The notes beneath the pieces were generated by a model. It was not told where the DNA came from, made no database searches, and was given only the letters and a program-made list of their open reading frames with translations. This document shows, one piece after another, positions 1 through 57,345 of a stretch of 57,345 bases of DNA. The DNA is from an uncultured Acidobacterium sp. (GTDB lineage Bacteria > Acidobacteriota > Vicinamibacteria > Vicinamibacterales > UBA2999): positions 1 through 57,345 of the forward strand of contig CAYHCX010000017.1 of the NCBI GenBank assembly GCA_964355095.1. The letters are read 5' to 3'. Each line of letters starts with the position of its first letter. Positions within the stretch are counted from its first letter, which is position 1. Position numbers and translations under genes: made by a program.

Positions 1-2
1 AT

Positions 3-308
3 GTGTCGCGGAAGGACGAGTACCGGCAGACGCTGGTCAAGCGCGGCGCCAGCCTGGGCGCCAACTGCACGGTGGTCTGCGGTCACACGGTCGGGGCCTA
101 TGCGTTCGTGGGCGCGGGCGCGGTCATCACCAAGGACATCCCCGATTACGCGCTCGTGGTCGGCAACCCGGGCCGCATCTCGGGCTGGGTGTGCGAGTGC
201 GGCGTCAAGCTCGCCACCGGTCCCACGCCGCCGCCGGCGGTCACGTGCGCGGTGTGCGACAAGAAGTACCGCGCGGCCGGCAGCGGAATTCAGCGAGAGA
301 ACACCTGA
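3..308 (+). CDS. Sugar N-acetyltransferase, left-handed beta-helix (hexapeptide repeat) family, WbpD/WlbB-like; 3' fragment, 5' end outside window
   Basis: ORF is open from the window edge. Hexapeptide-repeat pattern [44 protein letters not shown] is followed by a Cys-rich tail (CECG...CAVC). Stop TGA 306-308. Confidence 0.75.
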
Positions 309-319
309 CGCAGTTTGGC

Positions 320-1594
320 ATGTCGCGACCAACCTTCACGTGGCGACCAACCTTCACGTGGCGACCAACCTTCACGTGGCGACAAACCTTCACGTGGCGA
401 CAAACCTTCACGTGGCGACAAACCTTTAGGTTTGTCGATCTCCAATGGCCCCTGCTGCTCTTCGTGGTGGTCAACCTCGGAATGGTCGCCTGGTCAGGTG
501 TGCGCCTGGGTGGCGACAGCGGCATTTACCTCGACGGTGCGCACGCGCTCCTCACCGGCCAGCCGCTCACCGTTCGTCAGCCGTCCTACGCGGGCTACAT
601 CGCCTTTGTCGCATTCTCCCAGGCCACTGGTACAGGCCTCATCGGTCTCATCCTTGGTCAAGTGGCAGCGGCCACGGCGGCGGCCTACGCGGTGTACCTG
701 ATTGCCCGTCAGCTCGGTGGACCACTGGCGGCCACCGTTTCGGTGGTGATGGCTGCCATCGACTTCGACACCAATCGCTGGCACGCCTACATCTTGAGTG
801 ACTCGTTGTACGCCTCGGTGCTGGTAATTGGGGTATGGCTGGTGTACCGCGCTGGCCTCAAGCCCCAAGTCCCAAGCCCCAAGCCCCAAGTCCCAAGCCC
901 CAAGCCCTATGTGCTGGCCAGCGTGTTTTTGGTGGCGGCCGGCCTCATCCGCCCCGAAGGGTGGTTTGTGATTCCGGCGGCCGCGGGGTGGTGGGTGTGG
1001 CGCGCGGCGTCGACCACGGCTGGTCGGTGGATTGGTCTTGCCGCTGTCGCCGCCGGTTGCGTGCTGCTGGTCGTTGTGGCGGCGCCGCGGCTGAGCGGCA
1101 ATGCCGAGGCGGTGGGTCCTGGCGAGATGCTGGCGCGTGGCCAGACCATTTGGGAGTACGACGGCTGGCGGCGGTCGATGCCGGCGGCATCACCGGAGGC
1201 CGGCGACTACGGCAGCGCCGGTCGCGCCATCCGCTACGCGCTGCAGCATCCCGTGCACACGGTGGCGTTGATGGCGGCGCGCGCGGGCGTCCACTTCGCG
1301 CATGTCCGGCCCTACTTCTCGCCGTCGCACAATGCCCTGATCGTCATGTGGTTGCTGCCACTGTATGCGCTGGCGATCCACGGCTGGTGGCGCGTCCGTG
1401 CCCACAACCTCGCGCACTGGATCCTGATCGTGATTGCCACCCAGACGCTGGTCGTCGCACTGACGCACGCCGATTGGGACGGGCGCTACCTTGGCCATGT
1501 CATGCCGCTCATTTATCCATGTGCCGCGTGTGGGCTGGCGGCCCTGTTGCATCGGGCCGTGCCGACGGTTCACGACAAGTTGGCGGCCCTGTGA
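320..1594 (+). CDS. Polytopic membrane protein, tentatively GT-C fold (ArnT/PMT_2-like) glycosyltransferase; N-terminus would be (RPTFTW)3(RQTFTW)3
   Basis: Multiple hydrophobic helices run throughout. ATG 320 is the only upstream start that keeps the first helix (VDLQWPLLLFVVVNLGMVAW). A first-loop D/Y/A/G pattern (GDSGIYLDGAHALLTG) is present. Stop TGA 1592-1594 overlaps the next gene's start. Family assignment is weak. Confidence 0.6.
   Translation: MSRPTFTWRPTFTWRPTFTWRQTFTWRQTFTWRQTFRFVDLQWPLLLFVVVNLGMVAWSGVRLGGDSGIYLDGAHALLTGQPLTVRQPSYAGYIAFVAFSQATGTGLIGLILGQVAAATAAAYAVYLIARQLGGPLAATVSVVMAAIDFDTNRWHAYILSDSLYASVLVIGVWLVYRAGLKPQVPSPKPQVPSPKPYVLASVFLVAAGLIRPEGWFVIPAAAGWWVWRAASTTAGRWIGLAAVAAGCVLLVVVAAPRLSGNAEAVGPGEMLARGQTIWEYDGWRRSMPAASPEAGDYGSAGRAIRYALQHPVHTVALMAARAGVHFAHVRPYFSPSHNALIVMWLLPLYALAIHGWWRVRAHNLAHWILIVIATQTLVVALTHADWDGRYLGHVMPLIYPCAACGLAALLHRAVPTVHDKLAAL
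325..427. repeat. 18-bp perfect tandem repeat, 5.7 copies: GCGACCAACCTTCACGTG x3 then GCGACAAACCTTCACGTG x2.7
   Basis: Read directly. Units start at 325, 343, 361 (CC variant) and 379, 397, 415 (AA variant). Each unit carries the palindrome CACGTG. Period is divisible by 3. Confidence 0.97.
859..907. repeat. Heptanucleotide tract CAAGYCC x7 (pattern C,T,C,C,T,C,C = 21-bp super-repeat x2.3) inside CDS 320..1594
   Basis: Read directly: CAAGCCC CAAGTCC CAAGCCC CAAGCCC CAAGTCC CAAGCCC CAAGCCC. It encodes KPQVPSPKPQVPSPKP in the gene frame. Confidence 0.95.
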
Positions 1595-2892
1595 GCAGCC
1601 AGCGTCCGCGCGTGCTGGCGGTGTTGCCGGCGCTCTTTCCGTCAACCGTGATCGGCGTCGCCAAGCCGCTTCTGCGCTTGCACCAGGACCAGCGCATTGA
1701 TCTCGACCTCACACTACAGTTCCTGGCCACGCGCAAGGCTGTCGCGCGCGCCGACGTCGTGGTGATGTGCCATACCATCGATCCGCAGCATGCGCAGATC
1801 CTCGACTGGATTCGCGAAATGGGCCGGCCATTGGTCTACGAGATCGACGACAACCTGCTCAACATTCCCGCCGAGATTCCAGGCCTGGACTACCTGCGGG
1901 AACCGGCTCGTCGTGCGGCATTGATTGCCTGCCTGCGGCAAGCCGACGTTGTGCGGGCGTACTCGCCGGCTTTACGGCAGGTGCTCTCCGATTACAACCC
2001 GAACGTGGAGCTGGTCAGCGGCCCGCTCGATTGGAGCCTGATGCCCTTCGACTCGACCGACTCCGCTTCGCGGGGGCGGTCTCGCTCAGGGTCTTCGACC
2101 CCCCTTGGCACGCCACCGGTGAAGATCGTGTATGCCACGAGCCGGATGGAAGACCGCATCGGGCAGATGTTGATCGAGCCGCTCCGGCAGGTGCTCGATG
2201 CCCATCCGCATGCTGAACTGACGGTGTGGGGACCCCGTCATGCCGCGCTCGCGCAGCATCCTCAAGTTCGCTCCCTGCCGCTGATTCGCGACTACGACAC
2301 CTTCTTCGCCAGGTTCGCCGCCGAGCAGTTCGACATCGGCCTGGCGCCGCTGCCAGACGATGAGTTCCATCGCTGCAAGAGCAACAACAAGTTCCGCGAG
2401 TACGCGGCGTGCGGCATGGCCGGCGTCTATTCCGACATGCCCGTCTACAACACCTTCGTGACCCATGGCGAGACCGGCCTGCTGGCCGCGAACGCGCCCT
2501 CCGCGTGGGTCGAGGCGATTGGCCGGCTGCTCGACGAGCCCGGATTGCGGCAGGCGATCGGGCGGCGGGCCCGCTCGTATGCGACGGAGTATTTCAACGA
2601 GCGCGCCACCGACGACCAGTGGATGGCCCGGATCGGACCGCTGGCGGTCGCGCGGCCGGCGCCGGTTGCTGCCCCGGCGTTGGCCCCGCAGCCGCTGGCG
2701 ACCGCGTTCGGAGTGCTGAAGTACGCGGGCCGGCTGAGCACGAAGGTTGGACCGGTGCTGAGGGCTCACGGTGTAAGATCGATGATGCAACGGATTGGGA
2801 ATCACGTCGCCGGCTTCGGCCAGGTGATGGCGTGGGAGATCAGCCGCTGGCGGCTGCAGCAGCGGGTGGCGCGGCAGAAGGGGCGATCGTGA
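1591..2892 (+). CDS. GT-B-like glycosyltransferase (group-1-like C-terminal domain)
   Basis: GTG 1591 overlaps the upstream stop (GTGA). The region upstream of 1591 in this frame is Arg/Gly-rich off-frame junk. The C-terminal half has NNKFREYAACGMAGVYSD...GETGLLA, resembling the GT1/GT4 nucleotide-sugar-binding domain. Paralog of 5026..6132. Confidence 0.6.
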   Translation: MSSQRPRVLAVLPALFPSTVIGVAKPLLRLHQDQRIDLDLTLQFLATRKAVARADVVVMCHTIDPQHAQILDWIREMGRPLVYEIDDNLLNIPAEIPGLDYLREPARRAALIACLRQADVVRAYSPALRQVLSDYNPNVELVSGPLDWSLMPFDSTDSASRGRSRSGSSTPLGTPPVKIVYATSRMEDRIGQMLIEPLRQVLDAHPHAELTVWGPRHAALAQHPQVRSLPLIRDYDTFFARFAAEQFDIGLAPLPDDEFHRCKSNNKFREYAACGMAGVYSDMPVYNTFVTHGETGLLAANAPSAWVEAIGRLLDEPGLRQAIGRRARSYATEYFNERATDDQWMARIGPLAVARPAPVAAPALAPQPLATAFGVLKYAGRLSTKVGPVLRAHGVRSMMQRIGNHVAGFGQVMAWEISRWRLQQRVARQKGRS

Positions 2893-3692
2893 AGCCGGAA
2901 ACCGAGCGCACCATTCGAGACGTCGTCAAGTCGGTCGGGTTGTGGCACATCTGGGTGCGCCTAGGGTTGCAGGATGTGCGGCTGAAGTTTCGGCGGTCGG
3001 CGGTCGGCGTCGCCTGGATCTTCGTCAACCTCGCCGTGCTGGTGTCGGCGATTGGCTTCATCTACGCCAACTTGCTCGGCCAGGACACGCGCGAGTTCAT
3101 CCCGTACCTGACCATTGGCATGATCCTGTGGGGCTACCTGACCAGCTCGATCGTCGAGGGCGGTAACGCCTTCGTGCACTCCGAAGGCTACATTCGCCAG
3201 ATCAGCCTGCCAATCTATGTCTACATCTTCCGGTTCTTCGTCAGCATCAGCATGACGACGCTGATCGCCATGCTGGCGTATGTGGCGGTGGCGGTGATCT
3301 ACTCGGTGCCGCTGCGCGCCGGCACCCTGTTCGCGCTGCCGGGCCTGCTGATGGTGATGATCGCGTCGCTGCTGCTAGTGACCATTTTCGCGCACCTGAA
3401 CGCGCGATTCCGCGACATCGCGCACATGGCGTCGGTCGGCATGCAGGTGCTATTCTATGTCACCCCGGTGATCTTCCCAGCCGAGCTGCTGCGGCAGCGC
3501 GCCGACCTCTCGTTTGTCGTCAACCTAAACCCGATGTATCACCTGCTGGAAGTGGTGCGCCGTCCCCTGCTGGGCGGCGTCGCCGCGGACGGCACCAGTT
3601 ACGCCGCCGCCGGGACTGTCCTCATGGTCCTCACTGCCGTGGCGGCCGTCGTGATTGCCACCAACCAGCGGCGCATCGTCTATTCGCTGTAG
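2889..3692 (+). CDS. wzm: ABC-2 type polysaccharide export permease (Wzm/KpsM/TagG class)
   Basis: GTG 2889 overlaps the upstream stop (GTGA). About 6 hydrophobic helices. Typical ABC-2 permease layout directly upstream of the cognate ATPase. Ends ...NQRRIVYSL. Confidence 0.85.
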   Translation: MKPETERTIRDVVKSVGLWHIWVRLGLQDVRLKFRRSAVGVAWIFVNLAVLVSAIGFIYANLLGQDTREFIPYLTIGMILWGYLTSSIVEGGNAFVHSEGYIRQISLPIYVYIFRFFVSISMTTLIAMLAYVAVAVIYSVPLRAGTLFALPGLLMVMIASLLLVTIFAHLNARFRDIAHMASVGMQVLFYVTPVIFPAELLRQRADLSFVVNLNPMYHLLEVVRRPLLGGVAADGTSYAAAGTVLMVLTAVAAVVIATNQRRIVYSL

Positions 3693-3710
3693 CTCCCCAA
3701 GAGTTTTTTC

Positions 3711-4448
3711 GTGCCACATATTGAACTAGATCACGTCGACCTCGAGTTCCAGGTCGGAGCCGAGCGTCACACCACGCTGCAGACGGCGTTGTGGCGCGGG
3801 CTGCGGCGGCACCGGGCCGAGGCCCGCACCGTCAGAGCCCTCAAGGACCTGAGCCTGACCATCAAGTCGGGTGAGCGAGTCGGGCTGATTGGCCACAACG
3901 GCGCCGGCAAGAGCACCCTGCTGAAGACCATGGCCGGGATCTACCCGCCGCAGCGTGGCCGCGTCACCATTGATGGCCATGTCTGTCCGCTGTTCGAGTT
4001 CGTGACCGGGTTCGAGATGGAAGCCACCGGATGGGAGAACATCCGCACGCGGGCGCTGCTGCTCGGCATGTCGCCGAAGGAGATTGACCAGAAGATCGAC
4101 GGCATCGCCGCCTTCTCGAATCTCGGCGACTTCCTGGACATTCCCGTGCGCCATTACTCTACGGGCATGTTCGTGCGACTGGCATTCGCCGCCTCCACCG
4201 CGGTCGACCCGCAGATCCTGTTGCTGGATGAGGTCATGGCGGCCGGCGATGCCGCATTCATCGAGAGCGCGCGGCGGCGGATGAACGAACTGATGGAGCG
4301 CGCGAACATCGTCGTGTTTGCGAGTCATAGTCTGGATGTTCTGCCGACGTTCTGCGATCGAACGATCTTGCTAAAGCAAGGCCGGATTATCGCCGATGGC
4401 CCCACGGCGGAGATCGTCAGCCGCTATACTGGGAAGGCGGACTCGTGA
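3711..4448 (+). CDS. wzt: Polysaccharide ABC exporter ATP-binding protein (Wzt/TagH/KpsT class), short form without C-terminal carbohydrate-binding extension
   Basis: Walker A GHNGAGKST, signature YSTGMFVRLAFA, Walker B ILLLDEVMAAGD, H-loop ASHS. 245 aa. Confidence 0.92.
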   Translation: MPHIELDHVDLEFQVGAERHTTLQTALWRGLRRHRAEARTVRALKDLSLTIKSGERVGLIGHNGAGKSTLLKTMAGIYPPQRGRVTIDGHVCPLFEFVTGFEMEATGWENIRTRALLLGMSPKEIDQKIDGIAAFSNLGDFLDIPVRHYSTGMFVRLAFAASTAVDPQILLLDEVMAAGDAAFIESARRRMNELMERANIVVFASHSLDVLPTFCDRTILLKQGRIIADGPTAEIVSRYTGKADS

Positions 4449-5026
4449 CCGGGCAGTGGCCGCGTCGCAGCGCCGCCATCCTGTTCGCGGGATCGATGAT
4501 CGCCGCTGCCGGCGTCACAGTCTATGGCCTCTTCGTGGATCGCACAGCGACATTTGCAGTCGAAGGACGGCGGCTTTATGGCATTGACGAGTTCGCCGCG
4601 GGTGTCCCTGTTCGATATGCGTTCTTGATGTTGGGAGAGGGACTCCGATCGGTTCGCGTTAGGCTCGACACGGACGTCCCGGCGACCGCACGGGTGCGAT
4701 GGATTCTCTGGCGCGGGACTCCAGACGATATCTCGACTTTCACACCGGCCGTCGAAGATGAGGAATCGGTTGACGTCCGTCCGGGTGGCCGTTGGCTGAC
4801 GTTGAACGTGCCCCGCGACCGCACATCACATGACCGGTGGTACACGATCGAGTTGCGGCTGATCGAGCCGTTGCGCGCGGATGCCGAGGTCAGGCGCCCG
4901 TTACTGTCGGCCGCGCCCGCCGACTGGCACAATTACGCGGCCGCCGGCGTGACGATCGCGGTCCTGGCGATCGTCGCCGGCGCCGTCATCGGCACCTACC
5001 AACGGCGGATCGTGTTCTCCCTGTAA
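4445..5026 (+). CDS. Hypothetical bitopic membrane protein; its C-terminal helix is homologous to the Wzm C-terminus (possible wzm remnant fusion)
   Basis: GTG 4445 overlaps the wzt stop (GTGA). N-terminal helix AAILFAGSMIAAAGVTVYGLFV, then about 120 aa of non-hydrophobic sequence. The tail AAGVTIAVLAIVAGAVIGTYQRRIVFSL matches the Wzm tail AAGTVLMVLTAVAAVVIATNQRRIVYSL. Confidence 0.45.
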   Translation: MTGQWPRRSAAILFAGSMIAAAGVTVYGLFVDRTATFAVEGRRLYGIDEFAAGVPVRYAFLMLGEGLRSVRVRLDTDVPATARVRWILWRGTPDDISTFTPAVEDEESVDVRPGGRWLTLNVPRDRTSHDRWYTIELRLIEPLRADAEVRRPLLSAAPADWHNYAAAGVTIAVLAIVAGAVIGTYQRRIVFSL

Positions 5027-6132
5027 TGGCCGGACCGTACGTGCTGATCGTTTCGCTGCTGAAGCACGATCCGATGTGCACGTTGTTCTTCGCGCACCTG
5101 GCCTTGCGATCGCCGATCCGCATTGCGCAATACCCAAAGGAGGAGGTGGCCGGGCTGCTGAGCGGCGCGAGCGCGCTCGTCGTCGTTCGCGGGCTGTTCG
5201 AGTTCGGCAACCTGCTTGCGTGCGCAAAGCACCTGGGCGTGCCGCTCTACTATTTTCTCGATGACAACTTCATGTTGATCCGGGAGGAGCCCGACACCTA
5301 TGGCACGCTCTACGAAAACTACACGAATGAGCGCGTCAGGGAGGCTCTTGCGGATTTTTCCGGAGTGCTGCTGCCGACGCAATCGCTCATCGACTACTTT
5401 GCTCAGCAGCGGCTTCACCCCCGGCTGATGTTCTATCCGCCAGTCGCCGGGCCGCCGCTGGCCGGTCCCGATCGCTCGCCCGCCCGGCCCCTCACCGTCG
5501 CGTTCTTTGGAGGGCATCATCGCCGCGAGCCCTTTCAGCGCCACGTGTTCCCGGCGATTTGCGAGTTGGCCCGCCATCGTCCGGTCAAGCTGATTGCGGC
5601 GGGGATCGCTCGCGGGACGCTTCAGCAAGGGCCGGGACTCGCGGTGGTCTATCCGGAGTACGACTCGTCCTACACCAACGCGCTGCTGGCGGTGGCGGCC
5701 CACGGAGTTGACATCCTCGTCCATCCCAGCAACCGCACCGCGAACAACATCTACAAGAACCCTCACGTCTTGATCAACGCGCGCGCGCTCGGTGCGGCGC
5801 CCGTGTTCAGCAACACCGCGCCGTACGACGCGATCGCCGGAGAGCAGGTGGCACTGCTCTGCGGCGACAGCGAAGCTGAATGGTATGCCGCACTGGAGCG
5901 GCTGGCTGACGACGCCGAGCTTCGAGCCACGATCCAGCGTGGACTGCACGTCTGCTGCGAGGCACATTTCGGCGGCGACGCAAACCACGCCATCCTGTCG
6001 GCGATGGTGAGCGACCATGCGGCGCCAGGGGCAATCGTCCGGGGGTGGCGCTGGCCAGTCGCGGCGGCGTACGCGCTCGCTGCTCGCGTTGGGCGCCGCC
6101 TCAGCCTGATGACGCGACCCGCGGTGGTGTAA
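5026..6132 (+). CDS. GT-B-like glycosyltransferase, paralog of 1591..2892
   Basis: ATG 5026 overlaps the upstream stop (TAATG). Shares LYYFLDDNF (vs LVYEIDDNL) and the C-terminal ...NPHVLINARALGAAPVFSN...GEQVALL block with the 1591 gene. Confidence 0.55.
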   Translation: MAGPYVLIVSLLKHDPMCTLFFAHLALRSPIRIAQYPKEEVAGLLSGASALVVVRGLFEFGNLLACAKHLGVPLYYFLDDNFMLIREEPDTYGTLYENYTNERVREALADFSGVLLPTQSLIDYFAQQRLHPRLMFYPPVAGPPLAGPDRSPARPLTVAFFGGHHRREPFQRHVFPAICELARHRPVKLIAAGIARGTLQQGPGLAVVYPEYDSSYTNALLAVAAHGVDILVHPSNRTANNIYKNPHVLINARALGAAPVFSNTAPYDAIAGEQVALLCGDSEAEWYAALERLADDAELRATIQRGLHVCCEAHFGGDANHAILSAMVSDHAAPGAIVRGWRWPVAAAYALAARVGRRLSLMTRPAVV

Positions 6133-6152
6133 GCCGGATCCGAGACTCATAC

Positions 6153-6899
6153 GTGGCATACATTCAACTGGAGCAGGTCGATCTCGAGTTCCGCGTCGGC
6201 GCCGAGCGGCACGACACGCTGAAGTCCGTGATCAAGCGCGGCCTCGGGATGCGCAGCACGGAATCGCGGACCGTCCGGGCGCTGCAGGGACTGACGCTGT
6301 CGATTAAGTCCGGCGAGCGTGTGGGTCTCATCGGTCACAACGGCGCCGGCAAGAGCACGCTCCTCAAGGTCATGGCGGGCATCTACCCTCCACAACGCGG
6401 CCGGGTGACCATCGAGGGGCACATCTGTCCCCTCTTCGAGTTTATCACCGGTTTCGAAATGGAAGCGAACGGATGTGAGAATATCCGCACGCGCGCGTTG
6501 CTGCTGGGCATGGCGCCAAAAGAGATCGACCGCAAGATTGACGACATTGCCGCGTTCTCCGACCTTGGCGAGTTCCTGGACATCCCCGTCCGGCACTACT
6601 CATCGGGCATGTTCGTCCGGCTGGCATTCGCCACGTCGACTGCCGTCGATCCTCAGATCCTTCTGCTCGATGAGGTGATGGCGGCGGGCGATAAGGCGTT
6701 CATCGACGAGGCCCGGCGACGCATGAACCAGTTAATGGATCGCGCCAGCATTGTCGTGTTCGCCTCGCACAGCATGGATGTCCTGCCGACGTTCTGCGAT
6801 CGGACGATCATGCTGGATCACGGCCGGGTCGTGGCCGATGGACCGACCGCCGAGGTCGTCAGCCAATATTCCGAGAGTACCGCTTCAGTCCAACCATGA
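6153..6899 (+). CDS. wzt: Second polysaccharide ABC exporter ATP-binding protein, about 80 percent identical by eye to the 3711 gene
   Basis: GTG 6153 gives the N-terminus VAYIQLEQVDLEF, parallel to VPHIELDHVDLEF of the first copy. Walker A GHNGAGKST, signature YSSGMFVRLAFA, Walker B ILLLDEVMAAGD. No full-length permease partner is adjacent. Confidence 0.88.
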   Translation: MAYIQLEQVDLEFRVGAERHDTLKSVIKRGLGMRSTESRTVRALQGLTLSIKSGERVGLIGHNGAGKSTLLKVMAGIYPPQRGRVTIEGHICPLFEFITGFEMEANGCENIRTRALLLGMAPKEIDRKIDDIAAFSDLGEFLDIPVRHYSSGMFVRLAFATSTAVDPQILLLDEVMAAGDKAFIDEARRRMNQLMDRASIVVFASHSMDVLPTFCDRTIMLDHGRVVADGPTAEVVSQYSESTASVQP

Positions 6900-8038
6900 A
6901 ACCTATTCAACTGTTCGTGCCGACATTTCGCACCGATGAGTGCCTCGCGCGGGTCCGGGAGTGCCTCGACAAGGGCTGGACCGGGCTGGGGTACAAGACC
7001 AACGAGTTCGAGGCGGCGTGGAAGACCTACACCGGGTTACCTCACGCGCATTTCCTCAACTCCGCGACGTCGGGCCTGCACCTGGCCGTGCGCCTGCTGA
7101 AAGAGCATTACCGGTGGCAGGATGGCGATGAGATCATCAGCACGCCGCTGACGTTCGTTTCCAGCAATCACGCCATCTTGTACGAAGGCTTGAAGCCGGT
7201 GTTCGCGGACGTCGACGAGTACCTCTGCCTGGACCCGGTCTCGGTCGCGTCGCGCATCACGCCGCGCACCCGCGCCGTGATCTTTGTCGGGCTCGGTGGG
7301 AATAGCGGACAGCTCGACGCGATGGTCCAACTCTGCCGCGACCGTGGCCTCAAGCTCATTCTTGATGCCGCGCACATGTCGGGGACTCGCGTGCGGGGGA
7401 GACACGTGGGCGCCGAAGGCGAGGTGAGCGTATTCAGCTTTCACGCCGTCAAGAACCTTCCGACTGCCGACGCCGGCATGATCTGCTTTGGAGATGCTGA
7501 ATCCGACGTGGCGGTCAGGCATTGGACCTGGCTCGGCATCGACAAGGACACCTTCTCGCGCACCAACAGCGACAGCACCTACAAGTGGTACTACGATGTC
7601 GAGCATGTCGGATTCAAGTATCACGGCAACTCGATCATGGCGGCGATCGCGCTGGTCTCGCTCAAGTACCTGGACAGTGACAATGCCTATCGTCGGCAGC
7701 TGGCGGCCTGGTACGACGAAGGGCTCGCGGGCGCCGCCGGCATTCAGTGCGTGCCCGTGGCGCCTGGGTGCGAATCCGCCCGTCACCTGTACCAAGTGAT
7801 GGTCGACGGCCGCGACGACGTGATGGTCGCCTTGAATGCGTCGCAGATCTACCCGGGCGTGCACTACCGAGACAACGCGATGTATGCGATGTACGCGGAC
7901 CAGCCGCCGTGTCCGCGTGCCCGCCGGGCCAGCGACCGGGTGATCTCGCTGCCGATGCACATACAGCTCGACCGGGAAGACGTCGAGCGGGTCTGCGAGA
8001 CCTTGCGCAGGGTCGTCCGGCCGGCGGAACAATCGTGA
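6896..8038 (+). CDS. DegT/DnrJ/EryC1/StrS-family PLP-dependent sugar aminotransferase
   Basis: ATG 6896 overlaps the wzt2 stop (ATGA). N-terminus IQLFVPTFRTDE..., NSATSGLHLA, and the lysine motif FSFHAVKNLPTADAGM. Confidence 0.85.
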   Translation: MKPIQLFVPTFRTDECLARVRECLDKGWTGLGYKTNEFEAAWKTYTGLPHAHFLNSATSGLHLAVRLLKEHYRWQDGDEIISTPLTFVSSNHAILYEGLKPVFADVDEYLCLDPVSVASRITPRTRAVIFVGLGGNSGQLDAMVQLCRDRGLKLILDAAHMSGTRVRGRHVGAEGEVSVFSFHAVKNLPTADAGMICFGDAESDVAVRHWTWLGIDKDTFSRTNSDSTYKWYYDVEHVGFKYHGNSIMAAIALVSLKYLDSDNAYRRQLAAWYDEGLAGAAGIQCVPVAPGCESARHLYQVMVDGRDDVMVALNASQIYPGVHYRDNAMYAMYADQPPCPRARRASDRVISLPMHIQLDREDVERVCETLRRVVRPAEQS

Positions 8039-8047
8039 TGACCGGCC

Positions 8048-8569
8048 GTGTCCAAGCCGGTCATTGAGCCGCTCGTCAACGACCGGGTCCGCCTCCGCTT
8101 GCTCGAGGAAGGGGATCTGCCGATGACGTTGGCCTGGCGCAACCAGGATCACGTTCGAACATGGTTCCACTCGACGGCAACCGTGGTGCCGGCACAACAC
8201 CGGGAATGGTTTGAATCGTACCGGCACCAGGAGGACGACTTTGTGTTCGTGATCGAGGAGACCGAGACCCTGAAGCGCGCGGTGGGGCAAGCATCGCTGT
8301 ATCACCTCGATCGACGTGCGCGGCGGGCCGAGTTCGGCCGCCTGCTGATCGGCGATCCCGATGCGGTCGGCATGGGGCTGGCGAAGCTATCGACGCGGTG
8401 CCTGACGGCACTCGCGCTGGGTCCGTGGGACCTCGACGAGGTGTACCTCGAGGTGAAGGAATCGAATGGTCCCGCCCTGTCGGTCTACCGGGCGTGCGGC
8501 TTTGAAGAAACCGGCCGGCGGGAGGGTATCGTGCAGATGCGCGTGTCTAGAAGTAGCGTCGCAGGATGA
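8048..8569 (+). CDS. GNAT-family N-acetyltransferase (likely amino-sugar N-acetylation given the adjacent aminotransferase)
   Basis: VRLRLLEEGDLPMTLAWRNQDHV..., acetyl-CoA-loop-like GDPDAVGMGLAKL, and C-terminal NGPALSVYRACGFEETG. Confidence 0.7.
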   Translation: MSKPVIEPLVNDRVRLRLLEEGDLPMTLAWRNQDHVRTWFHSTATVVPAQHREWFESYRHQEDDFVFVIEETETLKRAVGQASLYHLDRRARRAEFGRLLIGDPDAVGMGLAKLSTRCLTALALGPWDLDEVYLEVKESNGPALSVYRACGFEETGRREGIVQMRVSRSSVAG

Positions 8570-10898
8570 TCGACAACGAGAAGACGTGGGCGAATATCGA
8601 GCAAGCGAGCAGCAGTGCCACGCGCCGCTCTCCCGATGCGGTGGTGCGCTCGCGCCAGAGGGCGGGCCACGTCCAGCACAGCGTGACGACAGTGAGGAAC
8701 CACCCAATCAGGTAACGGCCGTGAATATTCAACCCCATGGAATAGGCGGCCAGCGCGTATCCGGCCAGCGTCACCGCGGCCCCGGCTAGGCAGCAGCACA
8801 GAATCAGAAAGCGGCGTACCTCGTGGCGTTGCGCGATCTGGATCAGGAGCGCCGTGAGTGACAGCCCGGTCAGGGCGACCAGAAAGGCAATGAACGCCGC
8901 CGGCGGGAACGTGTCGAGCCAACCAAACCCGACCCAGAACGATTGCGTCAGGAGCAGACCGTGTCCCGCCAGGCGGAACAGGGTGAGCACGGTCGTCGCC
9001 ACTTGCTCGAGATAGTCTCGCAACGGTAGCGGCCGGTCTCCCATGATGCTCTCGAGCACCGGGTAGTCCCAGTAGAGCGAGCCGAGCAAGGAACCGACGA
9101 TCAACAGCGCGACACCCATGGGAATGATGCGGGTCGCGAATGTCAGCGGTGTTCGGAGAACCCCCGCGAGGAAGGCGAGCGGACGTCGCAGCAGCACCTC
9201 GGCAACCCAACCGCAAGCGGCGATGATGATGGGAAACCAGGGCTCGGTGACCGCGTCTCGAAGGTCGGACAGCGGTGGCGTGAGATGAGCCAGGCCAACG
9301 AGGCCTTCGTGGATTACCACCCAGTGCGAATCAGTCAGGATCGGCGCGGAGGTGCCGGCACCGAGGCCGAACCCGGCCCAGAAGATCAACGACTCGGCTC
9401 CCGACCGGTCCGTCCGCGGCGCCGTCAGCACGCGAACCAGCAGCAGCGTGCCGACCAACGGCATCATCGGCAGCGAGTTCCTGGCGCCGACGAGCAGGCC
9501 GGCATAGCACAGACCAATCAGCGGCCCGAGCCAATGAGCGCGCGGCCCGCCGAGAAAGCTGAGCGCAACCATCGTGGCAAACACCACGGACAACGACGTC
9601 ACGAGCGCCGATTCGCCGACATGCATCCCGAAGAATGGCAGCGCCGGTACGAGCAAGAACGGGAAACACAACAGTTGCGGGTAACTGACGGGCGCGATCC
9701 ACGCGACGGCGGCGGCGGTCAGCAGCAACGCGAGCGCAAACACAGCCGCATTGGTGAGGCGCAGCATCAGGAACACCGTTCGCGTCGTGGCATCGGGAAG
9801 ACATCGCTGCAGCACCTGCCAGAAGCGCGCGGTCAGACTGCTCCTGGCGACGGTCTCCACGGGAATGAATCCCCCCTCCCAGACCGGTTCCGGCGCCCCG
9901 ACATCACGCGGCCGGAACTTCTCATGGCCGCGCCCCATGATTCGAGAGTTGTGGCCACGCGCACCCCACGCCATCGCCTGCTCCCTCATCTCCGGCCTGC
10001 CCGCCATGATGAGGTAGGCCGCGAAGTGATGCGTCTCGTCGGCGGCTTGAAACGGCGGCGCAATGACTGCGTAAGACCAGGACAATGCCAGTCCGAGGCA
10101 GAAAGTGCCGATCGCGGCATGCACTCGGAATTGCCGGCGTCCGTCAGGCTCCGGCGGCATCGGCGTGAAGGGGAACAGGTACACGCCCAGCGTCACAAGC
10201 CCGGCCGTGATCGCGACTGCGGCCCAGACGAAGTACGAGCGCAATGCATCGGTCCAGACGTAGTTGAGCAGATCGCCGCGCCGCAGTCCGAGGTCCGACC
10301 GGTCATCGACGAACCACCCGATCGCGACGGGCGCCGCCTTCGCCTCCGTCTGATTGACGTAGATCAAGCCCCGAGCGCGGTACTCGTCCGCAAGGTCGCG
10401 GGCGTAGATGCCCAAGTCACCCGGCGCATCGACTCGCATCGTCAGGTCCAGTTCACCGGTTGCGATGCCATCCCGCGAGCGGCATCGATCAGAGCGCACG
10501 AATGTGAGCGGGTCCAAATCGAGGACCCGCGCCCCTGGCCGCGTGTCGTAGGTGCAGGGTGTACCGCGTACTGTGATCCGACCCGACACGGCATACGGCG
10601 TCAGACGATCGCTGTGGAAGAAGAGGAGGCGCAGCTCTGGATGCGTGATGACCTCGTTGGGAGCCGGCGAGGAGAGCCAGAACCGAAAGATGGTCGCCTC
10701 GCCGTCGCGCAAGGCCTCTGCCGCCGGCACCTGGACCGCTTCGCTGTTCGCGTCGACGGGATCAATCCGTGTCTCGATGCGATCCGGCGTTGGCCGTGAG
10801 CGGAGCGCGAGGAAAACCGGAATGATGAACGCGAGACCGAACAACAGCGCCCGCGCTCCGCGGCTGTGGATCGCTGATGACGGAGCCGGCACGTTCAC
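8547..10898 (-). CDS. Large polytopic membrane protein with N-terminal anchor plus a roughly 250-aa extracytoplasmic domain; tentatively DUF2142/GT-C-like
   Basis: 783-aa ORF with a clean hydrophobic periodicity. ADETHHFAAY loop motif after the first helix of the core, and more than 10 helices. It is the only long minus-strand gene apart from the transposase. Its 3' end overlaps the GNAT gene by 23 bp. Confidence 0.7.
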   Translation of the reverse strand: MNVPAPSSAIHSRGARALLFGLAFIIPVFLALRSRPTPDRIETRIDPVDANSEAVQVPAAEALRDGEATIFRFWLSSPAPNEVITHPELRLLFFHSDRLTPYAVSGRITVRGTPCTYDTRPGARVLDLDPLTFVRSDRCRSRDGIATGELDLTMRVDAPGDLGIYARDLADEYRARGLIYVNQTEAKAAPVAIGWFVDDRSDLGLRRGDLLNYVWTDALRSYFVWAAVAITAGLVTLGVYLFPFTPMPPEPDGRRQFRVHAAIGTFCLGLALSWSYAVIAPPFQAADETHHFAAYLIMAGRPEMREQAMAWGARGHNSRIMGRGHEKFRPRDVGAPEPVWEGGFIPVETVARSSLTARFWQVLQRCLPDATTRTVFLMLRLTNAAVFALALLLTAAAVAWIAPVSYPQLLCFPFLLVPALPFFGMHVGESALVTSLSVVFATMVALSFLGGPRAHWLGPLIGLCYAGLLVGARNSLPMMPLVGTLLLVRVLTAPRTDRSGAESLIFWAGFGLGAGTSAPILTDSHWVVIHEGLVGLAHLTPPLSDLRDAVTEPWFPIIIAACGWVAEVLLRRPLAFLAGVLRTPLTFATRIIPMGVALLIVGSLLGSLYWDYPVLESIMGDRPLPLRDYLEQVATTVLTLFRLAGHGLLLTQSFWVGFGWLDTFPPAAFIAFLVALTGLSLTALLIQIAQRHEVRRFLILCCCLAGAAVTLAGYALAAYSMGLNIHGRYLIGWFLTVVTLCWTWPALWRERTTASGERRVALLLACSIFAHVFSLSIILRRYF

Positions 10899-11031
10899 CT
10901 TGACAAGCGTACCATCAATCGCGCTGCTCGGAGCGGCCTGTGACCCGTGCTACATCCCGTGTTCAACTTATGAACATGTCGTCGCGCCAGAGGGGGGCGT
11001 GTAACCGGCGCCAGCGGTGAGCGGCGGCATG

Positions 11032-11040
11032 TGCTACAAT
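11032..11040 (+). promoter_or_regulatory. Extended -10 promoter candidate TGCTACAAT
   Basis: TGn+TACAAT read directly in the AT-richer gap upstream of the 46-kb plus-strand gene array. No good -35 hexamer. Confidence 0.35.
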
Positions 11041-11046
11041 TCTATC

Positions 11047-11063
11047 TTCATTTCGTGAACAAG
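11047..11063. promoter_or_regulatory. Operator-like site 1: TTCA-N5-TGAACAAG
   Basis: TTCATTTCGTGAACAAG, starting 6 nt downstream of the TACAAT hexamer. Same architecture as site 2, 104 bp away. Confidence 0.4.
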
Positions 11064-11149
11064 GTTACCGTTGGCATCAGCCGGTGCGTGTGACTGACGG
11101 GCGCGACGTGTCGCGAACCGATCGGGCCTTCGATATGATAACATTTTGT

Positions 11150-11167
11150 GTTCAATCTTTGAACAAG
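11150..11167. promoter_or_regulatory. Operator-like site 2: GTTCA-N5-TGAAC palindrome plus AAG
   Basis: GTTCAATCTTTGAACAAG has perfect 5-bp inverted arms. It starts 10 nt downstream of a second -10-like hexamer, TATGAT (11134-11139). Confidence 0.4.
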
Positions 11168-11198
11168 ACGGCTCAAGTATTCTTTCTGGGATCTGCCC

Positions 11199-12416
11199 TT
11201 GCCCACCACACGCTCTGACGTCGAACTCCCGCCGCTGACTATTTCCGACTACGTGGGCGTCGGGTTGTCCCGGCCCTTGGTGATGGCGCTGTGCCTCGCC
11301 ATTGGCCTCGGCCTCGCGCTGGTCATCAACCTCAGGAGCGAAACGCTCTATCGAGCCTCGGCCCGGCTCATCGTGCTGGACAGCCAGGGACGGACGCCTC
11401 TCGACAGTCCGGCCGCGGTCCTCCAGTTCAGTCCCTATTTTTTTGCAAATGCCGAAACACTCGATCGTGCCGTCGCCACGCTGGGTCTGGCTCCGGACGC
11501 GCAGCAGCGAGTGCGGGCGAGGGTCGAACGCCGCATCGACACGAACTTCATTCGAAACACGTCGATACTGGAAGTGGCGCTGAGCCTGTCAGACCGCGAG
11601 ATGGCTGGCCGGCTGCTTCGTGCGATCGTCGACGCCGGCATCGAGCTGAACCGAGGCGTTGTCCGCCAGTCCAGCGCCGAATCGCAGACGCTTCTCAACG
11701 AACAACTCACACTCGCGTCGAGCGGGCTCGCGATCAAGGAAGCGGCGCTGCGCAAGTTCCTCGCCGCCGCACGTCTCGGCCCAAGGCACAACGAGCTTGA
11801 TACGCAACTAGAGGCGAGTTTGGCGCTGGAAACCGCGTTCCACGAGACGCGCATGCGGCAGTCCTATCTGGGCGCCTACACGGCGCGCCTGACCAAGGAT
11901 CTCAGCGGCCAGGACAAGGTGATCTCCTTGCGCCGCAATCTGTCCGACGAACCGGAGGCGGCGGCCCTCTTGCCGACGCGGCCGGCGCCGACCGCGTCGG
12001 TGAGCACTGAAATCATCAACCCGTTGCATGAGGTCGCGGAGCCCGACCTCAAAATGAAGGTGGCCGGCCTCGCCGGGGAATCCACGTCGTTGGAGAGACT
12101 GGAATCCGACATCCGGAACGTCAAGAACGACATTGCCGCCAGGTCCGCCGCGCTCGAGCAAGACGATCTCACGATGGAACGGCTCCGGGCGGAATACGAT
12201 TTGACTCAGTCCACCTACTCCAATGCTCTGACCGAATACCAACGCGCCAATATCAGGGTGGCCGAAAGAGCCGCCGACCTCCGCATCTTCGAGGGCGTGC
12301 GCGTCGGCACGGCTCCGTATTCACCTCGCCATGTCCGAAACTATGCGTACGGCGCCGCCCTGGGGCTTTTCGCGGGCATCATCATCACGCTCACGTTGAA
12401 CGGTAAACGGCGGTGA
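11199..12416 (+). CDS. Polysaccharide co-polymerase / chain-length determinant (Wzz/GumC-like PCP, no kinase domain)
   Basis: N-terminal helix LVMALCLAIGLGLALVI followed by LYRASARLIVL, a long coiled-coil-like periplasmic region, and a C-terminal helix YGAALGLFAGIIITLTL. TTG start is uncertain. Confidence 0.75.
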   Translation: MPTTRSDVELPPLTISDYVGVGLSRPLVMALCLAIGLGLALVINLRSETLYRASARLIVLDSQGRTPLDSPAAVLQFSPYFFANAETLDRAVATLGLAPDAQQRVRARVERRIDTNFIRNTSILEVALSLSDREMAGRLLRAIVDAGIELNRGVVRQSSAESQTLLNEQLTLASSGLAIKEAALRKFLAAARLGPRHNELDTQLEASLALETAFHETRMRQSYLGAYTARLTKDLSGQDKVISLRRNLSDEPEAAALLPTRPAPTASVSTEIINPLHEVAEPDLKMKVAGLAGESTSLERLESDIRNVKNDIAARSAALEQDDLTMERLRAEYDLTQSTYSNALTEYQRANIRVAERAADLRIFEGVRVGTAPYSPRHVRNYAYGAALGLFAGIIITLTLNGKRR

Positions 12417-13423
12417 ATGCGCTGGCCCCCTTCCGGGTAGGCGTAGTCGGTGCCGGCGGCGTCGCAGATGGCTATCACATCCCCGTCCTGAAGCAACTGA
12501 GCGGCGTGGAGGTGCCCTGGGTGGCCGATCTCGATCTCTCGAAAGCCACGCAGGTGGCGCGCCGACACGGTGTCCCAATCAGTGTGACCTCGCTCAGTGA
12601 CGTCGGCGACGTCGACGCCGTGTTGGTCGCGATCCCGGTTGGCGCCCGTGGCCCGGTGCTGAAGACGGTTTTTTCCCGCCAGTGGCATGCCTTCATCGAA
12701 AAGCCCTTTGCCACCACGGCCTGCGAGCATCGCCAGATCCTTGACGATGCGGGGAAGGCAGGTGTCCAAGTGGGCGTGGGTTTCATACGCCGCTTTTATC
12801 GCGCGATCGTCGACGGGCGCGACCTGCTTGGCTCAGGCGTGTTGGGGCCGATTCGTGAAGTCTGGGCGGCTGAAGGTGGCCTGATGCGCGGCTCCGGGCG
12901 CGGCGATGACTGGTATCAGGGTGACGCGAAGGCCGCCGGCGGCGGGGTACTCGCTGAAACCGGTTCACACCTGATCGACCAGGCGCTGTTTCTCACCGGA
13001 GCAATTGAAGTGCGGAACGTGCACGCGTCGGCCCGGCGTGCCGGTGCGCTCGATCTGGAAACGTTTGTCTCACTCACGGCCCGGCGACCCGCACAACCCG
13101 ATCCATTTGAACTCCGTGTCGTTCTCAGTCGGCTGCGCGGCGTTGCCGTCGGTGTGACCATCCAGTGTCAACATGGCGCAATCCGATGTGGCGTCGGCAG
13201 CGGCGGCCAGCTCGAACTGCTCGACCAGAATCTGCGTCCGTCGCGCACCATTGCGCCGCGAGCGGCCGGTGCGGATGCTGTCTATCAGGCGTTCGCTTTG
13301 GAATGGATGGCGTTCATCGATCAGTGCCGCACGGCCCTTCCCTCAACCGTTGACGCTTCGTCCGCCATCCTGACCACGGAAGTGATCGAGTCGGCTTATG
13401 GCGCCATGGCGGCAAGCGTGTAA
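12413..13423 (+). CDS. Gfo/Idh/MocA-family NAD(P)-dependent sugar oxidoreductase
   Basis: GTG overlaps the upstream stop. Rossmann N-terminus RVGVVGAGGVADGYH and EKP motif (AFIEKPFA). Confidence 0.8.
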   Translation: MNALAPFRVGVVGAGGVADGYHIPVLKQLSGVEVPWVADLDLSKATQVARRHGVPISVTSLSDVGDVDAVLVAIPVGARGPVLKTVFSRQWHAFIEKPFATTACEHRQILDDAGKAGVQVGVGFIRRFYRAIVDGRDLLGSGVLGPIREVWAAEGGLMRGSGRGDDWYQGDAKAAGGGVLAETGSHLIDQALFLTGAIEVRNVHASARRAGALDLETFVSLTARRPAQPDPFELRVVLSRLRGVAVGVTIQCQHGAIRCGVGSGGQLELLDQNLRPSRTIAPRAAGADAVYQAFALEWMAFIDQCRTALPSTVDASSAILTTEVIESAYGAMAASV

Positions 13424-14523
13424 TGAACATGCGAATCGGCGTGTTAGGGGCAAATGGGCAAGTTGGACTAGCGGTCTGCAAGGAAATCGCGTCGCGATCC
13501 GACGTCCAGGGAATCGCCATCGTTCGGAACGGCCTGGCCGCCGGAGTGGTCCAAGTGCTGGTCGGCGATGACATCGAGATCCGAGTTGGCTCACTGAGTC
13601 CGTCAACGGGGCAGCGCCTTGTTGGCGATTGTGATGCGATCATCAATTGCGCCTTTCCAGCCGCCAGCGGCGCGGCTGCGGGGCGTCAAGCGAATGAACG
13701 TCTGTTTGCGGCAATCAAACAAGCGGCGCCGCAGGCACACCTGACGCACTTGAGTTCCGTGGCGGTCTATGGCCCCGGCTCGGTCGAAGCGACGCACCCC
13801 AAGCCGTCGTCATCGTACGGCACGGAGAAGGTGCACCACGAGCGTGTGCTCCGGGGGCTGTTTGGCGCCGACCAGCTGCTGATGGTCCGGCTCGGACACG
13901 TTTACGGCGCCGACACGCCGGTGACGGGATTCATTCTCGATCGCGTGACCGATCCACATTTTCGACTGCCGGTGCCGGATGATGCCGCTTCGAATGCGGT
14001 GGCCATGCTGCGCGCGGGACGGGCACTTCTGGCCGCGGCCGCTTCGAAGACGATCGGCAGCTACGACCTCGTTGACGAGCCCAGCACCAGGTGGCGCACC
14101 CTGTTCGACTGGCATTGTGACGCGTTTGGAATGCCGAAGGTCATGACCGGAAATGGTGCCGGGCCGACGCGCCCGTCGCTGCCGGCCACCGTCGCGGCTG
14201 CGCTGAGGAGCAGCGTACGCGTGCCAGATCCAGGGGTGCTCGCGGCAAACCCGATCATCCGCGGCGCGTTTGACAGCGTCGTGACCGGCGTGCCCGCCGA
14301 CTTCGAGCAAGCCGCGCGGCGTTGGTATCAGCGCCAGGCGGTCGGCCGGCAGTTGACCCGGATTGGGTCCCCACCAACCGAGGTGCCAGACTGGATATTT
14401 TATCCGAAATCGCCGGGTCATAATTTACCGGCGACCCCGGTCGACCTCTTCGAGCAACGCTCCGGGATTTTCGAATGGTATCGACGCGTGACCGATCCAC
14501 GCTGGATTTGGCAACAACGGTGA
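13423..14523 (+). CDS. NAD(P)-binding SDR-type epimerase/reductase-like protein
   Basis: TAATG overlap with the upstream gene. IGVLGANGQVG glycine motif and YGTEK (YxxxK). Confidence 0.65.
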   Translation: MNMRIGVLGANGQVGLAVCKEIASRSDVQGIAIVRNGLAAGVVQVLVGDDIEIRVGSLSPSTGQRLVGDCDAIINCAFPAASGAAAGRQANERLFAAIKQAAPQAHLTHLSSVAVYGPGSVEATHPKPSSSYGTEKVHHERVLRGLFGADQLLMVRLGHVYGADTPVTGFILDRVTDPHFRLPVPDDAASNAVAMLRAGRALLAAAASKTIGSYDLVDEPSTRWRTLFDWHCDAFGMPKVMTGNGAGPTRPSLPATVAAALRSSVRVPDPGVLAANPIIRGAFDSVVTGVPADFEQAARRWYQRQAVGRQLTRIGSPPTEVPDWIFYPKSPGHNLPATPVDLFEQRSGIFEWYRRVTDPRWIWQQR

Positions 14524-14560
14524 TCGGCGGCCGGGCACATCGACGTTCCGCAGAACCATT

Positions 14561-15931
14561 GTGAATCGCCTCTATGTTTTCGCCGTGAACAGCGCCTTGC
14601 TGGTGCTGTTCGCGTTTGTTGCGCCGCAACTCGAACCCGCTGATTTGCTGGTGATCTTCGTCGGGCTTCAACTGATCCTCATCGGGTCACACTTGGTGGT
14701 CCTTCATTTCGACGGATTGTTCGACCCGTTTGACGCGCTGAACATTCTGAACACCGGGCTGTTTATCCATTTCGTGTTCGCTCCTGTCCTGCTGACCACC
14801 CGCACGATCACCGGGTTCTACACAGACCTGTGGAATCCTGCCGACGCGCCGTACGCGTTCGTGCTGATACAACTCGTGGGTCTGAGCGTGCAGGCGGGCT
14901 ATTACCTGCCGCTCCAGCTATCGGCGCGAGCACCCTTCAGTGGTTTGCAGCCGTCGGCCATCCGCATCGCCATGCTTGCTCTGTTGGTCCTCGGCGTCGC
15001 ACTGGCTTTGCAGGGCCTTCGCCTCCAGGCTGGAACATTCGCGACGGTGGACACGCCGATCGTGATTCTGACAGGCACGACGTTCCTGTTGCCTCACATC
15101 TTGATGATGGCGCCGGTCGGACGTTCCGCAGTCGGCCTGGTTGTCACGGGGCTTGGGTTGGTCACTGTCCTCGCCGTTTCGGTCCTTTCCGGCAGCGGGT
15201 CCAAGCAGGGTGTTCTCAACGTAGTTCTCGCGGTCGTCTTCTATCGCCACTATTTTGTTGCGCCGCTCAAAATCCGGCAATTGGCCGCGGTGGGTACCCT
15301 TGGTCTCGTCGCCCTTATTTACATGAACTACGCGCGTGTTGGCGGTCTGACCCAGACCCTGTCGAGTGCGGCCACTGCCAATCCGTTCGTGGACGGCAAC
15401 TGGCAGCGACTGATGCAGGCGGGAGTCGCGTCAGCCCTGACGCCGTACGAAGGGTTGCTGGTCGCCATCAATACGTTTCCGAATCTGCTACCCTTCCAGG
15501 GAGGACAACGCATCATCGAGGAGATGCTCTATCCGCTGTTCCCACGGATCTTCTTCCCGGAGAAGCCGATCGTTTATGGATCGGCCTTCGTGTGGGAGCT
15601 ATATCGCGGGTTCCTGACCCTGGAGCGGCCAATCTACGAATCGATCTCGCTGCCGGGGCATCTCTACATCGATTTCGGTGTGGCTGGGGTGGTCGTCGCG
15701 GGCTTCATCACGGGTGCGGTTCAGCGCGTCATTTACCAGATGCTGATTGCCCGCCGTCCTTCTCGAGGCAGCGTCGCCTTGTACGGCGCAATCGTCGCTT
15801 TGACGTTCACGGCGGCCCGCGCATTCCAGTGGACCACGTATACGATCGTGACATCAATCGTGGTGCCGACGTTGATGGTCTGGTGCGTCCAACGGCCGAC
15901 CAGTGCCGCCGATGTGGCGACCAAACGTTAG
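14561..15931 (+). CDS. Wzy-like oligosaccharide repeat-unit polymerase (polytopic membrane protein)
   Basis: About 12 hydrophobic helices with one larger loop, no soluble domains. Sits next to the PCP and in the same array as wzx. Confidence 0.6.
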   Translation: MNRLYVFAVNSALLVLFAFVAPQLEPADLLVIFVGLQLILIGSHLVVLHFDGLFDPFDALNILNTGLFIHFVFAPVLLTTRTITGFYTDLWNPADAPYAFVLIQLVGLSVQAGYYLPLQLSARAPFSGLQPSAIRIAMLALLVLGVALALQGLRLQAGTFATVDTPIVILTGTTFLLPHILMMAPVGRSAVGLVVTGLGLVTVLAVSVLSGSGSKQGVLNVVLAVVFYRHYFVAPLKIRQLAAVGTLGLVALIYMNYARVGGLTQTLSSAATANPFVDGNWQRLMQAGVASALTPYEGLLVAINTFPNLLPFQGGQRIIEEMLYPLFPRIFFPEKPIVYGSAFVWELYRGFLTLERPIYESISLPGHLYIDFGVAGVVVAGFITGAVQRVIYQMLIARRPSRGSVALYGAIVALTFTAARAFQWTTYTIVTSIVVPTLMVWCVQRPTSAADVATKR

Positions 15932-16909
15932 ATGGACGTCGATCACTTGCCGCACCTGGTGTGTCCGGCCTGCCGTGGCGCCCTCGAATTGCTCGCGGTC
16001 GCGACGAATGCGGGCCGCGTGATCGAGGGCCAGCTGACGTGTCCCGAGTGCCGCCGACCGTACCCAATTGTCGGTGGCATCCCTCGATTCGTGGATGCCA
16101 GCAATTACGCCGCCAGCTTCGGCTATCAGTGGCTGCGGCACGCTCGCACGCAATACGACAGTGAAAGCGGAAAGGCGATTACCGAACGCAGGTTTTTCTC
16201 GGCGACCGGTTGGCCACGGCGCATGGAGGGCCAGCAGATTCTCGAAGTAGGCAGCGGGAGCGGCCGCTTCACCGAACAGGCGGCTCAGACCGGTGCGTTC
16301 GTGGCGTCGGTGGATTACAGCCGAGCGGTCGAGGCGAACCATGCCTCCAACGGACACCTGGCGAACGTATTGATCGTGCAGGCGGATATCTTCGCGCTGC
16401 CATTCGCAACGGGGTCGTTCGACAAGGTGTTCTGTTTCGGCGTGTTACAGCACACACCGGATCCCGAACGAGCGTTTCTCGCGCTTCCGGCGATGCTGAC
16501 TGTGAATGGACAGTTGGCCATCGACGTCTATTACAAGAGCCTCGCCACCACGATTCTGAACCTCAAATACCTCGTTCGCTGGTTGGTGCGCGGTGCCCGC
16601 GCCGATCGATTGTATGCGGGCGTCGAGAGGTGGATTTCGTGGACGTGGCCGCTCGCGCGCATTGTCGCAAGGATTCCGAAGCTTGGTCCGGCGTTGTTGC
16701 ACCGGCTGATCATCCCGTACTATTCGCTCGGATTGAGCGATGACCAGGCTCGTATCTGGGCCACGCTCGACGCCTTTGACATGCTGTCGCCCCGCTACGA
16801 CTCGCCGCAGCGCGTCGCCGACGTCCAGCGCTGGTTCGAGCGCGCCGGGCTTCGACAAGTTCGCGTCGGTCGCGGCTCCAACGGCATCGTCGCCGCGGGT
16901 CAGCGATGA
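15932..16909 (+). CDS. Class I SAM-dependent methyltransferase with N-terminal Trm112-like zinc ribbon
   Basis: CPACRG...CPECRRPYPIVGGIPRF, then SAM motif I ILEVGSGSGRF and VFCFGVLQH. Confidence 0.8.
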   Translation: MDVDHLPHLVCPACRGALELLAVATNAGRVIEGQLTCPECRRPYPIVGGIPRFVDASNYAASFGYQWLRHARTQYDSESGKAITERRFFSATGWPRRMEGQQILEVGSGSGRFTEQAAQTGAFVASVDYSRAVEANHASNGHLANVLIVQADIFALPFATGSFDKVFCFGVLQHTPDPERAFLALPAMLTVNGQLAIDVYYKSLATTILNLKYLVRWLVRGARADRLYAGVERWISWTWPLARIVARIPKLGPALLHRLIIPYYSLGLSDDQARIWATLDAFDMLSPRYDSPQRVADVQRWFERAGLRQVRVGRGSNGIVAAGQR

Positions 16910-17904
16910 GCGCGCCGGTGGTGACGGTGCTGCTTGCGGTCCGCGACGCCGCGCAGCATATCGATGCGGTCGTCGAGAATATCCTGTCACAAGCATTCGC
17001 TGATCTGGAGCTGCTGGTTGTCGACGATGGTTCGGCCGACACGACGCGGGCGCGGCTGAAGGGGGTGCGCGACGCTCGCGTGCGCGTGCTGGAACAGCCG
17101 CGGCTCGGCCTGACCGCGGCGCTCAGTCGGGGAGTGAGCGAGGCCCGCGGAGAGTTCGTGGCGCGCCAGGATGCGGACGATCGCTCCCATCCCGATCGCC
17201 TCGCCAAACAAGTGGCGCTGCTACGGGCCCGACCAGAGGTGGCGTTGGTCGGCACCGGCGTTCGGGTCGTCGACTCCTCGCGGCGTCTGCTCGGCGACTA
17301 CGTGTACCCGACTGCGCATAAAGCCATCATGCGCGCCTTGTTCGACCTGTCAAATCCACTGCCGCACACGTCGATCATGTTTCGGCGCCGCGAGGTGGCG
17401 GCGTGCGGCGGCTATCGCGGGCGGTTCCTGAAGTCGCAGGAGTACGATCTGTTCCTGCGGGTCGGCGAGCGGCACCAACTGGCGACGATCGCGGATCCGC
17501 TTTGCGAACTGGAACATTCGATGACGTCGATGACCGGGGCGGCCGCCGACGGCGAGCAATTCGAATACGGTGTCCTGGGCCTGGTCGCGGCGGTCATCCG
17601 GCGAAATGGGTGGCCGGATCCGCTTGATGCACCGGACGGTGACCGGTTCCATCAACGATATCGCGAGTGGTATCGGACCAGCGAGCTGCCAGCGGCTTTT
17701 CGATCCCGTCTGCTACGGCGCGCGGCGCGACTCTCGTGGGCGGAGGCGCGGCCATTCGCCGCGCTACGCCATGCGGCGCGCAGCGTCATCGTCGATCCCT
17801 GGTGGGCCCGTGACGAACTCGTGCCGTGGGCGACTCCCCGTGCCGCTTTGGTTGCCACCCGCTGGGCGACAGCGCATCGGCCGATGCCCCACGGCAGAGG
17901 TTGA
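16906..17904 (+). CDS. GT2-family glycosyltransferase
   Basis: ATGA overlap with the upstream gene. VTVLLAVRDAAQHI..., LLVVDDGSAD, RQDADD. Confidence 0.85.
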   Translation: MSAPVVTVLLAVRDAAQHIDAVVENILSQAFADLELLVVDDGSADTTRARLKGVRDARVRVLEQPRLGLTAALSRGVSEARGEFVARQDADDRSHPDRLAKQVALLRARPEVALVGTGVRVVDSSRRLLGDYVYPTAHKAIMRALFDLSNPLPHTSIMFRRREVAACGGYRGRFLKSQEYDLFLRVGERHQLATIADPLCELEHSMTSMTGAAADGEQFEYGVLGLVAAVIRRNGWPDPLDAPDGDRFHQRYREWYRTSELPAAFRSRLLRRAARLSWAEARPFAALRHAARSVIVDPWWARDELVPWATPRAALVATRWATAHRPMPHGRG

Positions 17905-17910
17905 GATACC

Positions 17911-18621
17911 ATGGTGTCTGCAAGCATTCAACGCCGCATTGATCGCTGGTTCCCCGGCGCCGTCGCCGCCCATGATGTCTATTTGCGAATGGTCGCCGAG
18001 CGCGCCGCCCCGGCCGAGCGGGTGCTGCATCTTGGCGCTGGACGAGACATCCTGAACGTGCGATCGGCATTGGCCGGCAAGATCGCGGTCGCGCTCGATC
18101 TCGGTCGGGAAGGGCTGTTACAGAATCCCAACCACCGACGCGTCGTTGCCGACGCCGGCTGTTTGCCGGTCCAGAACGAGACATTCGATCTGATTGTTTG
18201 CGAGCACGTCTTCGAGCATCTGGAGCGCCCGGGCTTGGTGCTGGCGGAGTGCGCCCGTGCGTTGCGTCAGGGCGGTTCGCTGGTATTCTTAACGCCGAAT
18301 CGCCTGAGCTACATCGCCGTCGTATCTGCTTTGACGCCGCATCGTTTTCATGTAGCGTATCGATCGCGGTTGGCCGCAATCACAGAAGCGGACACTTTTC
18401 CGACCTTCTATCGGTTGAATACGAGACGTCGGATCCGGGACCTGGGCGAGCGGGCTGGGCTGAGGCTCGATCGGTACGCCACGATTACCGGCTGCCCGAC
18501 GTATCTGGAACTGAACGACTTCGTGCACCGGATCGGAGTGTTGGGGCATTGGTTGATCGAGCGCGGGCCATCGACGTTTCACATTTCGCTCGTGGGTGCG
18601 TTGAGTAAACCGGCGGATTGA
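17911..18621 (+). CDS. Class I SAM-dependent methyltransferase
   Basis: VLHLGAGRD motif I-like and FDLIVCEHVFEHLERP. Confidence 0.7.
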   Translation: MVSASIQRRIDRWFPGAVAAHDVYLRMVAERAAPAERVLHLGAGRDILNVRSALAGKIAVALDLGREGLLQNPNHRRVVADAGCLPVQNETFDLIVCEHVFEHLERPGLVLAECARALRQGGSLVFLTPNRLSYIAVVSALTPHRFHVAYRSRLAAITEADTFPTFYRLNTRRRIRDLGERAGLRLDRYATITGCPTYLELNDFVHRIGVLGHWLIERGPSTFHISLVGALSKPAD

Positions 18622-18652
18622 CGGCCATGAGCGGAGGAGCGGTAGGTACGAC

Positions 18653-19630
18653 ATGTCCAATGTGTTGATCGTCGGAGGCGCGGGCTATGTCGGCGGAGCG
18701 CTCACGGACGTCTTGTTACAGACAGCGCACAGCGTCCGTGTCTACGACACGTTGCTGTACGAGGAGTCGTATCGCAAGCCGGTCGACTTCGCTCTTGGAG
18801 ACTGCCGCGACTGGAATGCGCTCGGCCCGCACTTGAAATGGGCCGACGTGGTGGTATGGCTGGCGGCGCTCGTCGGCGACGGTGCCTGCTCGGTCGATAC
18901 GACTATCACCGAGGGGATCAACTACCACTCGGTTCGCGAGCTGGCCGAACGGTTCGACCGGCGCATTATTTTCACATCCACCTGTTCGGTGTACGGCGCG
19001 CAGGACGGGCTGCTTGATGAAACCTCGCCGCTCAACCCCCTATCGCTTTACGCCAAGACAAAGCTCGAGGCCGAACAGCACCTGGTCGATCGGGACGCGA
19101 TGGTGTTCCGCCTTGGCACCCTGTTCGGGGTTGGTGACTGCTTCTCACGGATTCGCCTCGACCTGGTCGTCAACGTCCTGACCGTGAAGGCGTGTCTCTA
19201 TAACAAGGTCAGCGTGTTTGGCGGCGATCAGTACCGGCCGCTGCTGCATGTACGGGACATCGCCGATGCGATTGCGCAGAGCATCGACTCCGACGTTCGC
19301 GGACTGTTCAATCTGCACTCGGTCAATATCAAGATTACCGATCTGGCCGATACGATGCGGCAATTTTTCCCCGGTCTCGAGGTCCAGAAGACGGAGATGA
19401 AGTTCCAGGACAGCCGAAACTATCGGGTCACGAGCGACAAGGCGATGCGCGCGTTCGGGTTCAGCGCGCGCCGCACGGTCGAAGACAGCATTGTCGAGCT
19501 GCGCGACATCGTCCAGTCGAACCGCATCAAGAATGTCGCAATCTCGCGGCACTCCAATCACCGATACCTGAAGGAACTACTGGAACGTCCGGCGTCACCC
19601 CTGGGGTACGAGGCTCCCACTCCGATATGA
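18653..19630 (+). CDS. NAD-dependent nucleotide-sugar epimerase/dehydratase (extended SDR)
   Basis: VLIVGGAGYVGGAL, STCSVYG, YAKTKLEAE (YxxxK). GGAGGAG lies about 14 nt upstream of the ATG. Confidence 0.85.
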   Translation: MSNVLIVGGAGYVGGALTDVLLQTAHSVRVYDTLLYEESYRKPVDFALGDCRDWNALGPHLKWADVVVWLAALVGDGACSVDTTITEGINYHSVRELAERFDRRIIFTSTCSVYGAQDGLLDETSPLNPLSLYAKTKLEAEQHLVDRDAMVFRLGTLFGVGDCFSRIRLDLVVNVLTVKACLYNKVSVFGGDQYRPLLHVRDIADAIAQSIDSDVRGLFNLHSVNIKITDLADTMRQFFPGLEVQKTEMKFQDSRNYRVTSDKAMRAFGFSARRTVEDSIVELRDIVQSNRIKNVAISRHSNHRYLKELLERPASPLGYEAPTPI

Positions 19631-20079
19631 CCTATCCTACCGACGCGCCGACGCTCATCGAGGGCGGCTTGGCCATCGACGATCGCGGCCGGCTCGCCTT
19701 CGTGAACGGCTTCGAGCCCAAAGACATCAAGCGCTTCTACGTGGTCGGCAACCACCAGGCCGGGTTCGTGCGCGCGTGGCATGGGCACAAGCTTGAGGCC
19801 AAATTCTTCTTCGTCGTATCGGGATCATTACTGGTGGGCGCCGTCAAGGTTGACGACTGGGACCAGCCGTCGCGCGATCTGCCGGTGAAGCGCTACGTGC
19901 TCTCGGCGGACAAACCGTCGATCCTTTACGTGCCGGCCGGAATGGCGAATGGCTTGATGTCTCTAACCGCGGACATGCGGGTGCTCGTGCTGTCGACGAC
20001 GACGCTCGATCAGAGCCTTGGCGACGACTATCGATTCGATGCGCGCTACTGGGACTGCTGGCACGTAGTAGAACGCTGA
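19627..20079 (+). CDS. Cupin-fold sugar isomerase/epimerase (WxcM C-terminal / FdtA-like)
   Basis: ATGA overlap with the upstream gene. DDRGRLAFV...FVRAWHGHKLEAKFFFVVSGSL pattern typical of the small RmlC-related cupins. Confidence 0.65.
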   Translation: MTYPTDAPTLIEGGLAIDDRGRLAFVNGFEPKDIKRFYVVGNHQAGFVRAWHGHKLEAKFFFVVSGSLLVGAVKVDDWDQPSRDLPVKRYVLSADKPSILYVPAGMANGLMSLTADMRVLVLSTTTLDQSLGDDYRFDARYWDCWHVVER

Positions 20080-20088
20080 GCGACGCTG

Positions 20089-20820
20089 ATGCCCGAACTG
20101 AGCCTGTTGATTCCCTGCCTGAACGAGGCCCGGCACCTGCCCGACCTGCTCGCTCGCCTCGAGTCCGTCTGCACGACCACGGACCTCGACGTGGAGACGA
20201 TCCTGCTAGATGATGCGAGCACCGATGAGACGCTGCAAGTTGCGCAAGCCCTGCGCGCCAAGCACCGGCCGTTGAATATTCGTGTCATCCACCGGTTCGA
20301 GCCGCGGCGCGGCTTTGGCGCGTTGGTGCGCTACGGGATTGCCCATGCTTCCGGTCGGTATTTCCTGCTGTTGACCGCCGATGGCACGCACCCGATTGAA
20401 GACATTCCACGCTATCTGGCCGAGGCGCGTCAGGGCGCGCAACTGGTGCAGTGTTCGCGGTACGAACGCGATGCGGATCACCACAACATCCCCGGCCGCT
20501 TCAAGACCTATCAGGGCCTGTATCGCGCCACGGCGAAGTGGCTGCTTGGCTGGGACCCGCGCGACCCCACCTGCTCGTTCAAACTGATCGATCGCACGTT
20601 CCTGCTGGCGATCGGCGTGCGTGCTTTGAACCTGTCGCTGATCCCGGAACTCGCGTTCAAAGTCTATCTTGCCGGCGGCAAGATCGTCTTTCTTCCGGGG
20701 ACGCAAACGTTCCGGGAGAAAGGTATTTCGCACTTTCAGTTCCTCCGGGAATGCACGAGTTACGGATATGTGCTGACCCGCGCGACCTTGCACCGGGCCC
20801 GACTGCTTGCTTGGTTCTGA
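20089..20820 (+). CDS. GT2-family glycosyltransferase, polyprenyl-phosphate sugar synthase (DPM1/GtrB/ArnC)-like
   Basis: LSLLIPCLNEARHL, ILLDDASTDET, short single-domain size. Confidence 0.75.
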   Translation: MPELSLLIPCLNEARHLPDLLARLESVCTTTDLDVETILLDDASTDETLQVAQALRAKHRPLNIRVIHRFEPRRGFGALVRYGIAHASGRYFLLLTADGTHPIEDIPRYLAEARQGAQLVQCSRYERDADHHNIPGRFKTYQGLYRATAKWLLGWDPRDPTCSFKLIDRTFLLAIGVRALNLSLIPELAFKVYLAGGKIVFLPGTQTFREKGISHFQFLRECTSYGYVLTRATLHRARLLAWF

Positions 20821-21589
20821 CCCGACGCTACGAGGCGCGCTCGCCACCGGCTATGCCGTAGTCGTGCCGATGTTCAACGAGGCCGCCAATGTCGAGCGCT
20901 GCATCAACGCGATTGGTCCCGCGCTGTTGCGTACCGATCCTCTGGGATCCTTCATCGTGGTGAACGACGGTAGCAGCGACGCGACCGGCGCGATCCTCGA
21001 TCGGCTGGCGCCGCAGGTGCCGCGCCTGACAGTGGTCCACCACGAGTACAACCGCGGTTATGGTGGTGCGCTCGTTACCGGCACCCAGACCGCGTCCCGC
21101 CAGAACCTCGGTTACGTCTTGTTCATGGATTCAGATCTCACTAACGATCCGAAGTACATCGAAGGCTTCGTCGCGCGGATGCGCGAGGACGTCGATGTCA
21201 TCAAGGCGACGCGGTACTCCCTTGGCGGGGGTGTGCGCGGCGTTCCGGCATGGCGCGTGGCCATCTCGAGAACCGGAAACCTGCTGAGCGGCGTGTTATT
21301 CGCTTTGCCGCTCGCCGATCTGACGAACGGATTCCGGGCGGTCAAGACGTCGTTGCTGGTTGACCTGCCGTTCCAGGAAAAGGGCTTCGCGATCGTGATG
21401 GAGGAGCTCTATCGTCTCGCGCCGATTGCGTCGACCTATGCCGAGGTTCCGTATGTGCTGACCAGCCGGGAAGCCGCAGCTAGCGTGTCGCATTTCGCCT
21501 ATCGACCGAGAGTGTTATTCCAATACCTGAAATACGGCATTTGGACGTGGTGGACGAGAATGACGGGCTTAGCCAACCGGGCACGCTAG
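20807..21589 (+). CDS. GT2-family glycosyltransferase, polyprenyl-phosphate sugar synthase (DPM1/GtrB/ArnC)-like
   Basis: YAVVVPMFNEAANV, IVVNDGSSDAT, YNRGYGGAL, FMDSDLTNDP. Start uncertain (TTG 20807). Stop TAG 21587-21589 coincides with the IS630 insertion junction. Confidence 0.8.
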   Translation: MLGSDPTLRGALATGYAVVVPMFNEAANVERCINAIGPALLRTDPLGSFIVVNDGSSDATGAILDRLAPQVPRLTVVHHEYNRGYGGALVTGTQTASRQNLGYVLFMDSDLTNDPKYIEGFVARMREDVDVIKATRYSLGGGVRGVPAWRVAISRTGNLLSGVLFALPLADLTNGFRAVKTSLLVDLPFQEKGFAIVMEELYRLAPIASTYAEVPYVLTSREAAASVSHFAYRPRVLFQYLKYGIWTWWTRMTGLANRAR

Positions 21590-22665
21590 TGTAGTGTCTC
21601 CAACGCTTCTTTACATTTGGCGACTTTAGCCAAAATCTGCTCCACGGACGCAGTCCACTTGAAGATTTTGGGATTCTGGTTGTGATTGTCCAAATATTCC
21701 TGGATCGCGGCGATCAACTCCGGCACGTTCTTGAAGACACCACGGCGGATGCGTTTGTCGGTGATGTCGCGAAACCAGCGCTCCACCATGTTCACCCACG
21801 AACTCGACGTCGGGATGAAGTGCAGATGAAACCGCGGATGTCGCTTGAGCCAGGATGTCACGCGCGGATGCTTGTGGGTCGCGTAGTTGTCCGCGATGAT
21901 GTGCAGATCCAGTGCGGACGGGGTCTCGACATCGATCGTGTTGAGGAAGCGGATGAATTCCTGATGCCGATGGCGTGGCATGCACTGGCCGATCACCGTG
22001 CCATCGAGCATGCTGAGGGCCGCAAACAATGTGGTCGTGCCATTGCGCTTGTAATCGTGCGTCATCGTGCCGCAGCGGCCCTTCTTCATGGGGAGACCGG
22101 GCTGGGTGCGATCGAGAGCCTGAATTTGGCTTTTCTCGTCAATGCACAGGACCAGGGATTTGTCCGGAGGATTGAGATACAGGCCGACGACATCGTAGAG
22201 CTTGTCGACAAAGTGCTTGTCTCGACTGATCTTGAAGGTCTTGAGGAGATGGGGCTTGAGGTTATGTTGCTTCCAAATGCGTTGAACGCTGGCCGGACTG
22301 ATGCCCTGGGCTTCGGCCATCGTGCGCACGCTCCAGTGCGTCGCGGTCGGCGGCTTGGTGCGCAGCGTCGCGTCGATGACGGCACGCACTTTCCTTTCGG
22401 AGATGCTTGGCAGACGACCGGGACGTGGAGCGTCCTTTTCCAGCCCCGCAATTCGCAACGCCAGAAAACGTTCGCGCCACAGTTGCACGGTTGGCCTGGA
22501 AACGCCCACCTCCCGTGCGATGTCTTGATTGGGCACCCCGTCGCCGGCCATCGTGACGATGCGGGCACGCAGCATCAGCCGCAACGGGAAACTCCTCCCC
22601 CGTCCCCATGTTGCCAGGGTGGCCCGCTCTTCGCGGGAAAGCACGACCGGTGGTGCCGTTCTCAT
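21586..22665 (-). CDS. IS630-family DDE transposase (DD35E)
   Basis: N-terminal HTH region (NQDIAREVGVSRPTVQLWRERF). Catalytic candidates are D in LCIDEKS, D in IIADNYA and E in NMVERWF, with 35 residues between the last two. ATG 22665 is preferred over TTG 22701. The stop codon is completed by the flanking TA. Confidence 0.9.
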   Translation of the reverse strand: MRTAPPVVLSREERATLATWGRGRSFPLRLMLRARIVTMAGDGVPNQDIAREVGVSRPTVQLWRERFLALRIAGLEKDAPRPGRLPSISERKVRAVIDATLRTKPPTATHWSVRTMAEAQGISPASVQRIWKQHNLKPHLLKTFKISRDKHFVDKLYDVVGLYLNPPDKSLVLCIDEKSQIQALDRTQPGLPMKKGRCGTMTHDYKRNGTTTLFAALSMLDGTVIGQCMPRHRHQEFIRFLNTIDVETPSALDLHIIADNYATHKHPRVTSWLKRHPRFHLHFIPTSSSWVNMVERWFRDITDKRIRRGVFKNVPELIAAIQEYLDNHNQNPKIFKWTASVEQILAKVAKCKEALETLH

Positions 22666-22722
22666 GCCGAAACCATCGCTCTCGACGGTGCCGTGTGTCA
22701 AGTTATTTATGACACACTACAC
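21589..22722 (-). mobile_element. IS630-family insertion sequence, 1134 bp, apparently intact
   Basis: Terminal inverted repeats GTGTAGTGTCTC (21589-21600) and GACACACTACAC (22711-22722) are 11/12 complementary. The element is flanked by TA (21587-21588 and 22723-22724), and both junctions read CTAG. It has a single transposase ORF. Confidence 0.9.
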
Positions 22723-22739
22723 TAGGGGCCCGATATGCT
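22709..22739 (+). promoter_or_regulatory. Possible IS/flank hybrid promoter: -35-like ATGACA inside the right IR, -10-like TATGCT in flanking DNA (19-nt spacer)
   Basis: Read directly. The spacer is longer than optimal. It faces the downstream radical SAM gene. Confidence 0.25.
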
Positions 22740-22748
22740 AAACTGTCT

Positions 22749-24314
22749 GTGAAGTCCGACCCAATGCCAAAACCGATCGAGAAGATCCTGCTCGTACAGC
22801 CGGCGGCGTTTTGCGATAACAACCGCTCCAACATCGCGCCGATGCTGGGCTTGGGCATTGCGTATATCGGGGCCGTCCTGGAGAAGGCCGGCTATGAGGT
22901 GTCAGTCCTCGACGCTTTTCTTGAAGGATTTCAGGTCGAACAGCGAGTCACCCCGCAGATGCTCCGGGTCGGCATGCCGATCGAGGAGATCAAGGCGTAC
23001 ATCGCGGCGGCCAAGCCCGACGTCGTGGGCATCACCAGCATGTTTACGTCGCAGCGCAAGAACATGCACGAGATCGCCCGCGTCACCAAGGAGGCGTTAC
23101 CGAACTGCCGCGTCATCGTCGGCGGCGCGCATCCGACCGCGGCGCCGGAATCGGTGGGCGCGGATGTCAATATCGATGCCGTCGTGCTGGCTGAAGGCGA
23201 CAATTCGGTCGTGCCGGTCATCGAGGCCTTCGACCGCGGCATTTCGCTCGATGGACTCGACGGCGTCGCGTTCCGCAAGGCCGACGGCACCGTGCAGGTC
23301 AACCAGAAGACCCAACAGATCGCGGACCTAGACGAGCTGCCGTTCCCGGCGCGGCACCTGTTCCCGATGGAGAAGTACTTCGCCACGAAGATGAAGCACT
23401 CGGGGACCTTCGAGGGCCGGGCACTCTCGATGATCACGTCGCGCGGCTGCCAGTACTACTGCAACTTCTGCACGGCCTTCAAGGTGTTCACGCGCAAGCC
23501 GCGCATGCGGTCGATAGCGAGCATCATGGCCGAAGTCGAGCAGATGATCGCCACTTACGGTATCGACGAAGTGTGGTTCGAAGACGATCAGTTCATCGCC
23601 CGTCAGCGCCACACCATCGACATGCTCGATGCGCTCGCGAAGTACAAGCTCAAGTTCGACACGCCCAACGGCATTTCGTCGTGGTTGCTGAACGAGCAGG
23701 TGATCTCGAAGATGAAGGAGGCGGGGTGTTATCGGGTAAACCTCGCCCTGGAATCGGGCAATCAGGAAGTCCTCGACAAGATCATTCACAAGCCGGTCAA
23801 GCTGAAGGACGTGCCGCGGCTCGTCAAGCTGATTCGCAAGGAGAAAGTCGACATCGTCACCTTCCTGGTGGTCGGCAATATTTCCAAGGATCGCGTCGAG
23901 ACAATCAAGGAAATCCGCGACAGCTTCCGCTTCTGCCGCAAGATCAAGACGATTCCTCATGTCTCGTACCTGCAGGCATATCCCGGCTCCGAGACGTTGG
24001 AAGTGGCGGAGGAAAAAGGCTATCTCGTGCCTGGGTTCGACTGGGACCAGCTGATGAGCATCAAGCAGCAGCTGACCACGCCCGAGTGGACCCACGAGGA
24101 ACTGGCGCGCGTCGTCGAAGAAGAGCGGGTGAAGACGCATGCCTGGATCTGGGTCACCAGTCCGCGTAAGTTCCTGGCGACCGTCTGGAGCTACCTGCGG
24201 GCAGAGCCGACCAAGACGCCCCTGCTCGGGGTCAAGAAGCTTGTCAAGCTGGTGAAAGACCTGATCGTCACCACCATACGCCCGAACCGTCCGACGGCGG
24301 TGGCTCGGTCCTAG
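22749..24314 (+). CDS. B12-binding-domain radical SAM enzyme (class B radical SAM, methylase-like)
   Basis: N-terminal Rossmann-like B12-binding region (ILLVQP...GLGIAYIGAVLEKAGYEVSVLDAF...VVGITSM...VIVGGAHPT). CX3CX2C = CQYYCNFC at 23448-23471. Start is GTG 22749 or ATG 22764. Confidence 0.85.
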   Translation: MKSDPMPKPIEKILLVQPAAFCDNNRSNIAPMLGLGIAYIGAVLEKAGYEVSVLDAFLEGFQVEQRVTPQMLRVGMPIEEIKAYIAAAKPDVVGITSMFTSQRKNMHEIARVTKEALPNCRVIVGGAHPTAAPESVGADVNIDAVVLAEGDNSVVPVIEAFDRGISLDGLDGVAFRKADGTVQVNQKTQQIADLDELPFPARHLFPMEKYFATKMKHSGTFEGRALSMITSRGCQYYCNFCTAFKVFTRKPRMRSIASIMAEVEQMIATYGIDEVWFEDDQFIARQRHTIDMLDALAKYKLKFDTPNGISSWLLNEQVISKMKEAGCYRVNLALESGNQEVLDKIIHKPVKLKDVPRLVKLIRKEKVDIVTFLVVGNISKDRVETIKEIRDSFRFCRKIKTIPHVSYLQAYPGSETLEVAEEKGYLVPGFDWDQLMSIKQQLTTPEWTHEELARVVEEERVKTHAWIWVTSPRKFLATVWSYLRAEPTKTPLLGVKKLVKLVKDLIVTTIRPNRPTAVARS

Positions 24315-24447
24315 CGTTGAGAGATCCCGGTGCCGCTGGCCGCGCGCGGCGGCCCGCGGGTGCTTCCCTGTTTCACACCATCCCAGATCGTCATGCCCTG
24401 GCCGGTGCGCGCCGTGCCCGGGCGCCGCTGACTGCCATGGAGATTCG

Positions 24448-25713
24448 ATGACTATGAAGACGAGAGGTGAATACCGGACGCTGACGGCCTGCCGCTTGTG
24501 CGGGGGCTCGGACCTGACCACGTTCATCGACTTCGGAGACTTTCCGCTCGCCGGTGCCTTTCTCAAGCCGAAACAGATTCCGGACGAACGCGTCTACCCG
24601 ATGGGCATGCAGTTTTGTCTGAGTTGCACCTGCGTCCAGGTCGACACGGTGATTCCGGTCGAAGTGCTGTTCAAGCACTACTTCTATTTTTCGTCGGCGA
24701 TCCAGACCCTGCGCGATCACTTCGGCCAGTTCGCCGACGAGATGCTGGCGAGGTTCGTCAAGCCGGGCGACCTGATGGTCGAGATTGGCTGCAACGACGG
24801 CGTGTTCCTGCGCCACCTGGCGGCGCGCGGCGTGCGCAACGTCGGCGTCGATCCGGCGGAGAACGTCGTGGCCACGATTAACGATCCGGGCGTGGTCGCC
24901 ATCACGGACTGTTTCGGGACGCGGCCCGCGGACAAGATTGTCGCCGAACATGGCCGCGCCGACGCGGTCGTCTCGAGCTTCTCGTTCGCACACATCGACG
25001 ATATGCACGAAGTGATGCGTGGTGTCGACCGCGTGCTGGGCGAGCGCGGCGTCTTCGTATTCGAAATCTATTATCTCGGCGTCGTGCTCGAAGAAATGCA
25101 ATACGACATGATGTATCACGAGCACATGAGCTACTACACGCTTGCGTGCCTCGAGCGGTTTCTCGGCCAATACGGCCTCGAAGTGTTCGAAGTCAAGAAA
25201 ATCTCGTTGCGATCGGGAACGCTTCGGTTCTATGCGCAACGCTCGGCGCACCGGCCTCATCCGATCTCGCCGACGGTGCAGCAGCAGCGTGACGAAGAGA
25301 ACAGCAAGGGATTGCTCGACGCCGCCACCTATCAAGGCTACGGTGCGCGCGTGCAAAAGACGAAGGACGATCTGATGTCGCTGCTCGACCGGCTCAAGGC
25401 AGAGGGCAAGTCGATCATCGGCTACGGCGCCTCGGGGCGAGCGACCACGATCATGAACTACTGTGGCATCGATGGCCGATATCTTGACTTTGTCGTCGAC
25501 GACGCGCCGGCCAAGCACGGGTTCCTGACGCCGGGTACCCACGTGCCGATCAAGCCGTGGACCGATGTCGAGGCGTTGGAGGCCAAGCCGGACTACGCGT
25601 TGGTCTTCGCGTGGCCGTTCATCGAGGAAGTGCGCAAGCGCCGCCGGGCCTATCTCGAGCAGGGAGGCAAGTTCATCGTGCCGCTGCCCGAGGTGCGCGT
25701 GCTCAGCGAATGA
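24448..25713 (+). CDS. NDP-hexose C-methyltransferase (TylCIII-type: Zn-binding N-domain + class I MT + C-methyltransferase C-domain)
   Basis: CRLCGGSDL...FPLAGAFL...CLSCTCVQV, FKHYFYFSS, MVEIGCNDG, HEHMSYYT, and C-terminal IGYGASGRATT. Confidence 0.85.
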   Translation: MTMKTRGEYRTLTACRLCGGSDLTTFIDFGDFPLAGAFLKPKQIPDERVYPMGMQFCLSCTCVQVDTVIPVEVLFKHYFYFSSAIQTLRDHFGQFADEMLARFVKPGDLMVEIGCNDGVFLRHLAARGVRNVGVDPAENVVATINDPGVVAITDCFGTRPADKIVAEHGRADAVVSSFSFAHIDDMHEVMRGVDRVLGERGVFVFEIYYLGVVLEEMQYDMMYHEHMSYYTLACLERFLGQYGLEVFEVKKISLRSGTLRFYAQRSAHRPHPISPTVQQQRDEENSKGLLDAATYQGYGARVQKTKDDLMSLLDRLKAEGKSIIGYGASGRATTIMNYCGIDGRYLDFVVDDAPAKHGFLTPGTHVPIKPWTDVEALEAKPDYALVFAWPFIEEVRKRRRAYLEQGGKFIVPLPEVRVLSE

Positions 25714-26618
25714 CCGCTCTAACCCCTCACATTTTGATCGTCGGGGGCACGGGGATGCTGGGCGGCATGCTCCAGCGCTACTTGTCAGCGCGGTGCGCCG
25801 CCCCGATTGTCGCGACTCAGCGGCGTGATCGCAGCGCTCCCGGCTTCCTCGATGCGGCCGATCGGAATACTGACCTGGAACGTCTGATTGGCGAAGAGTG
25901 CCAGGCCCAGTTCGTCATCAATGCGGTCGGCGTGCTCAAGGCGAATATCAACGAATCGGATCCGGCGTCGGTCGACAATGCCGTCGAGGTCAACAGTCGC
26001 TTTCCGCACCGGCTGGCGGTGGCTGCGAGTGCCTGTGGTGCGCGGATGGTGCACGTGTCCACCGACGCCGTCTTCGCCGGCGCTCCGCGCCGCCTCGATG
26101 AGGATGCCGCCGCCGATCCCGAGGATGTGTACGGCCGCAGCAAGCTGGACGGAGAGGTCCAGGGCGCGCGCGCGATCACGCTGCGCTGTTCGATCGTCGG
26201 TCCCGATCCGGCGAACGGCCGGAGTCTCTATGAGTGGCTGCGCCGCCAACCGGCGGGCGGCACCGTCAGCGGTTTTGTCGATCAGCAGTGGAACGGCGTG
26301 ACGACGCTGCAGGTGGCGAAGCTGTGCGAGGCGCTGCAGGCCCCGGCGACTTTCGACGCGGTCGCGGCGGCCTCGCCGCTGCGCCACTACTGTCCGAACC
26401 CGGCTCTCAGCAAGTACGAGTTGTTGTGCCAGCTGCGCGATGCGCTCGGACTCGACGTCGCTGTCGAGCCTTCGGAGTCTGGCGCGGCGGTCGATCGCAC
26501 GTTGACGTCTCGATGGACCGACCTGAATTCCCTGACGTTGACAGCCGGCTGGAGCCGGCTGCTCAGTGAGCTCGTCGATGCCGACCCGAGGGGTCGCGTC
26601 GCCCAGCCTCCCCAGTAA
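25710..26618 (+). CDS. RmlD-like NDP-4-keto-sugar reductase (SDR)
   Basis: ATGA overlap with the upstream gene. ILIVGGTGMLGG, VINAVGV...N, VHVSTDAVFAG, YGRSKLDGE. Confidence 0.75.
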   Translation: MTALTPHILIVGGTGMLGGMLQRYLSARCAAPIVATQRRDRSAPGFLDAADRNTDLERLIGEECQAQFVINAVGVLKANINESDPASVDNAVEVNSRFPHRLAVAASACGARMVHVSTDAVFAGAPRRLDEDAAADPEDVYGRSKLDGEVQGARAITLRCSIVGPDPANGRSLYEWLRRQPAGGTVSGFVDQQWNGVTTLQVAKLCEALQAPATFDAVAAASPLRHYCPNPALSKYELLCQLRDALGLDVAVEPSESGAAVDRTLTSRWTDLNSLTLTAGWSRLLSELVDADPRGRVAQPPQ

Positions 26619-26620
26619 CC

Positions 26621-27856
26621 GTGCCTCAAGGAGATGACGTGGCGAAACGTAAGCCCAAGCTCGCGATTGTACTCGGTATCCGTCCGGATGTGATCCGGGC
26701 CAGCCTGTTCCTCAACATGATTCGCGCGGACAAGCGCGTGGACGTCACCTTTATCTGGTCCGGCCAGCACTACTCCGACAATTTGAAGGATGTGTTCTTC
26801 CGCGAGCTCGGCGTCAAACCGCCGGAGGTCGAGCTGGATGCCAGGGGTTCCACGGACGCCGAGGTCAGCTCGGCGATCATCAGCAAGCTGTACCCGGTCC
26901 TCGAGAAGCTGCAGCCCGACGCCGCAATGTTCCTCGGCGATACCAATACCGTCATCTCCTCGCTGGCAGCGGCGCAGCTGAACATCCCGATTGTGCATTT
27001 CGAGGGATGCATGCGGTCGTACGACTGGCGCATGCCCGAGGAAAAGTATCGCGGCGTGATCGATCATCTCGCCGACGTCATCTATACCTACTACCCCGAA
27101 TACAAGAAGCAGGGCGTTGACGAAGGCATCAACCCCAGCGCAATGGTCGTCGTGACCAACCCGATTGTCGATGTGCTCCAGACCCACTATTACGACAAGC
27201 GTGAGTTCTTCGAACAGCTCGCGTCGGATGAGTTCTTTTCGTCGCGCGGCCTGGAGCGTGGCAAGTTCTTCGTCATGACCTGCCATCGCCGCGAGAACGT
27301 GCACATCAAGAGCTCGTTCAAGGCGATCCTGGATCTCGTCGCCGCTGCGCCGCACCCGGTGTATTTCCCGGCCAGCTATCGGACGCAGAAGGTCCTTCAG
27401 GAATACGGATTCAAGCTGCCGAAGAACGTGATCATGACCGATCCGGTCGGCTACCACGAGTTCCTGGTGTTGTTGACCCAGGGCGCTGGCGCCATCACCG
27501 ATTCCGGCACGGTGGTCGAGGAGACGTGCGTCCTCGGTGTGCCTTCGCTGCAGATGCGGCGCGCCAGCGAGCGTCCCCAAGTGTACGATGTCGGCTCGAG
27601 CGTGAAGTTCGATCCGACCAGGCCGGAGAAGTACCCGGCGGCGCGCGTGTTTGCCAAGATGGAGGTGCTGCGCGGTCGCAAGTGGAAGCACCGGCTGGGT
27701 GACGGCAAAGCGTCGGAGCGTATCTACAAAGACATGGTCAAGCGGCTGCTGACCGGCAAAGTGTACAACCACCGTCGTGAGGACTATCACCTTGATACCA
27801 GGCGCTCGTATCGGGAAGACGGCGTGCCCGTCCGTCAGGCGGCGAGGCGGCGGTGA
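26621..27856 (+). CDS. UDP-N-acetylglucosamine 2-epimerase family protein (Epimerase_2, WecB-like)
   Basis: KLAIVLGIRPDVIRAS..., SGQHYS, FLGDTNTVISSLAAAQLNIPIVHFEGCMRS, TDSGTVVEE. Confidence 0.85.
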   Translation: MPQGDDVAKRKPKLAIVLGIRPDVIRASLFLNMIRADKRVDVTFIWSGQHYSDNLKDVFFRELGVKPPEVELDARGSTDAEVSSAIISKLYPVLEKLQPDAAMFLGDTNTVISSLAAAQLNIPIVHFEGCMRSYDWRMPEEKYRGVIDHLADVIYTYYPEYKKQGVDEGINPSAMVVVTNPIVDVLQTHYYDKREFFEQLASDEFFSSRGLERGKFFVMTCHRRENVHIKSSFKAILDLVAAAPHPVYFPASYRTQKVLQEYGFKLPKNVIMTDPVGYHEFLVLLTQGAGAITDSGTVVEETCVLGVPSLQMRRASERPQVYDVGSSVKFDPTRPEKYPAARVFAKMEVLRGRKWKHRLGDGKASERIYKDMVKRLLTGKVYNHRREDYHLDTRRSYREDGVPVRQAARRR

Positions 27857-28755
27857 CGGCGGAGTCGCGCGACGGCTTCACGTGCGTGGCGTGCGGAACG
27901 GCCCTGATCCAGCCGCTGCGGAAAGGCGCGTTCAGCTACTACGTGTGCGGCTCGTGCGGCACGGCGTCGATGCGGCCTCTGCCCGGCGATCAGGAGATCG
28001 TCGACCACTACCGGCGCAAGTTCGAATCGGGCAACTACGAGTTGCTGCGCCGCTTCGCGTCGGAGTACCAGGTGGTCTACCGAGGCTTCCTCGAGTCGGT
28101 GCGCCGTGCGTTCGCAGAAGACGGGCGACCGTTACGGGGGCTGAGCGTGCTCGATGTCGGCTGCTTCACCGGCGAGTTCTTGGTGCTCGCGGCCGACGCC
28201 GGTTGCGACGTCCGCGGATTCGAGCTGCAGGATGAAGCCGTGGCGATTGCGCAGCAGCGGCTGGGTGAGCGGGTCGCGAAAACCGACGTGCACGATCGCG
28301 GCATCGACGGCCAGCACTACGACGCGATTTGCCTGTTTGGACTGATCGAGCATGTGCGCGATCCGGTCGGTCTATTGGTCCGCTGCCGATCGCTCTTGCG
28401 GCCGGGTGGGCGGTTGTTCTTGCAGACGCCGAATCGCGGTTCGCTGTTGGCAGGGCTGCTCGGCAAGTACTGGCCGCCCTATTCGCCGGTTGAGCATCTG
28501 CATTTGTTCAGCCAGTCGGCCCTGGAGAAGGTACTTCAGGACAACGGCTATTCAGTGACGCTCGTCTACGGCCACTGGAAACGCCTGCCGGTCGAGTACG
28601 TGTTCGAGATGATGCGGCACTACGGGCCCGAGATCAGGGCGCTGATTCGTCCGCTCTACGCGTTGAGTCCCAAGTGGCTGCGCGCGTCCGCGGCGCCGTT
28701 CTACATCGGCGAGATGTTCGTAGTGGCGACGAGGACCGACCCACCGGCCGCATGA
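27853..28755 (+). CDS. Class I SAM-dependent methyltransferase with N-terminal 4-Cys zinc ribbon
   Basis: GTGA overlap with the upstream gene. CVACG...CGSCG, VLDVGCFTGEF, ICLFGLIEHVRDP. Confidence 0.8.
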   Translation: MTAESRDGFTCVACGTALIQPLRKGAFSYYVCGSCGTASMRPLPGDQEIVDHYRRKFESGNYELLRRFASEYQVVYRGFLESVRRAFAEDGRPLRGLSVLDVGCFTGEFLVLAADAGCDVRGFELQDEAVAIAQQRLGERVAKTDVHDRGIDGQHYDAICLFGLIEHVRDPVGLLVRCRSLLRPGGRLFLQTPNRGSLLAGLLGKYWPPYSPVEHLHLFSQSALEKVLQDNGYSVTLVYGHWKRLPVEYVFEMMRHYGPEIRALIRPLYALSPKWLRASAAPFYIGEMFVVATRTDPPAA

Positions 28756-30338
28756 GCCCTGACATGCGCGAGTTGGCCGTGCTTTACGCCACAGGCGTTT
28801 CGGGCACGGTTGCGCTGAGTGTCGCGGGGTTCTTCGTGATGCGCGGCGCTGGCGCGCAACGGACCGTGCGGCACGGCGCGGCGCTGTTTGCGCTGGTCCT
28901 GGCCGTGGCCTACTTCGGCGCCATGCTCTGGATGGGCGCCGGCAAAGCCGCGGCCCTCAATCATTACGCCGATCGCGCCACCCATCTCGAGATCATGACG
29001 CGGAGTCTCCGCGGCCTGGGACTGACCAGCCCGATGTCGGCGGAGTTCTTCACGGGGTCGCACTGGTTCGCCGCGCATTTGACGCCGATTATCTACGTCG
29101 CCTACCTGCCAGGGTTCGCACTGGCACCGTTCCCGATCACGCTGCATGTGCTCGAGACCGTGTATTTGATGCTGGCCGCCGTTCCGATTGGATGGTTTGC
29201 CGCCCGCCGGCTCGGCGCCGCGTCCGGGTGGCTGTTTGGGGCGGCGTATCTCGCATACCCCACCGTGCACTACATCAACCTCTACGGCCTCGCCTACCTA
29301 GAGCTGAGCATTCCCATTCTTGCGTGGGCACTGTTCGCGCTCGAGTCGAGGCGGGACGGCTGGTTCGTGCTGTGTGCGCTGCTGTTGCTCACCACCCGCG
29401 AGGATGCGTCGCTCGTCGCGGCGGCGCTTGGCGTCTATGCGATGTTTCGCGGCCACCGTCGCATCGGTGCCGTCGTGACCGTCGCCAGCGCAGTGTACTT
29501 CGTGGTCGCGCTCAAGGTGATCATCCCGGCATTCCGTTCGGACCAGTCGCTCGTCTACATGAACAACTACCGCGCCTGGGGGAACAGCGTCGGTGACATC
29601 GCGCAAAACGTGGTACTGCATCCCTTCTCGACGATCCGCCAGCTGTTGAGCGTGCCGCGCGTTGGCAATGTGGTCATGTACCTGCTGCCCGTCGCCGGCC
29701 TGGCGCTGCTAGATCCGCTGGGACTGTTCGTCGCAGCACCTAACATCGCGACCACGTTCCTGAGCGGGTCGGTCACCAACTACAGCTTTACGCTCTACTA
29801 CCTGGCGCCGACGATTCCCGTGGTCTTTTTCGCCGCGGTTCGCGGCGCGGATGCCCTGCGGCGCCGGCTGGAGGTCGACGGCCTCCGCCCCGCCGTCGCC
29901 GTGCTCGTTGCCGCGCTGTCGGCCAACGTCTTCTTCGGGCCGTCGCCGGCATCGCTGCAATTCTGGAACGAGGGCTATCAGGTCGGGCAGTTTCACACCA
30001 CCAGCTATTACCGCAGCGAATATGTCCCGACGGCGGCTACGGTGGCGGCGCGCGACATTGCGGCGCGCGTGCCCGCCGGCGCGCAGATCTCCGCAGAGCA
30101 ACATCTGCTGCCCATCCTCTACGACCGCGCCCGGATGCTGGTGTTTCCGACGATGGACGCGCAGATCGATCATGTGATGATTGACCGGGCCAAGCGCGCG
30201 AAGAGTGGCTGGGCGGCCACGTTCATGGCGTTCCGGATGAACCCCGAGCAGTACTACGCGGCCATCGAAGGCAGCAGCGATTGGGAGCTGGTGGCGGAGA
30301 ACGGTGGCGCCAGGCTGTTTCGAAGGACGGGTCGGTAA
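28752..30338 (+). CDS. Polytopic membrane protein, tentatively DUF2079/GT-C-like
   Basis: ATGA overlap with the upstream gene. About 12 helices, then a roughly 150-aa C-terminal non-hydrophobic domain. Family assignment is by general architecture only. Confidence 0.6.
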   Translation: MSPDMRELAVLYATGVSGTVALSVAGFFVMRGAGAQRTVRHGAALFALVLAVAYFGAMLWMGAGKAAALNHYADRATHLEIMTRSLRGLGLTSPMSAEFFTGSHWFAAHLTPIIYVAYLPGFALAPFPITLHVLETVYLMLAAVPIGWFAARRLGAASGWLFGAAYLAYPTVHYINLYGLAYLELSIPILAWALFALESRRDGWFVLCALLLLTTREDASLVAAALGVYAMFRGHRRIGAVVTVASAVYFVVALKVIIPAFRSDQSLVYMNNYRAWGNSVGDIAQNVVLHPFSTIRQLLSVPRVGNVVMYLLPVAGLALLDPLGLFVAAPNIATTFLSGSVTNYSFTLYYLAPTIPVVFFAAVRGADALRRRLEVDGLRPAVAVLVAALSANVFFGPSPASLQFWNEGYQVGQFHTTSYYRSEYVPTAATVAARDIAARVPAGAQISAEQHLLPILYDRARMLVFPTMDAQIDHVMIDRAKRAKSGWAATFMAFRMNPEQYYAAIEGSSDWELVAENGGARLFRRTGR

Positions 30339-30342
30339 GCAG

Positions 30343-32250
30343 ATGTGCGGAATTGCGGGATTCCTCGGCGCGCCGCGGCCTGACGAAGCCACGGTCACAG
30401 CATCGTTGGCCGCGGCCCTGGCGCACCGTGGCCCGGACGACCAAGGGATCCAGGGCATCGACGTCACCGGTGGGCGTCGCGCCATGTTCATCCATCGGCG
30501 TCTCGCTATCATCGACCTGTCTCCGCTGGGCAAGCAGCCGATGCACGATCCGGCGTCGGGCAATTGGATCACGTTCAACGGCGAAATTTATAACTTCGAA
30601 AGCGTGCGTGCGGATCTACAGCACGGTGAGGTGTTTCGATCGAAGAGCGATACCGAGGTGATGCTGCGCTTGTATGCGCGCGACGGCGTCGGCATGCTCG
30701 ACCGCATCCAGGGGATGTTTGCGTTCGCCTTGTGGGACGCGCAGCGCCAGCGAATGCTGCTCGCGGTCGATCCTCTGGGGATCAAACCGTTGTACTGGGC
30801 ACACGGGCCGGATGGTGCGTTCTGTTTCGCCTCCGAGGTCCAGGCACTGCTCGGCGCCAGACTCGTGGAGCGGCGTCTCGATCCGACAGGCATGGCCGGC
30901 TACCTGTCGTATGGCGCCGTGCAGGGGCCAGCGACGATGGTCGCCGGCGTGCGTGCGCTTCAAGCGGGCAGTTACCTGTATGTCGATGCCGACGGCACGG
31001 TCGATGGGCCTCGTCACTACTGGCGGCCCGCTTTCTGTTCGGCACCGCTCGACGGCCGCGCCCGAACCGAGGTGGTCGACGAGCTGTCACACCTGCTTCG
31101 GTCGGTGACGCGCGAGCACTTGATCGCCGACGTGCCCGTCGCCGTGTTTCTGAGCGGAGGCATTGACTCGACGGCGCTGGCCTCGTTTGCGGCGCCGGCG
31201 TCGCCTGGATTGAAGTCGTTCTCGGTCAGCTTTACGGAAGGTGAGTTTTCGGAAGCCGAGTACTCGCAGGCCACAGCGCGGCGGCTCGCCCTCGATCATC
31301 AGGAGCTGGTCCTGACGCCAGACGAACTACTACGCCGGCTGCCGGACGCGCTGGCCGCGGCCGATCAGCCTTCCATCGACGGCACCAACGTCTTCGTGCT
31401 CTCTCGCATGGTGCGCGAGGCCGGTGTCAAAGTTGCGCTCTCCGGTCAGGGCGGCGACGAAGTGTTTGGCGGCTACTCGACGTTCCGCGACGTCAGTAAC
31501 GGCTTGGCCTGGCGACGGCGGCTTGCGGTGGTTCCCGACTGGAGCTGGCGCGCCAGCGCGCGGTTGTGGAACGCGGCGCGTGCGGGATCGCGCGGACTGC
31601 CCGACAAGATCGGCCAGTTTCTGGGGAACGGCGGCGGCGTGATCGAAACGTGCCTGCTGCTGCGACAATTGCTGCCGCCGAGCACGGTGCGGGAGCTGTT
31701 TCATTCCTATGCCGGCTCTGACTTGGGGATTCCTCCCGAGCTTGCGGATGAGTTCGAGCGCGGCACGGCCAATCTCGATCCGATCAACGCGGTGTCGTTC
31801 CTTGAGTTGCGCGGCTACCTTGGACAGACGTTGCTCAGGGACGGCGACGTCATGAGCATGGCGCACGGACTCGAAGTGCGCGTGCCGTATCTCGATCGGC
31901 GGTTGGTGGACTTCGTGGCGGCGCTGCCGGGGTCGCTCAAGATGGAGCGCAACCGCCCCAAGCCGCTGCTCCTGGATGCGGCGCGAGGCGGCGTTGATCC
32001 GCACATCTGGGCCAGGCCGAAGCAGGGCTTCACGTTCCCCTGGGAACATTGGCTGAGGGGACCGCTCAAGCCGCTCGGCGACGCGGCCTTCGCCGACCGG
32101 GCGACGTTCGAGGGGATCGGGATCGACGCGACGAAGGCCGCTGAGTTGTGGGCTGGGTTCCAGGCCCGCACCCCCGGCATCACGTGGCCGCGCGTCTGGG
32201 CCCTGATCGTGCTGCAGGACTGGACGACCCGCTGGGGAGTTGCCGTCTAG
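30343..32250 (+). CDS. Asparagine synthase (glutamine-hydrolysing)-family amidotransferase, AsnB/WbpS-like
   Basis: N-terminal MCGIAGF (Cys2 nucleophile of class II GATase), NGEIYN, and PP-loop VFLSGGIDS. Confidence 0.88.
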   Translation: MCGIAGFLGAPRPDEATVTASLAAALAHRGPDDQGIQGIDVTGGRRAMFIHRRLAIIDLSPLGKQPMHDPASGNWITFNGEIYNFESVRADLQHGEVFRSKSDTEVMLRLYARDGVGMLDRIQGMFAFALWDAQRQRMLLAVDPLGIKPLYWAHGPDGAFCFASEVQALLGARLVERRLDPTGMAGYLSYGAVQGPATMVAGVRALQAGSYLYVDADGTVDGPRHYWRPAFCSAPLDGRARTEVVDELSHLLRSVTREHLIADVPVAVFLSGGIDSTALASFAAPASPGLKSFSVSFTEGEFSEAEYSQATARRLALDHQELVLTPDELLRRLPDALAAADQPSIDGTNVFVLSRMVREAGVKVALSGQGGDEVFGGYSTFRDVSNGLAWRRRLAVVPDWSWRASARLWNAARAGSRGLPDKIGQFLGNGGGVIETCLLLRQLLPPSTVRELFHSYAGSDLGIPPELADEFERGTANLDPINAVSFLELRGYLGQTLLRDGDVMSMAHGLEVRVPYLDRRLVDFVAALPGSLKMERNRPKPLLLDAARGGVDPHIWARPKQGFTFPWEHWLRGPLKPLGDAAFADRATFEGIGIDATKAAELWAGFQARTPGITWPRVWALIVLQDWTTRWGVAV

Positions 32251-33126
32251 GTGAGTACCGCCTGTGAACTTTGCGGCAGCCAGTCGTTCAGCCGATTGTT
32301 CGAGATGCGCGGCTACGCGATCGGCCGCTGTTCGGCCTGCCGTCACGTCTATGTTCCCTTCGCCGGATCGGACGCGGACCTGCAACGGGCCTATGAACAG
32401 CAGTTCTTTCGCGATGGCGCGTACCACGACTACCTCGCCGATCGCGAGATCGCGGCGAAGAACTTTCGGCGATTCGCCGAAATTGTCCGGCGGCACAGTC
32501 CGAGGGGTCGGCTGCTCGAGGTCGGCTGCGCGTACGGGTTCTTCCTCGACATCGCGCGCGACTGGTGGACGGTGACCGGCATCGACATCCACGCCCCCGG
32601 CATCACGCACGCCCGCGACCGGTTGGGCGCTGACGCGGTCCATGGCGACTTCCTGGATTTCAACGCGCCGGATGCCTCCTTCGACGCGGTGGTGATGTGG
32701 GACACCATCGAGCATTTGCGCCGGCCGTCCGCGTACATCGCCAAGATTGCCGCCACCCTGAAGCCGGGCGGCATCGTCGCGCTGACGACCGGGGACGTCG
32801 GCAGCCTGGTTGCGCGGCTGCGCGGCCGGCGTTGGCGGCTGTACGATCCGCCGTTCCATCTGCAATACTTCACGCGGGAGACCATGACACGATTGCTCGC
32901 GCAACACGGACTACAGATCGTCGAGCTCCGAACGGTCGGCTACGATCGCAGTCTGCATTTCATGCTGCACCGGCTGTTCCGCTATGGGCGCGGCCCGGCG
33001 TCGACGCGCGTGTTCGATCTGTCGTCACGACTCGTCGGCGCGGCGTCGTCGTTCTATCTGAACGTCTTCGACATCATGATGGTCGTGGCCCGCAAGACCG
33101 GCGATCCGTCGGCGGTGCGGTTCTGA
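32251..33126 (+). CDS. Class I SAM-dependent methyltransferase with N-terminal 4-Cys zinc ribbon (paralog of 27853)
   Basis: CELCGS...CSACRHVY, LLEVGCAYGFF, VVMWDTIEHLRRP. Confidence 0.8.
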   Translation: MSTACELCGSQSFSRLFEMRGYAIGRCSACRHVYVPFAGSDADLQRAYEQQFFRDGAYHDYLADREIAAKNFRRFAEIVRRHSPRGRLLEVGCAYGFFLDIARDWWTVTGIDIHAPGITHARDRLGADAVHGDFLDFNAPDASFDAVVMWDTIEHLRRPSAYIAKIAATLKPGGIVALTTGDVGSLVARLRGRRWRLYDPPFHLQYFTRETMTRLLAQHGLQIVELRTVGYDRSLHFMLHRLFRYGRGPASTRVFDLSSRLVGAASSFYLNVFDIMMVVARKTGDPSAVRF

Positions 33127-33161
33127 CCGCGCCGCCTCGCGAGGGGCTGTCGGCGTATTCG

Positions 33162-33854
33162 GTGGTGATTCCCATCCACAACGAAGCGCCGATTCTGGAG
33201 CATTGCCTGACCGGCATCATCGAGGGCCTGGGCGGTCTCGATCGCCCGTTCGAGATCGTGCTCTGCGAGAACGGCAGCTCGGATGACACCCTCGTCGCGG
33301 CCCGCGCGTTGGCGGCGGGCGACCAACGGTTGCGCGTGCTGACCAGCCCCGTCGCCGACTACGGCGAGGCGCTGAGGTTCGGCATCACCAACAGTCACCA
33401 CGACCAGGTGGTGATCTTCAACATTGACTATTGGAGCGCGACGTTCGTGCAGCGAGCGCTCGACGAACTGCGCGCCGCGGACATGGTGATCGGCTCGAAG
33501 CGGCTGCGCGGCAGCCTTGACGAACGGCCGTTGATGCGCCGCGCCATCACGGCGAGCTTCAACGGCTTTCTCCGCGTCTGCTTCGGCTTCCGCGGGACCG
33601 ACACCCATGGCCTGAAGGCGTTCTCCCGGGACGCGGTCCTGCCGATCGTTGAACGCTGCACGACCGACGGGTGGATCTTCGACACCGAGCTGGTGCTGCT
33701 CGCCGAGCGGCGAGGCTTGCGGATTGTCGAGGTGCCGGTGACGCTCGCCGAAATCCGAGCCCCCGGCTATCGGTCCTTGATTGCCCGCGTGCCGCGCACG
33801 CTGAAGGCCATTGATCGGATGCGCCAAAATCTGGCTCGCACGCCCCGTCAATGA
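33162..33854 (+). CDS. GT2-family glycosyltransferase (start codon uncertain)
   Basis: SVVIPIHNEAPILEHCL, VLCENGSSDDT, FNIDYW. There is no ATG/GTG/TTG in frame between 32697 and 33162. The alternative is CTG 33123, which overlaps the upstream stop as CTGA. Confidence 0.7.
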   Translation: MVIPIHNEAPILEHCLTGIIEGLGGLDRPFEIVLCENGSSDDTLVAARALAAGDQRLRVLTSPVADYGEALRFGITNSHHDQVVIFNIDYWSATFVQRALDELRAADMVIGSKRLRGSLDERPLMRRAITASFNGFLRVCFGFRGTDTHGLKAFSRDAVLPIVERCTTDGWIFDTELVLLAERRGLRIVEVPVTLAEIRAPGYRSLIARVPRTLKAIDRMRQNLARTPRQ

Positions 33855-33891
33855 CGGCGGGGCCAGGCGGTAGAGCAGTAGAATTGTTACC

Positions 33892-35562
33892 TTGAGATCC
33901 ACCTCGACGGCGTCCGACCGCAGCGCGAAGGTCTGCCTGGTGCGGCCGCCGACCATCCTGCCTGTTGCCTCGGTCATGACCCAACAGGGCGTGCCGCCGC
34001 TCGGCGTCGCGTACCTCGCGGCCATGCTCAAGGCCCATGGTCATACGGTCACGACCGTTGATGCGTTCGGCGAGGCCATTGACCGATTTACGAGGATCGA
34101 CGGGACGCCGCTCCTCATCAACGGCCTGACCGCGGCCGACATTGCCGCCAGAATCCCCGGGGACGTCGACATCATCGGCGTCTCGTGCATGTACTCCAAC
34201 GAGTGGGTCTATGCCCGCGTCGTGATCCAGGCGATCGCGCTTCGCTTTCCCGACGTGCCGATCATCGGTGGCGGCGAACACTTTACGGCCGATCCTGAGT
34301 ATGCGCTGCGCACGGCGCCGCAACTGCGGGCGGTGGTATTGGGCGAAGGCGAAGAGACGCTGGTTGATCTTGTCGATGCGTTGATGACCGGCCGAGCGCT
34401 GGCGACCGTCGCGGGGCTCGCGTATCTGGAACAGGGCCGCCTCGTGCAGTGCGCGGATCGCAAGCGGCTCCGCGTCATCGACGAGATTCCCGTGGCGTCG
34501 TGGGACGAGTTGCCGCTCGAGACCTATCTCGCTGCGGGATTCGGCATGAGCTCGCTCGGCGGCCGCAACATGCCGATGCTGGCGTCGCGCGGCTGTCCGT
34601 ATCAATGCACCTTCTGCTCGAATCCGCAGATGTGGACGCAACGGTGGATTGCCCGCGATCCCGAGCAGGTCATCGCCGAGATCAAGGACTGGATCGCGCG
34701 TTTTCGCGTCACCCACATCGAGTTTTATGACCTGACGGCGATTGTGCGCCGCGACTGGATCATCACGTTCGCCAACCGCCTGATCGAAGAGCAGCTCGGG
34801 GTCACGTGGTCGCTGCCGTCAGGCACCCGCAGCGAGGCGCTCGACGGCGAGGTCGTGGCGCTGCTCAAATGCAGCGGCTGCCATTCGATGACCTACGCAC
34901 CTGAATCGGGCTCGCCCGCGACGCTCAAGCGCATCAAGAAAATGGTCGACCTCCCGAAGATGTTGCGCTCGATGCGCAGCGCGGTTCGGGCAGGCATCCT
35001 GCTCAAGGCCAACATGATCGTCGGCTTTCCCGGCCAAACGCAGGGCGAGGTCGCCGAGTCGTTCCGCTTCATGGTGCGCATGGCGTGGGCGGGCGTTCAC
35101 GATGTGGCCGTCTTTCCATTCGTCCCGTATCCAGGCAGCCAGCTGTTCACCGGCCTGATCGAGGCCGGCAGGATTCGCAAGGATGCGGCCGCGTACGACG
35201 CGTTCCTCGCGGGGAACATCTACAACGAAGTCTCCGGCATGCGTTCGTGGTCCGATCACATCTCCGATTCGCAAATCAAGATGCTGACCGTCGGCGGGAT
35301 AGCCTGGTTCTATTCGTGGCAGTTCCTGTTCAGGCCGCACCGTCTTGCCGGGACCTTGCTTCGGCTCATTCAGCAGCGTCCGGTGACGATGCTTGAGAAG
35401 ACGGTGGCGGTGGTGCTGCAGAACTTCGTGACCCGGCAGCGCAAGCTGCACGTCAAAGCCGTGGACTCGTTGCCCGAACGCGTCGATTTCACCCGTATTC
35501 ACGAGGTCATCCGCGGTCCGAAGATCGCGGTCGCGGCCGACCGCGGTGCGGGAACGCACTAA
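33892..35562 (+). CDS. B12-binding-domain radical SAM enzyme, paralog of 22749
   Basis: VCLVRPP...PLGVAYLAAMLKAHGHTVTTVDAF...IIGVSCM...IIGGGEH. CX3CX2C = CPYQCTFC at 34594-34617. TTG start. Confidence 0.85.
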   Translation: MRSTSTASDRSAKVCLVRPPTILPVASVMTQQGVPPLGVAYLAAMLKAHGHTVTTVDAFGEAIDRFTRIDGTPLLINGLTAADIAARIPGDVDIIGVSCMYSNEWVYARVVIQAIALRFPDVPIIGGGEHFTADPEYALRTAPQLRAVVLGEGEETLVDLVDALMTGRALATVAGLAYLEQGRLVQCADRKRLRVIDEIPVASWDELPLETYLAAGFGMSSLGGRNMPMLASRGCPYQCTFCSNPQMWTQRWIARDPEQVIAEIKDWIARFRVTHIEFYDLTAIVRRDWIITFANRLIEEQLGVTWSLPSGTRSEALDGEVVALLKCSGCHSMTYAPESGSPATLKRIKKMVDLPKMLRSMRSAVRAGILLKANMIVGFPGQTQGEVAESFRFMVRMAWAGVHDVAVFPFVPYPGSQLFTGLIEAGRIRKDAAAYDAFLAGNIYNEVSGMRSWSDHISDSQIKMLTVGGIAWFYSWQFLFRPHRLAGTLLRLIQQRPVTMLEKTVAVVLQNFVTRQRKLHVKAVDSLPERVDFTRIHEVIRGPKIAVAADRGAGTH

Positions 35563-35583
35563 GGTTAAGCAGTCATCCGCGCG

Positions 35584-37620
35584 ATGGACGAGCTCCGTCC
35601 GTTGCGAATCATTCTCACCAGTATCGTGATCGCACCTGAGTTACGCCGTTCACTCCTCTTCACGTACGCCGTCGTCGTGATGGTGATGGCTGCCCTCTAC
35701 GTGATGTTCTGGCATTATCCGATCGTGAGTTACGGTGACGACCTGATTCTCTACAATCCGCGCGTCTTCGACGGGCCGGCCTCGCAGTTCTTCTCGCAGC
35801 ACCTGTTCGTCAACGGGCGGTTGTCGTCGAACGTGACGCACCTGCTGGTGGCCCTGTGGGTCCGGGTCATGGACTGGACGCCGCTGGACTTTCCGTGGCT
35901 GTCGACGCGTCTGCTGTCGTTGGGCCTCGTCACGCTCAGCGCGGTCAATTTCTTGTTCGGGTGGGCCAGTCGCATTGGCGAGCGCGGATGGCGCCCTTGC
36001 GTACTGGCCGTCGGTTTGATCGCGGTCGGCTATACCGCCCATCCCTACGTCATCACGTCGCTGTACGGCTACACCGCGTTCATGTTCGTCCATACCCTGC
36101 CGCTGTTCCTGGCGTCGGTACTCTTCCTGGCTTCGTCGCCGCCGGATGCGAGCCGGGTGTGGGGTGTGACAGGAGCGCTGCTGTTCCTGTACGTGTCGCT
36201 CACGAGCGAGCAAACCATCACCCTGCTGCCGGTGCTGGCGATTTGGGCGGCGATCGACCCGTCTATGGTCGCTCGCAACGGCTGGCGAAGTGCGGTTCGC
36301 CGTGGTGCGGCTGTGACACTGTTGTTCCTGATCTCGGCGGCGGTCTATTTTTCCGTGCCGTCCCAGCGGGCGCGGCTCACCATCGTCGGAGCCGGCGGCG
36401 AACAGTTCGATCTCAAGCGATGGCTAACGCTGGGACATCAGCCGGTGGGGGAACTGCTCGGCGAGATCGCGCTGCCTCCGTGGGTCGGCACGCTGTCGGT
36501 GGCCATTGCTGCGGCGCTGGCCGCGCGCGTCCTGTGGCACGTCTTCAGCCTCCGCGGTCGCGCGTGGCACCAGCGAGCCCTTGCCGGGTATTGGGCCGTC
36601 GGTTTCTACCTGACGTTTCTCGCCAGCTGCATTCATTACGTGATGACACCGTACAACCCGCCGGAGGCGGCGGTGTTACCGGTGTTCTTCTTGCTTCTGG
36701 CCGCCTTCGCCGCGGTCTATTCGGTGTCCGGTCCGCTCGCGTCGCTGCTGGAAACGTCGAAGCCTGCACGGTTGGCCGGCGCTTCGCTGGCGGCCGCCGG
36801 AGTGGTGGCGATTGGTCTCATCAACGTGCCGGACAGCATCAGTCACCTTGGCCGCGAAATCGGAAAGGGCAGCGGCCGCTCGGGAACCTACACCGCGTTG
36901 CTTGCCGGAATTCGCGGCGACGCGTCGACGCGCCTGCACTTGCAATGGTGCGCTCCCTATTGGGACTCAGTCGGCGGAATTGGCTCACTGCTGGATTGGG
37001 CGAACGCGACACAGCCGGCAACATTCGAGAGAATATTCGCAGACGGTACATGGATGCCGCCCGGATGGATGACCGCGACCACCCTCGTCGGATTTGAAGC
37101 CATTCCATGCAGCGTCGCACTGCCGCCGTTCTCGAAGGCGGCGCGCGCGGGGGAGCCGCTGGAACTGCTGCGATCGGCGTATCACGTCGCGGAAACAGAC
37201 GGCAAGACTCACGGCGCATTTTGGGCGGACTATGGGTTGTACAGCGACTTCCGTTCCTGTTCGATAGAGGTCGACTTCAACCCGCATCCCGAGGTGAGCC
37301 CCGATCTCAAGGCTCATCTCGCCGGTGACGTCGAGATTCGCGAACAGGATGGGCACATCCGCGCGTCATGGAAGATCCGGTCGATGACGCCGAACGGCGA
37401 GGGCATCGGCTTCGGCGTTGCGGTGGTCACGCCGGAAGGGCAGGCGGTTGAGCCGGCTGCCGCGTCGCTGCCGGACTCGGGGACCGCGTTCGTCGTGCGT
37501 CCGGCCGCATGGCCAGCGTTGCTGCGTCTTCGCATTGAGCCGTTCACGGCCACCTATGACGCGCTGCACGGCATCAATTTCACCACCATGCTGAAGCCGG
37601 AGATCCGCTGCCGTCCGTGA
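35584..37620 (+). CDS. Large polytopic membrane protein with a roughly 230-aa C-terminal soluble domain; function unknown (GT-C-like architecture)
   Basis: 678-aa ORF with about 12 helices in the first 430 aa. No family motif was recognised. Confidence 0.6.
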   Translation: MDELRPLRIILTSIVIAPELRRSLLFTYAVVVMVMAALYVMFWHYPIVSYGDDLILYNPRVFDGPASQFFSQHLFVNGRLSSNVTHLLVALWVRVMDWTPLDFPWLSTRLLSLGLVTLSAVNFLFGWASRIGERGWRPCVLAVGLIAVGYTAHPYVITSLYGYTAFMFVHTLPLFLASVLFLASSPPDASRVWGVTGALLFLYVSLTSEQTITLLPVLAIWAAIDPSMVARNGWRSAVRRGAAVTLLFLISAAVYFSVPSQRARLTIVGAGGEQFDLKRWLTLGHQPVGELLGEIALPPWVGTLSVAIAAALAARVLWHVFSLRGRAWHQRALAGYWAVGFYLTFLASCIHYVMTPYNPPEAAVLPVFFLLLAAFAAVYSVSGPLASLLETSKPARLAGASLAAAGVVAIGLINVPDSISHLGREIGKGSGRSGTYTALLAGIRGDASTRLHLQWCAPYWDSVGGIGSLLDWANATQPATFERIFADGTWMPPGWMTATTLVGFEAIPCSVALPPFSKAARAGEPLELLRSAYHVAETDGKTHGAFWADYGLYSDFRSCSIEVDFNPHPEVSPDLKAHLAGDVEIREQDGHIRASWKIRSMTPNGEGIGFGVAVVTPEGQAVEPAAASLPDSGTAFVVRPAAWPALLRLRIEPFTATYDALHGINFTTMLKPEIRCRP

Positions 37621-38801
37621 CCACCACCCCACGATCCGGTTCGGTTAACGGGCGTCCTGTTCGGGTCCTCGCGTCCGCGCTCTCGGCAAAGAGTTACGGC
37701 GGTGATTCGTACTTCCGATCGATCCTGCCGACCATGTCGCGCGCTGTCGACCGCGTGGAGTGCCTGCTGCTCGTTTCAGATCAACGCTATGCCGAGTTTT
37801 GCAAACCGGACGGGGCCGTTCGGCTGATCGAGGTCCAGTTGCCGGAGTGGGCGAGGGGGCAGGGGCGAATCGCGTGGGAGCAGTTTCATCTGCCGTCGCT
37901 CGCGCGCGCGCACGGCGCCTCGGTGATCTACACACCGAACAACTGTGGCGTGATCGGATCCCGCATCCCGTCGGTGATCGCTATCCGCAACATGGAGCCG
38001 CTGACGCCACTGCGGCTGCCGGCGCCGGCGTCAACCCGGTTGCGGCACGCGACGCTGTCGAGGTACACGCGCGTTTCGGCGCGCGCCGCGGCGCGCGTGA
38101 TCGCCGTATCGGGCGCCGTTCGCGACCAGGTCCTGGCGATGGGCGTGCCCGCCGATCGGATCGACGTCATCTACCACGGCGCCGACGATTTACCTCGTCC
38201 GGATCTGTCGCGGCCTCCCGCCGGCGGCTTCATGGCCGCGGCGGCGAAGTTCGTGCGCTACGCCAATCTCGAAACGATGATTCGCGCATTCCGCATCCTC
38301 CGCGACCGTGGCTACGCTGGTCATCTTCGTGTGGCCGGCGGCGGCCACGATGCCTTGTATGAGGGAGAGATCCGGCGCTTGACGACGAGCCTCGGTCTTG
38401 ACGAGACGGTCCAGTTCCTTGGCTACCGTCCGCGGGCCGAGGTCCTATTGCTGATGCGTGATTGTGACGCGTTTCTGTTCCCATCGACGCTCGAGGCCTG
38501 CCCATTCACCTTGCTGGAAGCGATGAGCCAGGGCGCGGCGATTGTCGCGACGGTCTGCCCGCCCATGCCGGAATTCGCAGCCGACGGGGCGGAACTGGTG
38601 CCGGCGACCGATACTACCGGCTTTGCCGAAGCGGCGTGGCGACTGGTCCAAGACACAGCGGCCGCAGCGGCCCTGCGAGAACGCGCCGCGGCGCGCGCTG
38701 CCGTCTTCCGCTGGTCGGAAACCGTCGAGCGCATGGTGCGAACATGGGAGCGTGCGGCCGACGATCGCACGCCCGAACCTAGCCTCAGCCGTATTGACTA
38801 A
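37617..38801 (+). CDS. GT4-family (group 1) glycosyltransferase
   Basis: GTGA overlap with the upstream gene. C-terminal FLFPSTLEACPFTLLEAMSQGAAIVAT (EX7E). Confidence 0.85.
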   Translation: MTTTPRSGSVNGRPVRVLASALSAKSYGGDSYFRSILPTMSRAVDRVECLLLVSDQRYAEFCKPDGAVRLIEVQLPEWARGQGRIAWEQFHLPSLARAHGASVIYTPNNCGVIGSRIPSVIAIRNMEPLTPLRLPAPASTRLRHATLSRYTRVSARAAARVIAVSGAVRDQVLAMGVPADRIDVIYHGADDLPRPDLSRPPAGGFMAAAAKFVRYANLETMIRAFRILRDRGYAGHLRVAGGGHDALYEGEIRRLTTSLGLDETVQFLGYRPRAEVLLLMRDCDAFLFPSTLEACPFTLLEAMSQGAAIVATVCPPMPEFAADGAELVPATDTTGFAEAAWRLVQDTAAAAALRERAAARAAVFRWSETVERMVRTWERAADDRTPEPSLSRID

Positions 38802-38962
38802 TTGCACCGGAATGGGCGAAAATCCTTGCATACTCGCTGAATATCACCGACCCTGTCTGCTGCCGATTTGCTTCTCCGCCGACCGATTTCGTACCTGCTG
38901 ATTGAGGTCAGTCCTCCGCGCAAGGCGTCTGTAGGCCGCGCGTGCTTAAAGGATCAGTGCTA

Positions 38963-40174
38963 ATGCGCCCGTTGTTTTCCATTGTGATGCCGACCCGGAA
39001 CCGTGCTCGAACCCTCGAGCACGCGCTGAAGACGGCCGTCAACCAGGATTTTGACCACTATGAAGTCGTCGTCGTCGACAACCAGTCCACCGACAATACT
39101 GCGGCCCTGGTCAAGGGCCACGACAGCCCGCGGGTCCGTTACGTCTCGCCGCCCGAAACGCTGTGCATGACGCGCAACTGGGACTTCGCTCTCGCGCAGG
39201 CACGCGGTGACTACACCATCGTGCTGAGCGACGATGACGGCTTGTTGCCGAACTGCCTGTCGACATTGGCGCGCGTGATCCGCGAGTCGAAGGCCAAGGT
39301 GGTGCAGTGGCATCGCGCGCAATACAACTGGCCGGCCTACAAGATTGGCGACCTGCCGAATTCGGTTTTGTATACACAGCCGCGCTATCAGGCCGGCATG
39401 GTGCCCGCGAAGAAGATTCTGAACGACGCGATCTTTCACATCGGCTGCAACGACACGCCCGGTCTTGTCAACGCCGCCGTCCACGCCGACGTGTTTGCCG
39501 CGATTCGCGCGAAGACCGGCGGGCGTGCAATCGTCGCACACGCCCCCGACAATTCGTCGGGTTTGATGATCCCGTGCGTGACCGACGAGATTTTTGTCTA
39601 CGACAAGGTGATCAGCATCGCCGGGTTGTCCGAGTTCTCGACCGGTGTCTCGCTCCATCTGAATACCGGGCGCGAGGCGATCGGCCGCGAGTTCATGGAA
39701 ATGACCAAGCGCGAGGGTTACACCACCAAGTATGTCGAGACCCACGGGTTCTCGACGGCGTCGTGCGTGCTCGACGGCCTGCACGATGTCGGGCGGTATT
39801 TTCCGGAACACATCCATCTCGATCGGGTCGACTTCATCAAAGGCACCGCGCAGTCGGTGTTCGAGCTGTCGATGTTTTCGTCCCCCGAGGTGAGCCAGGC
39901 CCTGACGCGGTCGCTGATTACCATGGTGCGCGAGACCTATGGCGCCGCCGCGGAGCGGCGGTTCCGGAGACTGCTCATCAAGAACCGCCTCGTCTCGATC
40001 GTCACGACCGACGCGATGAAGCCGGTCGGGGAGCTGCTCCGCATCGTTCTGCGCAAGCCGTACCGCGGCCGCGACATCTTCAACGGCGACGATCATGGGT
40101 TCGACAACATTGCCGGTGCGTGCGACTTCCTGCATCGTCACTTGTCCGGCGGCGCGGCGGCGCGCGCGGCGTAG
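38963..40174 (+). CDS. GT2-family glycosyltransferase with extended C-terminal domain
   Basis: LFSIVMPTRNRARTLEHAL, VVVVDNQSTDNT, LSDDDG. Preceded by a 160-bp gap. Confidence 0.8.
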   Translation: MRPLFSIVMPTRNRARTLEHALKTAVNQDFDHYEVVVVDNQSTDNTAALVKGHDSPRVRYVSPPETLCMTRNWDFALAQARGDYTIVLSDDDGLLPNCLSTLARVIRESKAKVVQWHRAQYNWPAYKIGDLPNSVLYTQPRYQAGMVPAKKILNDAIFHIGCNDTPGLVNAAVHADVFAAIRAKTGGRAIVAHAPDNSSGLMIPCVTDEIFVYDKVISIAGLSEFSTGVSLHLNTGREAIGREFMEMTKREGYTTKYVETHGFSTASCVLDGLHDVGRYFPEHIHLDRVDFIKGTAQSVFELSMFSSPEVSQALTRSLITMVRETYGAAAERRFRRLLIKNRLVSIVTTDAMKPVGELLRIVLRKPYRGRDIFNGDDHGFDNIAGACDFLHRHLSGGAAARAA

Positions 40175-40182
40175 GTGACGAC

Positions 40183-40950
40183 ATGAAGGTGGTCATTCTG
40201 GCGGGCGGGCTCGGCACGCGGATCGGCGAGGAAACGTACCTCAAGCCGAAGCCGATGATCGAGATCGGCGGCAAGCCGATTCTCTGGCACATCATGAAGA
40301 TCTACTCGTCGCACGGGCTCAACGAGTTCATCATTTGCCTGGGCTACAAAGGCTACGTGATCAAGGAGTATTTCTCGAACTACTTCCTACACACCTCCGA
40401 CGTGACGTTCGACATCCCGCGGAACAAGATGGAAGTGCACCACAACAACGCCGAGCCGTGGCGCGTGACGCTGGTCGATACCGGCGAGCAGACCATGACG
40501 GGCGGTCGCTTACTGCGGGTTCGCTCGTTTCTTGACGAAGAGGATTTTTGCTTTACCTACGGCGACGGCGTCAGCGACATCAACATCACCGAGCTTATTG
40601 CGTTTCATAAGGCGCAGGGTACGCTGGCCACGGTGGCGGCCGCGCAGCCGCCCGGGCGGTTCGGCTCGCTCAACATTGCCGGCACCAAGGTCGTGAACTT
40701 CGACGAGAAACCGGTCGGGGACGGCGGCTGGATCAACGGCGGCTTCTTCGTGCTATCGCCCAAAGTGATCGATTACCTGGAGGGCGACGACACGGTGTGG
40801 GAGCGCGACCCGCTCGAGCGCCTGGCGGCCGAGCAGAACTTGTCGGTGTTCCTGCACAAGGGCTTCTGGAAACCGATGGACACGCCGCGCGACAAGGCGG
40901 CCCTCGAGGAGTTGTGGGCGACCGGCGCGCCGTGGAAAACATGGAGCTGA
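40183..40950 (+). CDS. rfbF: Glucose-1-phosphate cytidylyltransferase
   Basis: MKVVILAGGLGTRIGEETYLKPKPMIEIGGKPILWHIMKIYSSHG...TYGDGVSD...EKP..DGGWINGGFFV. 255 aa. Confidence 0.9.
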   Translation: MKVVILAGGLGTRIGEETYLKPKPMIEIGGKPILWHIMKIYSSHGLNEFIICLGYKGYVIKEYFSNYFLHTSDVTFDIPRNKMEVHHNNAEPWRVTLVDTGEQTMTGGRLLRVRSFLDEEDFCFTYGDGVSDINITELIAFHKAQGTLATVAAAQPPGRFGSLNIAGTKVVNFDEKPVGDGGWINGGFFVLSPKVIDYLEGDDTVWERDPLERLAAEQNLSVFLHKGFWKPMDTPRDKAALEELWATGAPWKTWS

Positions 40951-42173
40951 GCTGTCGGTCGTGCGGCGCTCAGCTGCAACAGACGTTCGTGGACCTCGGC
41001 GTCTCGCCGCTGGCGAACTCGTACCTGGAGCCGGATCAGCTGTCGCGCATGGAGCCGTTCTATCCGCTGCATGCGTACGTCTGCGGCCAATGTTTCCTGG
41101 TGCAGGTCGGCGAGTTCCAGAGTCCCGAGGCGATCTTCGGCGACTACGCCTACTTCGCGTCGTACTCTGACAGCTGGCTGGCTCACGCGCGGTTGTATGC
41201 CGGCCGGATGCGCGAGCGGCTGTCGCTCGGCACGACGAGCCAGGTCGTCGAGATCGCCAGCAACGACGGCTACCTGCTGCAGTACTTCAAGGAGCACGAC
41301 ATTCCCGTTCTCGGCGTCGAGCCGGCCTCGAACGTCGCCGCGGTCGCGATCGAAAAGGGCATTCCGACGGAGATCGCGTTCTTCGGCGAGACGACGGCGC
41401 GGGCCCTCGCCGCGCGCGGCTTCTCCGCCGATCTGCTGCTCGGCAACAATGTGCTCGCCCATGTGCCGGCGCTCAACGACTTCGTGGAAGGCATGCGCAT
41501 TATGTTGAAGCCCTCCGGAACCCTCACCATGGAGTTTCCGCACCTGCTGCGACTGATGGAGGGTAGTCAGTTCGACACGATGTACCACGAGCATTTCTCG
41601 TATCTGTCGATGATCGCCGTCGAGTCGCTGTTCGCGCGGCACGACTTGGTGATCTTCGACGTCGAGGAGCTGCCCACACATGGCGGCTCGCTGCGCATTT
41701 ACGCCCGCCATGCGGCCGACACGGCGCGGCCGGTGACCGACGCGGTGGCGCGACTCAAGGACGTGGAGCGCGCGAACGGGCTGGCGACGCCGGCGGCATA
41801 TGCGTCGTTCACCGAGCAGGTCAAGACGGTGAAGCGCGGGTTGCTGCAGTTCCTCATCCAGGCGAAGCAAGAGGGCAAGACCGTGGTTGGCTACGGCGCG
41901 CCGGCGAAGGGCAACACGTTGCTCAATTACTGCGGCGTCGGCACCGATTTCGTCGATTACACGACCGACCGCAGCCCTCACAAACAGGGGCGCTTCCTGC
42001 CGGGCACGCGCATCCCGATCTTCGCGCCCGAACGCATCCGCGAAACGCGTCCTGATTACCTCCTGATCCTGCCGTGGAATCTCAAGGACGAAATCTGCGA
42101 GCAAATGTCGTACGTGCGCGAGTGGGGCGGACGCTTCGTCGTGCCGATTCCGACGCTGGAAGTGCTGGCGTGA
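40941..42173 (+). CDS. NDP-hexose C-methyltransferase (TylCIII-type), paralog of 24448
   Basis: CRSCGAQL...SPLANSYL...CGQCFLVQV, FGDYAYFAS, VVEIASNDG, HEHFSYLS, VGYGAPAKGNT. Overlaps the rfbF 3' end by 10 nt. Confidence 0.85.
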   Translation: MELSCRSCGAQLQQTFVDLGVSPLANSYLEPDQLSRMEPFYPLHAYVCGQCFLVQVGEFQSPEAIFGDYAYFASYSDSWLAHARLYAGRMRERLSLGTTSQVVEIASNDGYLLQYFKEHDIPVLGVEPASNVAAVAIEKGIPTEIAFFGETTARALAARGFSADLLLGNNVLAHVPALNDFVEGMRIMLKPSGTLTMEFPHLLRLMEGSQFDTMYHEHFSYLSMIAVESLFARHDLVIFDVEELPTHGGSLRIYARHAADTARPVTDAVARLKDVERANGLATPAAYASFTEQVKTVKRGLLQFLIQAKQEGKTVVGYGAPAKGNTLLNYCGVGTDFVDYTTDRSPHKQGRFLPGTRIPIFAPERIRETRPDYLLILPWNLKDEICEQMSYVREWGGRFVVPIPTLEVLA

Positions 42174-42180
42174 GCATCCC

Positions 42181-43215
42181 ATGATCTCGAGAGTTCTGGT
42201 AACTGGTTCCGAAGGCTATATCGGCTCGGTGATGGTGCCGATGCTCCTCGCCGAGCAGTTCGAGGTGGCCGGGCTCGACGTCGGCTTCTACGCCGACGGC
42301 AATCTCACCGGTGACGCGACGCGCGGCTATCCGGTGATCGCCAAGGACGTTCGCGATGTGACCGCGAAGGATCTGGACGGCTTCGACGCCGTGATTCACC
42401 TGGCAGCGCTCAGCAACGATCCGCTGGGACATCTCGACGAGGCGCTGACCTACGACATCAACTTCACCGGATCGGTCCGCATCGCAAAGGCGGCGCGGTC
42501 GGCCGGCGTCCGCCGCTTCATTTTCGCGAGCTCGTGCTCGCTCTATGGCTTGTCGAGCAAAGTGCTCATCGAGAGCGATGCCGCCAATCCCCAGACCGCC
42601 TACGGTCGATCAAAGGTGATGGCCGAGGAGGCGATTGGGCAGCTGGCGACCGACACTTTCAGCCCGACGTTCATGAGGAATGCGACCGCCTACGGCGTCT
42701 CGCCGCGGATGCGGTTCGATCTGGTGGTCAACAGCCTCGCCGGTTTCGCGCACACCGAGGGCGCGATTCGCATCATGGGCGACGGCACCCCGTGGCGGCC
42801 GCTCGTGCACATTCGCGACATCAGTGCCGCGTGTATCGCCGTCCTGAGGCAAGACCAATCCGCGATCCATAACCAGGCGTTCAACGTTGGCGACGATCAC
42901 GAGAACTATCAAGTGAAGACGATCGCCGAGCGGATCCGGCAGCAGGCGTACCCGGCGTGCGCGATCACCGTCGCCCAGCAGAATGCCGGCGATACCCGCG
43001 ACTACCGCGTCGGCTTCGGCAAACTCAAAGAGCGCCTGCAGTTCGCGCCGGAGGTGAGCCTCAACCAGGGCGTGGACGATATCCATCGGGCCTACGCGAA
43101 CATTCCGCTGACGGCCGGGCTCTTCGACCATCGCCTCTATACGCGGCTCAAGCAGATTCAGTGGCTGCAACAGCAACGCCAGATTGACCCGGCGCTGCGG
43201 TGGGCCGGACAGTGA
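42181..43215 (+). CDS. NAD-dependent nucleotide-sugar epimerase/dehydratase (extended SDR)
   Basis: VLVTGSEGYIGS, ASSCSLYG, YGRSKVMAE. Confidence 0.85.
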   Translation: MISRVLVTGSEGYIGSVMVPMLLAEQFEVAGLDVGFYADGNLTGDATRGYPVIAKDVRDVTAKDLDGFDAVIHLAALSNDPLGHLDEALTYDINFTGSVRIAKAARSAGVRRFIFASSCSLYGLSSKVLIESDAANPQTAYGRSKVMAEEAIGQLATDTFSPTFMRNATAYGVSPRMRFDLVVNSLAGFAHTEGAIRIMGDGTPWRPLVHIRDISAACIAVLRQDQSAIHNQAFNVGDDHENYQVKTIAERIRQQAYPACAITVAQQNAGDTRDYRVGFGKLKERLQFAPEVSLNQGVDDIHRAYANIPLTAGLFDHRLYTRLKQIQWLQQQRQIDPALRWAGQ

Positions 43216-43763
43216 CGGTCGAGACCGCACCGATTGCCGGCGCGGCGCTCGTGACCTTTCCAGGCTCGGCGGACCATCGAGGCTCCTTCGCGCGGACGTT
43301 CTCGGTCGAGGTTCTCGAGCAGCTCGGGCCGGGCCGAAGGGTGATCCAGTCGAACCATTCGATCACGCACGCGCGAGGCGCGATCCGTGGCATGCACTAC
43401 CAGTTGCCCCCTCATGCGGAAATCAAACTGGTGCGGTGCATTCACGGCGCCGTCTTTGACGTGATCATCGACCTGCGCGCCGGTTCGCCGACGTTGTTGA
43501 AATGGTACGGGGCGGTGCTCAATGCCGACAACCGGCGCACGATGTTTGTGCCCGAAGGCTGTGCGCATGGCTTTCAAGTGCTCGAGCCGGACAGCGAACT
43601 GGTCTACTTTCACACGGCGCCGTACAGCCCGCCGCACGAACAGGCCGTGCGCTACGACGATCCGGCGGTCGGCATTCAGTGGCCGCTGCCAGTGTCGGAC
43701 GTCTCCGATCGCGACCAGCGCCATCCACTGGTCGGCGGCGATTTTTCCGGCATCGTCGTCTGA
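43200..43763 (+). CDS. NDP-4-keto-6-deoxyhexose 3,5-epimerase (RmlC family)
   Basis: DHRGSFARTF, IRGMHYQ, KLVRCIHGAVFDVIIDLR, FVPEGCAHGF, YD. Start is GTG 43200 or GTG 43212. Confidence 0.85.
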   Translation: MGRTVTVETAPIAGAALVTFPGSADHRGSFARTFSVEVLEQLGPGRRVIQSNHSITHARGAIRGMHYQLPPHAEIKLVRCIHGAVFDVIIDLRAGSPTLLKWYGAVLNADNRRTMFVPEGCAHGFQVLEPDSELVYFHTAPYSPPHEQAVRYDDPAVGIQWPLPVSDVSDRDQRHPLVGGDFSGIVV

Positions 43764-43779
43764 CGCCGAGAGGACCCAC

Positions 43780-44742
43780 ATGAAGACCGACAAGCAGTAT
43801 CTCGAGGAAGAAGCGCAAGCCTTCGATCAGCGCATTTCGACGCGCGTCGAATCGGGTTATGTCGCCGATCTCCGCCGCGCCGTGAAGTGCGATTACTTTT
43901 ACAAGAGCTTCTGGCGCGAACCGCATTTCATCAAGCTTTACCTCGGCTGGATCGTCGACGGCATTCTCGAACTGCTCAAGACCCACGTCGGTCCCGGCGC
44001 GCGGATTCTCGACGTCGGCTGCGGCGCCGGTTACATGTCGCTGGAGTTCGCCCGCAACGGCTACCATGTGACGGCCATTGACATTTCTGAGGCGTGCATC
44101 ACGACGGCGCGCGAGGTGCTCACAGACAATCCGTACAAGGCCGGGTTCGGGTCGCTGGAATATCACGCCATGCCTTTCGAGGCGGTGGAGGGGCGGTACG
44201 ACGTGGTGATGTTCTGCGTGTCGATGCATCACCTCAGCGACGTGCAGGCAGCCGTCGACAAATCGGTTTCGATGCTGGCTCCGGGCGGCCATCTGATTTG
44301 CTACGAGCCGTGCCACGATCGATTCGAGCGGAAGGACGCCGCGCAAGTGGCGTTGATCCGCGGACTGATGTCGATTGCCGGTCTCTGGTTCGACCCGTCG
44401 GAACCGGGTGAGGCGACTCGCAGCGAAGCGGCGCTCAGCACCTACATCGACGATGTCCGCACGGAGTATATGACCGAGCGCGACAAGAACGAACCGGGCG
44501 GGCAGTCGCCTCACGACCTGTCGGCCGACGGCGAGCAGATCCTGGCCGCGTTGCGATCGCGCCTGACCGAAGTGGCGTTCCGGCCCGGATGCTCATTCAT
44601 CTACCGGCTGGTTGGCGGCCTGCGCGGGCCCGAACAGGTGGTGCACGATCTCGCGACCTTCATCGCTCAATACGAGCGCCTGATGGTGAGCGAAGGGGCG
44701 CTCAATCCGAACATGTTCTTTTTCGCCGGCCGAAAGCCGTAA
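43780..44742 (+). CDS. Class I SAM-dependent methyltransferase
   Basis: ILDVGCGAGYMS, VTAIDIS, VVMFCVSMHHL. Confidence 0.8.
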   Translation: MKTDKQYLEEEAQAFDQRISTRVESGYVADLRRAVKCDYFYKSFWREPHFIKLYLGWIVDGILELLKTHVGPGARILDVGCGAGYMSLEFARNGYHVTAIDISEACITTAREVLTDNPYKAGFGSLEYHAMPFEAVEGRYDVVMFCVSMHHLSDVQAAVDKSVSMLAPGGHLICYEPCHDRFERKDAAQVALIRGLMSIAGLWFDPSEPGEATRSEAALSTYIDDVRTEYMTERDKNEPGGQSPHDLSADGEQILAALRSRLTEVAFRPGCSFIYRLVGGLRGPEQVVHDLATFIAQYERLMVSEGALNPNMFFFAGRKP

Positions 44743-44751
44743 CCGGACTCG

Positions 44752-45522
44752 ATGAAACTGACAATTGATCTGGACGCGGGGCGCGTCGTGGTCGACGACA
44801 ACGGCCGCGAGCAGATCCTCCCAATTGGATCGCCCGACGCGTTCGCGGCGATCGCCAAGGCCTACATCCGCGCGGGCTGGGACACCAAGTACGTCTACAG
44901 CTTTACCTGGCTCGGCCGGCCAATCATCCAGTTGCCGGACGACATGATTCGGCTCCAGGAGATCGTCTACGCCGTCCAGCCAGACGTCATCGTTGACATT
45001 GGCGTGGCGCACGGCGGCTCGCTCGTGTTCTTGGCGAGTCTGTGCAAGGCGATGGACCGCGGCCGCGTCGTCGGCGTCGACATCGAGATCCGTCCCCATA
45101 ACCGCGCCGCCATCGAAGCGCATCCGATGTTCAAATGGATCACCCTGATCGAGGGTGACTCGATCAGCGCCGCGGCGTCGGACCAGATTCGCGCCCAGCT
45201 GGCGCCCGGCGACCGCACACTGTTTCTCCTCGACGGCCGCCATACGCGCGACCATGTTCGCGCCGAGCTCGAGCTCTACGCACCGCTCGTCAGCGTCGGC
45301 TCCTACATCGTCGCGATGGACGGCATTCAGAAAGACATGGTGGGCGCGCCGCGATCGAGCCCGGATTGGGCGACCAATAACCCGACGGTCGCGGCGATCG
45401 AGTTCGTGCGGGACCATCCCGATTTCGTGCTCGAAGATCCGCCGATCCCGTTCAACGAAGGTACGGTCACCGTCCACGTCGTCACCTACTGGCCCCAGGC
45501 ATTCGTGAAACGCATCCGCTAG
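44752..45522 (+). CDS. CmcI (cephalosporin hydroxylase)-family methyltransferase, sugar O-methyltransferase-like
   Basis: YSFTWLGRPIIQLPDDMIRLQEIVYAVQPDVIVDIGVAHGGSLVF, typical of the CmcI fold family. Confidence 0.75.
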   Translation: MKLTIDLDAGRVVVDDNGREQILPIGSPDAFAAIAKAYIRAGWDTKYVYSFTWLGRPIIQLPDDMIRLQEIVYAVQPDVIVDIGVAHGGSLVFLASLCKAMDRGRVVGVDIEIRPHNRAAIEAHPMFKWITLIEGDSISAAASDQIRAQLAPGDRTLFLLDGRHTRDHVRAELELYAPLVSVGSYIVAMDGIQKDMVGAPRSSPDWATNNPTVAAIEFVRDHPDFVLEDPPIPFNEGTVTVHVVTYWPQAFVKRIR

Positions 45523-45523
45523 C

Positions 45524-47038
45524 GTGAGTCGTTCGCGCAGCGCCAACAACATCCTTTTCAACCTCGCCGGCCAGTCGATGCTGGTCGGCGTGAGTTTTCT
45601 TGCGTTGAAGTACGTGTTCGTGCGGCTCGGCGACGACGCGGTCGGCGTGATCTTTTTTTCGCTGACGATGAGCGCCGTGCTGAGCGCGCTGCTGGAAATG
45701 GGGATTAGCGCCGCGACCACGCGTGAGGTCTCCGGCCATCTGGAGCGCGAGCCGCTCTACGTCCATGACCTGCTGCGGACCACGTCGCTGTTCTTCTGGA
45801 GCGCCTACCTGGTGCTCATCACCATCGTCTGGCTGGTCGCGCCGCTGCTGGTGCAGCGCTGGATCGTGCTGACGTCGCTCGACCAGCCGACAGCGACGCT
45901 GACGCTTCGGATCCTCGGGATTGGCGCGCTGCTTGGCTTGCCGCGGTCGCTGTATGTCAGCCTGTTTCGCGGCCTGCAGCGCATGGACGTCAACAACGTG
46001 GTCGATCCGGCAACCGCAGTGGTTCAACAGGTCGGGATCATCGGCATTCTGGCCGCCGGCGGTGGGCTGGTCCACGTCGCCACCTGGTTGACGGCGACAT
46101 TCGCGGCCGGCGTCCTGGCATATATCTGCGTGGCGTCCCGCTTCGTGCCCGTTGCCGCGCTGGTGCCGGGCTATTCACGATCGGTCGTCAGCCGGAATCT
46201 GCAGTTCTCGACGAGCATGATGGCCATCTCCGTCTTGTCGATGATTCATACCCAGGCCGACAAGCTGGCGATCAGCAAGCTGCTGCCGCTCGGCACCCTC
46301 GGGTATTACAGCGTGTCTTACGGCCTCCTGACACGCGCGTCATTTGTGACCGGCGCGATCTCGCAGGCGGGCTTTCCCGTGTTCTCCGCCGAGTCGGCCA
46401 GCGGTGGCGGCGGACTGCTGGCGGCGTACCGGAAGTTCCAGGACCTGGTGTGTTTCACGGCGCTGCCGATCTTTGCGGCGGTCATTTTTGCGTCGTTGCC
46501 GCTGTTTACGTTCATCTTCAACGCCGACATCGCACACCTGTTGTTCCTGCCGACCGTGTTCCTGGCGATGGGCTTCTACATGAACAACGTGTTGACCATC
46601 CCGTACATGTTATCGCTCGCGGTTGGACGGCCGGATATTTCCGCGCGGTCGAATTTCCTGGCGTTGTTCGTAGTCCTGCCGGTGACGCTATGGCTGGTCT
46701 ACTACGACGGGCTGCGCGGGGCGGGATTGTCGTGGGTAGCGTACCATGTCTTTGCTTACGCCTATGCGTTGCGGCGCATCTGCGCGGAATGCCTGCACAT
46801 TTCCTATCTCAGCTGGTTCCGGCACCTGGGCCGAAGCGGCGGGTGGGGCGCCGCGGTCTACGGCGTCGCCTGGGGTTTGGTGGCGGCGGGAGGGGTGTAC
46901 TCGTGGCCGCGGCTGGTGACGGCGTATGTGCTCGGTTCCGTGGCTTTTGTGGCCGGATCGTGGTGGCTGGTCGAACCCGAGACCGTCCGCGCCGTGCGGG
47001 TCTCGAGCCGACGACTCTTGACGCGCTTGAACCTCTGA
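45524..47038 (+). CDS. wzx: Wzx-type flippase (MOP superfamily polysaccharide biosynthesis protein)
   Basis: 504 aa with about 12-14 helices. N-terminus NILFNLAGQSMLVGVSFLALKYVFVRLG. GTG start 2 nt after the upstream stop. Confidence 0.8.
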   Translation: MSRSRSANNILFNLAGQSMLVGVSFLALKYVFVRLGDDAVGVIFFSLTMSAVLSALLEMGISAATTREVSGHLEREPLYVHDLLRTTSLFFWSAYLVLITIVWLVAPLLVQRWIVLTSLDQPTATLTLRILGIGALLGLPRSLYVSLFRGLQRMDVNNVVDPATAVVQQVGIIGILAAGGGLVHVATWLTATFAAGVLAYICVASRFVPVAALVPGYSRSVVSRNLQFSTSMMAISVLSMIHTQADKLAISKLLPLGTLGYYSVSYGLLTRASFVTGAISQAGFPVFSAESASGGGGLLAAYRKFQDLVCFTALPIFAAVIFASLPLFTFIFNADIAHLLFLPTVFLAMGFYMNNVLTIPYMLSLAVGRPDISARSNFLALFVVLPVTLWLVYYDGLRGAGLSWVAYHVFAYAYALRRICAECLHISYLSWFRHLGRSGGWGAAVYGVAWGLVAAGGVYSWPRLVTAYVLGSVAFVAGSWWLVEPETVRAVRVSSRRLLTRLNL

Positions 47039-47047
47039 TGATATGCT
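47018..47047 (+). promoter_or_regulatory. Sigma70-like promoter candidate: TTGACG - 18 nt (with TGn) - TATGCT
   Basis: -35 at 47018-47023 inside the wzx 3' end, TG at 47039-47040 and -10 at 47042-47047. It precedes the AT-rich 89-bp gap before the 47128 gene. Confidence 0.4.
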
Positions 47048-47127
47048 AAAGTGTTAATATAATTGAAGTTGTCGCGGCCGCCGCGGCGAAATTCGCAAAA
47101 TCGTGTGGATCGGATTGGGTCGATTAG

Positions 47128-48363
47128 ATGAAAGTCTTCATCACCGAAGACGACATGTGCACAACCCAGAAATTGAATCTGGCTCGCGTCCAGCGCTGGC
47201 TCGAGGCCAACGATGCGTTGGTCGTCGAGACGCCGGCTGAGGCGGACAAGATTCTGTGCATGACGTGCAACGGTTGGTCCCTGCTCGAAGAGCGGTCGTA
47301 CGAACGCATCGCCCAGCTCGACGCCGAGTTCCACGAGAAGATGATTGTGATGGGCTGCGTGGTGGATTCCCACGCGGGCAAGGTCGCGGCGCGCTTTACC
47401 GGTCCGACGGTCCGGACCAAGAGTGACGGCCCGTTGTCGTTCGCAGGCCTCGAGCCGTTGTTCCCGGAGTTCAAGACGCGCCTCGAGCAAATCCCAGCGC
47501 AGTCGGTGTTCCGCCGCCGAGAAGACTATCGCGACTACAACCTGTCGAAGCGCTTCATCAACATTTCGGAAGGGTGCTCGTTCAGCTGTTCGTTCTGCAC
47601 CCACAAGCCCGGCCTCGGCCCGCGCCGTAGCCGCTCGATGGACGACATCCTCGCGCAAGTCGAGCAGTGCGTGAAAGAGGACGTGCGCGTCATCAACCTG
47701 ATGGGAATGGAGACCGCCCTTTACGGGATCGAAGTCGGCTCTTCGTACCCGAAGCTGCTGAAGGCGATCCTCGAGTTGAGCGACGCGTATGAGATCCATG
47801 TCGCGCAGTTCAATCCCGAAGGGGTCCATAAGTATTACGACGAACTGCTGCCGCTGCTGCAGAACACGCGGGTCTCGGATATTCAGGTGCCGTGTCAGTC
47901 GACGTCGACGCGGCTGCTCGCGATGATGAAGCGGAAGAATCATACCGAAGAGGTCGGCACCTTCATGACCCAGGTGCGGGCCGCGAATCGACGCGCCGTG
48001 CTCCGTACCGACCTGATTCTGGGATGGCCGACCGAGACGCCTGAAGAGCGGAAAGCGTCGCTCGACTTCGCCGGCACCTATTTCGATGAGATCGCCACGT
48101 ACACAATCGAGTTGAGCCCCGACCTGCCGGCGTGGAAGTATCAGGATCAGGCGTCGTCCCCTGAGGATCTCGCCAAGATTCTCAGGGAAAGCCGCCAGTA
48201 TCTGCGCGCGAACTTCAACGTGGTGGCGCATTCGGGCCAGCAGGACGACAGCTCGATGGCCGACGTCGAAGAGCAGCGGAAGCGGATGCGCGCGATCAAA
48301 TGGGCTGCCGCGCCGGTGGCCCTGGGCGGTTCCAACGATCACGTAGCTGCGGACCCACGCTAA
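47128..48363 (+). CDS. MiaB/RimO-like radical SAM enzyme (methylthiotransferase N-domain plus radical SAM core, no TRAM domain)
   Basis: Three N-domain cysteines at the expected spacing (DMCTTQ, LCMTCNGW, VMGCVV). CX3CX2C = CSFSCSFC at 47575-47598. The C-terminus is short and acidic or disordered rather than TRAM-like. Confidence 0.75.
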   Translation: MKVFITEDDMCTTQKLNLARVQRWLEANDALVVETPAEADKILCMTCNGWSLLEERSYERIAQLDAEFHEKMIVMGCVVDSHAGKVAARFTGPTVRTKSDGPLSFAGLEPLFPEFKTRLEQIPAQSVFRRREDYRDYNLSKRFINISEGCSFSCSFCTHKPGLGPRRSRSMDDILAQVEQCVKEDVRVINLMGMETALYGIEVGSSYPKLLKAILELSDAYEIHVAQFNPEGVHKYYDELLPLLQNTRVSDIQVPCQSTSTRLLAMMKRKNHTEEVGTFMTQVRAANRRAVLRTDLILGWPTETPEERKASLDFAGTYFDEIATYTIELSPDLPAWKYQDQASSPEDLAKILRESRQYLRANFNVVAHSGQQDDSSMADVEEQRKRMRAIKWAAAPVALGGSNDHVAADPR

Positions 48364-48451
48364 GCGAACCCCAACCGCTGCCGGTCGCGTCTGAGAAGTG
48401 CCGTGTGTACCGGCGCTTTCGCGACCGGAGCCCGAGGATGTCCAGACCTCC

Positions 48452-49426
48452 ATGTCCGAGTCACTTTCACAACTTGCCTGTCCGGAACACCACCACCTGC
48501 TCACACGAGTTGGTGATGAATTGCAGTGCCCGAAGGGTCATAGCTATCCCATCGTGCGTGGCATCCCGCGATTCGCGGGCAACGACCCCTCAGTGACGAC
48601 GTTCGGCGACCAGTGGAATTTTTTCAACTGGACGATGTTCAAGCGGCATTGGCTTGAGTACTACGTCAAGAACACCTTCGGCAACGAAGGCACCGATGTC
48701 TTCAAGGGCAAAGACATTCTGGACTGCGGCTCCGGCAGCGGCGCCATCAGCAAGTGGATGGTCGAGTACGGCGCCGAGCACCTCTGGGCCCTCGAGCTGA
48801 GTCATTCCGTCGACGGCAATATTCGCCAGAATCTGCGCGACTTGCCGAACGCCGAGATCGTGCAGTGCGACATTTCGAAACCGCCGTTTGCGCCGAATGC
48901 GGGAGGCGACCTGGTGGTCTGTCAGAACGTGATTCAGCACACCAAGTCGGTGAAGGAGACGGCCCAGGCGCTCTGGACCGTCGTGCGCCCCGGCGGCGAG
49001 TTCGTGTTGACCTGCTACATGGCCAACGACGAGCCAGGGATGCTGCGCTGGTTGCGATGGCAGTGGTTCCGCGCGTTGCGAGGGACCCTCAGCAGCATGC
49101 CGGGGAAAGTAGTCTGGGCGTATTCGTGGCTGATGTCGCACCTGGTGCCGATTCCGGTTCTCGGCCGCCTGTTGATCCTCAGTTACAGCGCGACGTGCGG
49201 TCCGGTATTTCCGGGACCCGACCGTTGGGCCCGAACGCGATACCAGACCTACGTGAATACGCACGACATGTTCGCGAAGCACTATCAACACTATCCAAGC
49301 CGGACGGAATTCCGGGCCCTCGTTGAGGGGCTGCAGCCGCCGCCGGCCCGCATCGATAACCTCGATTCCTTCTTCGGGTTTCCGACCGGGGAAGGTGTGG
49401 CCCTGCGGATCCATAAGGGCGTGTAA
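48452..49426 (+). CDS. Class I SAM-dependent methyltransferase with degenerate Trm112-like ribbon (paralog of 15932)
   Basis: CPEHHH...CPKGHSYPIVRGIPRF, ILDCGSGSGAIS, VVCQNVIQH. Start is ATG 48452 (alternative GTG 48398). Confidence 0.8.
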   Translation: MSESLSQLACPEHHHLLTRVGDELQCPKGHSYPIVRGIPRFAGNDPSVTTFGDQWNFFNWTMFKRHWLEYYVKNTFGNEGTDVFKGKDILDCGSGSGAISKWMVEYGAEHLWALELSHSVDGNIRQNLRDLPNAEIVQCDISKPPFAPNAGGDLVVCQNVIQHTKSVKETAQALWTVVRPGGEFVLTCYMANDEPGMLRWLRWQWFRALRGTLSSMPGKVVWAYSWLMSHLVPIPVLGRLLILSYSATCGPVFPGPDRWARTRYQTYVNTHDMFAKHYQHYPSRTEFRALVEGLQPPPARIDNLDSFFGFPTGEGVALRIHKGV

Positions 49427-49456
49427 CGCGAGGACAAAGGCGTCTAACGCGAGGAC
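49418..49456. repeat. 21-bp period direct duplication, GGCGTGTAACGCGAGGAC / GGCGTCTAACGCGAGGAC
   Basis: Read directly; 17/18 identical. The first copy contains the stop codon of the 48452 gene. Confidence 0.85.
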
Positions 49457-49510
49457 CGAGCGGTCCGGCGACACGGCCGGTCAGCCTGCCCGCCCCTTGC
49501 CCGTCATGCA

Positions 49511-50716
49511 ATGAGAGTGACTCTGGTTGTCGATCGGTACGCCCCGGAGGCTCGCTCCGCCGCGCATCTCTTTGAAGACCTCGCGCGTTCGCTGGCGGCG
49601 CGAGGGCACGACGTTCGGGTCCTCGCGAAGTATCCAGTCGAAAACCTGCCGGGTGCGTCGGGACCGCCGCCGCGGCGCGAAATTCGGGAGGGCGTGTCGG
49701 TGACACGATTGTCGAGCCCTCTAGGCGAGCCGCGCGCGACTTGGTTGCGCGGTGTCGATCATGCGCTGTTCGCCGTTCGCGTCTTCCTCCGACTGGCGTT
49801 TTTTCGCCGCCCGGACGTGGTCCTCGTGTACTCGCCCCCGTTGATGCTTGCCGGCGCCTGCGCGGCGTGCGATCTGCTGGGGCTGCCCGTCGTGATCAAC
49901 CTTCACGATTTGTATCCGCGGACCGCGATCGAGTTGGGCCGGTTGCGTTCACCGGCGCTGATCGCGCTGGCACGCCGGCTCGAGCGCTTCGTCTACAAAC
50001 ATGCACGGGCGTTAATCGTGCCCGCCCCTGAGAGCGCGACCTACCTGATCTCGTCTATGGGCCTACAGCCCGACAAAGTTTCTCTGGTTTACAACTGGGT
50101 CGAGACCGCCTCGCCGGATGCGACCGGCGGCGAGGCATTCCGGCGCTCGATTGGGCTGGATCCCGGAGCGTTTGTGGTGTCCTATGCGGGTCTGCTCGGC
50201 CTGGCTCAGGATCTGTCGGCGGTCATCGAGGCGGCCAGGCAGGCTCGAGATGACCGTCAGTTAGTCTTCCTGGTCATCGGCGAGGGGCCGCAACTCAACC
50301 GCTGGAAGGCGGAAGCGCAAGGTCTCGCAAATCTGCGCTTCCTTTCAACGCTGCCCAGGGACTGCTATTTTGATGCGCTGAAAGCTTCGGATATCTGCCT
50401 GCTGGCCCTCTCGGCGGACCTCAAATCACCCGCGATTCCCGGCAAGCTTCAGAGTATTATGGCGGCTGCCCGACCGGTATTAGCGATCGTGCCTTCCTCT
50501 TCGGCGGCGGCAATGGTCGTTGAGGAGTCGGCCTGCGGTGTCGTGAGCGCTCCAGGGGATGGAACCGCCCTCCTGGACGCGATGACGATAATGCGGCTCG
50601 ACCCCGACCTTCGCCGTCGCATGGGAGCTGCGGGACGCCGCTACGCCGGCGAGCATTTCGACTTGTCGCGGGCCGTCGATCATTTTGAGCGCGTCTTGAC
50701 GTCGACGAAGCATTGA
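49511..50716 (+). CDS. GT4-family glycosyltransferase (WcaI/WbuB-like)
   Basis: MRVTLVVDRYAPEARSAAHLFEDLARSLAARGHDV, and a C-terminal GKLQSIMAAARPVLA EX7E-like region. Confidence 0.85.
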   Translation: MRVTLVVDRYAPEARSAAHLFEDLARSLAARGHDVRVLAKYPVENLPGASGPPPRREIREGVSVTRLSSPLGEPRATWLRGVDHALFAVRVFLRLAFFRRPDVVLVYSPPLMLAGACAACDLLGLPVVINLHDLYPRTAIELGRLRSPALIALARRLERFVYKHARALIVPAPESATYLISSMGLQPDKVSLVYNWVETASPDATGGEAFRRSIGLDPGAFVVSYAGLLGLAQDLSAVIEAARQARDDRQLVFLVIGEGPQLNRWKAEAQGLANLRFLSTLPRDCYFDALKASDICLLALSADLKSPAIPGKLQSIMAAARPVLAIVPSSSAAAMVVEESACGVVSAPGDGTALLDAMTIMRLDPDLRRRMGAAGRRYAGEHFDLSRAVDHFERVLTSTKH

Positions 50717-50759
50717 GGGGCGCTGCCACGAGGCCGAGCTCAGCACTCAGGTAGATGCA

Positions 50760-52205
50760 ATGAGGCCACTGTCGCGCATCCGATTGATACAGAAAGTTGT
50801 GCCGCTGATTGGCGACGTCGCCATCTTCAGCGCCGCGATGCTGCTATCGATGTCGTGGCGCTCCGAGGTCAAGGAACCGAACGTCCTGTCGTTCCTGCCG
50901 ATCTTCGCAACCTGGATTGGCGTGTTGTACACCGCCGGTCTTTACGAACTCCGCATCGTCCGGGACTTCGTCCAACTGGTCGGCGGCCTGGTGTTGTCGG
51001 CAGTGGTCTGTTGGACGGTTGGCATCACCTACATCTACCTCCTGCCAAACTACCTGCCAATCGATTTCACACCGAAGACCATCCTGATCAGCACGGTGAT
51101 CATCGGCCACATCGGGATTCTCGCCTGGCGCCGCGCGGTGCTGACGATCTTCCGTTTCAACTTGCTCGACCTGCGAATTGTGATGCTTGCGGACGACGTG
51201 CATCACCGGTATCTGAGCGGCTCCTCCGAATGGTGCTTGCAGAAGCTCAACGTCGCCGATCATGTCAGCCGGGACGTCGATCTCCTCGTCGTCGACAGCG
51301 AATGGCAGCCCAAGGATTCACGGTTGGTCCGCGCGAGCCTGGCGCAGGCGATCAGTCTCGGCGTGCCCATTGCCAGCCTCGACGAATTCTACGAGTCGGT
51401 ATTCGGCAAAGTCTCGTCGAGCCACGCCAACGACCTCGGCTGGTTGATCAATCACGTGCTGTCCCGTCACGGGAGCTTGTATTTCCGCGCCAAGCGCGTC
51501 GTCGACGTGTTGATTGCGAGCGTGCTTCTGCTGGCGACCGCGCCCGTCATGGCGGTCACGGCTCTGTTGATCCTCGTGGTCGACCGCATCCCGCCGTTCT
51601 ACGCGCAAGAACGGGTTGGCTATCTTGGCGGCCGCTTCACTCTCCGCAAGTTCCAGACGATGAAACCTGGCGCTGATGCGCAGGGGCCCTTCGCCAAAGA
51701 GGCCGGCGCCGGCGATCCGCGCGCGACCACACTTGGCCGCTGGTTGCGTCGCTTCCGGCTCGATGAGCTGCCCCAGCTCTGGAACGTGTTGCGCGGCGAC
51801 ATGTCGCTGGTCGGCCCGAGGCCGGAATGGATTCGCGAGGTCGAAATCCTTGAACTCTCCGTGGCGAATTATCACGTGCGGCATCTGGTCCCGCCCGGTC
51901 TGACCGGCTGGGCCCAGGTGTATTTCCGCGCCACCAATGACGCGGCCGACTCCATCGAGAAGCAGCATTACGACCTCTACTACTTGAAACACTTCTCGCT
52001 GGCGCTCGACTTGTCGATCCTGCTGAAGACCCTGAGTCGAGTCCTAATTCGCGACTCGCGCGTGTCGACCCACCGTGATCCGTTTCCGTCCCGGCCTTTT
52101 CACGACGAGGTTCTCGATTCCGATGTTGCCCTAATCGTGGCGCGCAGCCGATCCGAAGTCGACGCGGCCATGTCCGGCGGCGCGACCATCTCGAAGATTC
52201 TGTAG
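50760..52205 (+). CDS. Polyprenyl-phosphate glycosyl-1-phosphate transferase (WbaP/EpsB-type bacterial sugar transferase), initiating enzyme
   Basis: N-terminal helices and a central linker. C-terminal catalytic domain KRVVDVLIASVLLLATAPVMAV...QERVG..G..F...KFQTM...DELPQLWNVLRGDMSLVGPRP. Confidence 0.9.
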   Translation: MRPLSRIRLIQKVVPLIGDVAIFSAAMLLSMSWRSEVKEPNVLSFLPIFATWIGVLYTAGLYELRIVRDFVQLVGGLVLSAVVCWTVGITYIYLLPNYLPIDFTPKTILISTVIIGHIGILAWRRAVLTIFRFNLLDLRIVMLADDVHHRYLSGSSEWCLQKLNVADHVSRDVDLLVVDSEWQPKDSRLVRASLAQAISLGVPIASLDEFYESVFGKVSSSHANDLGWLINHVLSRHGSLYFRAKRVVDVLIASVLLLATAPVMAVTALLILVVDRIPPFYAQERVGYLGGRFTLRKFQTMKPGADAQGPFAKEAGAGDPRATTLGRWLRRFRLDELPQLWNVLRGDMSLVGPRPEWIREVEILELSVANYHVRHLVPPGLTGWAQVYFRATNDAADSIEKQHYDLYYLKHFSLALDLSILLKTLSRVLIRDSRVSTHRDPFPSRPFHDEVLDSDVALIVARSRSEVDAAMSGGATISKIL

Positions 52206-52232
52206 TCTGCCGGGCACGTCCGACCGCTAGCG

Positions 52233-52985
52233 ATGATGTATTCAGTCAGCAAGATCCTGCCGCTCTTCGTACTCCCGCTGGGTGTCGCGATTGTGCTGGT
52301 AGTTCTCAGCGTGATATTCCGCAAACGCTGGATGGGGATTGCGGCGGCTGGTATCCTGTATGTCAGCAGCACGCCGCTCGTCAGCAACGCCGCGCTCAGC
52401 GCCATCGAGGGCGACGCGGTGCGGCTGGCCGCATCGGCAGTGCCAACCGCCGACGCGGTCGTGGTGCTCAGTACCGGCCGGTCGCTGGCGCCCGGGCCGG
52501 CCCGGGTGAGCGAGTGGTCGGATCCCGATCGATTCTTCGCCGGCCTCGATCTGTATCGCGCCGGCCGAGCGCCGCTGCTGGTCTTCACTGGCGGGTGGTC
52601 GCCGGTGTTTCCTGACGTTCCGCTCGAAGGTGACGTGCTGGCGGGTCTGGCGCAGGAGTTGGGCGTGCCGGCGTCGGCGATCATGACCACTGGCCGTGTC
52701 GCCAATACCGAACAAGAAGCCGGCGCGGTCGGCGCCGATCTCAAGAAGCGCGGTGTCGTGTCCCCGAAGATTATCCTCGTGACCTCGGCCTTTCACATGC
52801 CGAGAGCGACGGGCCTGTTCCGGCGCGCCGCTCTCGAGGTGTTCGAGTTTCCCGTCGATTTCCGCGCGCAATCACGCGGCGTGCACTTGCTCGATCTGGT
52901 TCCCGACGCCGGCGCGTTCAGCCGTACGCACGTGGCGATCCGCGAGTTGTACGGGCGCGCGTATTACGCGATGGTGGGTTCCTGA
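52233..52985 (+). CDS. DUF218 (YdcF/ElyC/SanA-like) membrane-anchored protein
   Basis: N-terminal helices, ADAVVVLSTG, LLVFTGG, NTEQEA, ILVTSAFHMPRA. Confidence 0.8.
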   Translation: MMYSVSKILPLFVLPLGVAIVLVVLSVIFRKRWMGIAAAGILYVSSTPLVSNAALSAIEGDAVRLAASAVPTADAVVVLSTGRSLAPGPARVSEWSDPDRFFAGLDLYRAGRAPLLVFTGGWSPVFPDVPLEGDVLAGLAQELGVPASAIMTTGRVANTEQEAGAVGADLKKRGVVSPKIILVTSAFHMPRATGLFRRAALEVFEFPVDFRAQSRGVHLLDLVPDAGAFSRTHVAIRELYGRAYYAMVGS

Positions 52986-53046
52986 TCCGAACATTGGTCT
53001 TCGAAACTTGCGCCGGTCGCCTGCCTGGTGGCCGCCGGCCGGCCGG

Positions 53047-54222
53047 ATGATCAAAGTGCTGGTTGCGACCGGCGCCTATGCGCCGGAATTCAGCGCCGGC
53101 GGCCTGCAGACGCAGGCCGTGGCCGCCACCCTGCGCGGCCGGGCTGATCTCCGTGTCCTGACCACTTCTACCGATGCGCAGCTCAGCGCTCGAAGCCGTG
53201 TCGAGGGCGTGGCCGTTTCGCGCATTTACCTCGATGTCGCCAGCCTGGCGTCGCGTGGGCGCGCAGCGATTGCCATGCTCGCCGAATTGATCAACCTGGT
53301 GCCGCGGATCGACGTGGTGCACGTGCAGGGATATTCGGGCAAGAACATTCTGATTGCCGCCATCGCCAAGTTCTGCCGGCGGCCTCTGTTTCTGCATCTG
53401 CAGACCGCCAGACACGACGAGGCGGCGACGGTGAAGGCAAAGGGCCGCCTGGCGTGGTGGGCGTTCCGTTCGGCCGATCGCTATCTCAGCGTCAGCCGGA
53501 ACCTTCGCGACGCCTACCTGAGTGCGGGGCTGGCGTCCGATCGGGTTCGCCTCGTACCCAACGGCGTCGATCCGGCGCGGTTTGCTCCGGCCGCCGCAGA
53601 GGTAACGGTGAGTCTCCGGCGCGCGCTCGCCTTGCCTGAGACGAGGCCTATCGTTCTGTTTGTCGGCGTCATGAGGCCGGACAAACAACCGGACGTGCTG
53701 CTCGACGCCTGGATATCCCTCTCCACGGAGCGGCGTGCCGGGTCGACGCTCGTGTTCGTGGGAGCGACCAATCCAACGCTGTTCGAGCTCGAAGGGCGGC
53801 TCGTCGACCGCATGCAGGCGGCGGTGGTGGCGGCTGCCGGCCTTGGCGGTTCGGTCTTCTTTCGCGAGCCGACACCGCAAGTCGAAGATTACTTTCGCGC
53901 CGCCGACGTCCTCGTGATGCCGTCGGCACGGGAGGGTCTGCCGATCGTGCTGCTCGAGGGGATGGCCTGCGCGCTTCCCTGTCTCGCGTCGCTCCTGCCA
54001 GGCTCGACCGACGATATCATCAAGGACGGTGTTACAGGACGACTGGTTCCACCGGGAGACGTCCGTGCGCTGGCCGCAGCCCTCGCTGATGTCGTCGGCG
54101 ATCTGCCGGCTGCGGCCCGCATGGGTGAAGCCGCCCGGAGAGCGATTCTCCAACGTTTCACCATCGCTCACGTGGCCGAAGAATGGCTCGCCACGTACCG
54201 CGAGCTGGCTACCGCCCGCTAA
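53047..54222 (+). CDS. GT4-family glycosyltransferase
   Basis: IKVLVATGAYAPEFSAGGLQ, VLVMPSAREGLPIVLLEGMACALPCLAS (EX7E). Paralog of 56094. Confidence 0.88.
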   Translation: MIKVLVATGAYAPEFSAGGLQTQAVAATLRGRADLRVLTTSTDAQLSARSRVEGVAVSRIYLDVASLASRGRAAIAMLAELINLVPRIDVVHVQGYSGKNILIAAIAKFCRRPLFLHLQTARHDEAATVKAKGRLAWWAFRSADRYLSVSRNLRDAYLSAGLASDRVRLVPNGVDPARFAPAAAEVTVSLRRALALPETRPIVLFVGVMRPDKQPDVLLDAWISLSTERRAGSTLVFVGATNPTLFELEGRLVDRMQAAVVAAAGLGGSVFFREPTPQVEDYFRAADVLVMPSAREGLPIVLLEGMACALPCLASLLPGSTDDIIKDGVTGRLVPPGDVRALAAALADVVGDLPAAARMGEAARRAILQRFTIAHVAEEWLATYRELATAR

Positions 54223-54237
54223 CTGAATCGCCTGTTG

Positions 54238-55526
54238 ATGACCCATCGCCACGACATCATCTGCATCTCGTCGATCGACTGGGACTTCATCTGGCAGGGT
54301 CACCAGGAGATCATGTCGCGCCTTGCGGCGGACGGGCATCGGGTCTTGTTCATCGAGAACACGGGCGTCCGTCAGATTCGGGTCAGCGACGCCGGCCGCA
54401 TCCGCGCGTGCCTGATGAACTGGTGGCGAGGCACCAAAGGTTTCCGCGAAGAGCGGCTCAACCTGTTCGTGCTGTCGCCGCTCGTGGTGCCGCTGCGATA
54501 CTCGCGCATGGCGCGCTGGATCAACCGGGTGGTGCTGATGCGCAGCCTGACCCGGTGGATGCGCGCCACCGGCGTGGCCCGGCCAATCGTCTGGACGTTC
54601 CTGCCGACACCGCTCGCCCGCGATGTCATCGATCACCTCGACCCGGCCCTGACGATCTATCACTGCGTGGACGATTTTCGGCGAGCTCGACAGAGGCGAA
54701 ACGGATTGTCAGCAGCGAGGAACGGCTGTTCCGCGACGCCGATCTCGTGTTCGTGACCTCCGAGGAACTGCGCGTGCGTGCCAGCCGCTACTCGCAGCGG
54801 GTTCACCTCTTTCCATCGGGCGTCAGCCTCGAAGCGTTCGAACGTGATCACCTGGCCGTGCCGGACGATCTGCAGGCGTTGCCGCGGCCGGTCGCGGGTT
54901 ATGTGGGCGGTCTCCATCAGTGGGTCGATCAGGAACTGCTCGAGGCGGCCGCCACACAGCTGCCTGACGTGTCGTTCGCGCTGATTGGTCCCGCGCAAGT
55001 CGACATTTCGAAACTCGCCGCGCTCCCGAACGTGCATCTGTTCGGCCAGCGCCCGCACGCCGAGGTGCCGCGTTACATCAACGGGTTTGATGGCGGGCTC
55101 GTGCCGTATCGCATCAGCTCCTACACGGCGAACGTCTACCCGGCGAAGATGAACGAGTACCTGGTGCTGGGCAAGCCGGTGGTCGCGACGGATCTCGCCG
55201 AAGTCAGGCGATTCAACCGCGAGCACGGCGATCTGATTCGCACTGGCACCGACGCGGCGGGTTTCGCGGCCGCGATTCGTGCCGCCCTTGTACCGGCGAC
55301 GGCGGAGGAAATCTCGAGACGCCGCGATGCCGCGCGCGCGAACGGCTGGGATCAGCGCATTCGCGCGATGTTCGCGCTCATTGACCCCGCGGTTGACGCC
55401 AGGGACGCCGGCGCGCGCGGGTGGGAAGCGGGTCTGCGCGCGCTGTATTCGGTGGCACGACGCCGCACCGCGCAGGCGGTGCTCGCCGTGATGTTGTGTA
55501 TGTGCTTCTCTTCCAGACGCCGCTGA
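54238..55526 (+). pseudogene. GT-B glycosyltransferase disrupted by a -1 frameshift in a T4 run (54675-54678)
   Basis: Frame 1 gives MTHRHDIICISSIDWDFIWQGHQEIM...TIYHCVDDF. It continues in frame 0 as SASSTEAKRIVSSEERLFRDADLVFVTSEEL...GYVGG.... One extra T would restore a single ORF. The 3' end runs into the degraded DUF218 copy without a clean stop. Confidence 0.75.
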
Positions 55527-56097
55527 TTTGGTGGCTGGCCTCGCCGCTACGAGTCGCCCACCCGCCGCAACCGGCCGACGCGATCGTCGTGTTTGCCGGA
55601 GGCGTCGGAGAGTCCGGCAAGGCGATCCCGACCGCTTTTTCGGAGGCGTCGACCTATTGCAAGCCGGCAAAGCTCCACTGCTGGTTCTGACTGGCGGCGT
55701 TGTGTCGATGAATCCTAGAGTGGCGCTGGAAGGCGATGTCATGAAGAGCTACGCCTTGCGGTTGGGCGTGGCCGAGGAGCGCATTGCCACGACCGGCCTG
55801 GTGCTCAACACCCGCCGAGGAGGCGACGGCGGTGTCGAAGCTGCTCAACGACCGCGGGTTGGCCCGGGCGCGGGTGCTGCTGGTGACGTCCGCCTTCACA
55901 TGCAGCGTGCACAACGGCAGTTCGAGAGCCACAACCTCGAGGTCCTGCCGTTCCCCGTTGATTTTTTCGGCCGCGGATCGGGTGGTATCGGTTTCCTGAC
56001 CGTCATGCCCAGTCCCAACGCGCTCCGCAATTCGCAGGAAGCCGTTCGGGAGATGTACGGGCGCGCCTATTACCGGCTGGTGAACGCGCTGCCGTGA
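55443..56097 (+). pseudogene. Degraded second copy of the DUF218 gene (start codon lost, at least 3 internal frameshifts)
   Basis: Homology to 52233..52985 is spread over three frames. The pieces are ADAIVVFAGG (frame 2), DPDRFFGGVDLLQAGKAPLLVLTGG (frame 1), AEEATAVSKLLNDRGLARARVLLVTSAF (frame 2) and HMQRAQRQFESHNLEVLPFPVDF...REMYGRAYY (frame 1). ATG is replaced by CTG at 55443. Confidence 0.75.
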
Positions 56098-57272
56098 CAG
56101 CGCCTCACATCCTGATGATCTGCGGCGCCTATTGGCCGGAATTCAGCAGTGGCGGACTACAATCGCAGGCGGCCGCTCGACTGCTTGCGGGCCGCGCTCA
56201 CTTCCGCGTGCTGACGACCAGCACGAGTCCTGGTCTGGCGCCGGCCGAGCTAATCGACTTGGTGCAGGTCACGCGCGTTCACATCGACATCGCGAGCCGC
56301 TGGTCCAGGCTGGTCGCGGCATTAAGACTGTTCTCGGCACTCTGCCGCCTCGTGCCTGCCGCGGACGTTGTTCACCTGCAGGGTTTTTCATCGAAAAACA
56401 TCCTCGCGTCGATCGCCGCCAGGTTGTTTCACCGGCCGACGCTGCTGCACCTGCAAACGTCGCGTCATGACGAGCCCCTCGCCATCGCGAACCAGGGTCG
56501 GTTGGCCTGGTGGTCTTTTACCACGGCGAACCGTTACTTGAGCGTGAGTCCCGGTCTTCACGCGTCGTATCTCCAGGCCGGGCTGCCTCCGGATCGGATT
56601 CGCGTTGTACCGAACGGCGTCGATACGGCCCGATTTGTTCCGGCGTCGCTCGGTGCGCGGCGCGCAATGCGTGCAGTCCTGGGACTGCCAATGGACCGGC
56701 CGATGGTGTTGTTCGTCGGTGTGCTCAGCGAAGACAAACAGCCGCACGTGCTGCTCGATGCCTGGCACTCCCTACAATCAGACGCCGCAACCGCGTCAAC
56801 GCTGGTGTTTGTCGGCGCGACCAATCCGTCGCTCTTCGAGCTTGGCGACCGGCTCGCCGATCGCATGCGCGAAGACCTGACCCGACGGGGCCGTGCCGAT
56901 GGCGTGGTGTTTGTCGAGCCGACTCACCAGATCGAGCGCTTCTATCAGGCAGCCGACATCCTGGTGATGCCGTCGCTGCGCGAAGGCTGGCCCAACGTGC
57001 TGATCGAGGCGATGTCGTCCGGTCTGCCGATCGTGGCTTCGCGGCTGGCGGGGTCAACGGACGTCCTGATCGAGGATGGCGTGACCGGCCGGTTAGTGGT
57101 CCCGGGTGATGTCGCCGGCTTCGCCGCCGCCATTGCGGAGGTTCTGGGAGACCCGGCACTGGCTGCGCAACGCGGCGCCGATGCGCGGCGTGTCGTTGAA
57201 GCTCGCTACGACATGCAGAAGATTGCCGAGGGCTGGCTGGACGCCTACACCGATCTGCTCGCGAAGGCATGA
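56094..57272 (+). CDS. GT4-family glycosyltransferase, paralog of 53047
   Basis: GTGA overlap with the upstream pseudogene. ILMICGAYWPEFSSGGLQ, ILVMPSLREGWPNVLIEAMSSGLPIVAS. Confidence 0.88.
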   Translation: MTAPHILMICGAYWPEFSSGGLQSQAAARLLAGRAHFRVLTTSTSPGLAPAELIDLVQVTRVHIDIASRWSRLVAALRLFSALCRLVPAADVVHLQGFSSKNILASIAARLFHRPTLLHLQTSRHDEPLAIANQGRLAWWSFTTANRYLSVSPGLHASYLQAGLPPDRIRVVPNGVDTARFVPASLGARRAMRAVLGLPMDRPMVLFVGVLSEDKQPHVLLDAWHSLQSDAATASTLVFVGATNPSLFELGDRLADRMREDLTRRGRADGVVFVEPTHQIERFYQAADILVMPSLREGWPNVLIEAMSSGLPIVASRLAGSTDVLIEDGVTGRLVVPGDVAGFAAAIAEVLGDPALAAQRGADARRVVEARYDMQKIAEGWLDAYTDLLAKA

Positions 57273-57345
57273 CCCACCGCCACGACATCATCTGCATCTC
57301 GTCGATCGACTGGGACTTTATCTGGCAGGGCCACCAGGAGATCAT
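57269..57345 (+). CDS. GT-B glycosyltransferase, 5' fragment (second copy of the 54238 gene; continues beyond window)
   Basis: ATGA overlap with the upstream gene. MTHRHDIICISSIDWDFIWQGHQEI is identical in protein to the 54238 copy, with 74/77 nt identical. Confidence 0.8.
   Translation, partial: MTHRHDIICISSIDWDFIWQGHQEI

Follow-up and report, generated by a model that had tools for sequence, protein, structure and literature searches.

Gene content of the locus

We analysed a 57,345-nt stretch of DNA (the window), all 57 kb of which is occupied by glycan genes, concentrating on the region 15932-49426 and its immediate neighbours (Table 1). Gene direction is near-uniform and spacing close throughout the region. 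GT2 or GT4 glycosyltransferase genes number 11 across the window and seven inside the region, where, as the first-pass annotation had described, genes of methyl-transfer families are interleaved with those for glycosyltransferases, Wzx and nucleotide-sugar enzymes; the candidate Wzy-like polymerase g13 lies just outside, an initiating phosphoglycosyl transferase follows downstream, and a GNVR protein is also encoded in the window.

Two export routes are present, a duplicated ABC-2/ABC_tran set (2409-6899) and the Wzx at 45524. The IS630 element, which we place outside the pathway, is bounded by 15-nt terminal inverted repeats (21586-21600 and 22711-22725) with TA at both flanks, and has inserted at the TAG stop codon of the GT2 gene that precedes it. 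With two export systems and an insertion sequence in the window, the twelve enzymes discussed below may serve more than one polymer.

Table 1. Features of the region and adjoining genes, with supporting profile matches (Pfam E-values unless stated).
Gene	Position	Strand	Assignment	Evidence
g13	14561-15931	+	polytopic membrane protein, candidate Wzy-like polymerase	nine hydrophobic segments; O-ag_pol_Wzy weak, E 0.009
g14	15932-16909	+	class I SAM methyltransferase (MT), N-terminal Trm112-like zinc ribbon	Methyltransf_11 2e-17, Trm112p 3e-09
g15	16906-17904	+	GT2 glycosyltransferase	Glycos_transf_2 3e-23
g16	17911-18621	+	class I SAM MT	Methyltransf_11 2e-13
	18653-19630	+	SDR epimerase/reductase	Epimerase 2e-26
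	19627-20079	+	small FdtA/RmlC-like cupin	FdtA 9e-09
	20089-20820	+	GT2 glycosyltransferase	Glycos_transf_2 1e-25
	20807-21589	+	GT2 glycosyltransferase	Glycos_transf_2 1e-26
	21586-22725	-	IS630-family insertion sequence, intact	DDE_3 5e-20, HTH domains
g22	22749-24314	+	B12-binding radical SAM enzyme	B12-binding 5e-22, Radical_SAM 5e-17
g23	24448-25713	+	sugar 3-C-methyltransferase family (TylCIII-type)	Methyltransf_13, Methyltransf_23, Methyltransf_14
g24	25710-26618	+	RmlD-like NDP-4-ketosugar reductase	RmlD_sub_bind 3e-23
g25	26621-27856	+	UDP-GlcNAc 2-epimerase-like protein	Epimerase_2 1e-68
g26	27853-28755	+	class I MT, N-terminal CxxC...CxxC ribbon	Methyltransf_23 2e-25; ribbon in sequence
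	28674-30338	+	DUF2079 membrane protein	DUF2079 2e-46
	30304-32250	+	AsnB-type amidotransferase	Asn_synthase 1e-74
g29	32251-33126	+	ribbon MT	class I SAM MT (Pfam)
g30	33162-33854	+	GT2	Pfam
g31	33892-35562	+	B12-binding radical SAM enzyme	B12-binding, Radical_SAM (Pfam)
	35584-37620	+	678-aa polytopic membrane protein, familyless	ten hydrophobic segments
	37617-38801	+	GT4	ortholog in L011 63% identical
g34	38942-40174	+	GT2 glycosyltransferase	Glycos_transf_2 6e-25
g35	40183-40950	+	glucose-1-phosphate cytidylyltransferase RfbF	TIGR02623 451 bits, cut-off 300
g36	40941-42173	+	NDP-hexose 3-C-methyltransferase	Methyltransf_14 1.5e-68, Methyltransf_13 3e-24
g37	42181-43215	+	GalE-like SDR	closest solved match 6vo6
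g38	43212-43763	+	RmlC-like 3,5-epimerase cupin	dTDP_sugar_isom 6e-57
g39	43780-44742	+	class I SAM MT	Methyltransf_25 4e-17
g40	44752-45522	+	CmcI / rhamnosyl-O-methyltransferase family	RMNT_CmcI 6e-67
g41	45524-47038	+	Wzx-type flippase	Polysacc_synt 3e-15, Polysacc_synt_3 5.5e-14; ten hydrophobic segments
g42	47128-48363	+	MiaB/RimO-like radical SAM enzyme without TRAM domain	Radical_SAM 1e-18, UPF0004 2e-06
g43	48452-49426	+	class I MT, degenerate Trm112-like ribbon	Methyltransf_11 2e-14
	49511-50716	+	GT4	Glyco_transf_4 4e-23
	50760-52205	+	initiating phosphoglycosyl transferase	Bac_transf 3e-57

The first-pass annotation counted twelve candidate methyl or methylthio transferases here. 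Pfam agrees with all twelve family assignments at the positions in Table 1, the profile-HMM check reassigning none, so that 12 of the 30 genes in the region (~40%) belong to methyl-transfer or radical-SAM families; as to activity, the count is a prediction for the three radical SAM enzymes (g22, g31 and g42), which reach no curated family cut-off in NCBIfam. If 2-5% of the genome's genes belonged to these families (an assumed, unmeasured background), the probability of finding at least 12 among 31 genes would be 4e-13 to 1.4e-8. The density had been called exceptional, which holds against well-studied O-antigen loci only; related environmental loci are equally rich (6/20, 9/18, 9/22 and 6/10 genes, 30-60%), and it is thus the mark of a recurrent, uncharacterised locus type rather than a unique oddity.

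Two types of ribbon MT do exist, as proposed: g14 and g43 have in common a Trm112-like N-terminus (CxxC...CP...IPRF; CPEHHH...CPKGHSYPIVRGIPRF in g43, which is 30% identical to g14), and g26 and g29 the N-terminus CxxCG...CxxC. The proposed paralog pairs share only 28-32% identity and are long-diverged members of their families rather than duplicates. The idea that they reflect two parallel tailoring branches proved too simple, since the locus comprises at least five separately conserved modules.

Recurrence of modules in other genomes

Each module recurs in other genomes (L numbers below): (i) Wzy / ribbon-MT / GT2 / MT, with g13 orthologs (38-47% identical) adjoining MT/GT2 genes in L012 and L014, orthologs of g14 (60% in L014, 46% in L012) and g16 (54% and 44%, respectively), and a g15 ortholog (56%) adjoining that of g14 in L014. 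(ii) Class I MT / DUF2079 / AsnB, an order found again in L014/L011 with AsnB 69% identical. (iii) MT / GT2 / B12 radical SAM, the g29-g30-g31 triad, adjacent also in L017 (55%, 53% and 68% identity). (iv) The CDP-hexose cassette, which in L016 and L015 is an operon, compact and all on one strand, and which is rearranged but present in L004, L007, L008 (Nisaea sediminum), L009 and L010; among cultured strains, Azospirillum griseum bears it as well as N. sediminum. (v) B12 radical SAM with Wzx and GT2; orthologs of g22 (55-69% identical) lie in glycan loci L011, L012 and L013, and in L012 one adjoins the g34 ortholog (48%). The SDR and FdtA/RmlC-like cupin pair is likewise kept in L012 (65% and 57%). 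Orthologous modules co-travel in at least 10 other contigs or genomes, which refutes a chance juxtaposition of the gene set.

It is rather unlikely, in our judgement, that the 33.5 kb joins gene sets for at least two polymers (such as a Wzx/Wzy polymer and an O-polysaccharide that depends on an ABC transporter), each with few methyl groups, and that no single hypermethylated glycan is made. The two export routes, the splitting of the region by the IS630 element and a set of three or more polytopic proteins resembling polymerases or GT-C enzymes are consistent with such a concatenation, as is the separation of modules elsewhere: of the modules, L016 carries only the CDP cassette and L017 only the triad. 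However, the ABC transporter genes are not inside the region, whose genes are nearly all co-directional and tightly spaced, and in L012 and L014/L011 the orthologs of several modules surround one Wzx and one Wzy-like gene within 21-24 kb: the single 24 kb contig L014/L011 unites orthologs of g13-g16, g22, g28, g33, g39-g42 and g44, and L012 those of g13, g14, g16-g18, g22, g34, g36-g38, g40 and g41. The region probably belongs to one large surface-polysaccharide locus of the Wzx/Wzy type, resembling those for O-antigen or EPS and built from separately conserved modules that would each add a sugar and methylate it. The expected product would be a heteropolysaccharide with many C- and O-methyl groups, and a hydrophobic, hypermethylated glycan is plausible.

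The CDP-hexose cassette

Seven genes within 40183-48363 form the cassette: RfbF, which comes first, GalE-like SDR, RmlC-like cupin, TylCIII-type 3-C-methyltransferase, class I MT, CmcI-type MT and g42. RfbF (g35) clears its equivalog cut-off, and matching plasmid genes carry the rfbF annotation; the first-pass annotation had no separate entry for this gene. The cupin g38 scores 155.6 against TIGR01221 (cut-off 155.75) and g40 75.8 against NF045824 (cut-off 400). Both TylCIII-type proteins, g23 and g36, give full-length matches of 229-289 bits to solved sugar 3-C-methyltransferases (MtmC, TcaB9, 5t64), among them g36 to MtmC (4rv9, 289 bits) and g23 to TcaB9 (3ndi, 287 bits). We rejected g37 as a canonical CDP-glucose 4,6-dehydratase (TIGR02622 25.8 bits, cut-off 278); its motif ASSCSLYG...YxxxK has no acidic residue following the Ser/Thr.

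Family membership and conserved linkage are shown by the data above; for the order of steps we propose the following. RfbF would make CDP-glucose, g37 would oxidise C4, g36 would methylate C3 of the 4-keto sugar, and g38 would epimerise C3/C5. The sugar may keep its 6-OH, since g37 has no dehydratase acid/base residues. Neither a canonical 4,6-dehydratase nor a dedicated 4-ketoreductase was found in the cassette, so that we can only guess which redox steps occur and in what order; either g37, with its own NADH, or g36, through a reductase activity like that of MtmC, might reduce the keto group again, 4-ketoreductase activity having been reported for an MtmC-type C-methyltransferase in work cited in PMC3539893. 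Further methyl groups would come from g40 and g39, and the two-cluster enzyme g42 would functionalise an unactivated C-H, most likely by MiaB-like sulfur or methylthio insertion. The result would be a branched sugar with several C- and O-methyl groups and possibly an S modification; no description of such a sugar was found in the literature that could be searched, and we know of no sulfur-containing sugar in such polysaccharides.

Beyond the cassette, g23 and the RmlD-like reductase g24, whose start codon (ATG, 25710) overlaps the stop codon of g23, may supply a second branched sugar, and the remaining ribbon-type MTs would O-methylate repeat-unit residues. Nearby, g25 falls slightly short of TIGR00236 (189 bits, cut-off 210), and the 678-aa membrane protein has no match in Pfam or NCBIfam.

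The family of g42 occurs only in sugar-tailoring contexts among those examined. Of 11 contexts with a g42 ortholog, 10 have a g39 ortholog no more than 10 kb away from it, and L012, which has no g42, also has no g39; this constant partner may methylate a group newly made by g42. One 43%-identical relative sits among RmlC-like, B12 radical SAM, CmcI and TylF-type MT genes. Elsewhere the g42 cassette adjoins nonulosonic-acid-type genes (NeuB, CTP_transf_3, PseB-like, DegT), as capsule loci and islands for flagellin glycosylation typically contain, and the modified CDP-sugar could conceivably be destined for protein or lipid glycosylation (flagellin, S-layer glycan, glycolipid) rather than a polysaccharide. 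We think this improbable, because here Wzx and GT genes are interspersed with those of the cassette, Wzy-like, GNVR and phosphoglycosyl transferase genes flank it, and Pfam detects no nonulosonic acid or flagellar genes in the window.

Radical SAM enzymes and comparison with known systems

B12-binding radical SAM enzymes most commonly methylate, and non-methylating reactions are also known for them. Several enzymes of the region may do other chemistry, which would bring the methyl groups nearer to 8-9 and make radical sugar remodelling the unusual feature; we hold this to be possible, at less than even chance. The reaction of the B12 enzymes could then be a ring contraction, a cyclisation, a dehydration or an epimerisation, and the MiaB-like enzyme might act as a radical dehydrogenase or dehydratase or insert sulfur. 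All three radical SAM proteins score well under their cut-offs (g22 257/575 with NF038361, g31 183/575, g42 163/251 with TIGR00089); NCBIfam places HpnJ, BchE and AprD4 among the matches next in rank, OxsB is a weak PDB match, and the closest solved match to g22, which carries a CxxxCxxC motif at residues 234-241, is the diol-dehydratase AprD4 (6fd2). A cassette with no canonical 4,6-dehydratase also leaves a redox or deoxygenation step with no enzyme. Against this, besides the prevalence of methylation, the top NCBIfam match of both g22 and g31 is, below cut-off, a methyltransferase family; g42 has the full methylthiotransferase cluster architecture; and L012 has neither a dehydratase nor g42, so g42 is no simple dehydratase replacement. 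We retain methyl transfer as the most likely role of g22 and g31.

The biosynthetic logic had been thought undescribed, and indeed we found no account, in the searchable literature, of radical SAM enzymes working in pathways to O-antigens or CDP-sugars. The part of greatest interest is the TRAM-less methylthiotransferase-like family, uncharacterised iron-sulfur enzymes in which all six cluster cysteines (C11/C47/C77 and C150/C154/C157) are invariant. The AlphaFold2 model of g42 (pLDDT 84) has MtaB, MiaB and RimO as its closest folds (query-normalised TM-score 0.64-0.69). For g22 and g31, which have GT2 and class I MT genes as neighbours, gentamicin biosynthesis offers an analogy, as it employs cobalamin-dependent radical SAM sugar C-methyltransferases; like these, they would most likely C-methylate unactivated sugar carbons.

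Gene content of the locus

Pfam scans of every substantial ORF showed that glycan biosynthesis fills the whole 57 kb, with G+C content at 60-67% and nearly all genes on the forward strand. The parts of a Wzx/Wzy-type locus are present: a Polysacc_synt flippase (56.9 bits), a Bac_transf phosphoglycosyl transferase (193.5 bits) and multiple GT2 and GT4 glycosyltransferases. The Wzy candidate scores 15.2 bits against O-ag_pol_Wzy (cut-off 26.6), the candidates being polytopic membrane proteins, and the chain-length regulator candidate scores 26.4 bits against GNVR (cut-off 27.7).

Features of the window and their coordinates (minus strand where marked; MT, methyltransferase; GT, glycosyltransferase)
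Coordinates	Feature	Basis or remark
upstream part of window	PMT_2-like membrane protein	Pfam
2409-6899	two ABC-2/ABC_tran sets	Pfam
2409-3692	ABC-2 permease	
3711-4448; 6045-6899	ABC ATPases	
4445-5026; 4837-6132	ORFs	no Pfam match
8547-10898 (minus)	783-aa membrane protein	no Pfam match
before Wzy-like gene	DegT, GNAT, GNVR protein, GFO oxidoreductase, SDRs	Pfam
14561-15931	Wzy-like protein (g13)	weak profile match, polytopic membrane protein
from 15932	class I MT (g14)	Pfam
from 17911	class I MT (g16)	Pfam
20807-21589	GT2	
21586-22725 (minus)	IS630-family element	intact
22749-24314	B12-binding radical SAM enzyme (g22)	Pfam
24448-25713	TylCIII-type C-MT (g23)	Methyltransf_13 + Methyltransf_14
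from 27853	class I MT	Pfam
32251-35562	MT/GT2/B12 radical SAM triad (g29-g31); class I MT from 32251, radical SAM enzyme from 33892	Pfam
35584-37620	678-aa protein	no match in Pfam or NCBIfam
40183-40950	RfbF (g35)	TIGR02623
40941-42173	TylCIII-type C-MT (g36)	Methyltransf_13 + Methyltransf_14
42181-43215	GalE-like SDR (g37)	
43780-44742	class I MT (g39)	Pfam
44752-45522	CmcI-family MT (g40)	Pfam
47128-48363	MiaB/RimO-like radical SAM enzyme (g42)	Pfam
from 48452	class I MT	Pfam
downstream of 49426	GT4, then Bac_transf phosphoglycosyl transferase (50760-52205), DUF218, three further GT4s	Pfam
53008-54222; 56094-57272	GT4s	Pfam 'GT4-conflict'

Several features are recorded here in their own right: (i) The ABC region looks tandemly duplicated, its two ATPases being 79% identical. 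The first of the two ORFs without a Pfam match shares a short stretch (45 aa, 60% identity) with the ABC-2 permease, and together the two may represent a second permease that has decayed or diverged. (ii) With its roughly 12 hydrophobic segments, the 783-aa protein is possibly a membrane enzyme of GT-C or polymerase-like type; its gene is the sole large one on the minus strand besides the IS transposase. (iii) The 678-aa protein encoded directly after the triad combines about 10 hydrophobic segments with a soluble C-terminal region of some 250 aa. (iv) The two GT4s of the 'GT4-conflict' family, 54% identical, are more alike than any other pair of glycosyltransferases in the window. (v) The IS630 element, with 15-nt terminal inverted repeats and TA flanks, is inserted exactly on the TAG stop of a GT2 gene and disrupts no ORF; it divides the upstream genes from the block of B12 radical SAM and C-methyltransferase genes, and could be polar on transcription. 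(vi) No Rfam family at all reached its gathering score anywhere in 1-57345, so that a cobalamin or SAM riboswitch is absent despite the three SAM- or B12-dependent radical enzymes. A plasmid origin was rejected, the matches being to single genes only, short and at 72-80%. Three Logan metagenome assemblies (ERR3856787, SRR24858484 and SRR24858483) hold sequence-identical proteins, hence the corresponding contigs.

Methyl-transfer and radical SAM genes

The first-pass annotation had counted 12 candidate methyl or methylthio transferases in 15932-49426, a span of 30 genes, and all 12 family assignments are confirmed at the positions it gave: six class I SAM methyltransferases, one CmcI/RMNT enzyme (6e-67), two TylCIII-type C-methyltransferases, two proteins with B12-binding and Radical_SAM domains, and one with UPF0004 and Radical_SAM domains. 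The 'ribbon' N-termini are visible in the sequences, one of them scoring as Trm112p-like. Each C-methyltransferase (g23 and g36) carries a Methyltransf_13 zinc domain, a class I methyltransferase core and a Methyltransf_14 C-terminal domain, all above Pfam cut-offs, and matches solved sugar 3-C-methyltransferases over its full length (MtmC, 4rv9; TcaB9, 3ndi; and 5t64; 229-289 bits over residues ~4-418). The CmcI enzyme g40 scores 225.8 bits against PF04989 (cut-off 23.2), covering profile positions 2-206 of 206.

This proportion, 12/30, is far above any plausible genome-wide rate, with P ~1e-8 or less under a base rate of 2-5%, itself an assumption. The paralog pairs within the methyl set are only 28-32% identical, which rules out recent duplications; the only close paralogs, the ABC ATPases (79%) and the two GT4s (54%), lie outside it.

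Modules recurring in related loci

The gene set does travel together in other genomes, as modules. The most clearly delimited unit comprises seven genes: rfbF and those for a GalE-like SDR, an RmlC-like cupin, a 3-C-methyltransferase, a class I methyltransferase, a CmcI enzyme and a UPF0004 radical SAM enzyme. This CDP-hexose cassette forms a tight same-strand operon in two related loci (L016 and L015), is rearranged in five (L004, L007, L009, L010, and L008 of Nisaea sediminum, which lacks CmcI), and is partial on a short Azospirillum griseum scaffold (L006); A. cavernae (L005) retains only rfbF of it beside the radical SAM gene. The B12 radical SAM triad is kept in L017, at 55%, 53% and 68% identity for methyltransferase, GT2 and radical SAM enzyme, and a Sulfuricella locus (L013) has the set MT, MT, GT4, g22-like (55%), GT2, MT and AsnB.

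Broader sets recur in two places. One 24 kb contig (L014 + L011) has, in order, g39, a 691-aa radical SAM protein, g40, Wzx, g42, a Wzy-like gene, g14, the GT2 g15 and g16, followed by a methyltransferase, DUF2079, AsnB (69%), the GT4s g33 and g44, a B12 radical SAM enzyme, an acyltransferase and g22 (63%). Another locus, L012, has g37, g36, the RmlC-like g38, an extra SDR, g40, Wzx, g22 (69%), the GT2 g34, a Wzy-like gene, g16, the SDR g17 (65%), the cupin g18 and g14, without g42 and without g39. The 691-aa protein of this close relative (L014 1209-3284), lying between the g39 and CmcI orthologs, has only a Radical_SAM domain and no counterpart in the window.

Methyl enzymes account for 6/20 genes in L012, ~9/18 in L014 + L011, 9/22 in L017 and 6/10 in L018, these loci having been found through methyl-enzyme homologs and so not forming an unbiased background. 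The density that the first-pass annotation called exceptional is high against the assumed genome rate, but related loci are as methyl-rich as the window, so that density is a property of a recurrent locus type; the observation itself stands, and the interpretation put on it is partly supported. The count may be inflated if more than one polymer is encoded here, as the two routes of export, the IS element and the modules that move separately would allow, yet in L012 and L014/L011 the modules lie together around one Wzx/Wzy pair.

In L018 (5430-7142), a fused GT2-TylF protein, glycosyltransferase plus O-methyltransferase, adjoins a 43%-identical relative of g42, a B12 radical SAM enzyme, CmcI and TylF; it is a physical fusion of the logic of adding a sugar and methylating it. 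Nonulosonic-acid-type genes (NeuB, CTP_transf_3, PseB-like Polysacc_synt_2, DegT) flank the g42 cassette or the g31 triad in L008, L009, L015, L016, L017 and L005, a hint that one and the same glycan often contains both the modified sugar and pseudaminic- or legionaminic-type acids. Of ten ORFs around the A. cavernae g42 ortholog, most had no Pfam match and are probably wrong-strand ORFs; the informative ones were the PseB-like gene, DegT and an RTX protein. With such neighbors in other genomes the sugar might instead serve to glycosylate proteins, but its gene surroundings in the window favour a polysaccharide.

A proposed CDP-sugar pathway

The cassette gene g35 encodes a glucose-1-phosphate cytidylyltransferase (451 bits against TIGR02623, cut-off 300.25), which fixes the predicted precursor as CDP-glucose. 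The SDR g37 is ruled out as RfbG, the CDP-glucose 4,6-dehydratase, by a score of 25.8 bits against TIGR02622 (cut-off 278) and by its motif, ASSCSLYG...YxxxK, which is without the dehydratase acidic residue. The SDRs linked to the cassette in seven related loci likewise had no TIGR02622 match at E <= 1e-10 and matched the GalE model best; the exception is the extra SDR of L012 (309 aa), whose best model is dTDP-glucose 4,6-dehydratase, far below cut-off. The best solved match of g37 is 6vo6, deposited as 'putative sugar-nucleotide epimerase/dehydratase', which we take to be the Campylobacter heptose C4-dehydrogenase Cj1427.

TylCIII-type enzymes require a 4-keto sugar, so the order of steps would be oxidation, C3 methylation, epimerisation and re-reduction. 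The GalE-like SDR g37 would oxidise C4 of a CDP-glucose-derived sugar, the C-methyltransferase g36 would then methylate C3, and the cupin g38 would epimerise C3/C5. Re-reduction could draw on the NADH of g37 itself or on an MtmC-like reductase activity in g36; such activity has been reported for the S. argillaceus MtmC-type enzyme, as cited in PMC3539893. Methylations by CmcI and g39, and a radical step by g42, would come after reduction. The product may or may not be a 6-deoxy sugar.

A TRAM-less methylthiotransferase-like family

The MiaB/RimO-like enzyme g42 matches UPF0004 at 28.2 bits (cut-off 27) and Radical_SAM at 1e-18. Among 18 homologs at 55-77% identity, the cysteine triad of the auxiliary [4Fe-4S] cluster (C11, C47 and C77) is invariant, C47 and C77 aligning with RimO cysteines, as is the radical SAM CxxxCxxC (C150, C154 and C157). 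Methylthiotransferases are described as three-domain enzymes whose known substrates are tRNA and ribosomal protein S12 (PMC10702137). Pfam found no TRAM domain in g42 at E <= 0.01, and an AlphaFold2 model (pLDDT 84) has helices in place of a TRAM barrel over residues 345-394, apart from a single short strand (366-368). The best fold matches of the model are MtaB, MiaB and RimO (query-normalised TM-scores 0.64-0.69), while the score against TIGR00089, 163.1 bits, is below the cut-off of 251, and all equivalog models are likewise below theirs.

At least 200 homologs of g42 were found. The best 120 of them range from 55 to 79% in identity and from 302 to 420 aa in length (nearly all 385-420), with only UPF0004 and Radical_SAM domains and no curated name. 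The nearest named relatives are in an Alphaproteobacteria MAG (78%) and a Rhodospirillaceae MAG (66%), with others in A. cavernae, A. griseum and N. sediminum (65-70%). By these relatives the source would be an uncultured Rhodospirillales-like alphaproteobacterium. At the 50% level the family is one cluster, followed by ~20 more distant TRAM-less clusters at 27-43% identity; canonical methylthiotransferases appear only after these, at 140 bits or less. Even a 43% relative sits among an RmlC-like gene, a B12 radical SAM enzyme, CmcI, TylF-type methyltransferases and glycosyltransferases. In the loci examined, the genomic context of the family is always sugar tailoring and never translation, and we did not find such a clade, fixed in sugar cassettes, in the searchable literature.

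An ortholog of g39 accompanies g42 in 10/11 contexts and is missing where g42 is missing, in L012, which suggests that the two form a functional pair. A role for g42 as stand-in for the CDP-glucose 4,6-dehydratase was rejected, L012 having a GalE-like SDR and no canonical dehydratase, yet no g42. A reading that we consider unlikely is that the family inserts sulfur or a methylthio group into sugars, acting on a CDP-hexose or the nascent glycan, with g39 completing the modification. Were it so, the methylthiotransferase superfamily would gain its first small-molecule or carbohydrate substrate, and bacterial surface polysaccharides their first thio- or methylthio-sugar; the seven-gene cassette would then encode a new branched hexose with multiple methyl groups and a sulfur modification.

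B12-binding radical SAM enzymes

The enzymes g22 and g31 score 78 and 70 bits for the B12-binding domain and 63 and 65 bits for Radical_SAM, all above cut-offs, and both have CxxxCxxC. They fall outside the curated methyltransferase families (Sden_1168, PhpK, HpnR, KedN5 and others). The best curated match is a P-methyltransferase family (NF038361; 257 bits for g22 and 183 for g31, cut-off 575), with HpnJ, BchE and others next. A P-methyltransferase role in a phosphonate pathway, as the top NCBIfam hit Sden_1168 would imply, finds no support in these scores of less than half the cut-off, and Pfam scans of the window genes revealed no PEP-mutase-type phosphonate gene. Similarity to solved structures is weak (AprD4, 53 bits; TokK, 37 bits). 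Homologs at E <= 1e-20 number 709 for g22 and >5000 for g31, in many phyla, all unnamed or automatically named. Their conserved neighbors are GT2s and class I methyltransferases, not NDP-sugar enzymes, so g22 and g31 may act on lipid-linked or polymeric sugars. They most likely C-methylate. Some of the radical SAM enzymes of the locus may not be methylating at all.

Significance

Because it is built from known enzyme superfamilies, this polysaccharide locus is not categorically new; it exemplifies an uncharacterised, recurrent, methylation- and radical-SAM-rich variant, in which the TRAM-less methylthiotransferase-like proteins are a well-defined orphan enzyme family alongside a seven-gene CDP-sugar cassette. 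Surface polysaccharides shape bacterial encounters with phages, hosts and surfaces, and most knowledge of their chemical diversity comes from pathogens. A type of glycan locus with methyl-transfer or radical SAM enzymes as 30-60% of its genes recurs in environmental proteobacteria and, by homology, in many other phyla. None of these radical SAM families is linked to glycan biosynthesis in the searchable literature; searches on radical SAM enzymes in O-antigen clusters, B12 radical SAM enzymes with glycosyltransferases, sugar-directed methylthiotransferases and vinelose returned nothing relevant.

Two questions are raised: which branched, multiply methylated CDP-sugar the cassette makes, and what role a two-cluster methylthiotransferase-type radical SAM enzyme has in a sugar pathway without the RNA- or protein-binding TRAM domain. 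Since cultured strains (N. sediminum, A. griseum and A. cavernae) carry the genes, the cassette sugar and the function of g42 are directly testable, and either answer would bring new enzyme functions and additions to the catalogue of rare bacterial sugars.

Comparison with known systems

With MiaB, RimO and MtaB, g42 shares the three UPF0004 cluster cysteines, CxxxCxxC and the predicted fold; it differs in lacking TRAM, in scoring below the family cut-off and in its sugar-tailoring context. In aminoglycoside pathways, the cobalamin-dependent radical SAM enzymes GenK and GenD1 C-methylate sugars. The enzymes g22 and g31 have the same architecture and presumably the same action on unactivated sugar carbons, but, unlike them, belong to large uncharacterised families adjoining GT2 and class I methyltransferase genes in polysaccharide loci, and curated profiles and solved structures included no methylase closely similar to them.

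Heavy glycan O-methylation is known from mycobacterial polymethylated polysaccharides, and g40 is in the same Pfam family (PF04989) as the rhamnosyl O-methyltransferase. It is not an equivalog of that enzyme (75.8 bits against NF045824, cut-off 400) and the remaining enzyme set differs, as the first-pass annotation had said. Actinomycete deoxysugar pathways (mycarose, cladinose, nogalose, noviose; TylCIII, MtmC, TcaB9, KijD1) supply full-length homologs of g23 and g36 and also join C-methylation to several O-methylations of a single sugar. Their products are 2,6-dideoxy sugars, activated by dTDP and placed on secondary metabolites, whereas here a CDP-hexose would be made in a polysaccharide assembly locus of a proteobacterium.

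CDP-vinelose, from Azotobacter vinelandii, is CDP-6-deoxy-3-C-methyl-2-O-methyl-L-talose; to our knowledge no genes have been assigned to it. Like the predicted cassette product, it is a CDP-activated hexose with both 3-C- and O-methylation from a Gram-negative bacterium, and by this analogy it would be the best chemical precedent, although the cassette has two surplus methyl-related enzymes and lacks a canonical 4,6-dehydratase. Among LPS pathways, the best genetic precedent is the one proposed for virenose (6-deoxy-3-C-methyl-gulose) of the Coxiella burnetii phase I O-antigen, with the TylCIII-like CBU_0691 (PMC3539893). Both have a TylCIII-type NDP-hexose 3-C-methyltransferase within a Gram-negative LPS locus, a proposed route from an NDP-4-keto sugar through C3 methylation to epimerisation and reduction, and no obvious dedicated 4-ketoreductase. 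Coxiella, for which GDP or dTDP sugars and a canonical 4,6-dehydratase are proposed, has a single C-methyltransferase and lacks associated radical SAM enzymes, whereas here a CDP-glucose synthase and a GalE-like SDR are found, and four further methyl-related enzymes are linked to the pathway.

Follow-up and report, generated by a model that had tools for sequence, protein, structure and literature searches.

Two class B radical SAM enzymes in a polysaccharide gene cluster of an uncultured Acidobacterium sp. and their probable role in sugar tailoring

Gene content of the locus

The window, by which we mean the whole stretch of 57,345 nucleotides analysed here, consists almost entirely of glycan-assembly genes and includes two genes, RS1 and RS2, for intact radical SAM enzymes with a B12-binding domain. 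Both lie within a very large cluster of genes for cell-surface polysaccharide. From RS1 to a GT4 glycosyltransferase gene ending at 38801, the genes form a single, tightly packed block on the forward strand with gaps of −157 to +133 nt. RS1 (22764–24314, 516 aa) is followed by genes for a TylC3-type NDP-sugar C-methyltransferase (24448–25713; Methyltransf_13, _23 and _14), an RmlD-like NDP-sugar reductase (25557–26618, with the domain starting at about 25728; RmlD_sub_bind 82.6 bits, TIGR01214 77 bits and thus below cut-off), a WecB-like protein resembling UDP-GlcNAc 2-epimerase (26621–27856; Epimerase_2 232 bits, TIGR00236 189 bits, cut-off 210) and a class I SAM methyltransferase recognized by Pfam (27853–28755). 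Then come a polytopic DUF2079 protein of about 8–9 transmembrane segments (28674–30338; PF09852 159.5 bits), which we take to be a member of the GT-C clan in Pfam, and an asparagine-synthase-type (AsnB-like) glutamine amidotransferase (30304–32250; TIGR01536 410 bits, above cut-off). The block continues with a further class I methyltransferase (32251–33126), a short GT2 glycosyltransferase (33138–33854), RS2 (33892–35562, 556 aa), a 678-aa membrane protein (35584–37620) and the GT4 (37617–38801; assigned by Pfam), which shares its first 4 nt with the end of the 678-aa gene. A reading of the DNA made earlier from the sequence alone had listed the C-methyltransferase, the RmlD-like and 2-epimerase genes, the GT2 and the 678-aa protein as neighbours, and all of them are confirmed. 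The same holds for its remark that no small ORF resembling a precursor peptide is nearby: the gaps of 133, 37 and 21 nt flanking RS1 and RS2 contain no plausible candidate. A third radical SAM gene, MiaB-like and absent from that reading, is located at 47128–48363.

Upstream of RS1 are two forward-strand GT2 genes whose best solved relatives are polyprenyl-phosphate glycosyltransferases. The first (20089–20820) matches DPMS (5mlz, E = 2.7e-15), ArnC (E = 9e-13) and GtrB (sll0501), and the second (20807–21589) matches DPMS (E = 1.7e-14), GtrB and ArnC. Immediately upstream of RS1, and overlooked earlier, lies an IS630-family insertion sequence on the reverse strand (21589–22722), recognized by a transposase ORF (21586–22701) with DDE_3 and HTH domains, by terminal inverted repeats of about 12–15 nt and by a TA target duplication (21587–8 and 22723–4). 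The element sits at the stop codon of the second GT2, 39 nt ahead of the RS1 ATG. Before the insertion, this GT2 adjoined RS1.

RS1 and RS2 as class B radical SAM enzymes

The longest ORF of RS1 (22749–24314) opens at a GTG, and the likely start is the ATG at 22764, which gives the 516 aa of the public call. RS2 is publicly called from the ATG at 33976 (528 aa). It must instead start at the TTG at 33892, because the first beta-strand, KVCLVRPP (pLDDT about 95), is conserved and is encoded ahead of the ATG. Third-position GC (0.85 for RS1, 0.83 for RS2) and hundreds of full-length homologues at 50–75% identity show that both are real, conserved genes.

Both proteins have a Rossmann-type B12-binding domain (PF02310; 78.3 bits in RS1 and 69.9 in RS2, cut-off 32.1) N-terminal of the radical SAM core (PF04055; 63.1 and 64.9 bits, cut-off 29.5), which is the architecture of class B. 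The CX3CX2C motif of the [4Fe-4S] cluster and SAM site is found inside the PF04055 domain, as in the radical SAM superfamily. The B12-binding region and the motif had been noticed in both proteins before, and recomputation returned identical coordinates: CQYYCNFC at 23448–23471 in RS1, with its three cysteines invariant across 17 homologues, and CPYQCTFC at 34594–34617 in RS2, with cysteines invariant across 21. Alignments of the RS1 and RS2 families show GGAHPT or GGEHxT to be invariant along with the cluster cysteines. In AF2 models (pLDDT 87.4 for RS1 and 84.7 for RS2) the N-terminal domain is a beta-alpha Rossmann fold at pLDDT >85, and the best Foldseek matches in the PDB are TsrM, AprD4, OxsB, MgmA, TokK and CysS for RS1 and TsrM, AprD4, MgmA, OxsB, CysS and TokK for RS2, every one of them a radical SAM enzyme with a B12 domain. 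The two enzymes were originally described as paralogous. A distant relationship is indeed seen (28% identity over 403 aa), but the term is too strong, since sequence comparison assigns each to its own uncharacterised orthologue family, with orthologues at 48–75% identity in either case.

Neither protein reaches a curated NCBIfam cut-off (Sden_1168 P-methyltransferase, HpnJ, BchE, HpnR, AprD4). The best model is that of the Sden_1168 P-methyltransferase, NF038361, which scores 257.3 bits in RS1 and 183.3 in RS2 against a cut-off of 575 and aligns over nearly the full length, B12 domain included; PhpK (TIGR04479) scores 91.8 and 89 bits against 600. With scores this far under 575 and 600 and no PEP mutase in the window, we reject an assignment as P-methyltransferases of either type. 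HpnJ (121 and 116.6 bits, cut-off 577.6) is the second-best curated model for RS1 and the third-best for RS2, sharing these ranks with BchE (110.9 and 136.9 bits, cut-off 481), and HpnR scores 92.5 and 47.1 bits (cut-off 650). Orthology to these hopanoid (HpnJ, HpnR) or pigment (BchE) enzymes was likewise rejected on sub-cut-off scores and the absence of such pathway genes nearby. The proposal of a sugar or lipid-linked glycan as substrate thus withstands the two findings named at the outset as speaking against it, since there is no hopanoid or pigment orthology and the B12 domain is intact at the level of domain and fold.

AprD4 is the best sequence match in the PDB (6fd2; E = 2e-13 for RS1, 5e-16 for RS2). 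The match is confined to the radical SAM core (residues ~185–421, 53–61 bits), as is that to the AprD4 model NF033070 (85 and 64 bits, cut-off 500), and we do not classify RS1 or RS2 as AprD4-type diol dehydratases on grounds of score and coverage. AprD4, a diol dehydratase, shares the fold but is not known to use cobalamin, so the fold alone proves neither cobalamin binding nor methyl transfer. The DxHxxG motif is absent from RS1 and RS2; this is expected of class B enzymes, in which cobalamin is bound base-off and no universal sequence motif is known. No cob or btu genes and no cobalamin riboswitch were found within the 57-kb window.

These similarities also bear on the type of reaction. One or both of RS1 and RS2 may act on glycan sugars by chemistry other than methylation. 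An HpnJ- or OxsB-like reaction would contract a ring or form a carbocycle, an AprD4-like one would deoxygenate the sugar by way of 1,2-diol dehydration, with a neighbouring SDR serving as reductase, and the radical might also be used for epimerisation or oxidation. Neither HpnJ nor BchE, the curated models ranked second and third, is a methyltransferase, AprD4 is among the top matches by structure as well as by sequence, and the RmlD-like reductase lies within two genes downstream of RS1, an arrangement reminiscent of the AprD4/AprD3 pair. Moreover, nine conventional methyltransferases, two of them C-methyltransferases, are already present in the cluster. Against this, the P-methyltransferase model is matched over the full length and three to four times more strongly than AprD4 is over the core alone, the cut-offs of HpnJ, BchE and AprD4 are not approached, and methyltransferases make up the majority of the characterised enzymes whose B12 domain is intact. 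We consider non-methylating chemistry possible but rather unlikely, and C-methylation the better guess.

Genomic context of the relatives

Relatives of RS1 (48–70% identity) reside in polysaccharide loci in 11 of 11 contexts examined, covering at least six phyla. They come from Sulfuricella, Gallionella, Desulfobacter, Leptospirales, Elusimicrobia, Nitrospinaceae and one further MAG, and are surrounded by genes for NDP-sugar enzymes, glycosyltransferases, Wzx/Wzy and methyltransferases. The locus of a relative with 70% identity (L001) is syntenic with 12 genes of the window, e.g. those for Wzx, Wzy, the C-methyltransferase, RmlC and a CmcI-like methyltransferase. In two loci (L002 and L107) the GT2s adjoining the RS1 orthologue are ordinary chain-extending enzymes, so a link to polyprenyl phosphate cannot be generalised to RS1.

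RS2-type genes are enriched beside genes for GtrB-like polyprenyl-phosphate glycosyltransferases and for large polytopic membrane proteins (YfhO, PMT_2), as well as beside one for a conserved methyltransferase. In L108 and L109, full-length GtrB homologues (E = 1e-65 to sll0501) and YfhO directly flank the RS2 orthologue; the GtrB homologue in L109 can be aligned with the window GT2 at 20807–21589 over 245 aa. Relatives of the methyltransferase encoded at 32251–33126 adjoin relatives of RS2 at 44% (L108), 39% (L109) and 34% (L061) identity, and those in L108 and L109 are its orthologues. The order in the window (methyltransferase, GT2, RS2, 678-aa membrane protein) is matched in L061 by methyltransferase, GtrB, RS2 and a 10-TM protein. 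Among 30 RS2-like loci, eight have a full-length GtrB-like gene; recognised GT-C families (YfhO, PMT_2, GT87) are likewise present in eight RS2-like loci. Large polytopic membrane proteins account for 14/90 near neighbours vs 7/174 distal genes (Fisher p = 0.0017).

The window's own version of this arrangement is less clear-cut. The GT2 at 33138–33854 (about 238 aa; Glycos_transf_2) has DPMS (E = 1.7e-4) and GtrB (E = 2.8e-4) as its best PDB matches, but these are weak and it is devoid of a TM helix. The 678-aa protein, with about 10 predicted TM helices, a conserved DD after TM1 and a soluble C-terminus of about 260 aa, is GT-C-like in architecture, although membership of GT-C itself is not demonstrable. 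It has no match in Pfam or NCBIfam, is its own sole match among 5.8e9 proteins and is not linked to YfhO or DUF2079 by hhalign; among 1.84e9 representatives it has 13 remote relatives, three of which weakly match DUF6056. As for a small GtrA-type flippase, the window holds no ORF of 80–260 aa with at least three hydrophobic segments, and one may be encoded elsewhere in the genome.

The recurrent contexts weigh heavily against an incidental co-location in which RS1 and RS2 act on a non-glycan substrate (lipid, cofactor, peptide, or phosphonate/phosphinate). The nearest NCBIfam model is indeed a P-methyltransferase, glycan islands are mosaic, with an insertion sequence in the present one, and one RS2 orthologue (L005) is found among amidohydrolases, ABC ATPases and an IS element, with no recognisable glycan context. 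However, glycan loci in unrelated phyla make up all of the RS1 contexts and most of those of RS2, RS1 and RS2 are translationally packed among sugar genes, and searches across the 57 kb revealed neither a PEP mutase or precursor peptide nor any lipid or cofactor genes, all of which makes coincidence very improbable. A slightly better, if still poor, prospect is that the enzymes methylate a non-sugar substituent of the glycan and not a ring carbon: an N-acyl or amino-acid amide group installed by the AsnB-like amidotransferase or the GNAT, or an O-methyl group lengthened to an ethyl or isopropyl group in the manner of CysS and TokK. These iterative enzymes are among the structural matches, O-methyltransferases are numerous in the cluster, and AsnB-like genes occur not only between RS1 and RS2 but also close to RS1 and RS2 relatives (L002/L098 and L017). 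The association with AsnB is seen in a minority of contexts, though, a conserved acyl-carrier or amino-acid ligase partner is missing, and the support is circumstantial throughout.

Proposed function and comparison with known systems

Because relatives in other phyla occupy similar polysaccharide clusters, RS1 and RS2 most likely subject a sugar building block to an uncharacterised radical modification. We propose, with a probability of roughly 55%, that they are functional class B enzymes that each tailor a sugar unit of a surface polysaccharide at the cytoplasmic face of the membrane, most likely by C-methylation. As in other members of the class, the [4Fe-4S] cluster at CX3CX2C would cleave SAM to a 5´-deoxyadenosyl radical, which would take a hydrogen from an unactivated C–H of the sugar, and methylcobalamin in the N-terminal Rossmann domain would then donate the methyl group. 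The product would be a C-methyl sugar beyond the reach of the TylC3-type C-methyltransferases and class I O/N-methyltransferases of the cluster. The two enzymes may work at different stages. The RS1 family accompanies NDP-deoxy- and amino-sugar pathways of Wzx/Wzy-type loci, and the substrate of RS1 is probably an NDP-sugar or a lipid-linked repeat unit. RS2 appears to be part of a recurring module with a class I methyltransferase, a GtrB/DPMS-like GT2 and a large polytopic (GT-C-like) membrane protein, which points to a monosaccharide on polyprenyl phosphate as its most likely substrate. Such a sugar would be loaded onto the carrier, tailored, flipped, and added outside the membrane as a side-branch of the polymer. 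An extended and more speculative possibility, which we think unlikely, is that RS2-type enzymes constitute an unrecognised fourth component in extracytoplasmic glycosylation of the GtrB/GT-C (CsbB-YfhO-like) kind, performing, with the partner methyltransferase, cobalamin-dependent radical C-methylation or rearrangement on the carrier-linked monosaccharide before flipping. If true, radical SAM tailoring would here be seen for the first time on a sugar linked to a lipid carrier during the assembly of envelope glycans, and RS2-type enzymes would be a source of uncatalogued C-branched sugars in environmental bacteria. The comparative loci lend support to the sugar or lipid-linked substrate suggested in the sequence-only reading. 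Its statement that no role in O-antigen or EPS assembly is established agrees with our full-text literature searches, in which no paper was found tying cobalamin radical SAM enzymes to O-antigen, EPS, capsule or YfhO.

Fms7, along with GenK and GenD1, is a class B radical SAM methyltransferase acting on sugars; none of the three is among the PDB and NCBIfam hits of RS1 and RS2. GenK and GenD1, the gentamicin 6´-C- and 4´´-C-methyltransferases, resemble RS1 and RS2 by class: they combine a B12 domain with radical SAM, methylate an unactivated sugar carbon and have conventional SAM methyltransferases alongside (PMC12689558). Their substrates are free pseudo-oligosaccharide antibiotics of actinomycete secondary metabolism, in contrast to carrier-linked surface-polysaccharide units. 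HpnJ, which with HpnI and HpnK builds the hopanoid side chain, offers a different parallel, as a B12-domain radical SAM enzyme whose step comes after that of a glycosyltransferase (HpnI) and whose substrate is a lipid-linked amino sugar, glucosamine (PMC13459092). The scores given above are so far below its cut-off that RS1 and RS2 are not HpnJ orthologues, hopanoid genes are lacking nearby, and the reaction proposed for HpnJ is ring contraction, not methylation. Sden_1168 and PhpK come closest among curated families, at near full length, yet phosphonate genes are lacking in the window. The solved structures of TsrM, TokK, CysS, OxsB, MgmA and AprD4 share with the models a Rossmann domain, a partial TIM barrel and a helical C-terminal domain (Foldseek E = 1e-16 to 1e-23, TM 0.55–0.69, 12–20% identity), and their substrates (tryptophan, carbapenem, aminobenzoate, nucleotide, protein glutamine and paromamine) are unrelated.

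The setting of RS2 is best compared with three-component glycosylation of the GtrA/GtrB/GtrC, CsbB/GtcA/YfhO and ArnC/ArnT types. Relatives of RS2 are found between or beside a GtrB homologue and YfhO or PMT_2-type GT-C proteins, and in the window both RS1 and RS2 are preceded by DPMS/GtrB-like GT2s and followed by large polytopic membrane proteins. The window differs in that its GT2s are without TM helices at the C-terminus, that a search for a GtrA-like flippase came up empty and that GT-C membership of the 678-aa protein is not demonstrable. To our knowledge, a radical SAM step is part of none of the known systems of these types. Tailoring at the carrier-linked stage nevertheless has a precedent in ArnD, which modifies a sugar on undecaprenyl phosphate.

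The two radical SAM genes and their predicted fold

RS1 (ORF 22749–24314, + strand) and RS2 (33892–35562, + strand) each encode a B12-binding domain (PF02310; 78.3 and 69.9 bits, respectively, cut-off 32.1) and a radical SAM domain (PF04055; 63.1 and 64.9 bits, cut-off 29.5), as the sequence-only reading had proposed, and the cluster motifs CQYYCNFC (23448–23471, RS1) and CPYQCTFC (34594–34617, RS2) lie exactly where it had placed them. Both are intact and conserved genes, as judged from third-position GC (0.85 in RS1 and 0.83 in RS2) and from more than 100 full-length homologues of each at ~40–75% identity; the best named matches of RS2 are from Acidobacteriota and Planctomycetota. Translation of RS1 probably starts at ATG 22764. 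For RS2, the start must be TTG 33892, as translation from the ATG of the public annotation would leave out a conserved first beta-strand. The two proteins had been described as paralogous. This is true insofar as both lie on one branch of the superfamily, but no further, since they are 28% identical across 403 residues and each belongs to its own family of orthologues.

AlphaFold models from family alignments were confident, with mean pLDDT values of 87.4 (RS1) and 84.7 (RS2) and a pTM of 0.86 each. Foldseek comparison of both models with the PDB retrieved the B12-domain radical SAM enzymes TsrM, AprD4, OxsB, MgmA, TokK and CysS (E 1e-16 to 1e-23, query TM-scores 0.55–0.69), with MiaB and RimO as lower-scoring matches. 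Sequence searches of the PDB gave remote relatives only, the top one being AprD4, matched over the radical SAM core only. In the profile comparison, both proteins fall below every curated NCBIfam cut-off, i.e. those of the Sden_1168 P-methyltransferase (NF038361; RS1 257 bits, RS2 183 bits, cut-off 575), HpnJ (121 and 117, cut-off 578), BchE (111 and 137, cut-off 481), HpnR (92 and 47, cut-off 650) and AprD4 (85 and 64, cut-off 500). Orthology to the hopanoid or pigment enzymes, or loss of the B12 domain, had been named as grounds for abandoning a glycan role; HpnJ, HpnR and BchE are far below their cut-offs and PF02310 is intact. No paper on the Shewanella denitrificans P-methyltransferase was found in the literature covered. 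We know of no universal cobalamin-ligand motif in class B radical SAM enzymes, and AprD4 has the same fold but is not known to use cobalamin, so that sequence is no proof of cobalamin binding. Radical chemistry on a glycan sugar that is not methylation would fit the likeness to AprD4; with that enzyme's profile score so far from its cut-off and the B12-binding domain retained, we consider it unlikely, if still a serious candidate.

Gene neighborhood in the window

The 57 kb consists almost entirely of glycan-assembly genes, nearly all on the + strand, at a GC content of ~64%. It encodes two ABC-2 transporter pairs, a DegT aminotransferase with a GNAT protein, a GNVR chain-length protein, Wzy-like and Wzx proteins, a Bac_transf initiating transferase, ~13 GT2/GT4 glycosyltransferases, sugar enzymes of SDR, RmlC, RmlD and FdtA type, two TylC3-type C-methyltransferases (at 24448 and 40797) and seven other class I methyltransferases. 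The stretch from RS1 to the GT4 gene ending at 38801 is tightly packed and reads in a single direction, with −157 to +133 nt between genes. An Rfam scan of the window matched no family, and thus no cobalamin riboswitch is present in it. A peptide substrate had been thought unlikely, and indeed no precursor-peptide-like ORF is found beside RS1 or RS2. The RiPP reading was rejected for want of a precursor-size ORF of plausible composition and of peptidase, transporter or RRE partners, and a phosphonate reading because PEP mutase is absent.

Several other features of the window deserve mention. Methylation genes are unusually dense between 15932 and 49426, with nine conventional SAM methyltransferases, among them a CmcI/rhamnosyl-O-methyltransferase-like enzyme (44752) and an enzyme that carries a Trm112p-like zinc ribbon (15932), as well as three radical SAM genes. 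The glycan product is probably heavily methylated and hydrophobic. The third radical SAM gene (47128–48363, + strand), directly 3´ of Wzx, is MiaB/RimO-like: its UPF0004 N-domain keeps Cys11, Cys44/47 and Cys77 and its motif is CSFSCSFC, the TRAM domain is absent, and all NCBIfam cut-offs are missed (163 bits vs 251). Its orthologues, at 65–78% identity, are in Azospirillum cavernae, A. griseum and two alphaproteobacterial MAGs, in synteny with the same C-methyltransferase, RmlC, SDR, methyltransferase and CmcI-like sugar genes. By this context, a methylthiotransferase-like enzyme appears to be linked with a pathway for a branched deoxysugar. Three sizeable ORFs match no Pfam family (8547–10898, − strand; 191–1594 and 4837–6132, + strand); the first encodes a 783-aa multi-TM protein on the minus strand, which is rarely used in the window, the IS630 transposase being another case.

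This IS630-family element (21586–22725, − strand) has a DDE_3 transposase, terminal inverted repeats of 12–15 nt and a TA duplication, and is inserted exactly at the stop codon of a GT2 gene (20807–21589) on the opposite strand. Without it, the GT2 gene would end 39 nt before the start of RS1, and the insertion probably uncouples RS1 and the genes downstream from the upstream promoter. Relatives of the transposase (≤78% identity) occur widely among soil MAGs, the nearest being from Nitrospirota and Gemmatimonadota.

The best solved relatives of this GT2 and of the one at 20089–20820 are dolichol-phosphate mannose synthase, GtrB (sll0501) and ArnC, enzymes that load sugars onto polyprenyl phosphate. 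The short GT2 before RS2 ranks the same solved relatives in the same way, with weak matches. Large polytopic membrane proteins are found 3´ of both radical SAM genes, a DUF2079 protein (28674–30338) after RS1 and a 678-aa protein (35584–37620, + strand) after RS2. RS1 and RS2 therefore share a gene order in the window, with a GT2 that resembles (before RS2 only weakly) dolichol-phosphate mannose synthase or GtrB, the radical SAM gene, tailoring genes and a large membrane protein. The 678-aa protein has ~10 TM helices and is a near-orphan: Pfam and NCBIfam gave no match, a word-indexed search of 5.8 billion proteins found only the protein itself, and an exhaustive HMMER search of 1.84 billion representatives found 13 remote relatives (E 1e-11 to 6e-4), three of them with a weak DUF6056 match. 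The family has a conserved DD pair immediately C-terminal to the first TM helix, which is a trait of GT-C enzymes. Comparisons with YfhO and with DUF2079 by hhalign were negative, and the assignment as a putative GT-C protein accordingly draws on architecture and position only.

Relatives of RS1 and RS2 in other genomes

The 30 loci with RS2-like genes (34–65% identity) were set against 55 at which the B12 radical SAM gene is of another type. A full-length GtrB-like gene is present at 8/30 RS2-like loci vs 5/55 of the others, and a recognized GT-C protein (YfhO, PMT_2 or GT87) lies no more than two genes away at 8 of the 30. Large polytopic membrane proteins make up 14/90 near neighbors vs 7/174 distal genes at RS2-like loci (odds ratio 4.4, Fisher p = 0.0017); the same comparison at the other loci gave a ratio of 1.7 (p = 0.18). 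At locus L108, the RS2 orthologue is flanked by YfhO, the stop of which abuts the RS2 start, and by a full-length GtrB homologue (E 6.5e-65 to sll0501), and the methyltransferase beside it is 44% identical to that at 32251–33126 in the window. Locus L109 has the order GtrB homologue (E 1.5e-67), orthologous methyltransferase (39%), GT87, YfhO-like protein and RS2, and a Phycisphaerales locus (L061) repeats the arrangement of the window, with a methyltransferase, a GtrB-like GT2, the RS2-like gene and a 666-aa 10-TM protein. Tandem RS2-type genes lie amid GT2s in a Hydrogenedentes MAG (L007, 10001–13507). The RS2 orthologue at L005 has no recognizable glycan context, as would be expected if the substrate were not a glycan; given the settings of RS2 relatives elsewhere, a non-glycan substrate seems very improbable.

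Full-length GtrB-like GT2s also adjoin B12 radical SAM genes of other subfamilies (L010, L029, L038, L041, L071), the products of which are ~25–30% identical to RS1 and RS2; the pairing may be broader than the RS2 family. B12 radical SAM genes in these glycan loci are often paired or beside other radical SAM genes (L007, 10001–13507; L107, 6390–11569; L113, 6614–9170), e.g., in Leptospirales (L107), where RS1 is accompanied by another B12 radical SAM gene and two SPASM radical SAM genes. Radical SAM proteins are 9/88 near neighbors of RS2-like genes.

The RS1 family is rare. A single-protein scan of species-representative genomes gave no match, and an alignment-based scan was swamped by generic CxxxCxxC motifs and yielded only relatives at 25–36% identity, which then supplied the RS2-like loci and the controls. 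Searching with a manually built DNA pattern for DTPNG[VI]S.W, a motif specific to RS1, gave 18 matches, nine of them true orthologues, i.e. ~9 in 185,579 species representatives. All orthologue contexts (48–70% identity) are polysaccharide loci, in agreement with the glycan-linked reading of RS1: a MAG (L001), Sulfuricella (L002/L098, L102), Desulfobacter (L004), Elusimicrobia (L106), Leptospirales (L107), Gallionella (L093, L099), a deltaproteobacterium (L094) and Nitrospinaceae (L089). L001 and the window have 12 orthologous genes in common (SDR, C-methyltransferase, RmlC, CmcI-like methyltransferase, Wzx, RS1, GT2, Wzy, methyltransferase, SDR, FdtA-like and methyltransferase). In the loci of beta- and deltaproteobacteria and of Leptospirales, RS1 is part of a different conserved block, which comprises a CMP-sugar-type cytidylyltransferase, a ~610-aa protein, RS1 itself, a 4,6-dehydratase, a ~150-aa protein, a nucleotidyltransferase and a DegT aminotransferase.

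A conserved soluble ~610–640-aa protein without a Pfam family is encoded immediately before RS1 orthologues, in most cases following a CTP_transf_3 cytidylyltransferase gene (L093, 4895–6736, and L099, 4608–6434, Gallionella; L102, 438–2276, Sulfuricella; L107, 8039–9865, Leptospirales; L094, 2446–4380, deltaproteobacterium; L004, 7107–8999, Desulfobacter). It has only sub-threshold, glycosyltransferase-like matches to DUF6716, Capsule_synth and Epimerase_2 near residues 460–540, and is absent from the window and L001.

A link of the RS1 family to polyprenyl-phosphate glycosyltransferases was rejected, as the GT2s next to the RS1 orthologues of L002 and L107 are chondroitin-synthase/GalT1-like and ordinary chain-extending enzymes; the link seen for RS1 in the window is therefore not family-wide. 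No full-length GtrB was found among RS1 loci, and large membrane neighbors are not enriched around RS1 genes.

Proposed chemistry and comparison with known enzymes

What the analysis establishes for both genes is the class B architecture and fold, the integrity of the cluster motif and conservation, together with a packed operon and a glycan setting that recurs in other genomes. By analogy with the enzyme class, RS1 and RS2 would cleave SAM reductively, abstract a hydrogen from an unactivated carbon and move a methyl group from methylcobalamin. Judging from context, the substrate would be a sugar carried by a nucleotide or by polyprenyl phosphate. Both enzymes should act on the cytoplasmic face, because SAM-dependent chemistry is impossible outside the membrane. 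We regard methylation of a non-sugar substituent of the glycan as improbable. As precedents for the sugar reading, GenD1 and GenK C-methylate sugar carbons (PMC12689558), and HpnJ acts after the glycosyltransferase HpnI on lipid-linked glucosamine (PMC13459092). The module around RS2 suggests that this enzyme tailors a sugar bound for polyprenyl-phosphate-mediated side-branch glycosylation. One possibility is that a radical SAM enzyme tailors a lipid-carrier-linked sugar inside three-component glycosylation systems, a tentative proposal to which we give about one chance in five.

Two distinct and phylogenetically widespread B12 radical SAM families accompany cell-surface polysaccharide genes, and one of them specifically accompanies GtrB-type and GT-C-type enzymes. 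If C-methylation or rearrangement of sugars is confirmed, it would show how bacterial O-antigens and EPS come to contain branched or chain-extended sugars, tie surface-glycan structure to cobalamin availability, and offer defined operons, with candidate substrates, in an enzyme class whose functions are difficult to assign. Reactions are known for only a minor share of B12-domain radical SAM proteins. Glycan tailoring by RS1 and RS2 is a well-supported lead, not a discovery.

The sequence-only reading knew of no established role of such enzymes in O-antigen or EPS assembly, and the part of the full-text literature covered holds no link of cobalamin radical SAM enzymes to O-antigen, EPS, capsule or YfhO. 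To our knowledge, the sugar-acting B12-domain radical SAM enzymes all come from antibiotic or hopanoid pathways. The enzyme class, including sugar-modifying members, is already known; the novelty lies in the type of pathway and, in the RS2 family, in the repeated co-occurrence with GtrB and GT-C enzymes.

Follow-up and report, generated by a model that had tools for sequence, protein, structure and literature searches.

A methylthiotransferase-like radical SAM enzyme without a TRAM domain, conserved beside CDP-hexose genes in bacterial glycan loci

INTRODUCTION

What does a radical S-adenosylmethionine (SAM) enzyme of methylthiotransferase type act upon when it lacks the TRAM domain and its gene lies in a glycan locus? 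The question is raised by an open reading frame (ORF) at 47128..48363 (+) in a 57,345-nt stretch of DNA from an uncultured Acidobacterium sp., referred to below as the window. Methylthiotransferases are described as three-domain enzymes that fall into four clades and have only tRNA or S12 as substrates (PMC2952846, PMC10702137). Literature searches found neither a sugar-linked or TRAM-less methylthiotransferase nor the combination of genes described here. The original prediction, drawn from the sequence of the window, was that the gene encodes a member of this group with a new class of substrate, possibly a sugar or a lipid carrier. The anatomy of the enzyme, its place among known families, its gene neighbourhood and the reaction that these features suggest are analysed below.

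DOMAIN ANATOMY OF THE RADICAL SAM ENZYME

The ORF starts with ATG and encodes 411 residues. Its translation contains the three cysteines that had been assigned to an auxiliary-cluster domain, in DDMCTTQ (C11), MTCNGW (C47) and MGCVV (C77), together with an intact radical SAM motif, EGCSFSCSFC (C150, C154 and C157), which had likewise been predicted. All six cysteines are invariant in 22/22 family members (alignment A1) and in 15 sequences taken across distant clades (alignment A2). The first three lie in an N-terminal methylthiotransferase (UPF0004) domain, residues 11–89 (47158..47394, +), as putative ligands of an auxiliary [4Fe-4S] cluster, and C47 and C77 align with cysteines of RimO (PDB 4jc0). 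The assignment of this domain relies on the invariance of C11, C47 and C77 and on a PF00919 match above the cut-off (E=2e-6, 28.2 bits); the score is barely over the Pfam threshold of 27 bits. The radical SAM core covers residues 144–315 (47557..48072, +), and its membership of the superfamily follows from the invariant C150-x3-C154-x2-C157, the PF04055 match over the same residues (1.1e-18) and the matching fold. The motifs NLMGMET, PxQSTSxRLLxxMxR and RTDLIxGWPTET, all of methylthiotransferase type, are conserved in alignment A1.

Two other radical SAM types were considered and rejected. For the cobalamin-dependent (class B) enzymes, there is no PF02310 match in the protein, and matches to B12-radical SAM models span only the SAM core (138–341); two genuine B12-radical SAM enzymes encoded elsewhere in the window do match PF02310. 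For the SPASM/twitch enzymes, there is no SPASM match and no conserved cysteine beyond C157 in alignment A1.

A helical region occupies the place where TRAM, by which MiaB, RimO and MtaB hold RNA or protein, would be, residues ~330–394 (48115..48309, +). In the AlphaFold2 model of the protein (pLDDT 85.5), residues 334–394 form three helices (334–341, 345–362 and 377–394) and one 3-residue strand (366–368), and no β-barrel. TRAM is absent from the 411 residues in Pfam even at E<=10, the NCBIfam MiaB/RimO alignments end at profile position ~343/429, short of the TRAM portion, and the last 87 residues, searched against PDB sequences, gave no match better than E=0.78. A sensitive search for TRAM had been named beforehand as a potential refutation of the original prediction; none was found, and the short, TRAM-less C-terminus holds. 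TRAM is also missing in all 120 homologues among the matches listed. The replacement region has signatures of its own: G370-Q371-Q372 is invariant and H368 and S369 are near-invariant in alignment A1, and most of the distant clades keep the motif as HSGxQ. As judged from sequence, the enzyme has a methylthiotransferase-like architecture without TRAM, with two predicted clusters.

RELATIONSHIP TO KNOWN RADICAL SAM FAMILIES

Placement relative to the canonical methylthiotransferase clades is defined here by NCBIfam subfamily and equivalog scores and their cut-offs. The generic MiaB/RimO subfamily model TIGR00089 gives 163 bits, well short of its cut-off (251). Among the family-specific models, the highest score is that of the e-MtaB-type TIGR01578 (136 bits versus 315), followed by the RimO equivalog TIGR01125 (115 versus 357), TIGR01579 (112 versus 357) and TIGR01574 (93 versus 355). 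Falling below every cut-off, the protein is, on these profiles, not an orthologue of MiaB, RimO, MtaB or e-MtaB.

The same families are nevertheless its structural neighbours, and the Foldseek top matches of the AlphaFold2 model are MtaB, MiaB and RimO, with TM values of 0.65–0.70. By sequence, the solved structure that matches best is RimO of T. maritima (4jc0; 3.5e-33, query residues 27–338; TM ~0.66), which shares the N-terminal domain with aligned cluster cysteines, the radical SAM core and its motifs. RimO is the methylthiotransferase of Asp88 of ribosomal protein S12, whereas the window enzyme is encoded among nucleotide-sugar genes. MiaB, MtaB and e-MtaB (7mjv–7mjz, 9a6d) share the two-cluster architecture and the fold, in the same TM range, but differ from the window enzyme, which has no TRAM and stays at 93–136 bits against their cut-offs of 315–357.

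Enzymes that insert sulfur are among the closest solved folds. Lipoyl synthase (LipA) and biotin synthase (BioB) are comparable in chemistry, in that an auxiliary Fe-S cluster provides the sulfur that they introduce at unactivated C-H bonds of substrates other than RNA, but they are weaker structural neighbours than the methylthiotransferases, have other auxiliary-cluster domains and motifs without UPF0004, and are unlinked to sugar pathways. Sugars are known as substrates of other radical SAM enzymes, namely AprD4 (a diol dehydratase, 6fd2, and a distant fold neighbour), DesII and BtrN. The substrate of DesII is a TDP-sugar, and those of AprD4 and BtrN are free aminoglycoside intermediates. 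These enzymes lack the N-terminal three-cysteine domain of methylthiotransferases and their similarity to the window enzyme is much weaker (E 3e-10 versus 1e-19).

THE GENE NEIGHBOURHOOD IN THE WINDOW

The gene is followed, as originally described, by a methyltransferase (48398-49426) and glycosyltransferases, namely a GT4 enzyme (49511-50716) and a Bac_transf initiating transferase (50760-52205). As functional partners these 3′ genes were rejected, since they are not conserved beside homologues; the neighbours that carry information are instead six CDP-hexose genes upstream, at 40180-45522. The promoter-like region that had been ascribed to the gene amounts to one sigma-70-like match (47018..47047, +; TTGACG-18-TATGCT) at the boundary between the end of wzx and the 89-bp spacer; such a site exists, but the match is weak, with 1 observed versus 0.4 expected. 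The spacer is AT-rich.

All six upstream genes are on the + strand. The first encodes a glucose-1-phosphate cytidylyltransferase, which makes CDP-glucose (40180..40950; TIGR02623 equivalog, 451 bits versus 300). It is followed by an NDP-hexose 3-C-methyltransferase of TylC3/TcaB9 type (40941..42173; Pfam Methyltransf_13/14), a conserved partner in synteny, whose product matches the D-mycarose 3-C-methyltransferase 4rv9 at 6.9e-85. The third gene (42181..43215) encodes a short-chain dehydrogenase/reductase (SDR), annotated as a C4 oxidoreductase from PDB, NCBIfam and motif comparisons. Its best PDB match is 6vo6 (5.9e-26), which, by the depositor's molecule name, we take to be Cj1427. A role of this SDR as CDP-glucose 4,6-dehydratase was rejected: TIGR02622 gives just 25.8 bits, and FASSCSLYG...YGRSK stands in place of the ITSDK[CA]YE of true CDP-glucose 4,6-dehydratases, so that the Asp/Lys acid/base pair is absent. 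NCBIfam or Pfam scans of further ORFs in the window did not turn up such a dehydratase either. Next come an RmlC-like NDP-4-keto-sugar 3,5-epimerase (43200..43763; PF00908 5.6e-57; TIGR01221 155.6 bits versus a cut-off of 155.75), also syntenic, a class I SAM methyltransferase (43777..44742; Pfam Methyltransf_23/25/11) and a CmcI/rhamnosyl O-methyltransferase-like methyltransferase (44752..45522; PF04989 6e-67), a syntenic partner that also serves as marker of the base cassette. A Wzx-type flippase gene (45524..47038, +; Pfam Polysacc_synt) separates this last gene from the radical SAM gene in this window only, and is absent from that position in other loci.

Cytidylyltransferase, RmlC-like epimerase, sugar C-methyltransferase and CmcI-like methyltransferase are grouped here, for operational purposes, as the 'CDP-hexose tailoring cassette'. 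The nearest known arrangement is a CDP-6-deoxy-3-C-methyl-hexose cassette (cytidylyltransferase, CDP-glucose 4,6-dehydratase, RmlC-like, TylC3-like and CmcI-like enzymes), of which 4/5 genes occur in the window; in the window version, the 4,6-dehydratase is missing, and the radical SAM enzyme, the SDR closest to 6vo6 and the extra class I methyltransferase are present in its stead. From its gene set and its presence in Azorhizophilus paspali (L093), we presume that the known arrangement may be a CDP-vinelose type pathway, vinelose being the 6-deoxy-3-C-methyl-2-O-methyl-L-talose of Azotobacter.

DISTRIBUTION OF THE FAMILY AND CONSERVATION OF ITS PARTNERS

The window enzyme belongs to a conserved family, clade A, whose members are 55–79% identical and all ~385–420 aa long; beyond the window they occur in Rhodospirillales-like Alphaproteobacteria, Alteromonadales and a gammaproteobacterial MAG. 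A sister clade, B, ~33% identical, is found in seven further bacterial groups (Beta- and Deltaproteobacteria, Thermodesulfobacteriota, Cyanobacteriota, a Fibrimonadaceae MAG, Denitrovibrio and Planctomycetaceae). With a threshold of E<1e-30, a profile search returned 587 cluster representatives; TRAM was missing in 10/10 proteins sampled from its top 150.

The survey of neighbourhoods that had been proposed was carried out, and nucleotide-sugar partners proved to be conserved beside homologues of both clades. The cassette is complete in the window and in 9 clade A loci, where the gene is accompanied by all six partners, with an analogous version in 10 clade B loci; the cytidylyltransferase gene accompanies the radical SAM gene in both. 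The clades differ in their other partners. The SDR is a partner in clade A only, and so is the class I methyltransferase, which often directly adjoins the radical SAM gene and is present in the window and in L001, L003–L010, L015 and L016, while it was seen in 1/80 cassettes without the radical SAM gene. Clade B cassettes hold a true CDP-glucose 4,6-dehydratase (TIGR02622, 490 bits) and are of CDP-6-deoxyhexose type; in 9/10 of these loci, a methyltransferase related to CalS11, the TDP-rhamnose 3′-O-methyltransferase (4.9e-36), lies 3′ of the radical SAM gene, directly or one ORF later. Some clade B loci add other enzymes of C-H functionalization, a SPASM radical SAM enzyme and a PhyH dioxygenase. 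Elsewhere, a TylF-like methyltransferase gene adjoins the radical SAM gene (P0136), or an FkbM methyltransferase is fused to the radical SAM protein (P0232). In Azospirillum cavernae, a distance of ~148 kb on the same contig separates the radical SAM gene from most cassette genes (L002 versus L046). The cassette itself is widespread: its CmcI-like marker was found in at least 590 genome loci, and 79 of the 80 best of these carry no radical SAM gene, the remaining one having it. The radical enzyme is thus a rare add-on that arrives with a methyltransferase.

These data bear on the plainest explanation, an ordinary tRNA or ribosomal-protein methylthiotransferase that has lost TRAM, or relies on a partner for binding, and sits in a glycan locus by chance. 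Fold and cysteine pattern do match MiaB, RimO and MtaB, and JGI pipelines name homologues 'tRNA A37 methylthiotransferase MiaB'. This explanation is nonetheless highly improbable, given the failure of all equivalog cut-offs and the absence of TRAM, and given that the gene stays linked to the same sugar genes in clades only ~33% identical and in many phyla. It also sits badly with the rarity of the family, detected by pattern scans in at least 10 and at least 11 of 185,579 species genomes, both counts being limited by the patterns; miaB and rimO, by contrast, occur in nearly all Proteobacteria. The scans and the failed equivalog cut-offs also make it unlikely that the gene is its genome's sole miaB/rimO orthologue, a possibility named beforehand as a refutation. 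Gene order conserved in >20 loci, from Alpha-, Beta-, Gamma- and Deltaproteobacteria and five further phyla, strongly supports the predicted new class of substrate, neither RNA nor ribosomal protein and related to glycans.

PROPOSED SUBSTRATE AND REACTION

Because the gene travels with methylated CDP-sugar genes in many bacteria, a sugar is the most likely substrate. Of the two carriers originally suggested, the upstream CDP-hexose genes point to the nucleotide sugar and not to the lipid carrier. The reading to which we tentatively lean, with confidence slightly short of even, is that the enzyme carries out radical C-H functionalization of a CDP-linked 3-C-methyl hexose, possibly with formation of a C-S bond. 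Its substrate would most likely be the CDP-activated, multiply methylated hexose supplied by the upstream genes. In the proposed order, the cytidylyltransferase would make CDP-glucose, the SDR would act as C4 dehydrogenase and yield a 4-keto sugar without 6-deoxygenation, the RmlC-like enzyme would perform 3,5-epimerization, the TylC3-like enzyme would add the 3-C-methyl group, and the CmcI-like and class I methyltransferases would catalyze O-methylations. This pathway is incomplete, since no separate C4 reductase is encoded in clade A. C150, C154 and C157 probably hold the SAM-cleaving [4Fe-4S] cluster and C11, C47 and C77 the auxiliary one, and the short helical region that replaces TRAM may close a small-molecule pocket. 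The radical enzyme would then take hydrogen from a carbon of the sugar that is not activated, for which C6 and the 3-C-methyl branch are candidates, and the auxiliary cluster would serve to form the new bond, most plausibly C-S, giving a methylthio group or, alternatively, a thiol that is methylated by the partner methyltransferase. Sulfur-donor genes were not found in the loci.

Sulfur-free radical chemistry on the same class of CDP-hexose has a lesser though appreciable chance of being correct. The auxiliary cluster would in that case be a Lewis acid or an electron acceptor, and dehydration, dehydrogenation, epimerization or C-C/C-O bond formation, for example on a partner-installed O-methyl or C-methyl group, would be the outcome. 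SCH3 transfer by a canonical methylthiotransferase, which provides the methyl itself, has no need of a partner methyltransferase; that one is constantly present here may be a sign of different chemistry, and it means that the methyl need not come from the radical SAM enzyme. Sugar-acting radical SAM enzymes (AprD4, OxsB) are among the structural neighbours, although far below the methylthiotransferases, the additional SPASM and PhyH enzymes of some clade B loci suggest extensive oxidative tailoring, and S-methyl sugars are not known to occur in bacteria of this kind. Against this stand the methylthiotransferases as closest relatives by a wide margin in both sequence and fold, and the invariance across clades of the three auxiliary-cluster cysteines and the methylthiotransferase-type SAM motifs.

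The timing of the reaction is a separate matter. An action after glycosyl transfer, on a lipid-linked or polymerized glycan, for instance to install a chain-terminating cap recognized by an ABC transporter, is unlikely. It draws on more distant TRAM-less relatives, of which P0181 immediately follows Wzm/Wzt, with a cap-binding Wzt_C domain, P0232 immediately follows an ABC transporter and P0124 immediately precedes a Wzm gene, and on the window itself, which carries two ABC-transporter gene sets (2409-6899) and the Wzx flippase immediately upstream of the radical SAM gene. In clades A and B, however, the gene is nested among nucleotide-sugar enzymes and not among glycosyltransferases or transporters. 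The clade B partner, moreover, resembles CalS11, which methylates TDP-rhamnose before transfer, and this relative's action on nucleotide sugars argues for chemistry at the same level here.

IMPLICATIONS

With a clade that has shed the domain for binding macromolecules and is tied to CDP-sugar pathways, two-cluster chemistry would reach small carbohydrates, and these glycans would be predicted to carry a sugar modification that has so far not been observed in them. For radical SAM enzymology, it would offer a soluble small-molecule system for the study of auxiliary-cluster chemistry. The question is directly testable in cultured carriers, namely Bowmanella denitrificans JCM 13378, Fluctibacter corallii AA17 and Azospirillum cavernae K2W22B-5. 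The gene may serve as a marker of unusual, heavily methylated, branched sugars in O-antigens and exopolysaccharides, of relevance to Azospirillum, Nisaea, Alteromonadales, cyanobacteria and many uncultured lineages. In a broader and distinctly more speculative view, to which we give rather little credence, the TRAM-less MiaB-like enzymes as a whole would be a large methylthiotransferase branch dedicated to carbohydrates, installing sulfur on unactivated carbons of nucleotide sugars, either as methylthio or as a thiol that the partner methyltransferase S-methylates. If this were true, thio-methylated sugars would be a widespread and overlooked component of environmental bacterial glycans.

Architecture of the protein

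The radical SAM (rSAM) gene at 47128-48363 on the forward strand is an ORF of 411 residues, and its translation contains every motif named in the original prediction, namely DDMCTTQ (C11), MTCNGW (C47), MGCVV (C77) and EGCSFSCSFC (C150, C154 and C157). In Pfam, Radical_SAM is matched at residues 144-315 (1.1e-18) and UPF0004, the N-terminal domain of methylthiotransferases (MTTases), at residues 11-89 with 28.2 bits, barely over the cut-off of 27; the claimed absence of TRAM holds, none being found in Pfam even at E ≤ 10. Among NCBIfam models, the protein is closest to the generic MiaB/RimO subfamily model (163 bits versus a cut-off of 251), and its scores against the equivalogs (bits/cut-off) are 136/315 for the e-MtaB type, 115/357 for RimO, 112/357 for MtaB and 93/355 for MiaB. 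All these alignments stop at about profile position 343 of about 429, ahead of the TRAM part. An AlphaFold2 model with 22 family members as input (pLDDT 85.5, pTM 0.83) has MtaB, MiaB and RimO as top structural neighbours (TM 0.65-0.70), with residues 334-394 predicted as three helices and one 3-residue strand. RimO 4jc0 is the top sequence match among solved structures (3.5e-33, query 27-338), and the final 87 residues returned no match in a PDB sequence search. Pfam, NCBIfam, the model and the PDB bear out the anatomy first proposed, an MTTase N-terminal domain and a radical SAM core with TRAM absent, and together show a predicted two-cluster MTTase architecture with loss of TRAM.

MTTases are described as three-domain enzymes forming four clades, with tRNA A37 and S12 Asp88 as sole substrates (PMC2952846, PMC10702137). 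The protein shares the plan of the canonical MTTases (MiaB, RimO, MtaB and e-MtaB) but differs from them in lacking TRAM and in scoring under the curated cut-offs; it is very unlikely to be a housekeeping MTTase that has been displaced. The literature searched yielded no account of a TRAM-less MTTase clade linked to sugars, and NCBIfam release 20 holds no dedicated model for the TRAM-less clade.

The close and wider families

More than 120 homologues were retrieved with 55-79% identity to the rSAM protein (clade A). The full-length ones have 385-420 residues, with Radical_SAM in all, UPF0004 in nearly all and TRAM in none. Across 22 aligned members, the six cysteines, the SAM-domain motifs of MTTase type and a C-terminal G-Q-Q motif never vary, and the His and Ser preceding G-Q-Q are kept in at least 90%. 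As judged from these sequences, the gene is a member of a conserved family and not a truncated gene. Named carriers include Azospirillum cavernae, A. griseum, Nisaea and other Alphaproteobacteria, as well as Bowmanella denitrificans, Fluctibacter corallii and Paraglaciecola. When 185,579 species, with one genome each, were searched by exact peptide patterns, the family came up at only 10 loci; the figure is a lower bound because it depends on those patterns, but it shows the gene to be accessory.

Searched with a profile, 1.84 billion cluster representatives gave 587 proteins at E<1e-30. Ranked just below the close family is sister clade B, with proteins of 376-403 residues that are ∼33% identical, align over their full length and retain all six cysteines. 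The other top matches likewise have 360-450 residues, and UPF0004 and Radical_SAM occur without TRAM in 10/10 sampled members of the wider family, whose readable loci are all glycan-related (6/6). Among the proteins from this search, P0181 is encoded directly 3′ of Wzm/Wzt with a Wzt_C domain, P0232 directly 3′ of an ABC transporter in a GT2/DegT locus, P0230 next to GT4 and GT2 genes, P0124 next to a nucleotidyltransferase and an SDR, ahead of Wzm, and P0136 in a NeuB locus directly 3′ of a TylF-like methyltransferase; P0121 stands in a row of RmlC-like, MTTase-like, B12-rSAM, CmcI-like and TylF-like genes. Fusions also occur: P0141 (1019 aa) has two tandem MTTase-like modules and a third radical SAM domain, P0149 (1245 aa) a MurB_C (MurB C-terminal) domain and two MTTase-like modules, and P0232 (842 aa) an MTTase-like module fused with an FkbM methyltransferase and a PKD domain. 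Through these contexts and fusions, a methyltransferase partner recurs as adjacent, nearby or fused. The ABC-transporter contexts of distant relatives also suggest a second rival to action on a nucleotide sugar, in which the enzyme would modify the glycan once assembled, giving a chain cap.

Linkage to CDP-hexose genes

For related loci, all reading frames were translated and compared with the proteins of the window; for metagenomic members, the gene calls and their Pfam annotations were read. Neither the methyltransferase downstream of the gene (48398-49426) nor the glycosyltransferases, originally taken as context, are conserved next to homologues. The upstream partners are a glucose-1-phosphate cytidylyltransferase (40180-40950; TIGR02623 equivalog, 451 bits), a sugar 3-C-methyltransferase (40941-42173; PDB 4rv9, D-mycarose 3-C-methyltransferase, 6.9e-85), an SDR oxidoreductase (42181-43215; best PDB match 6vo6), an RmlC-like 3,5-epimerase (43200-43763; PF00908, 5.6e-57), a class I methyltransferase (43777-44742; Pfam Methyltransf_23/25/11) and a CmcI/rhamnosyl O-methyltransferase-like methyltransferase (44752-45522; PF04989, 6e-67). 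All six are complete in the window and in nine other loci (L001, L004-L006, L008-L010, L015 and L016), and short contigs with the family carry partial sets. The window has a Wzx flippase gene (45524-47038) inserted between cassette and rSAM gene; in A. cavernae, the rSAM gene lies beside the cytidylyltransferase and the remaining cassette ∼148 kb off on the same contig (L002, L046).

Clade A SDRs carry the motif FASSCS[VL]YG...Y[AG][KR]SK versus ITSDK[CA]YE in true CDP-glucose 4,6-dehydratases, and thus are without the Asp/Lys pair; no such dehydratase was found among the window ORFs scanned (NCBIfam for 18 ORFs at 11-49 kb, Pfam elsewhere). Their nearest solved relative, 6vo6, is what we take to be Cj1427, the GDP-heptose C4 dehydrogenase. 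Cj1427 yields a 4-keto sugar without 6-deoxygenation (PMC10680097).

Clade B loci, from Beta- and Deltaproteobacteria, Thermodesulfobacteriota, Cyanobacteriota, Denitrovibrio and one MAG each of Fibrimonadaceae and Planctomycetaceae, carry the cytidylyltransferase gene as well as RmlC-like, C-methyltransferase(-like) and CmcI-like ones; a second SDR and a true CDP-glucose 4,6-dehydratase (TIGR02622, 490 bits) are also present. A small methyltransferase, 70-76% identical between phyla, follows the rSAM gene 3′, directly or one ORF on, in 9/10 loci. Its nearest solved relative (4.9e-36) is CalS11, a TDP-rhamnose 3′-O-methyltransferase that methylates the nucleotide sugar prior to transfer. Some clade B loci have a ∼310-aa SPASM rSAM gene directly upstream of the MTTase-like gene (L018:8997-9950, L020:7184-8116), and some a PhyH-type dioxygenase between the MTTase-like and CalS11-like genes (L018:11185-11904).

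Of 600 genome stretches listed for the CmcI-like protein, 590 encode relatives, which gives at least 590 loci, spread over many phyla. In the best 80 of these (L029-L108), the CmcI-like gene (80/80) is accompanied by a TylC3-like 3-C-methyltransferase in 67, an RmlC-like epimerase in 66, a cytidylyltransferase in 62 and a CDP-glucose 4,6-dehydratase in 57; by these counts, the CDP-6-deoxy-3-C-methyl-hexose cassette is widespread. The MTTase-like rSAM gene occurs in one (Bowmanella). The five-gene cassette (CDP-glucose synthase, 4,6-dehydratase, TylC3-like, RmlC-like and CmcI-like) is seen, for example, in Azorhizophilus paspali (L093), Phenylobacterium (L066) and Fictibacillus (L104). It is plausibly a CDP-vinelose-type pathway, its gene set presumably fitting vinelose, the 6-deoxy-3-C-methyl-2-O-methyl-L-talose of Azotobacter, which serves as a lead only. 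3-C-methyl sugars are 'quite uncommon' among known glycans (PMC9912281). Clade B corresponds to the full base cassette plus the rSAM and CalS11-like genes. Clade A, the window included, drops the 4,6-dehydratase, the second SDR and the second C-methyltransferase-like gene, and gains the rSAM gene, a different SDR and a class I methyltransferase. Together, these loci show a tight, ancient linkage of the rSAM gene to CDP-hexose tailoring genes and a methyltransferase.

Other features of the window

Three rSAM enzymes are encoded in the locus, the MTTase-like one included; the others (22749-24314 and 33892-35562) are cobalamin-binding (PF02310 and PF04055), that at 33892-35562 being closest to, but far under the cut-off of, a Sden_1168-type P-methyltransferase model (183/575 bits). 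A second sugar C-methyltransferase (Methyltransf_13/14) adjoins an RmlD-like reductase and a UDP-GlcNAc 2-epimerase (24448-25713, 25557-26618 and 26621-27856), which suggests a second branched-sugar pathway. A DDE_3/HTH transposase gene (21586-22701) occupies the reverse strand within the otherwise co-directional polysaccharide locus. A glycosyltransferase appears to be split over two frames (54183-55526 and 54235-54756) into an N-terminal part and a Glyco_trans_1_4 C-terminal part, the cause being a frameshift or else an error in sequencing. A DUF218-GT4 pair is present as a diverged tandem duplication (52233-54222 and 55528-57272), with 54% identity for GT4, 45% for DUF218 and a shorter second DUF218. 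With two sets of ABC-transporter genes, a GNVR (Wzz-like) protein and the Wzx flippase (2409-4448, 4837-6899, 11199-12416 and 45524-47038), components of both ABC- and Wzx-dependent export are encoded within a single glycan region of ∼55 kb. No Pfam match was obtained for large ORFs at 35584-37620, 8547-10898 (reverse strand), 191-1594 and 14561-15931, whose GC3 (>0.72) is of coding type and the largest of which have 678 and 783 aa; those at 35584-37620 and 14561-15931, scanned against NCBIfam, had no match there either. The class I methyltransferase at 15932-16909 has a Trm112-like zinc-ribbon N-terminus (NF038101, residues 6-52), an architecture that the N-terminal motif CPEHHH...CPKGH, without a profile match, suggests may be shared by that at 48398-49426.

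Proposed function

What follows is drawn from sequence, predicted structure and gene neighbourhood. The rSAM enzyme would bind a CDP-linked hexose, its helical tail and many invariant Arg, Lys and His residues being suited to a nucleotide diphosphate. Cleavage of SAM would give a 5′-deoxyadenosyl radical that takes hydrogen from an unactivated carbon, and the reaction would be finished at the auxiliary cluster. The product may carry SCH3 directly, or SH that is then S-methylated by the partner methyltransferase. The main rival keeps this substrate but makes the chemistry sulfur-free; it is favoured by the constant presence of a separate methyltransferase and by the single methylthio sugar, that of mycobacterial lipoarabinomannan, in a 2023 glycan-structure review (PMC9912281). 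C-S bond formation is ranked first because all close relatives of known function insert sulfur. Good support for a new class of substrate, as originally suggested, comes from the kept linkage to CDP-hexose tailoring genes, the rSAM enzyme being an add-on to a common cassette.
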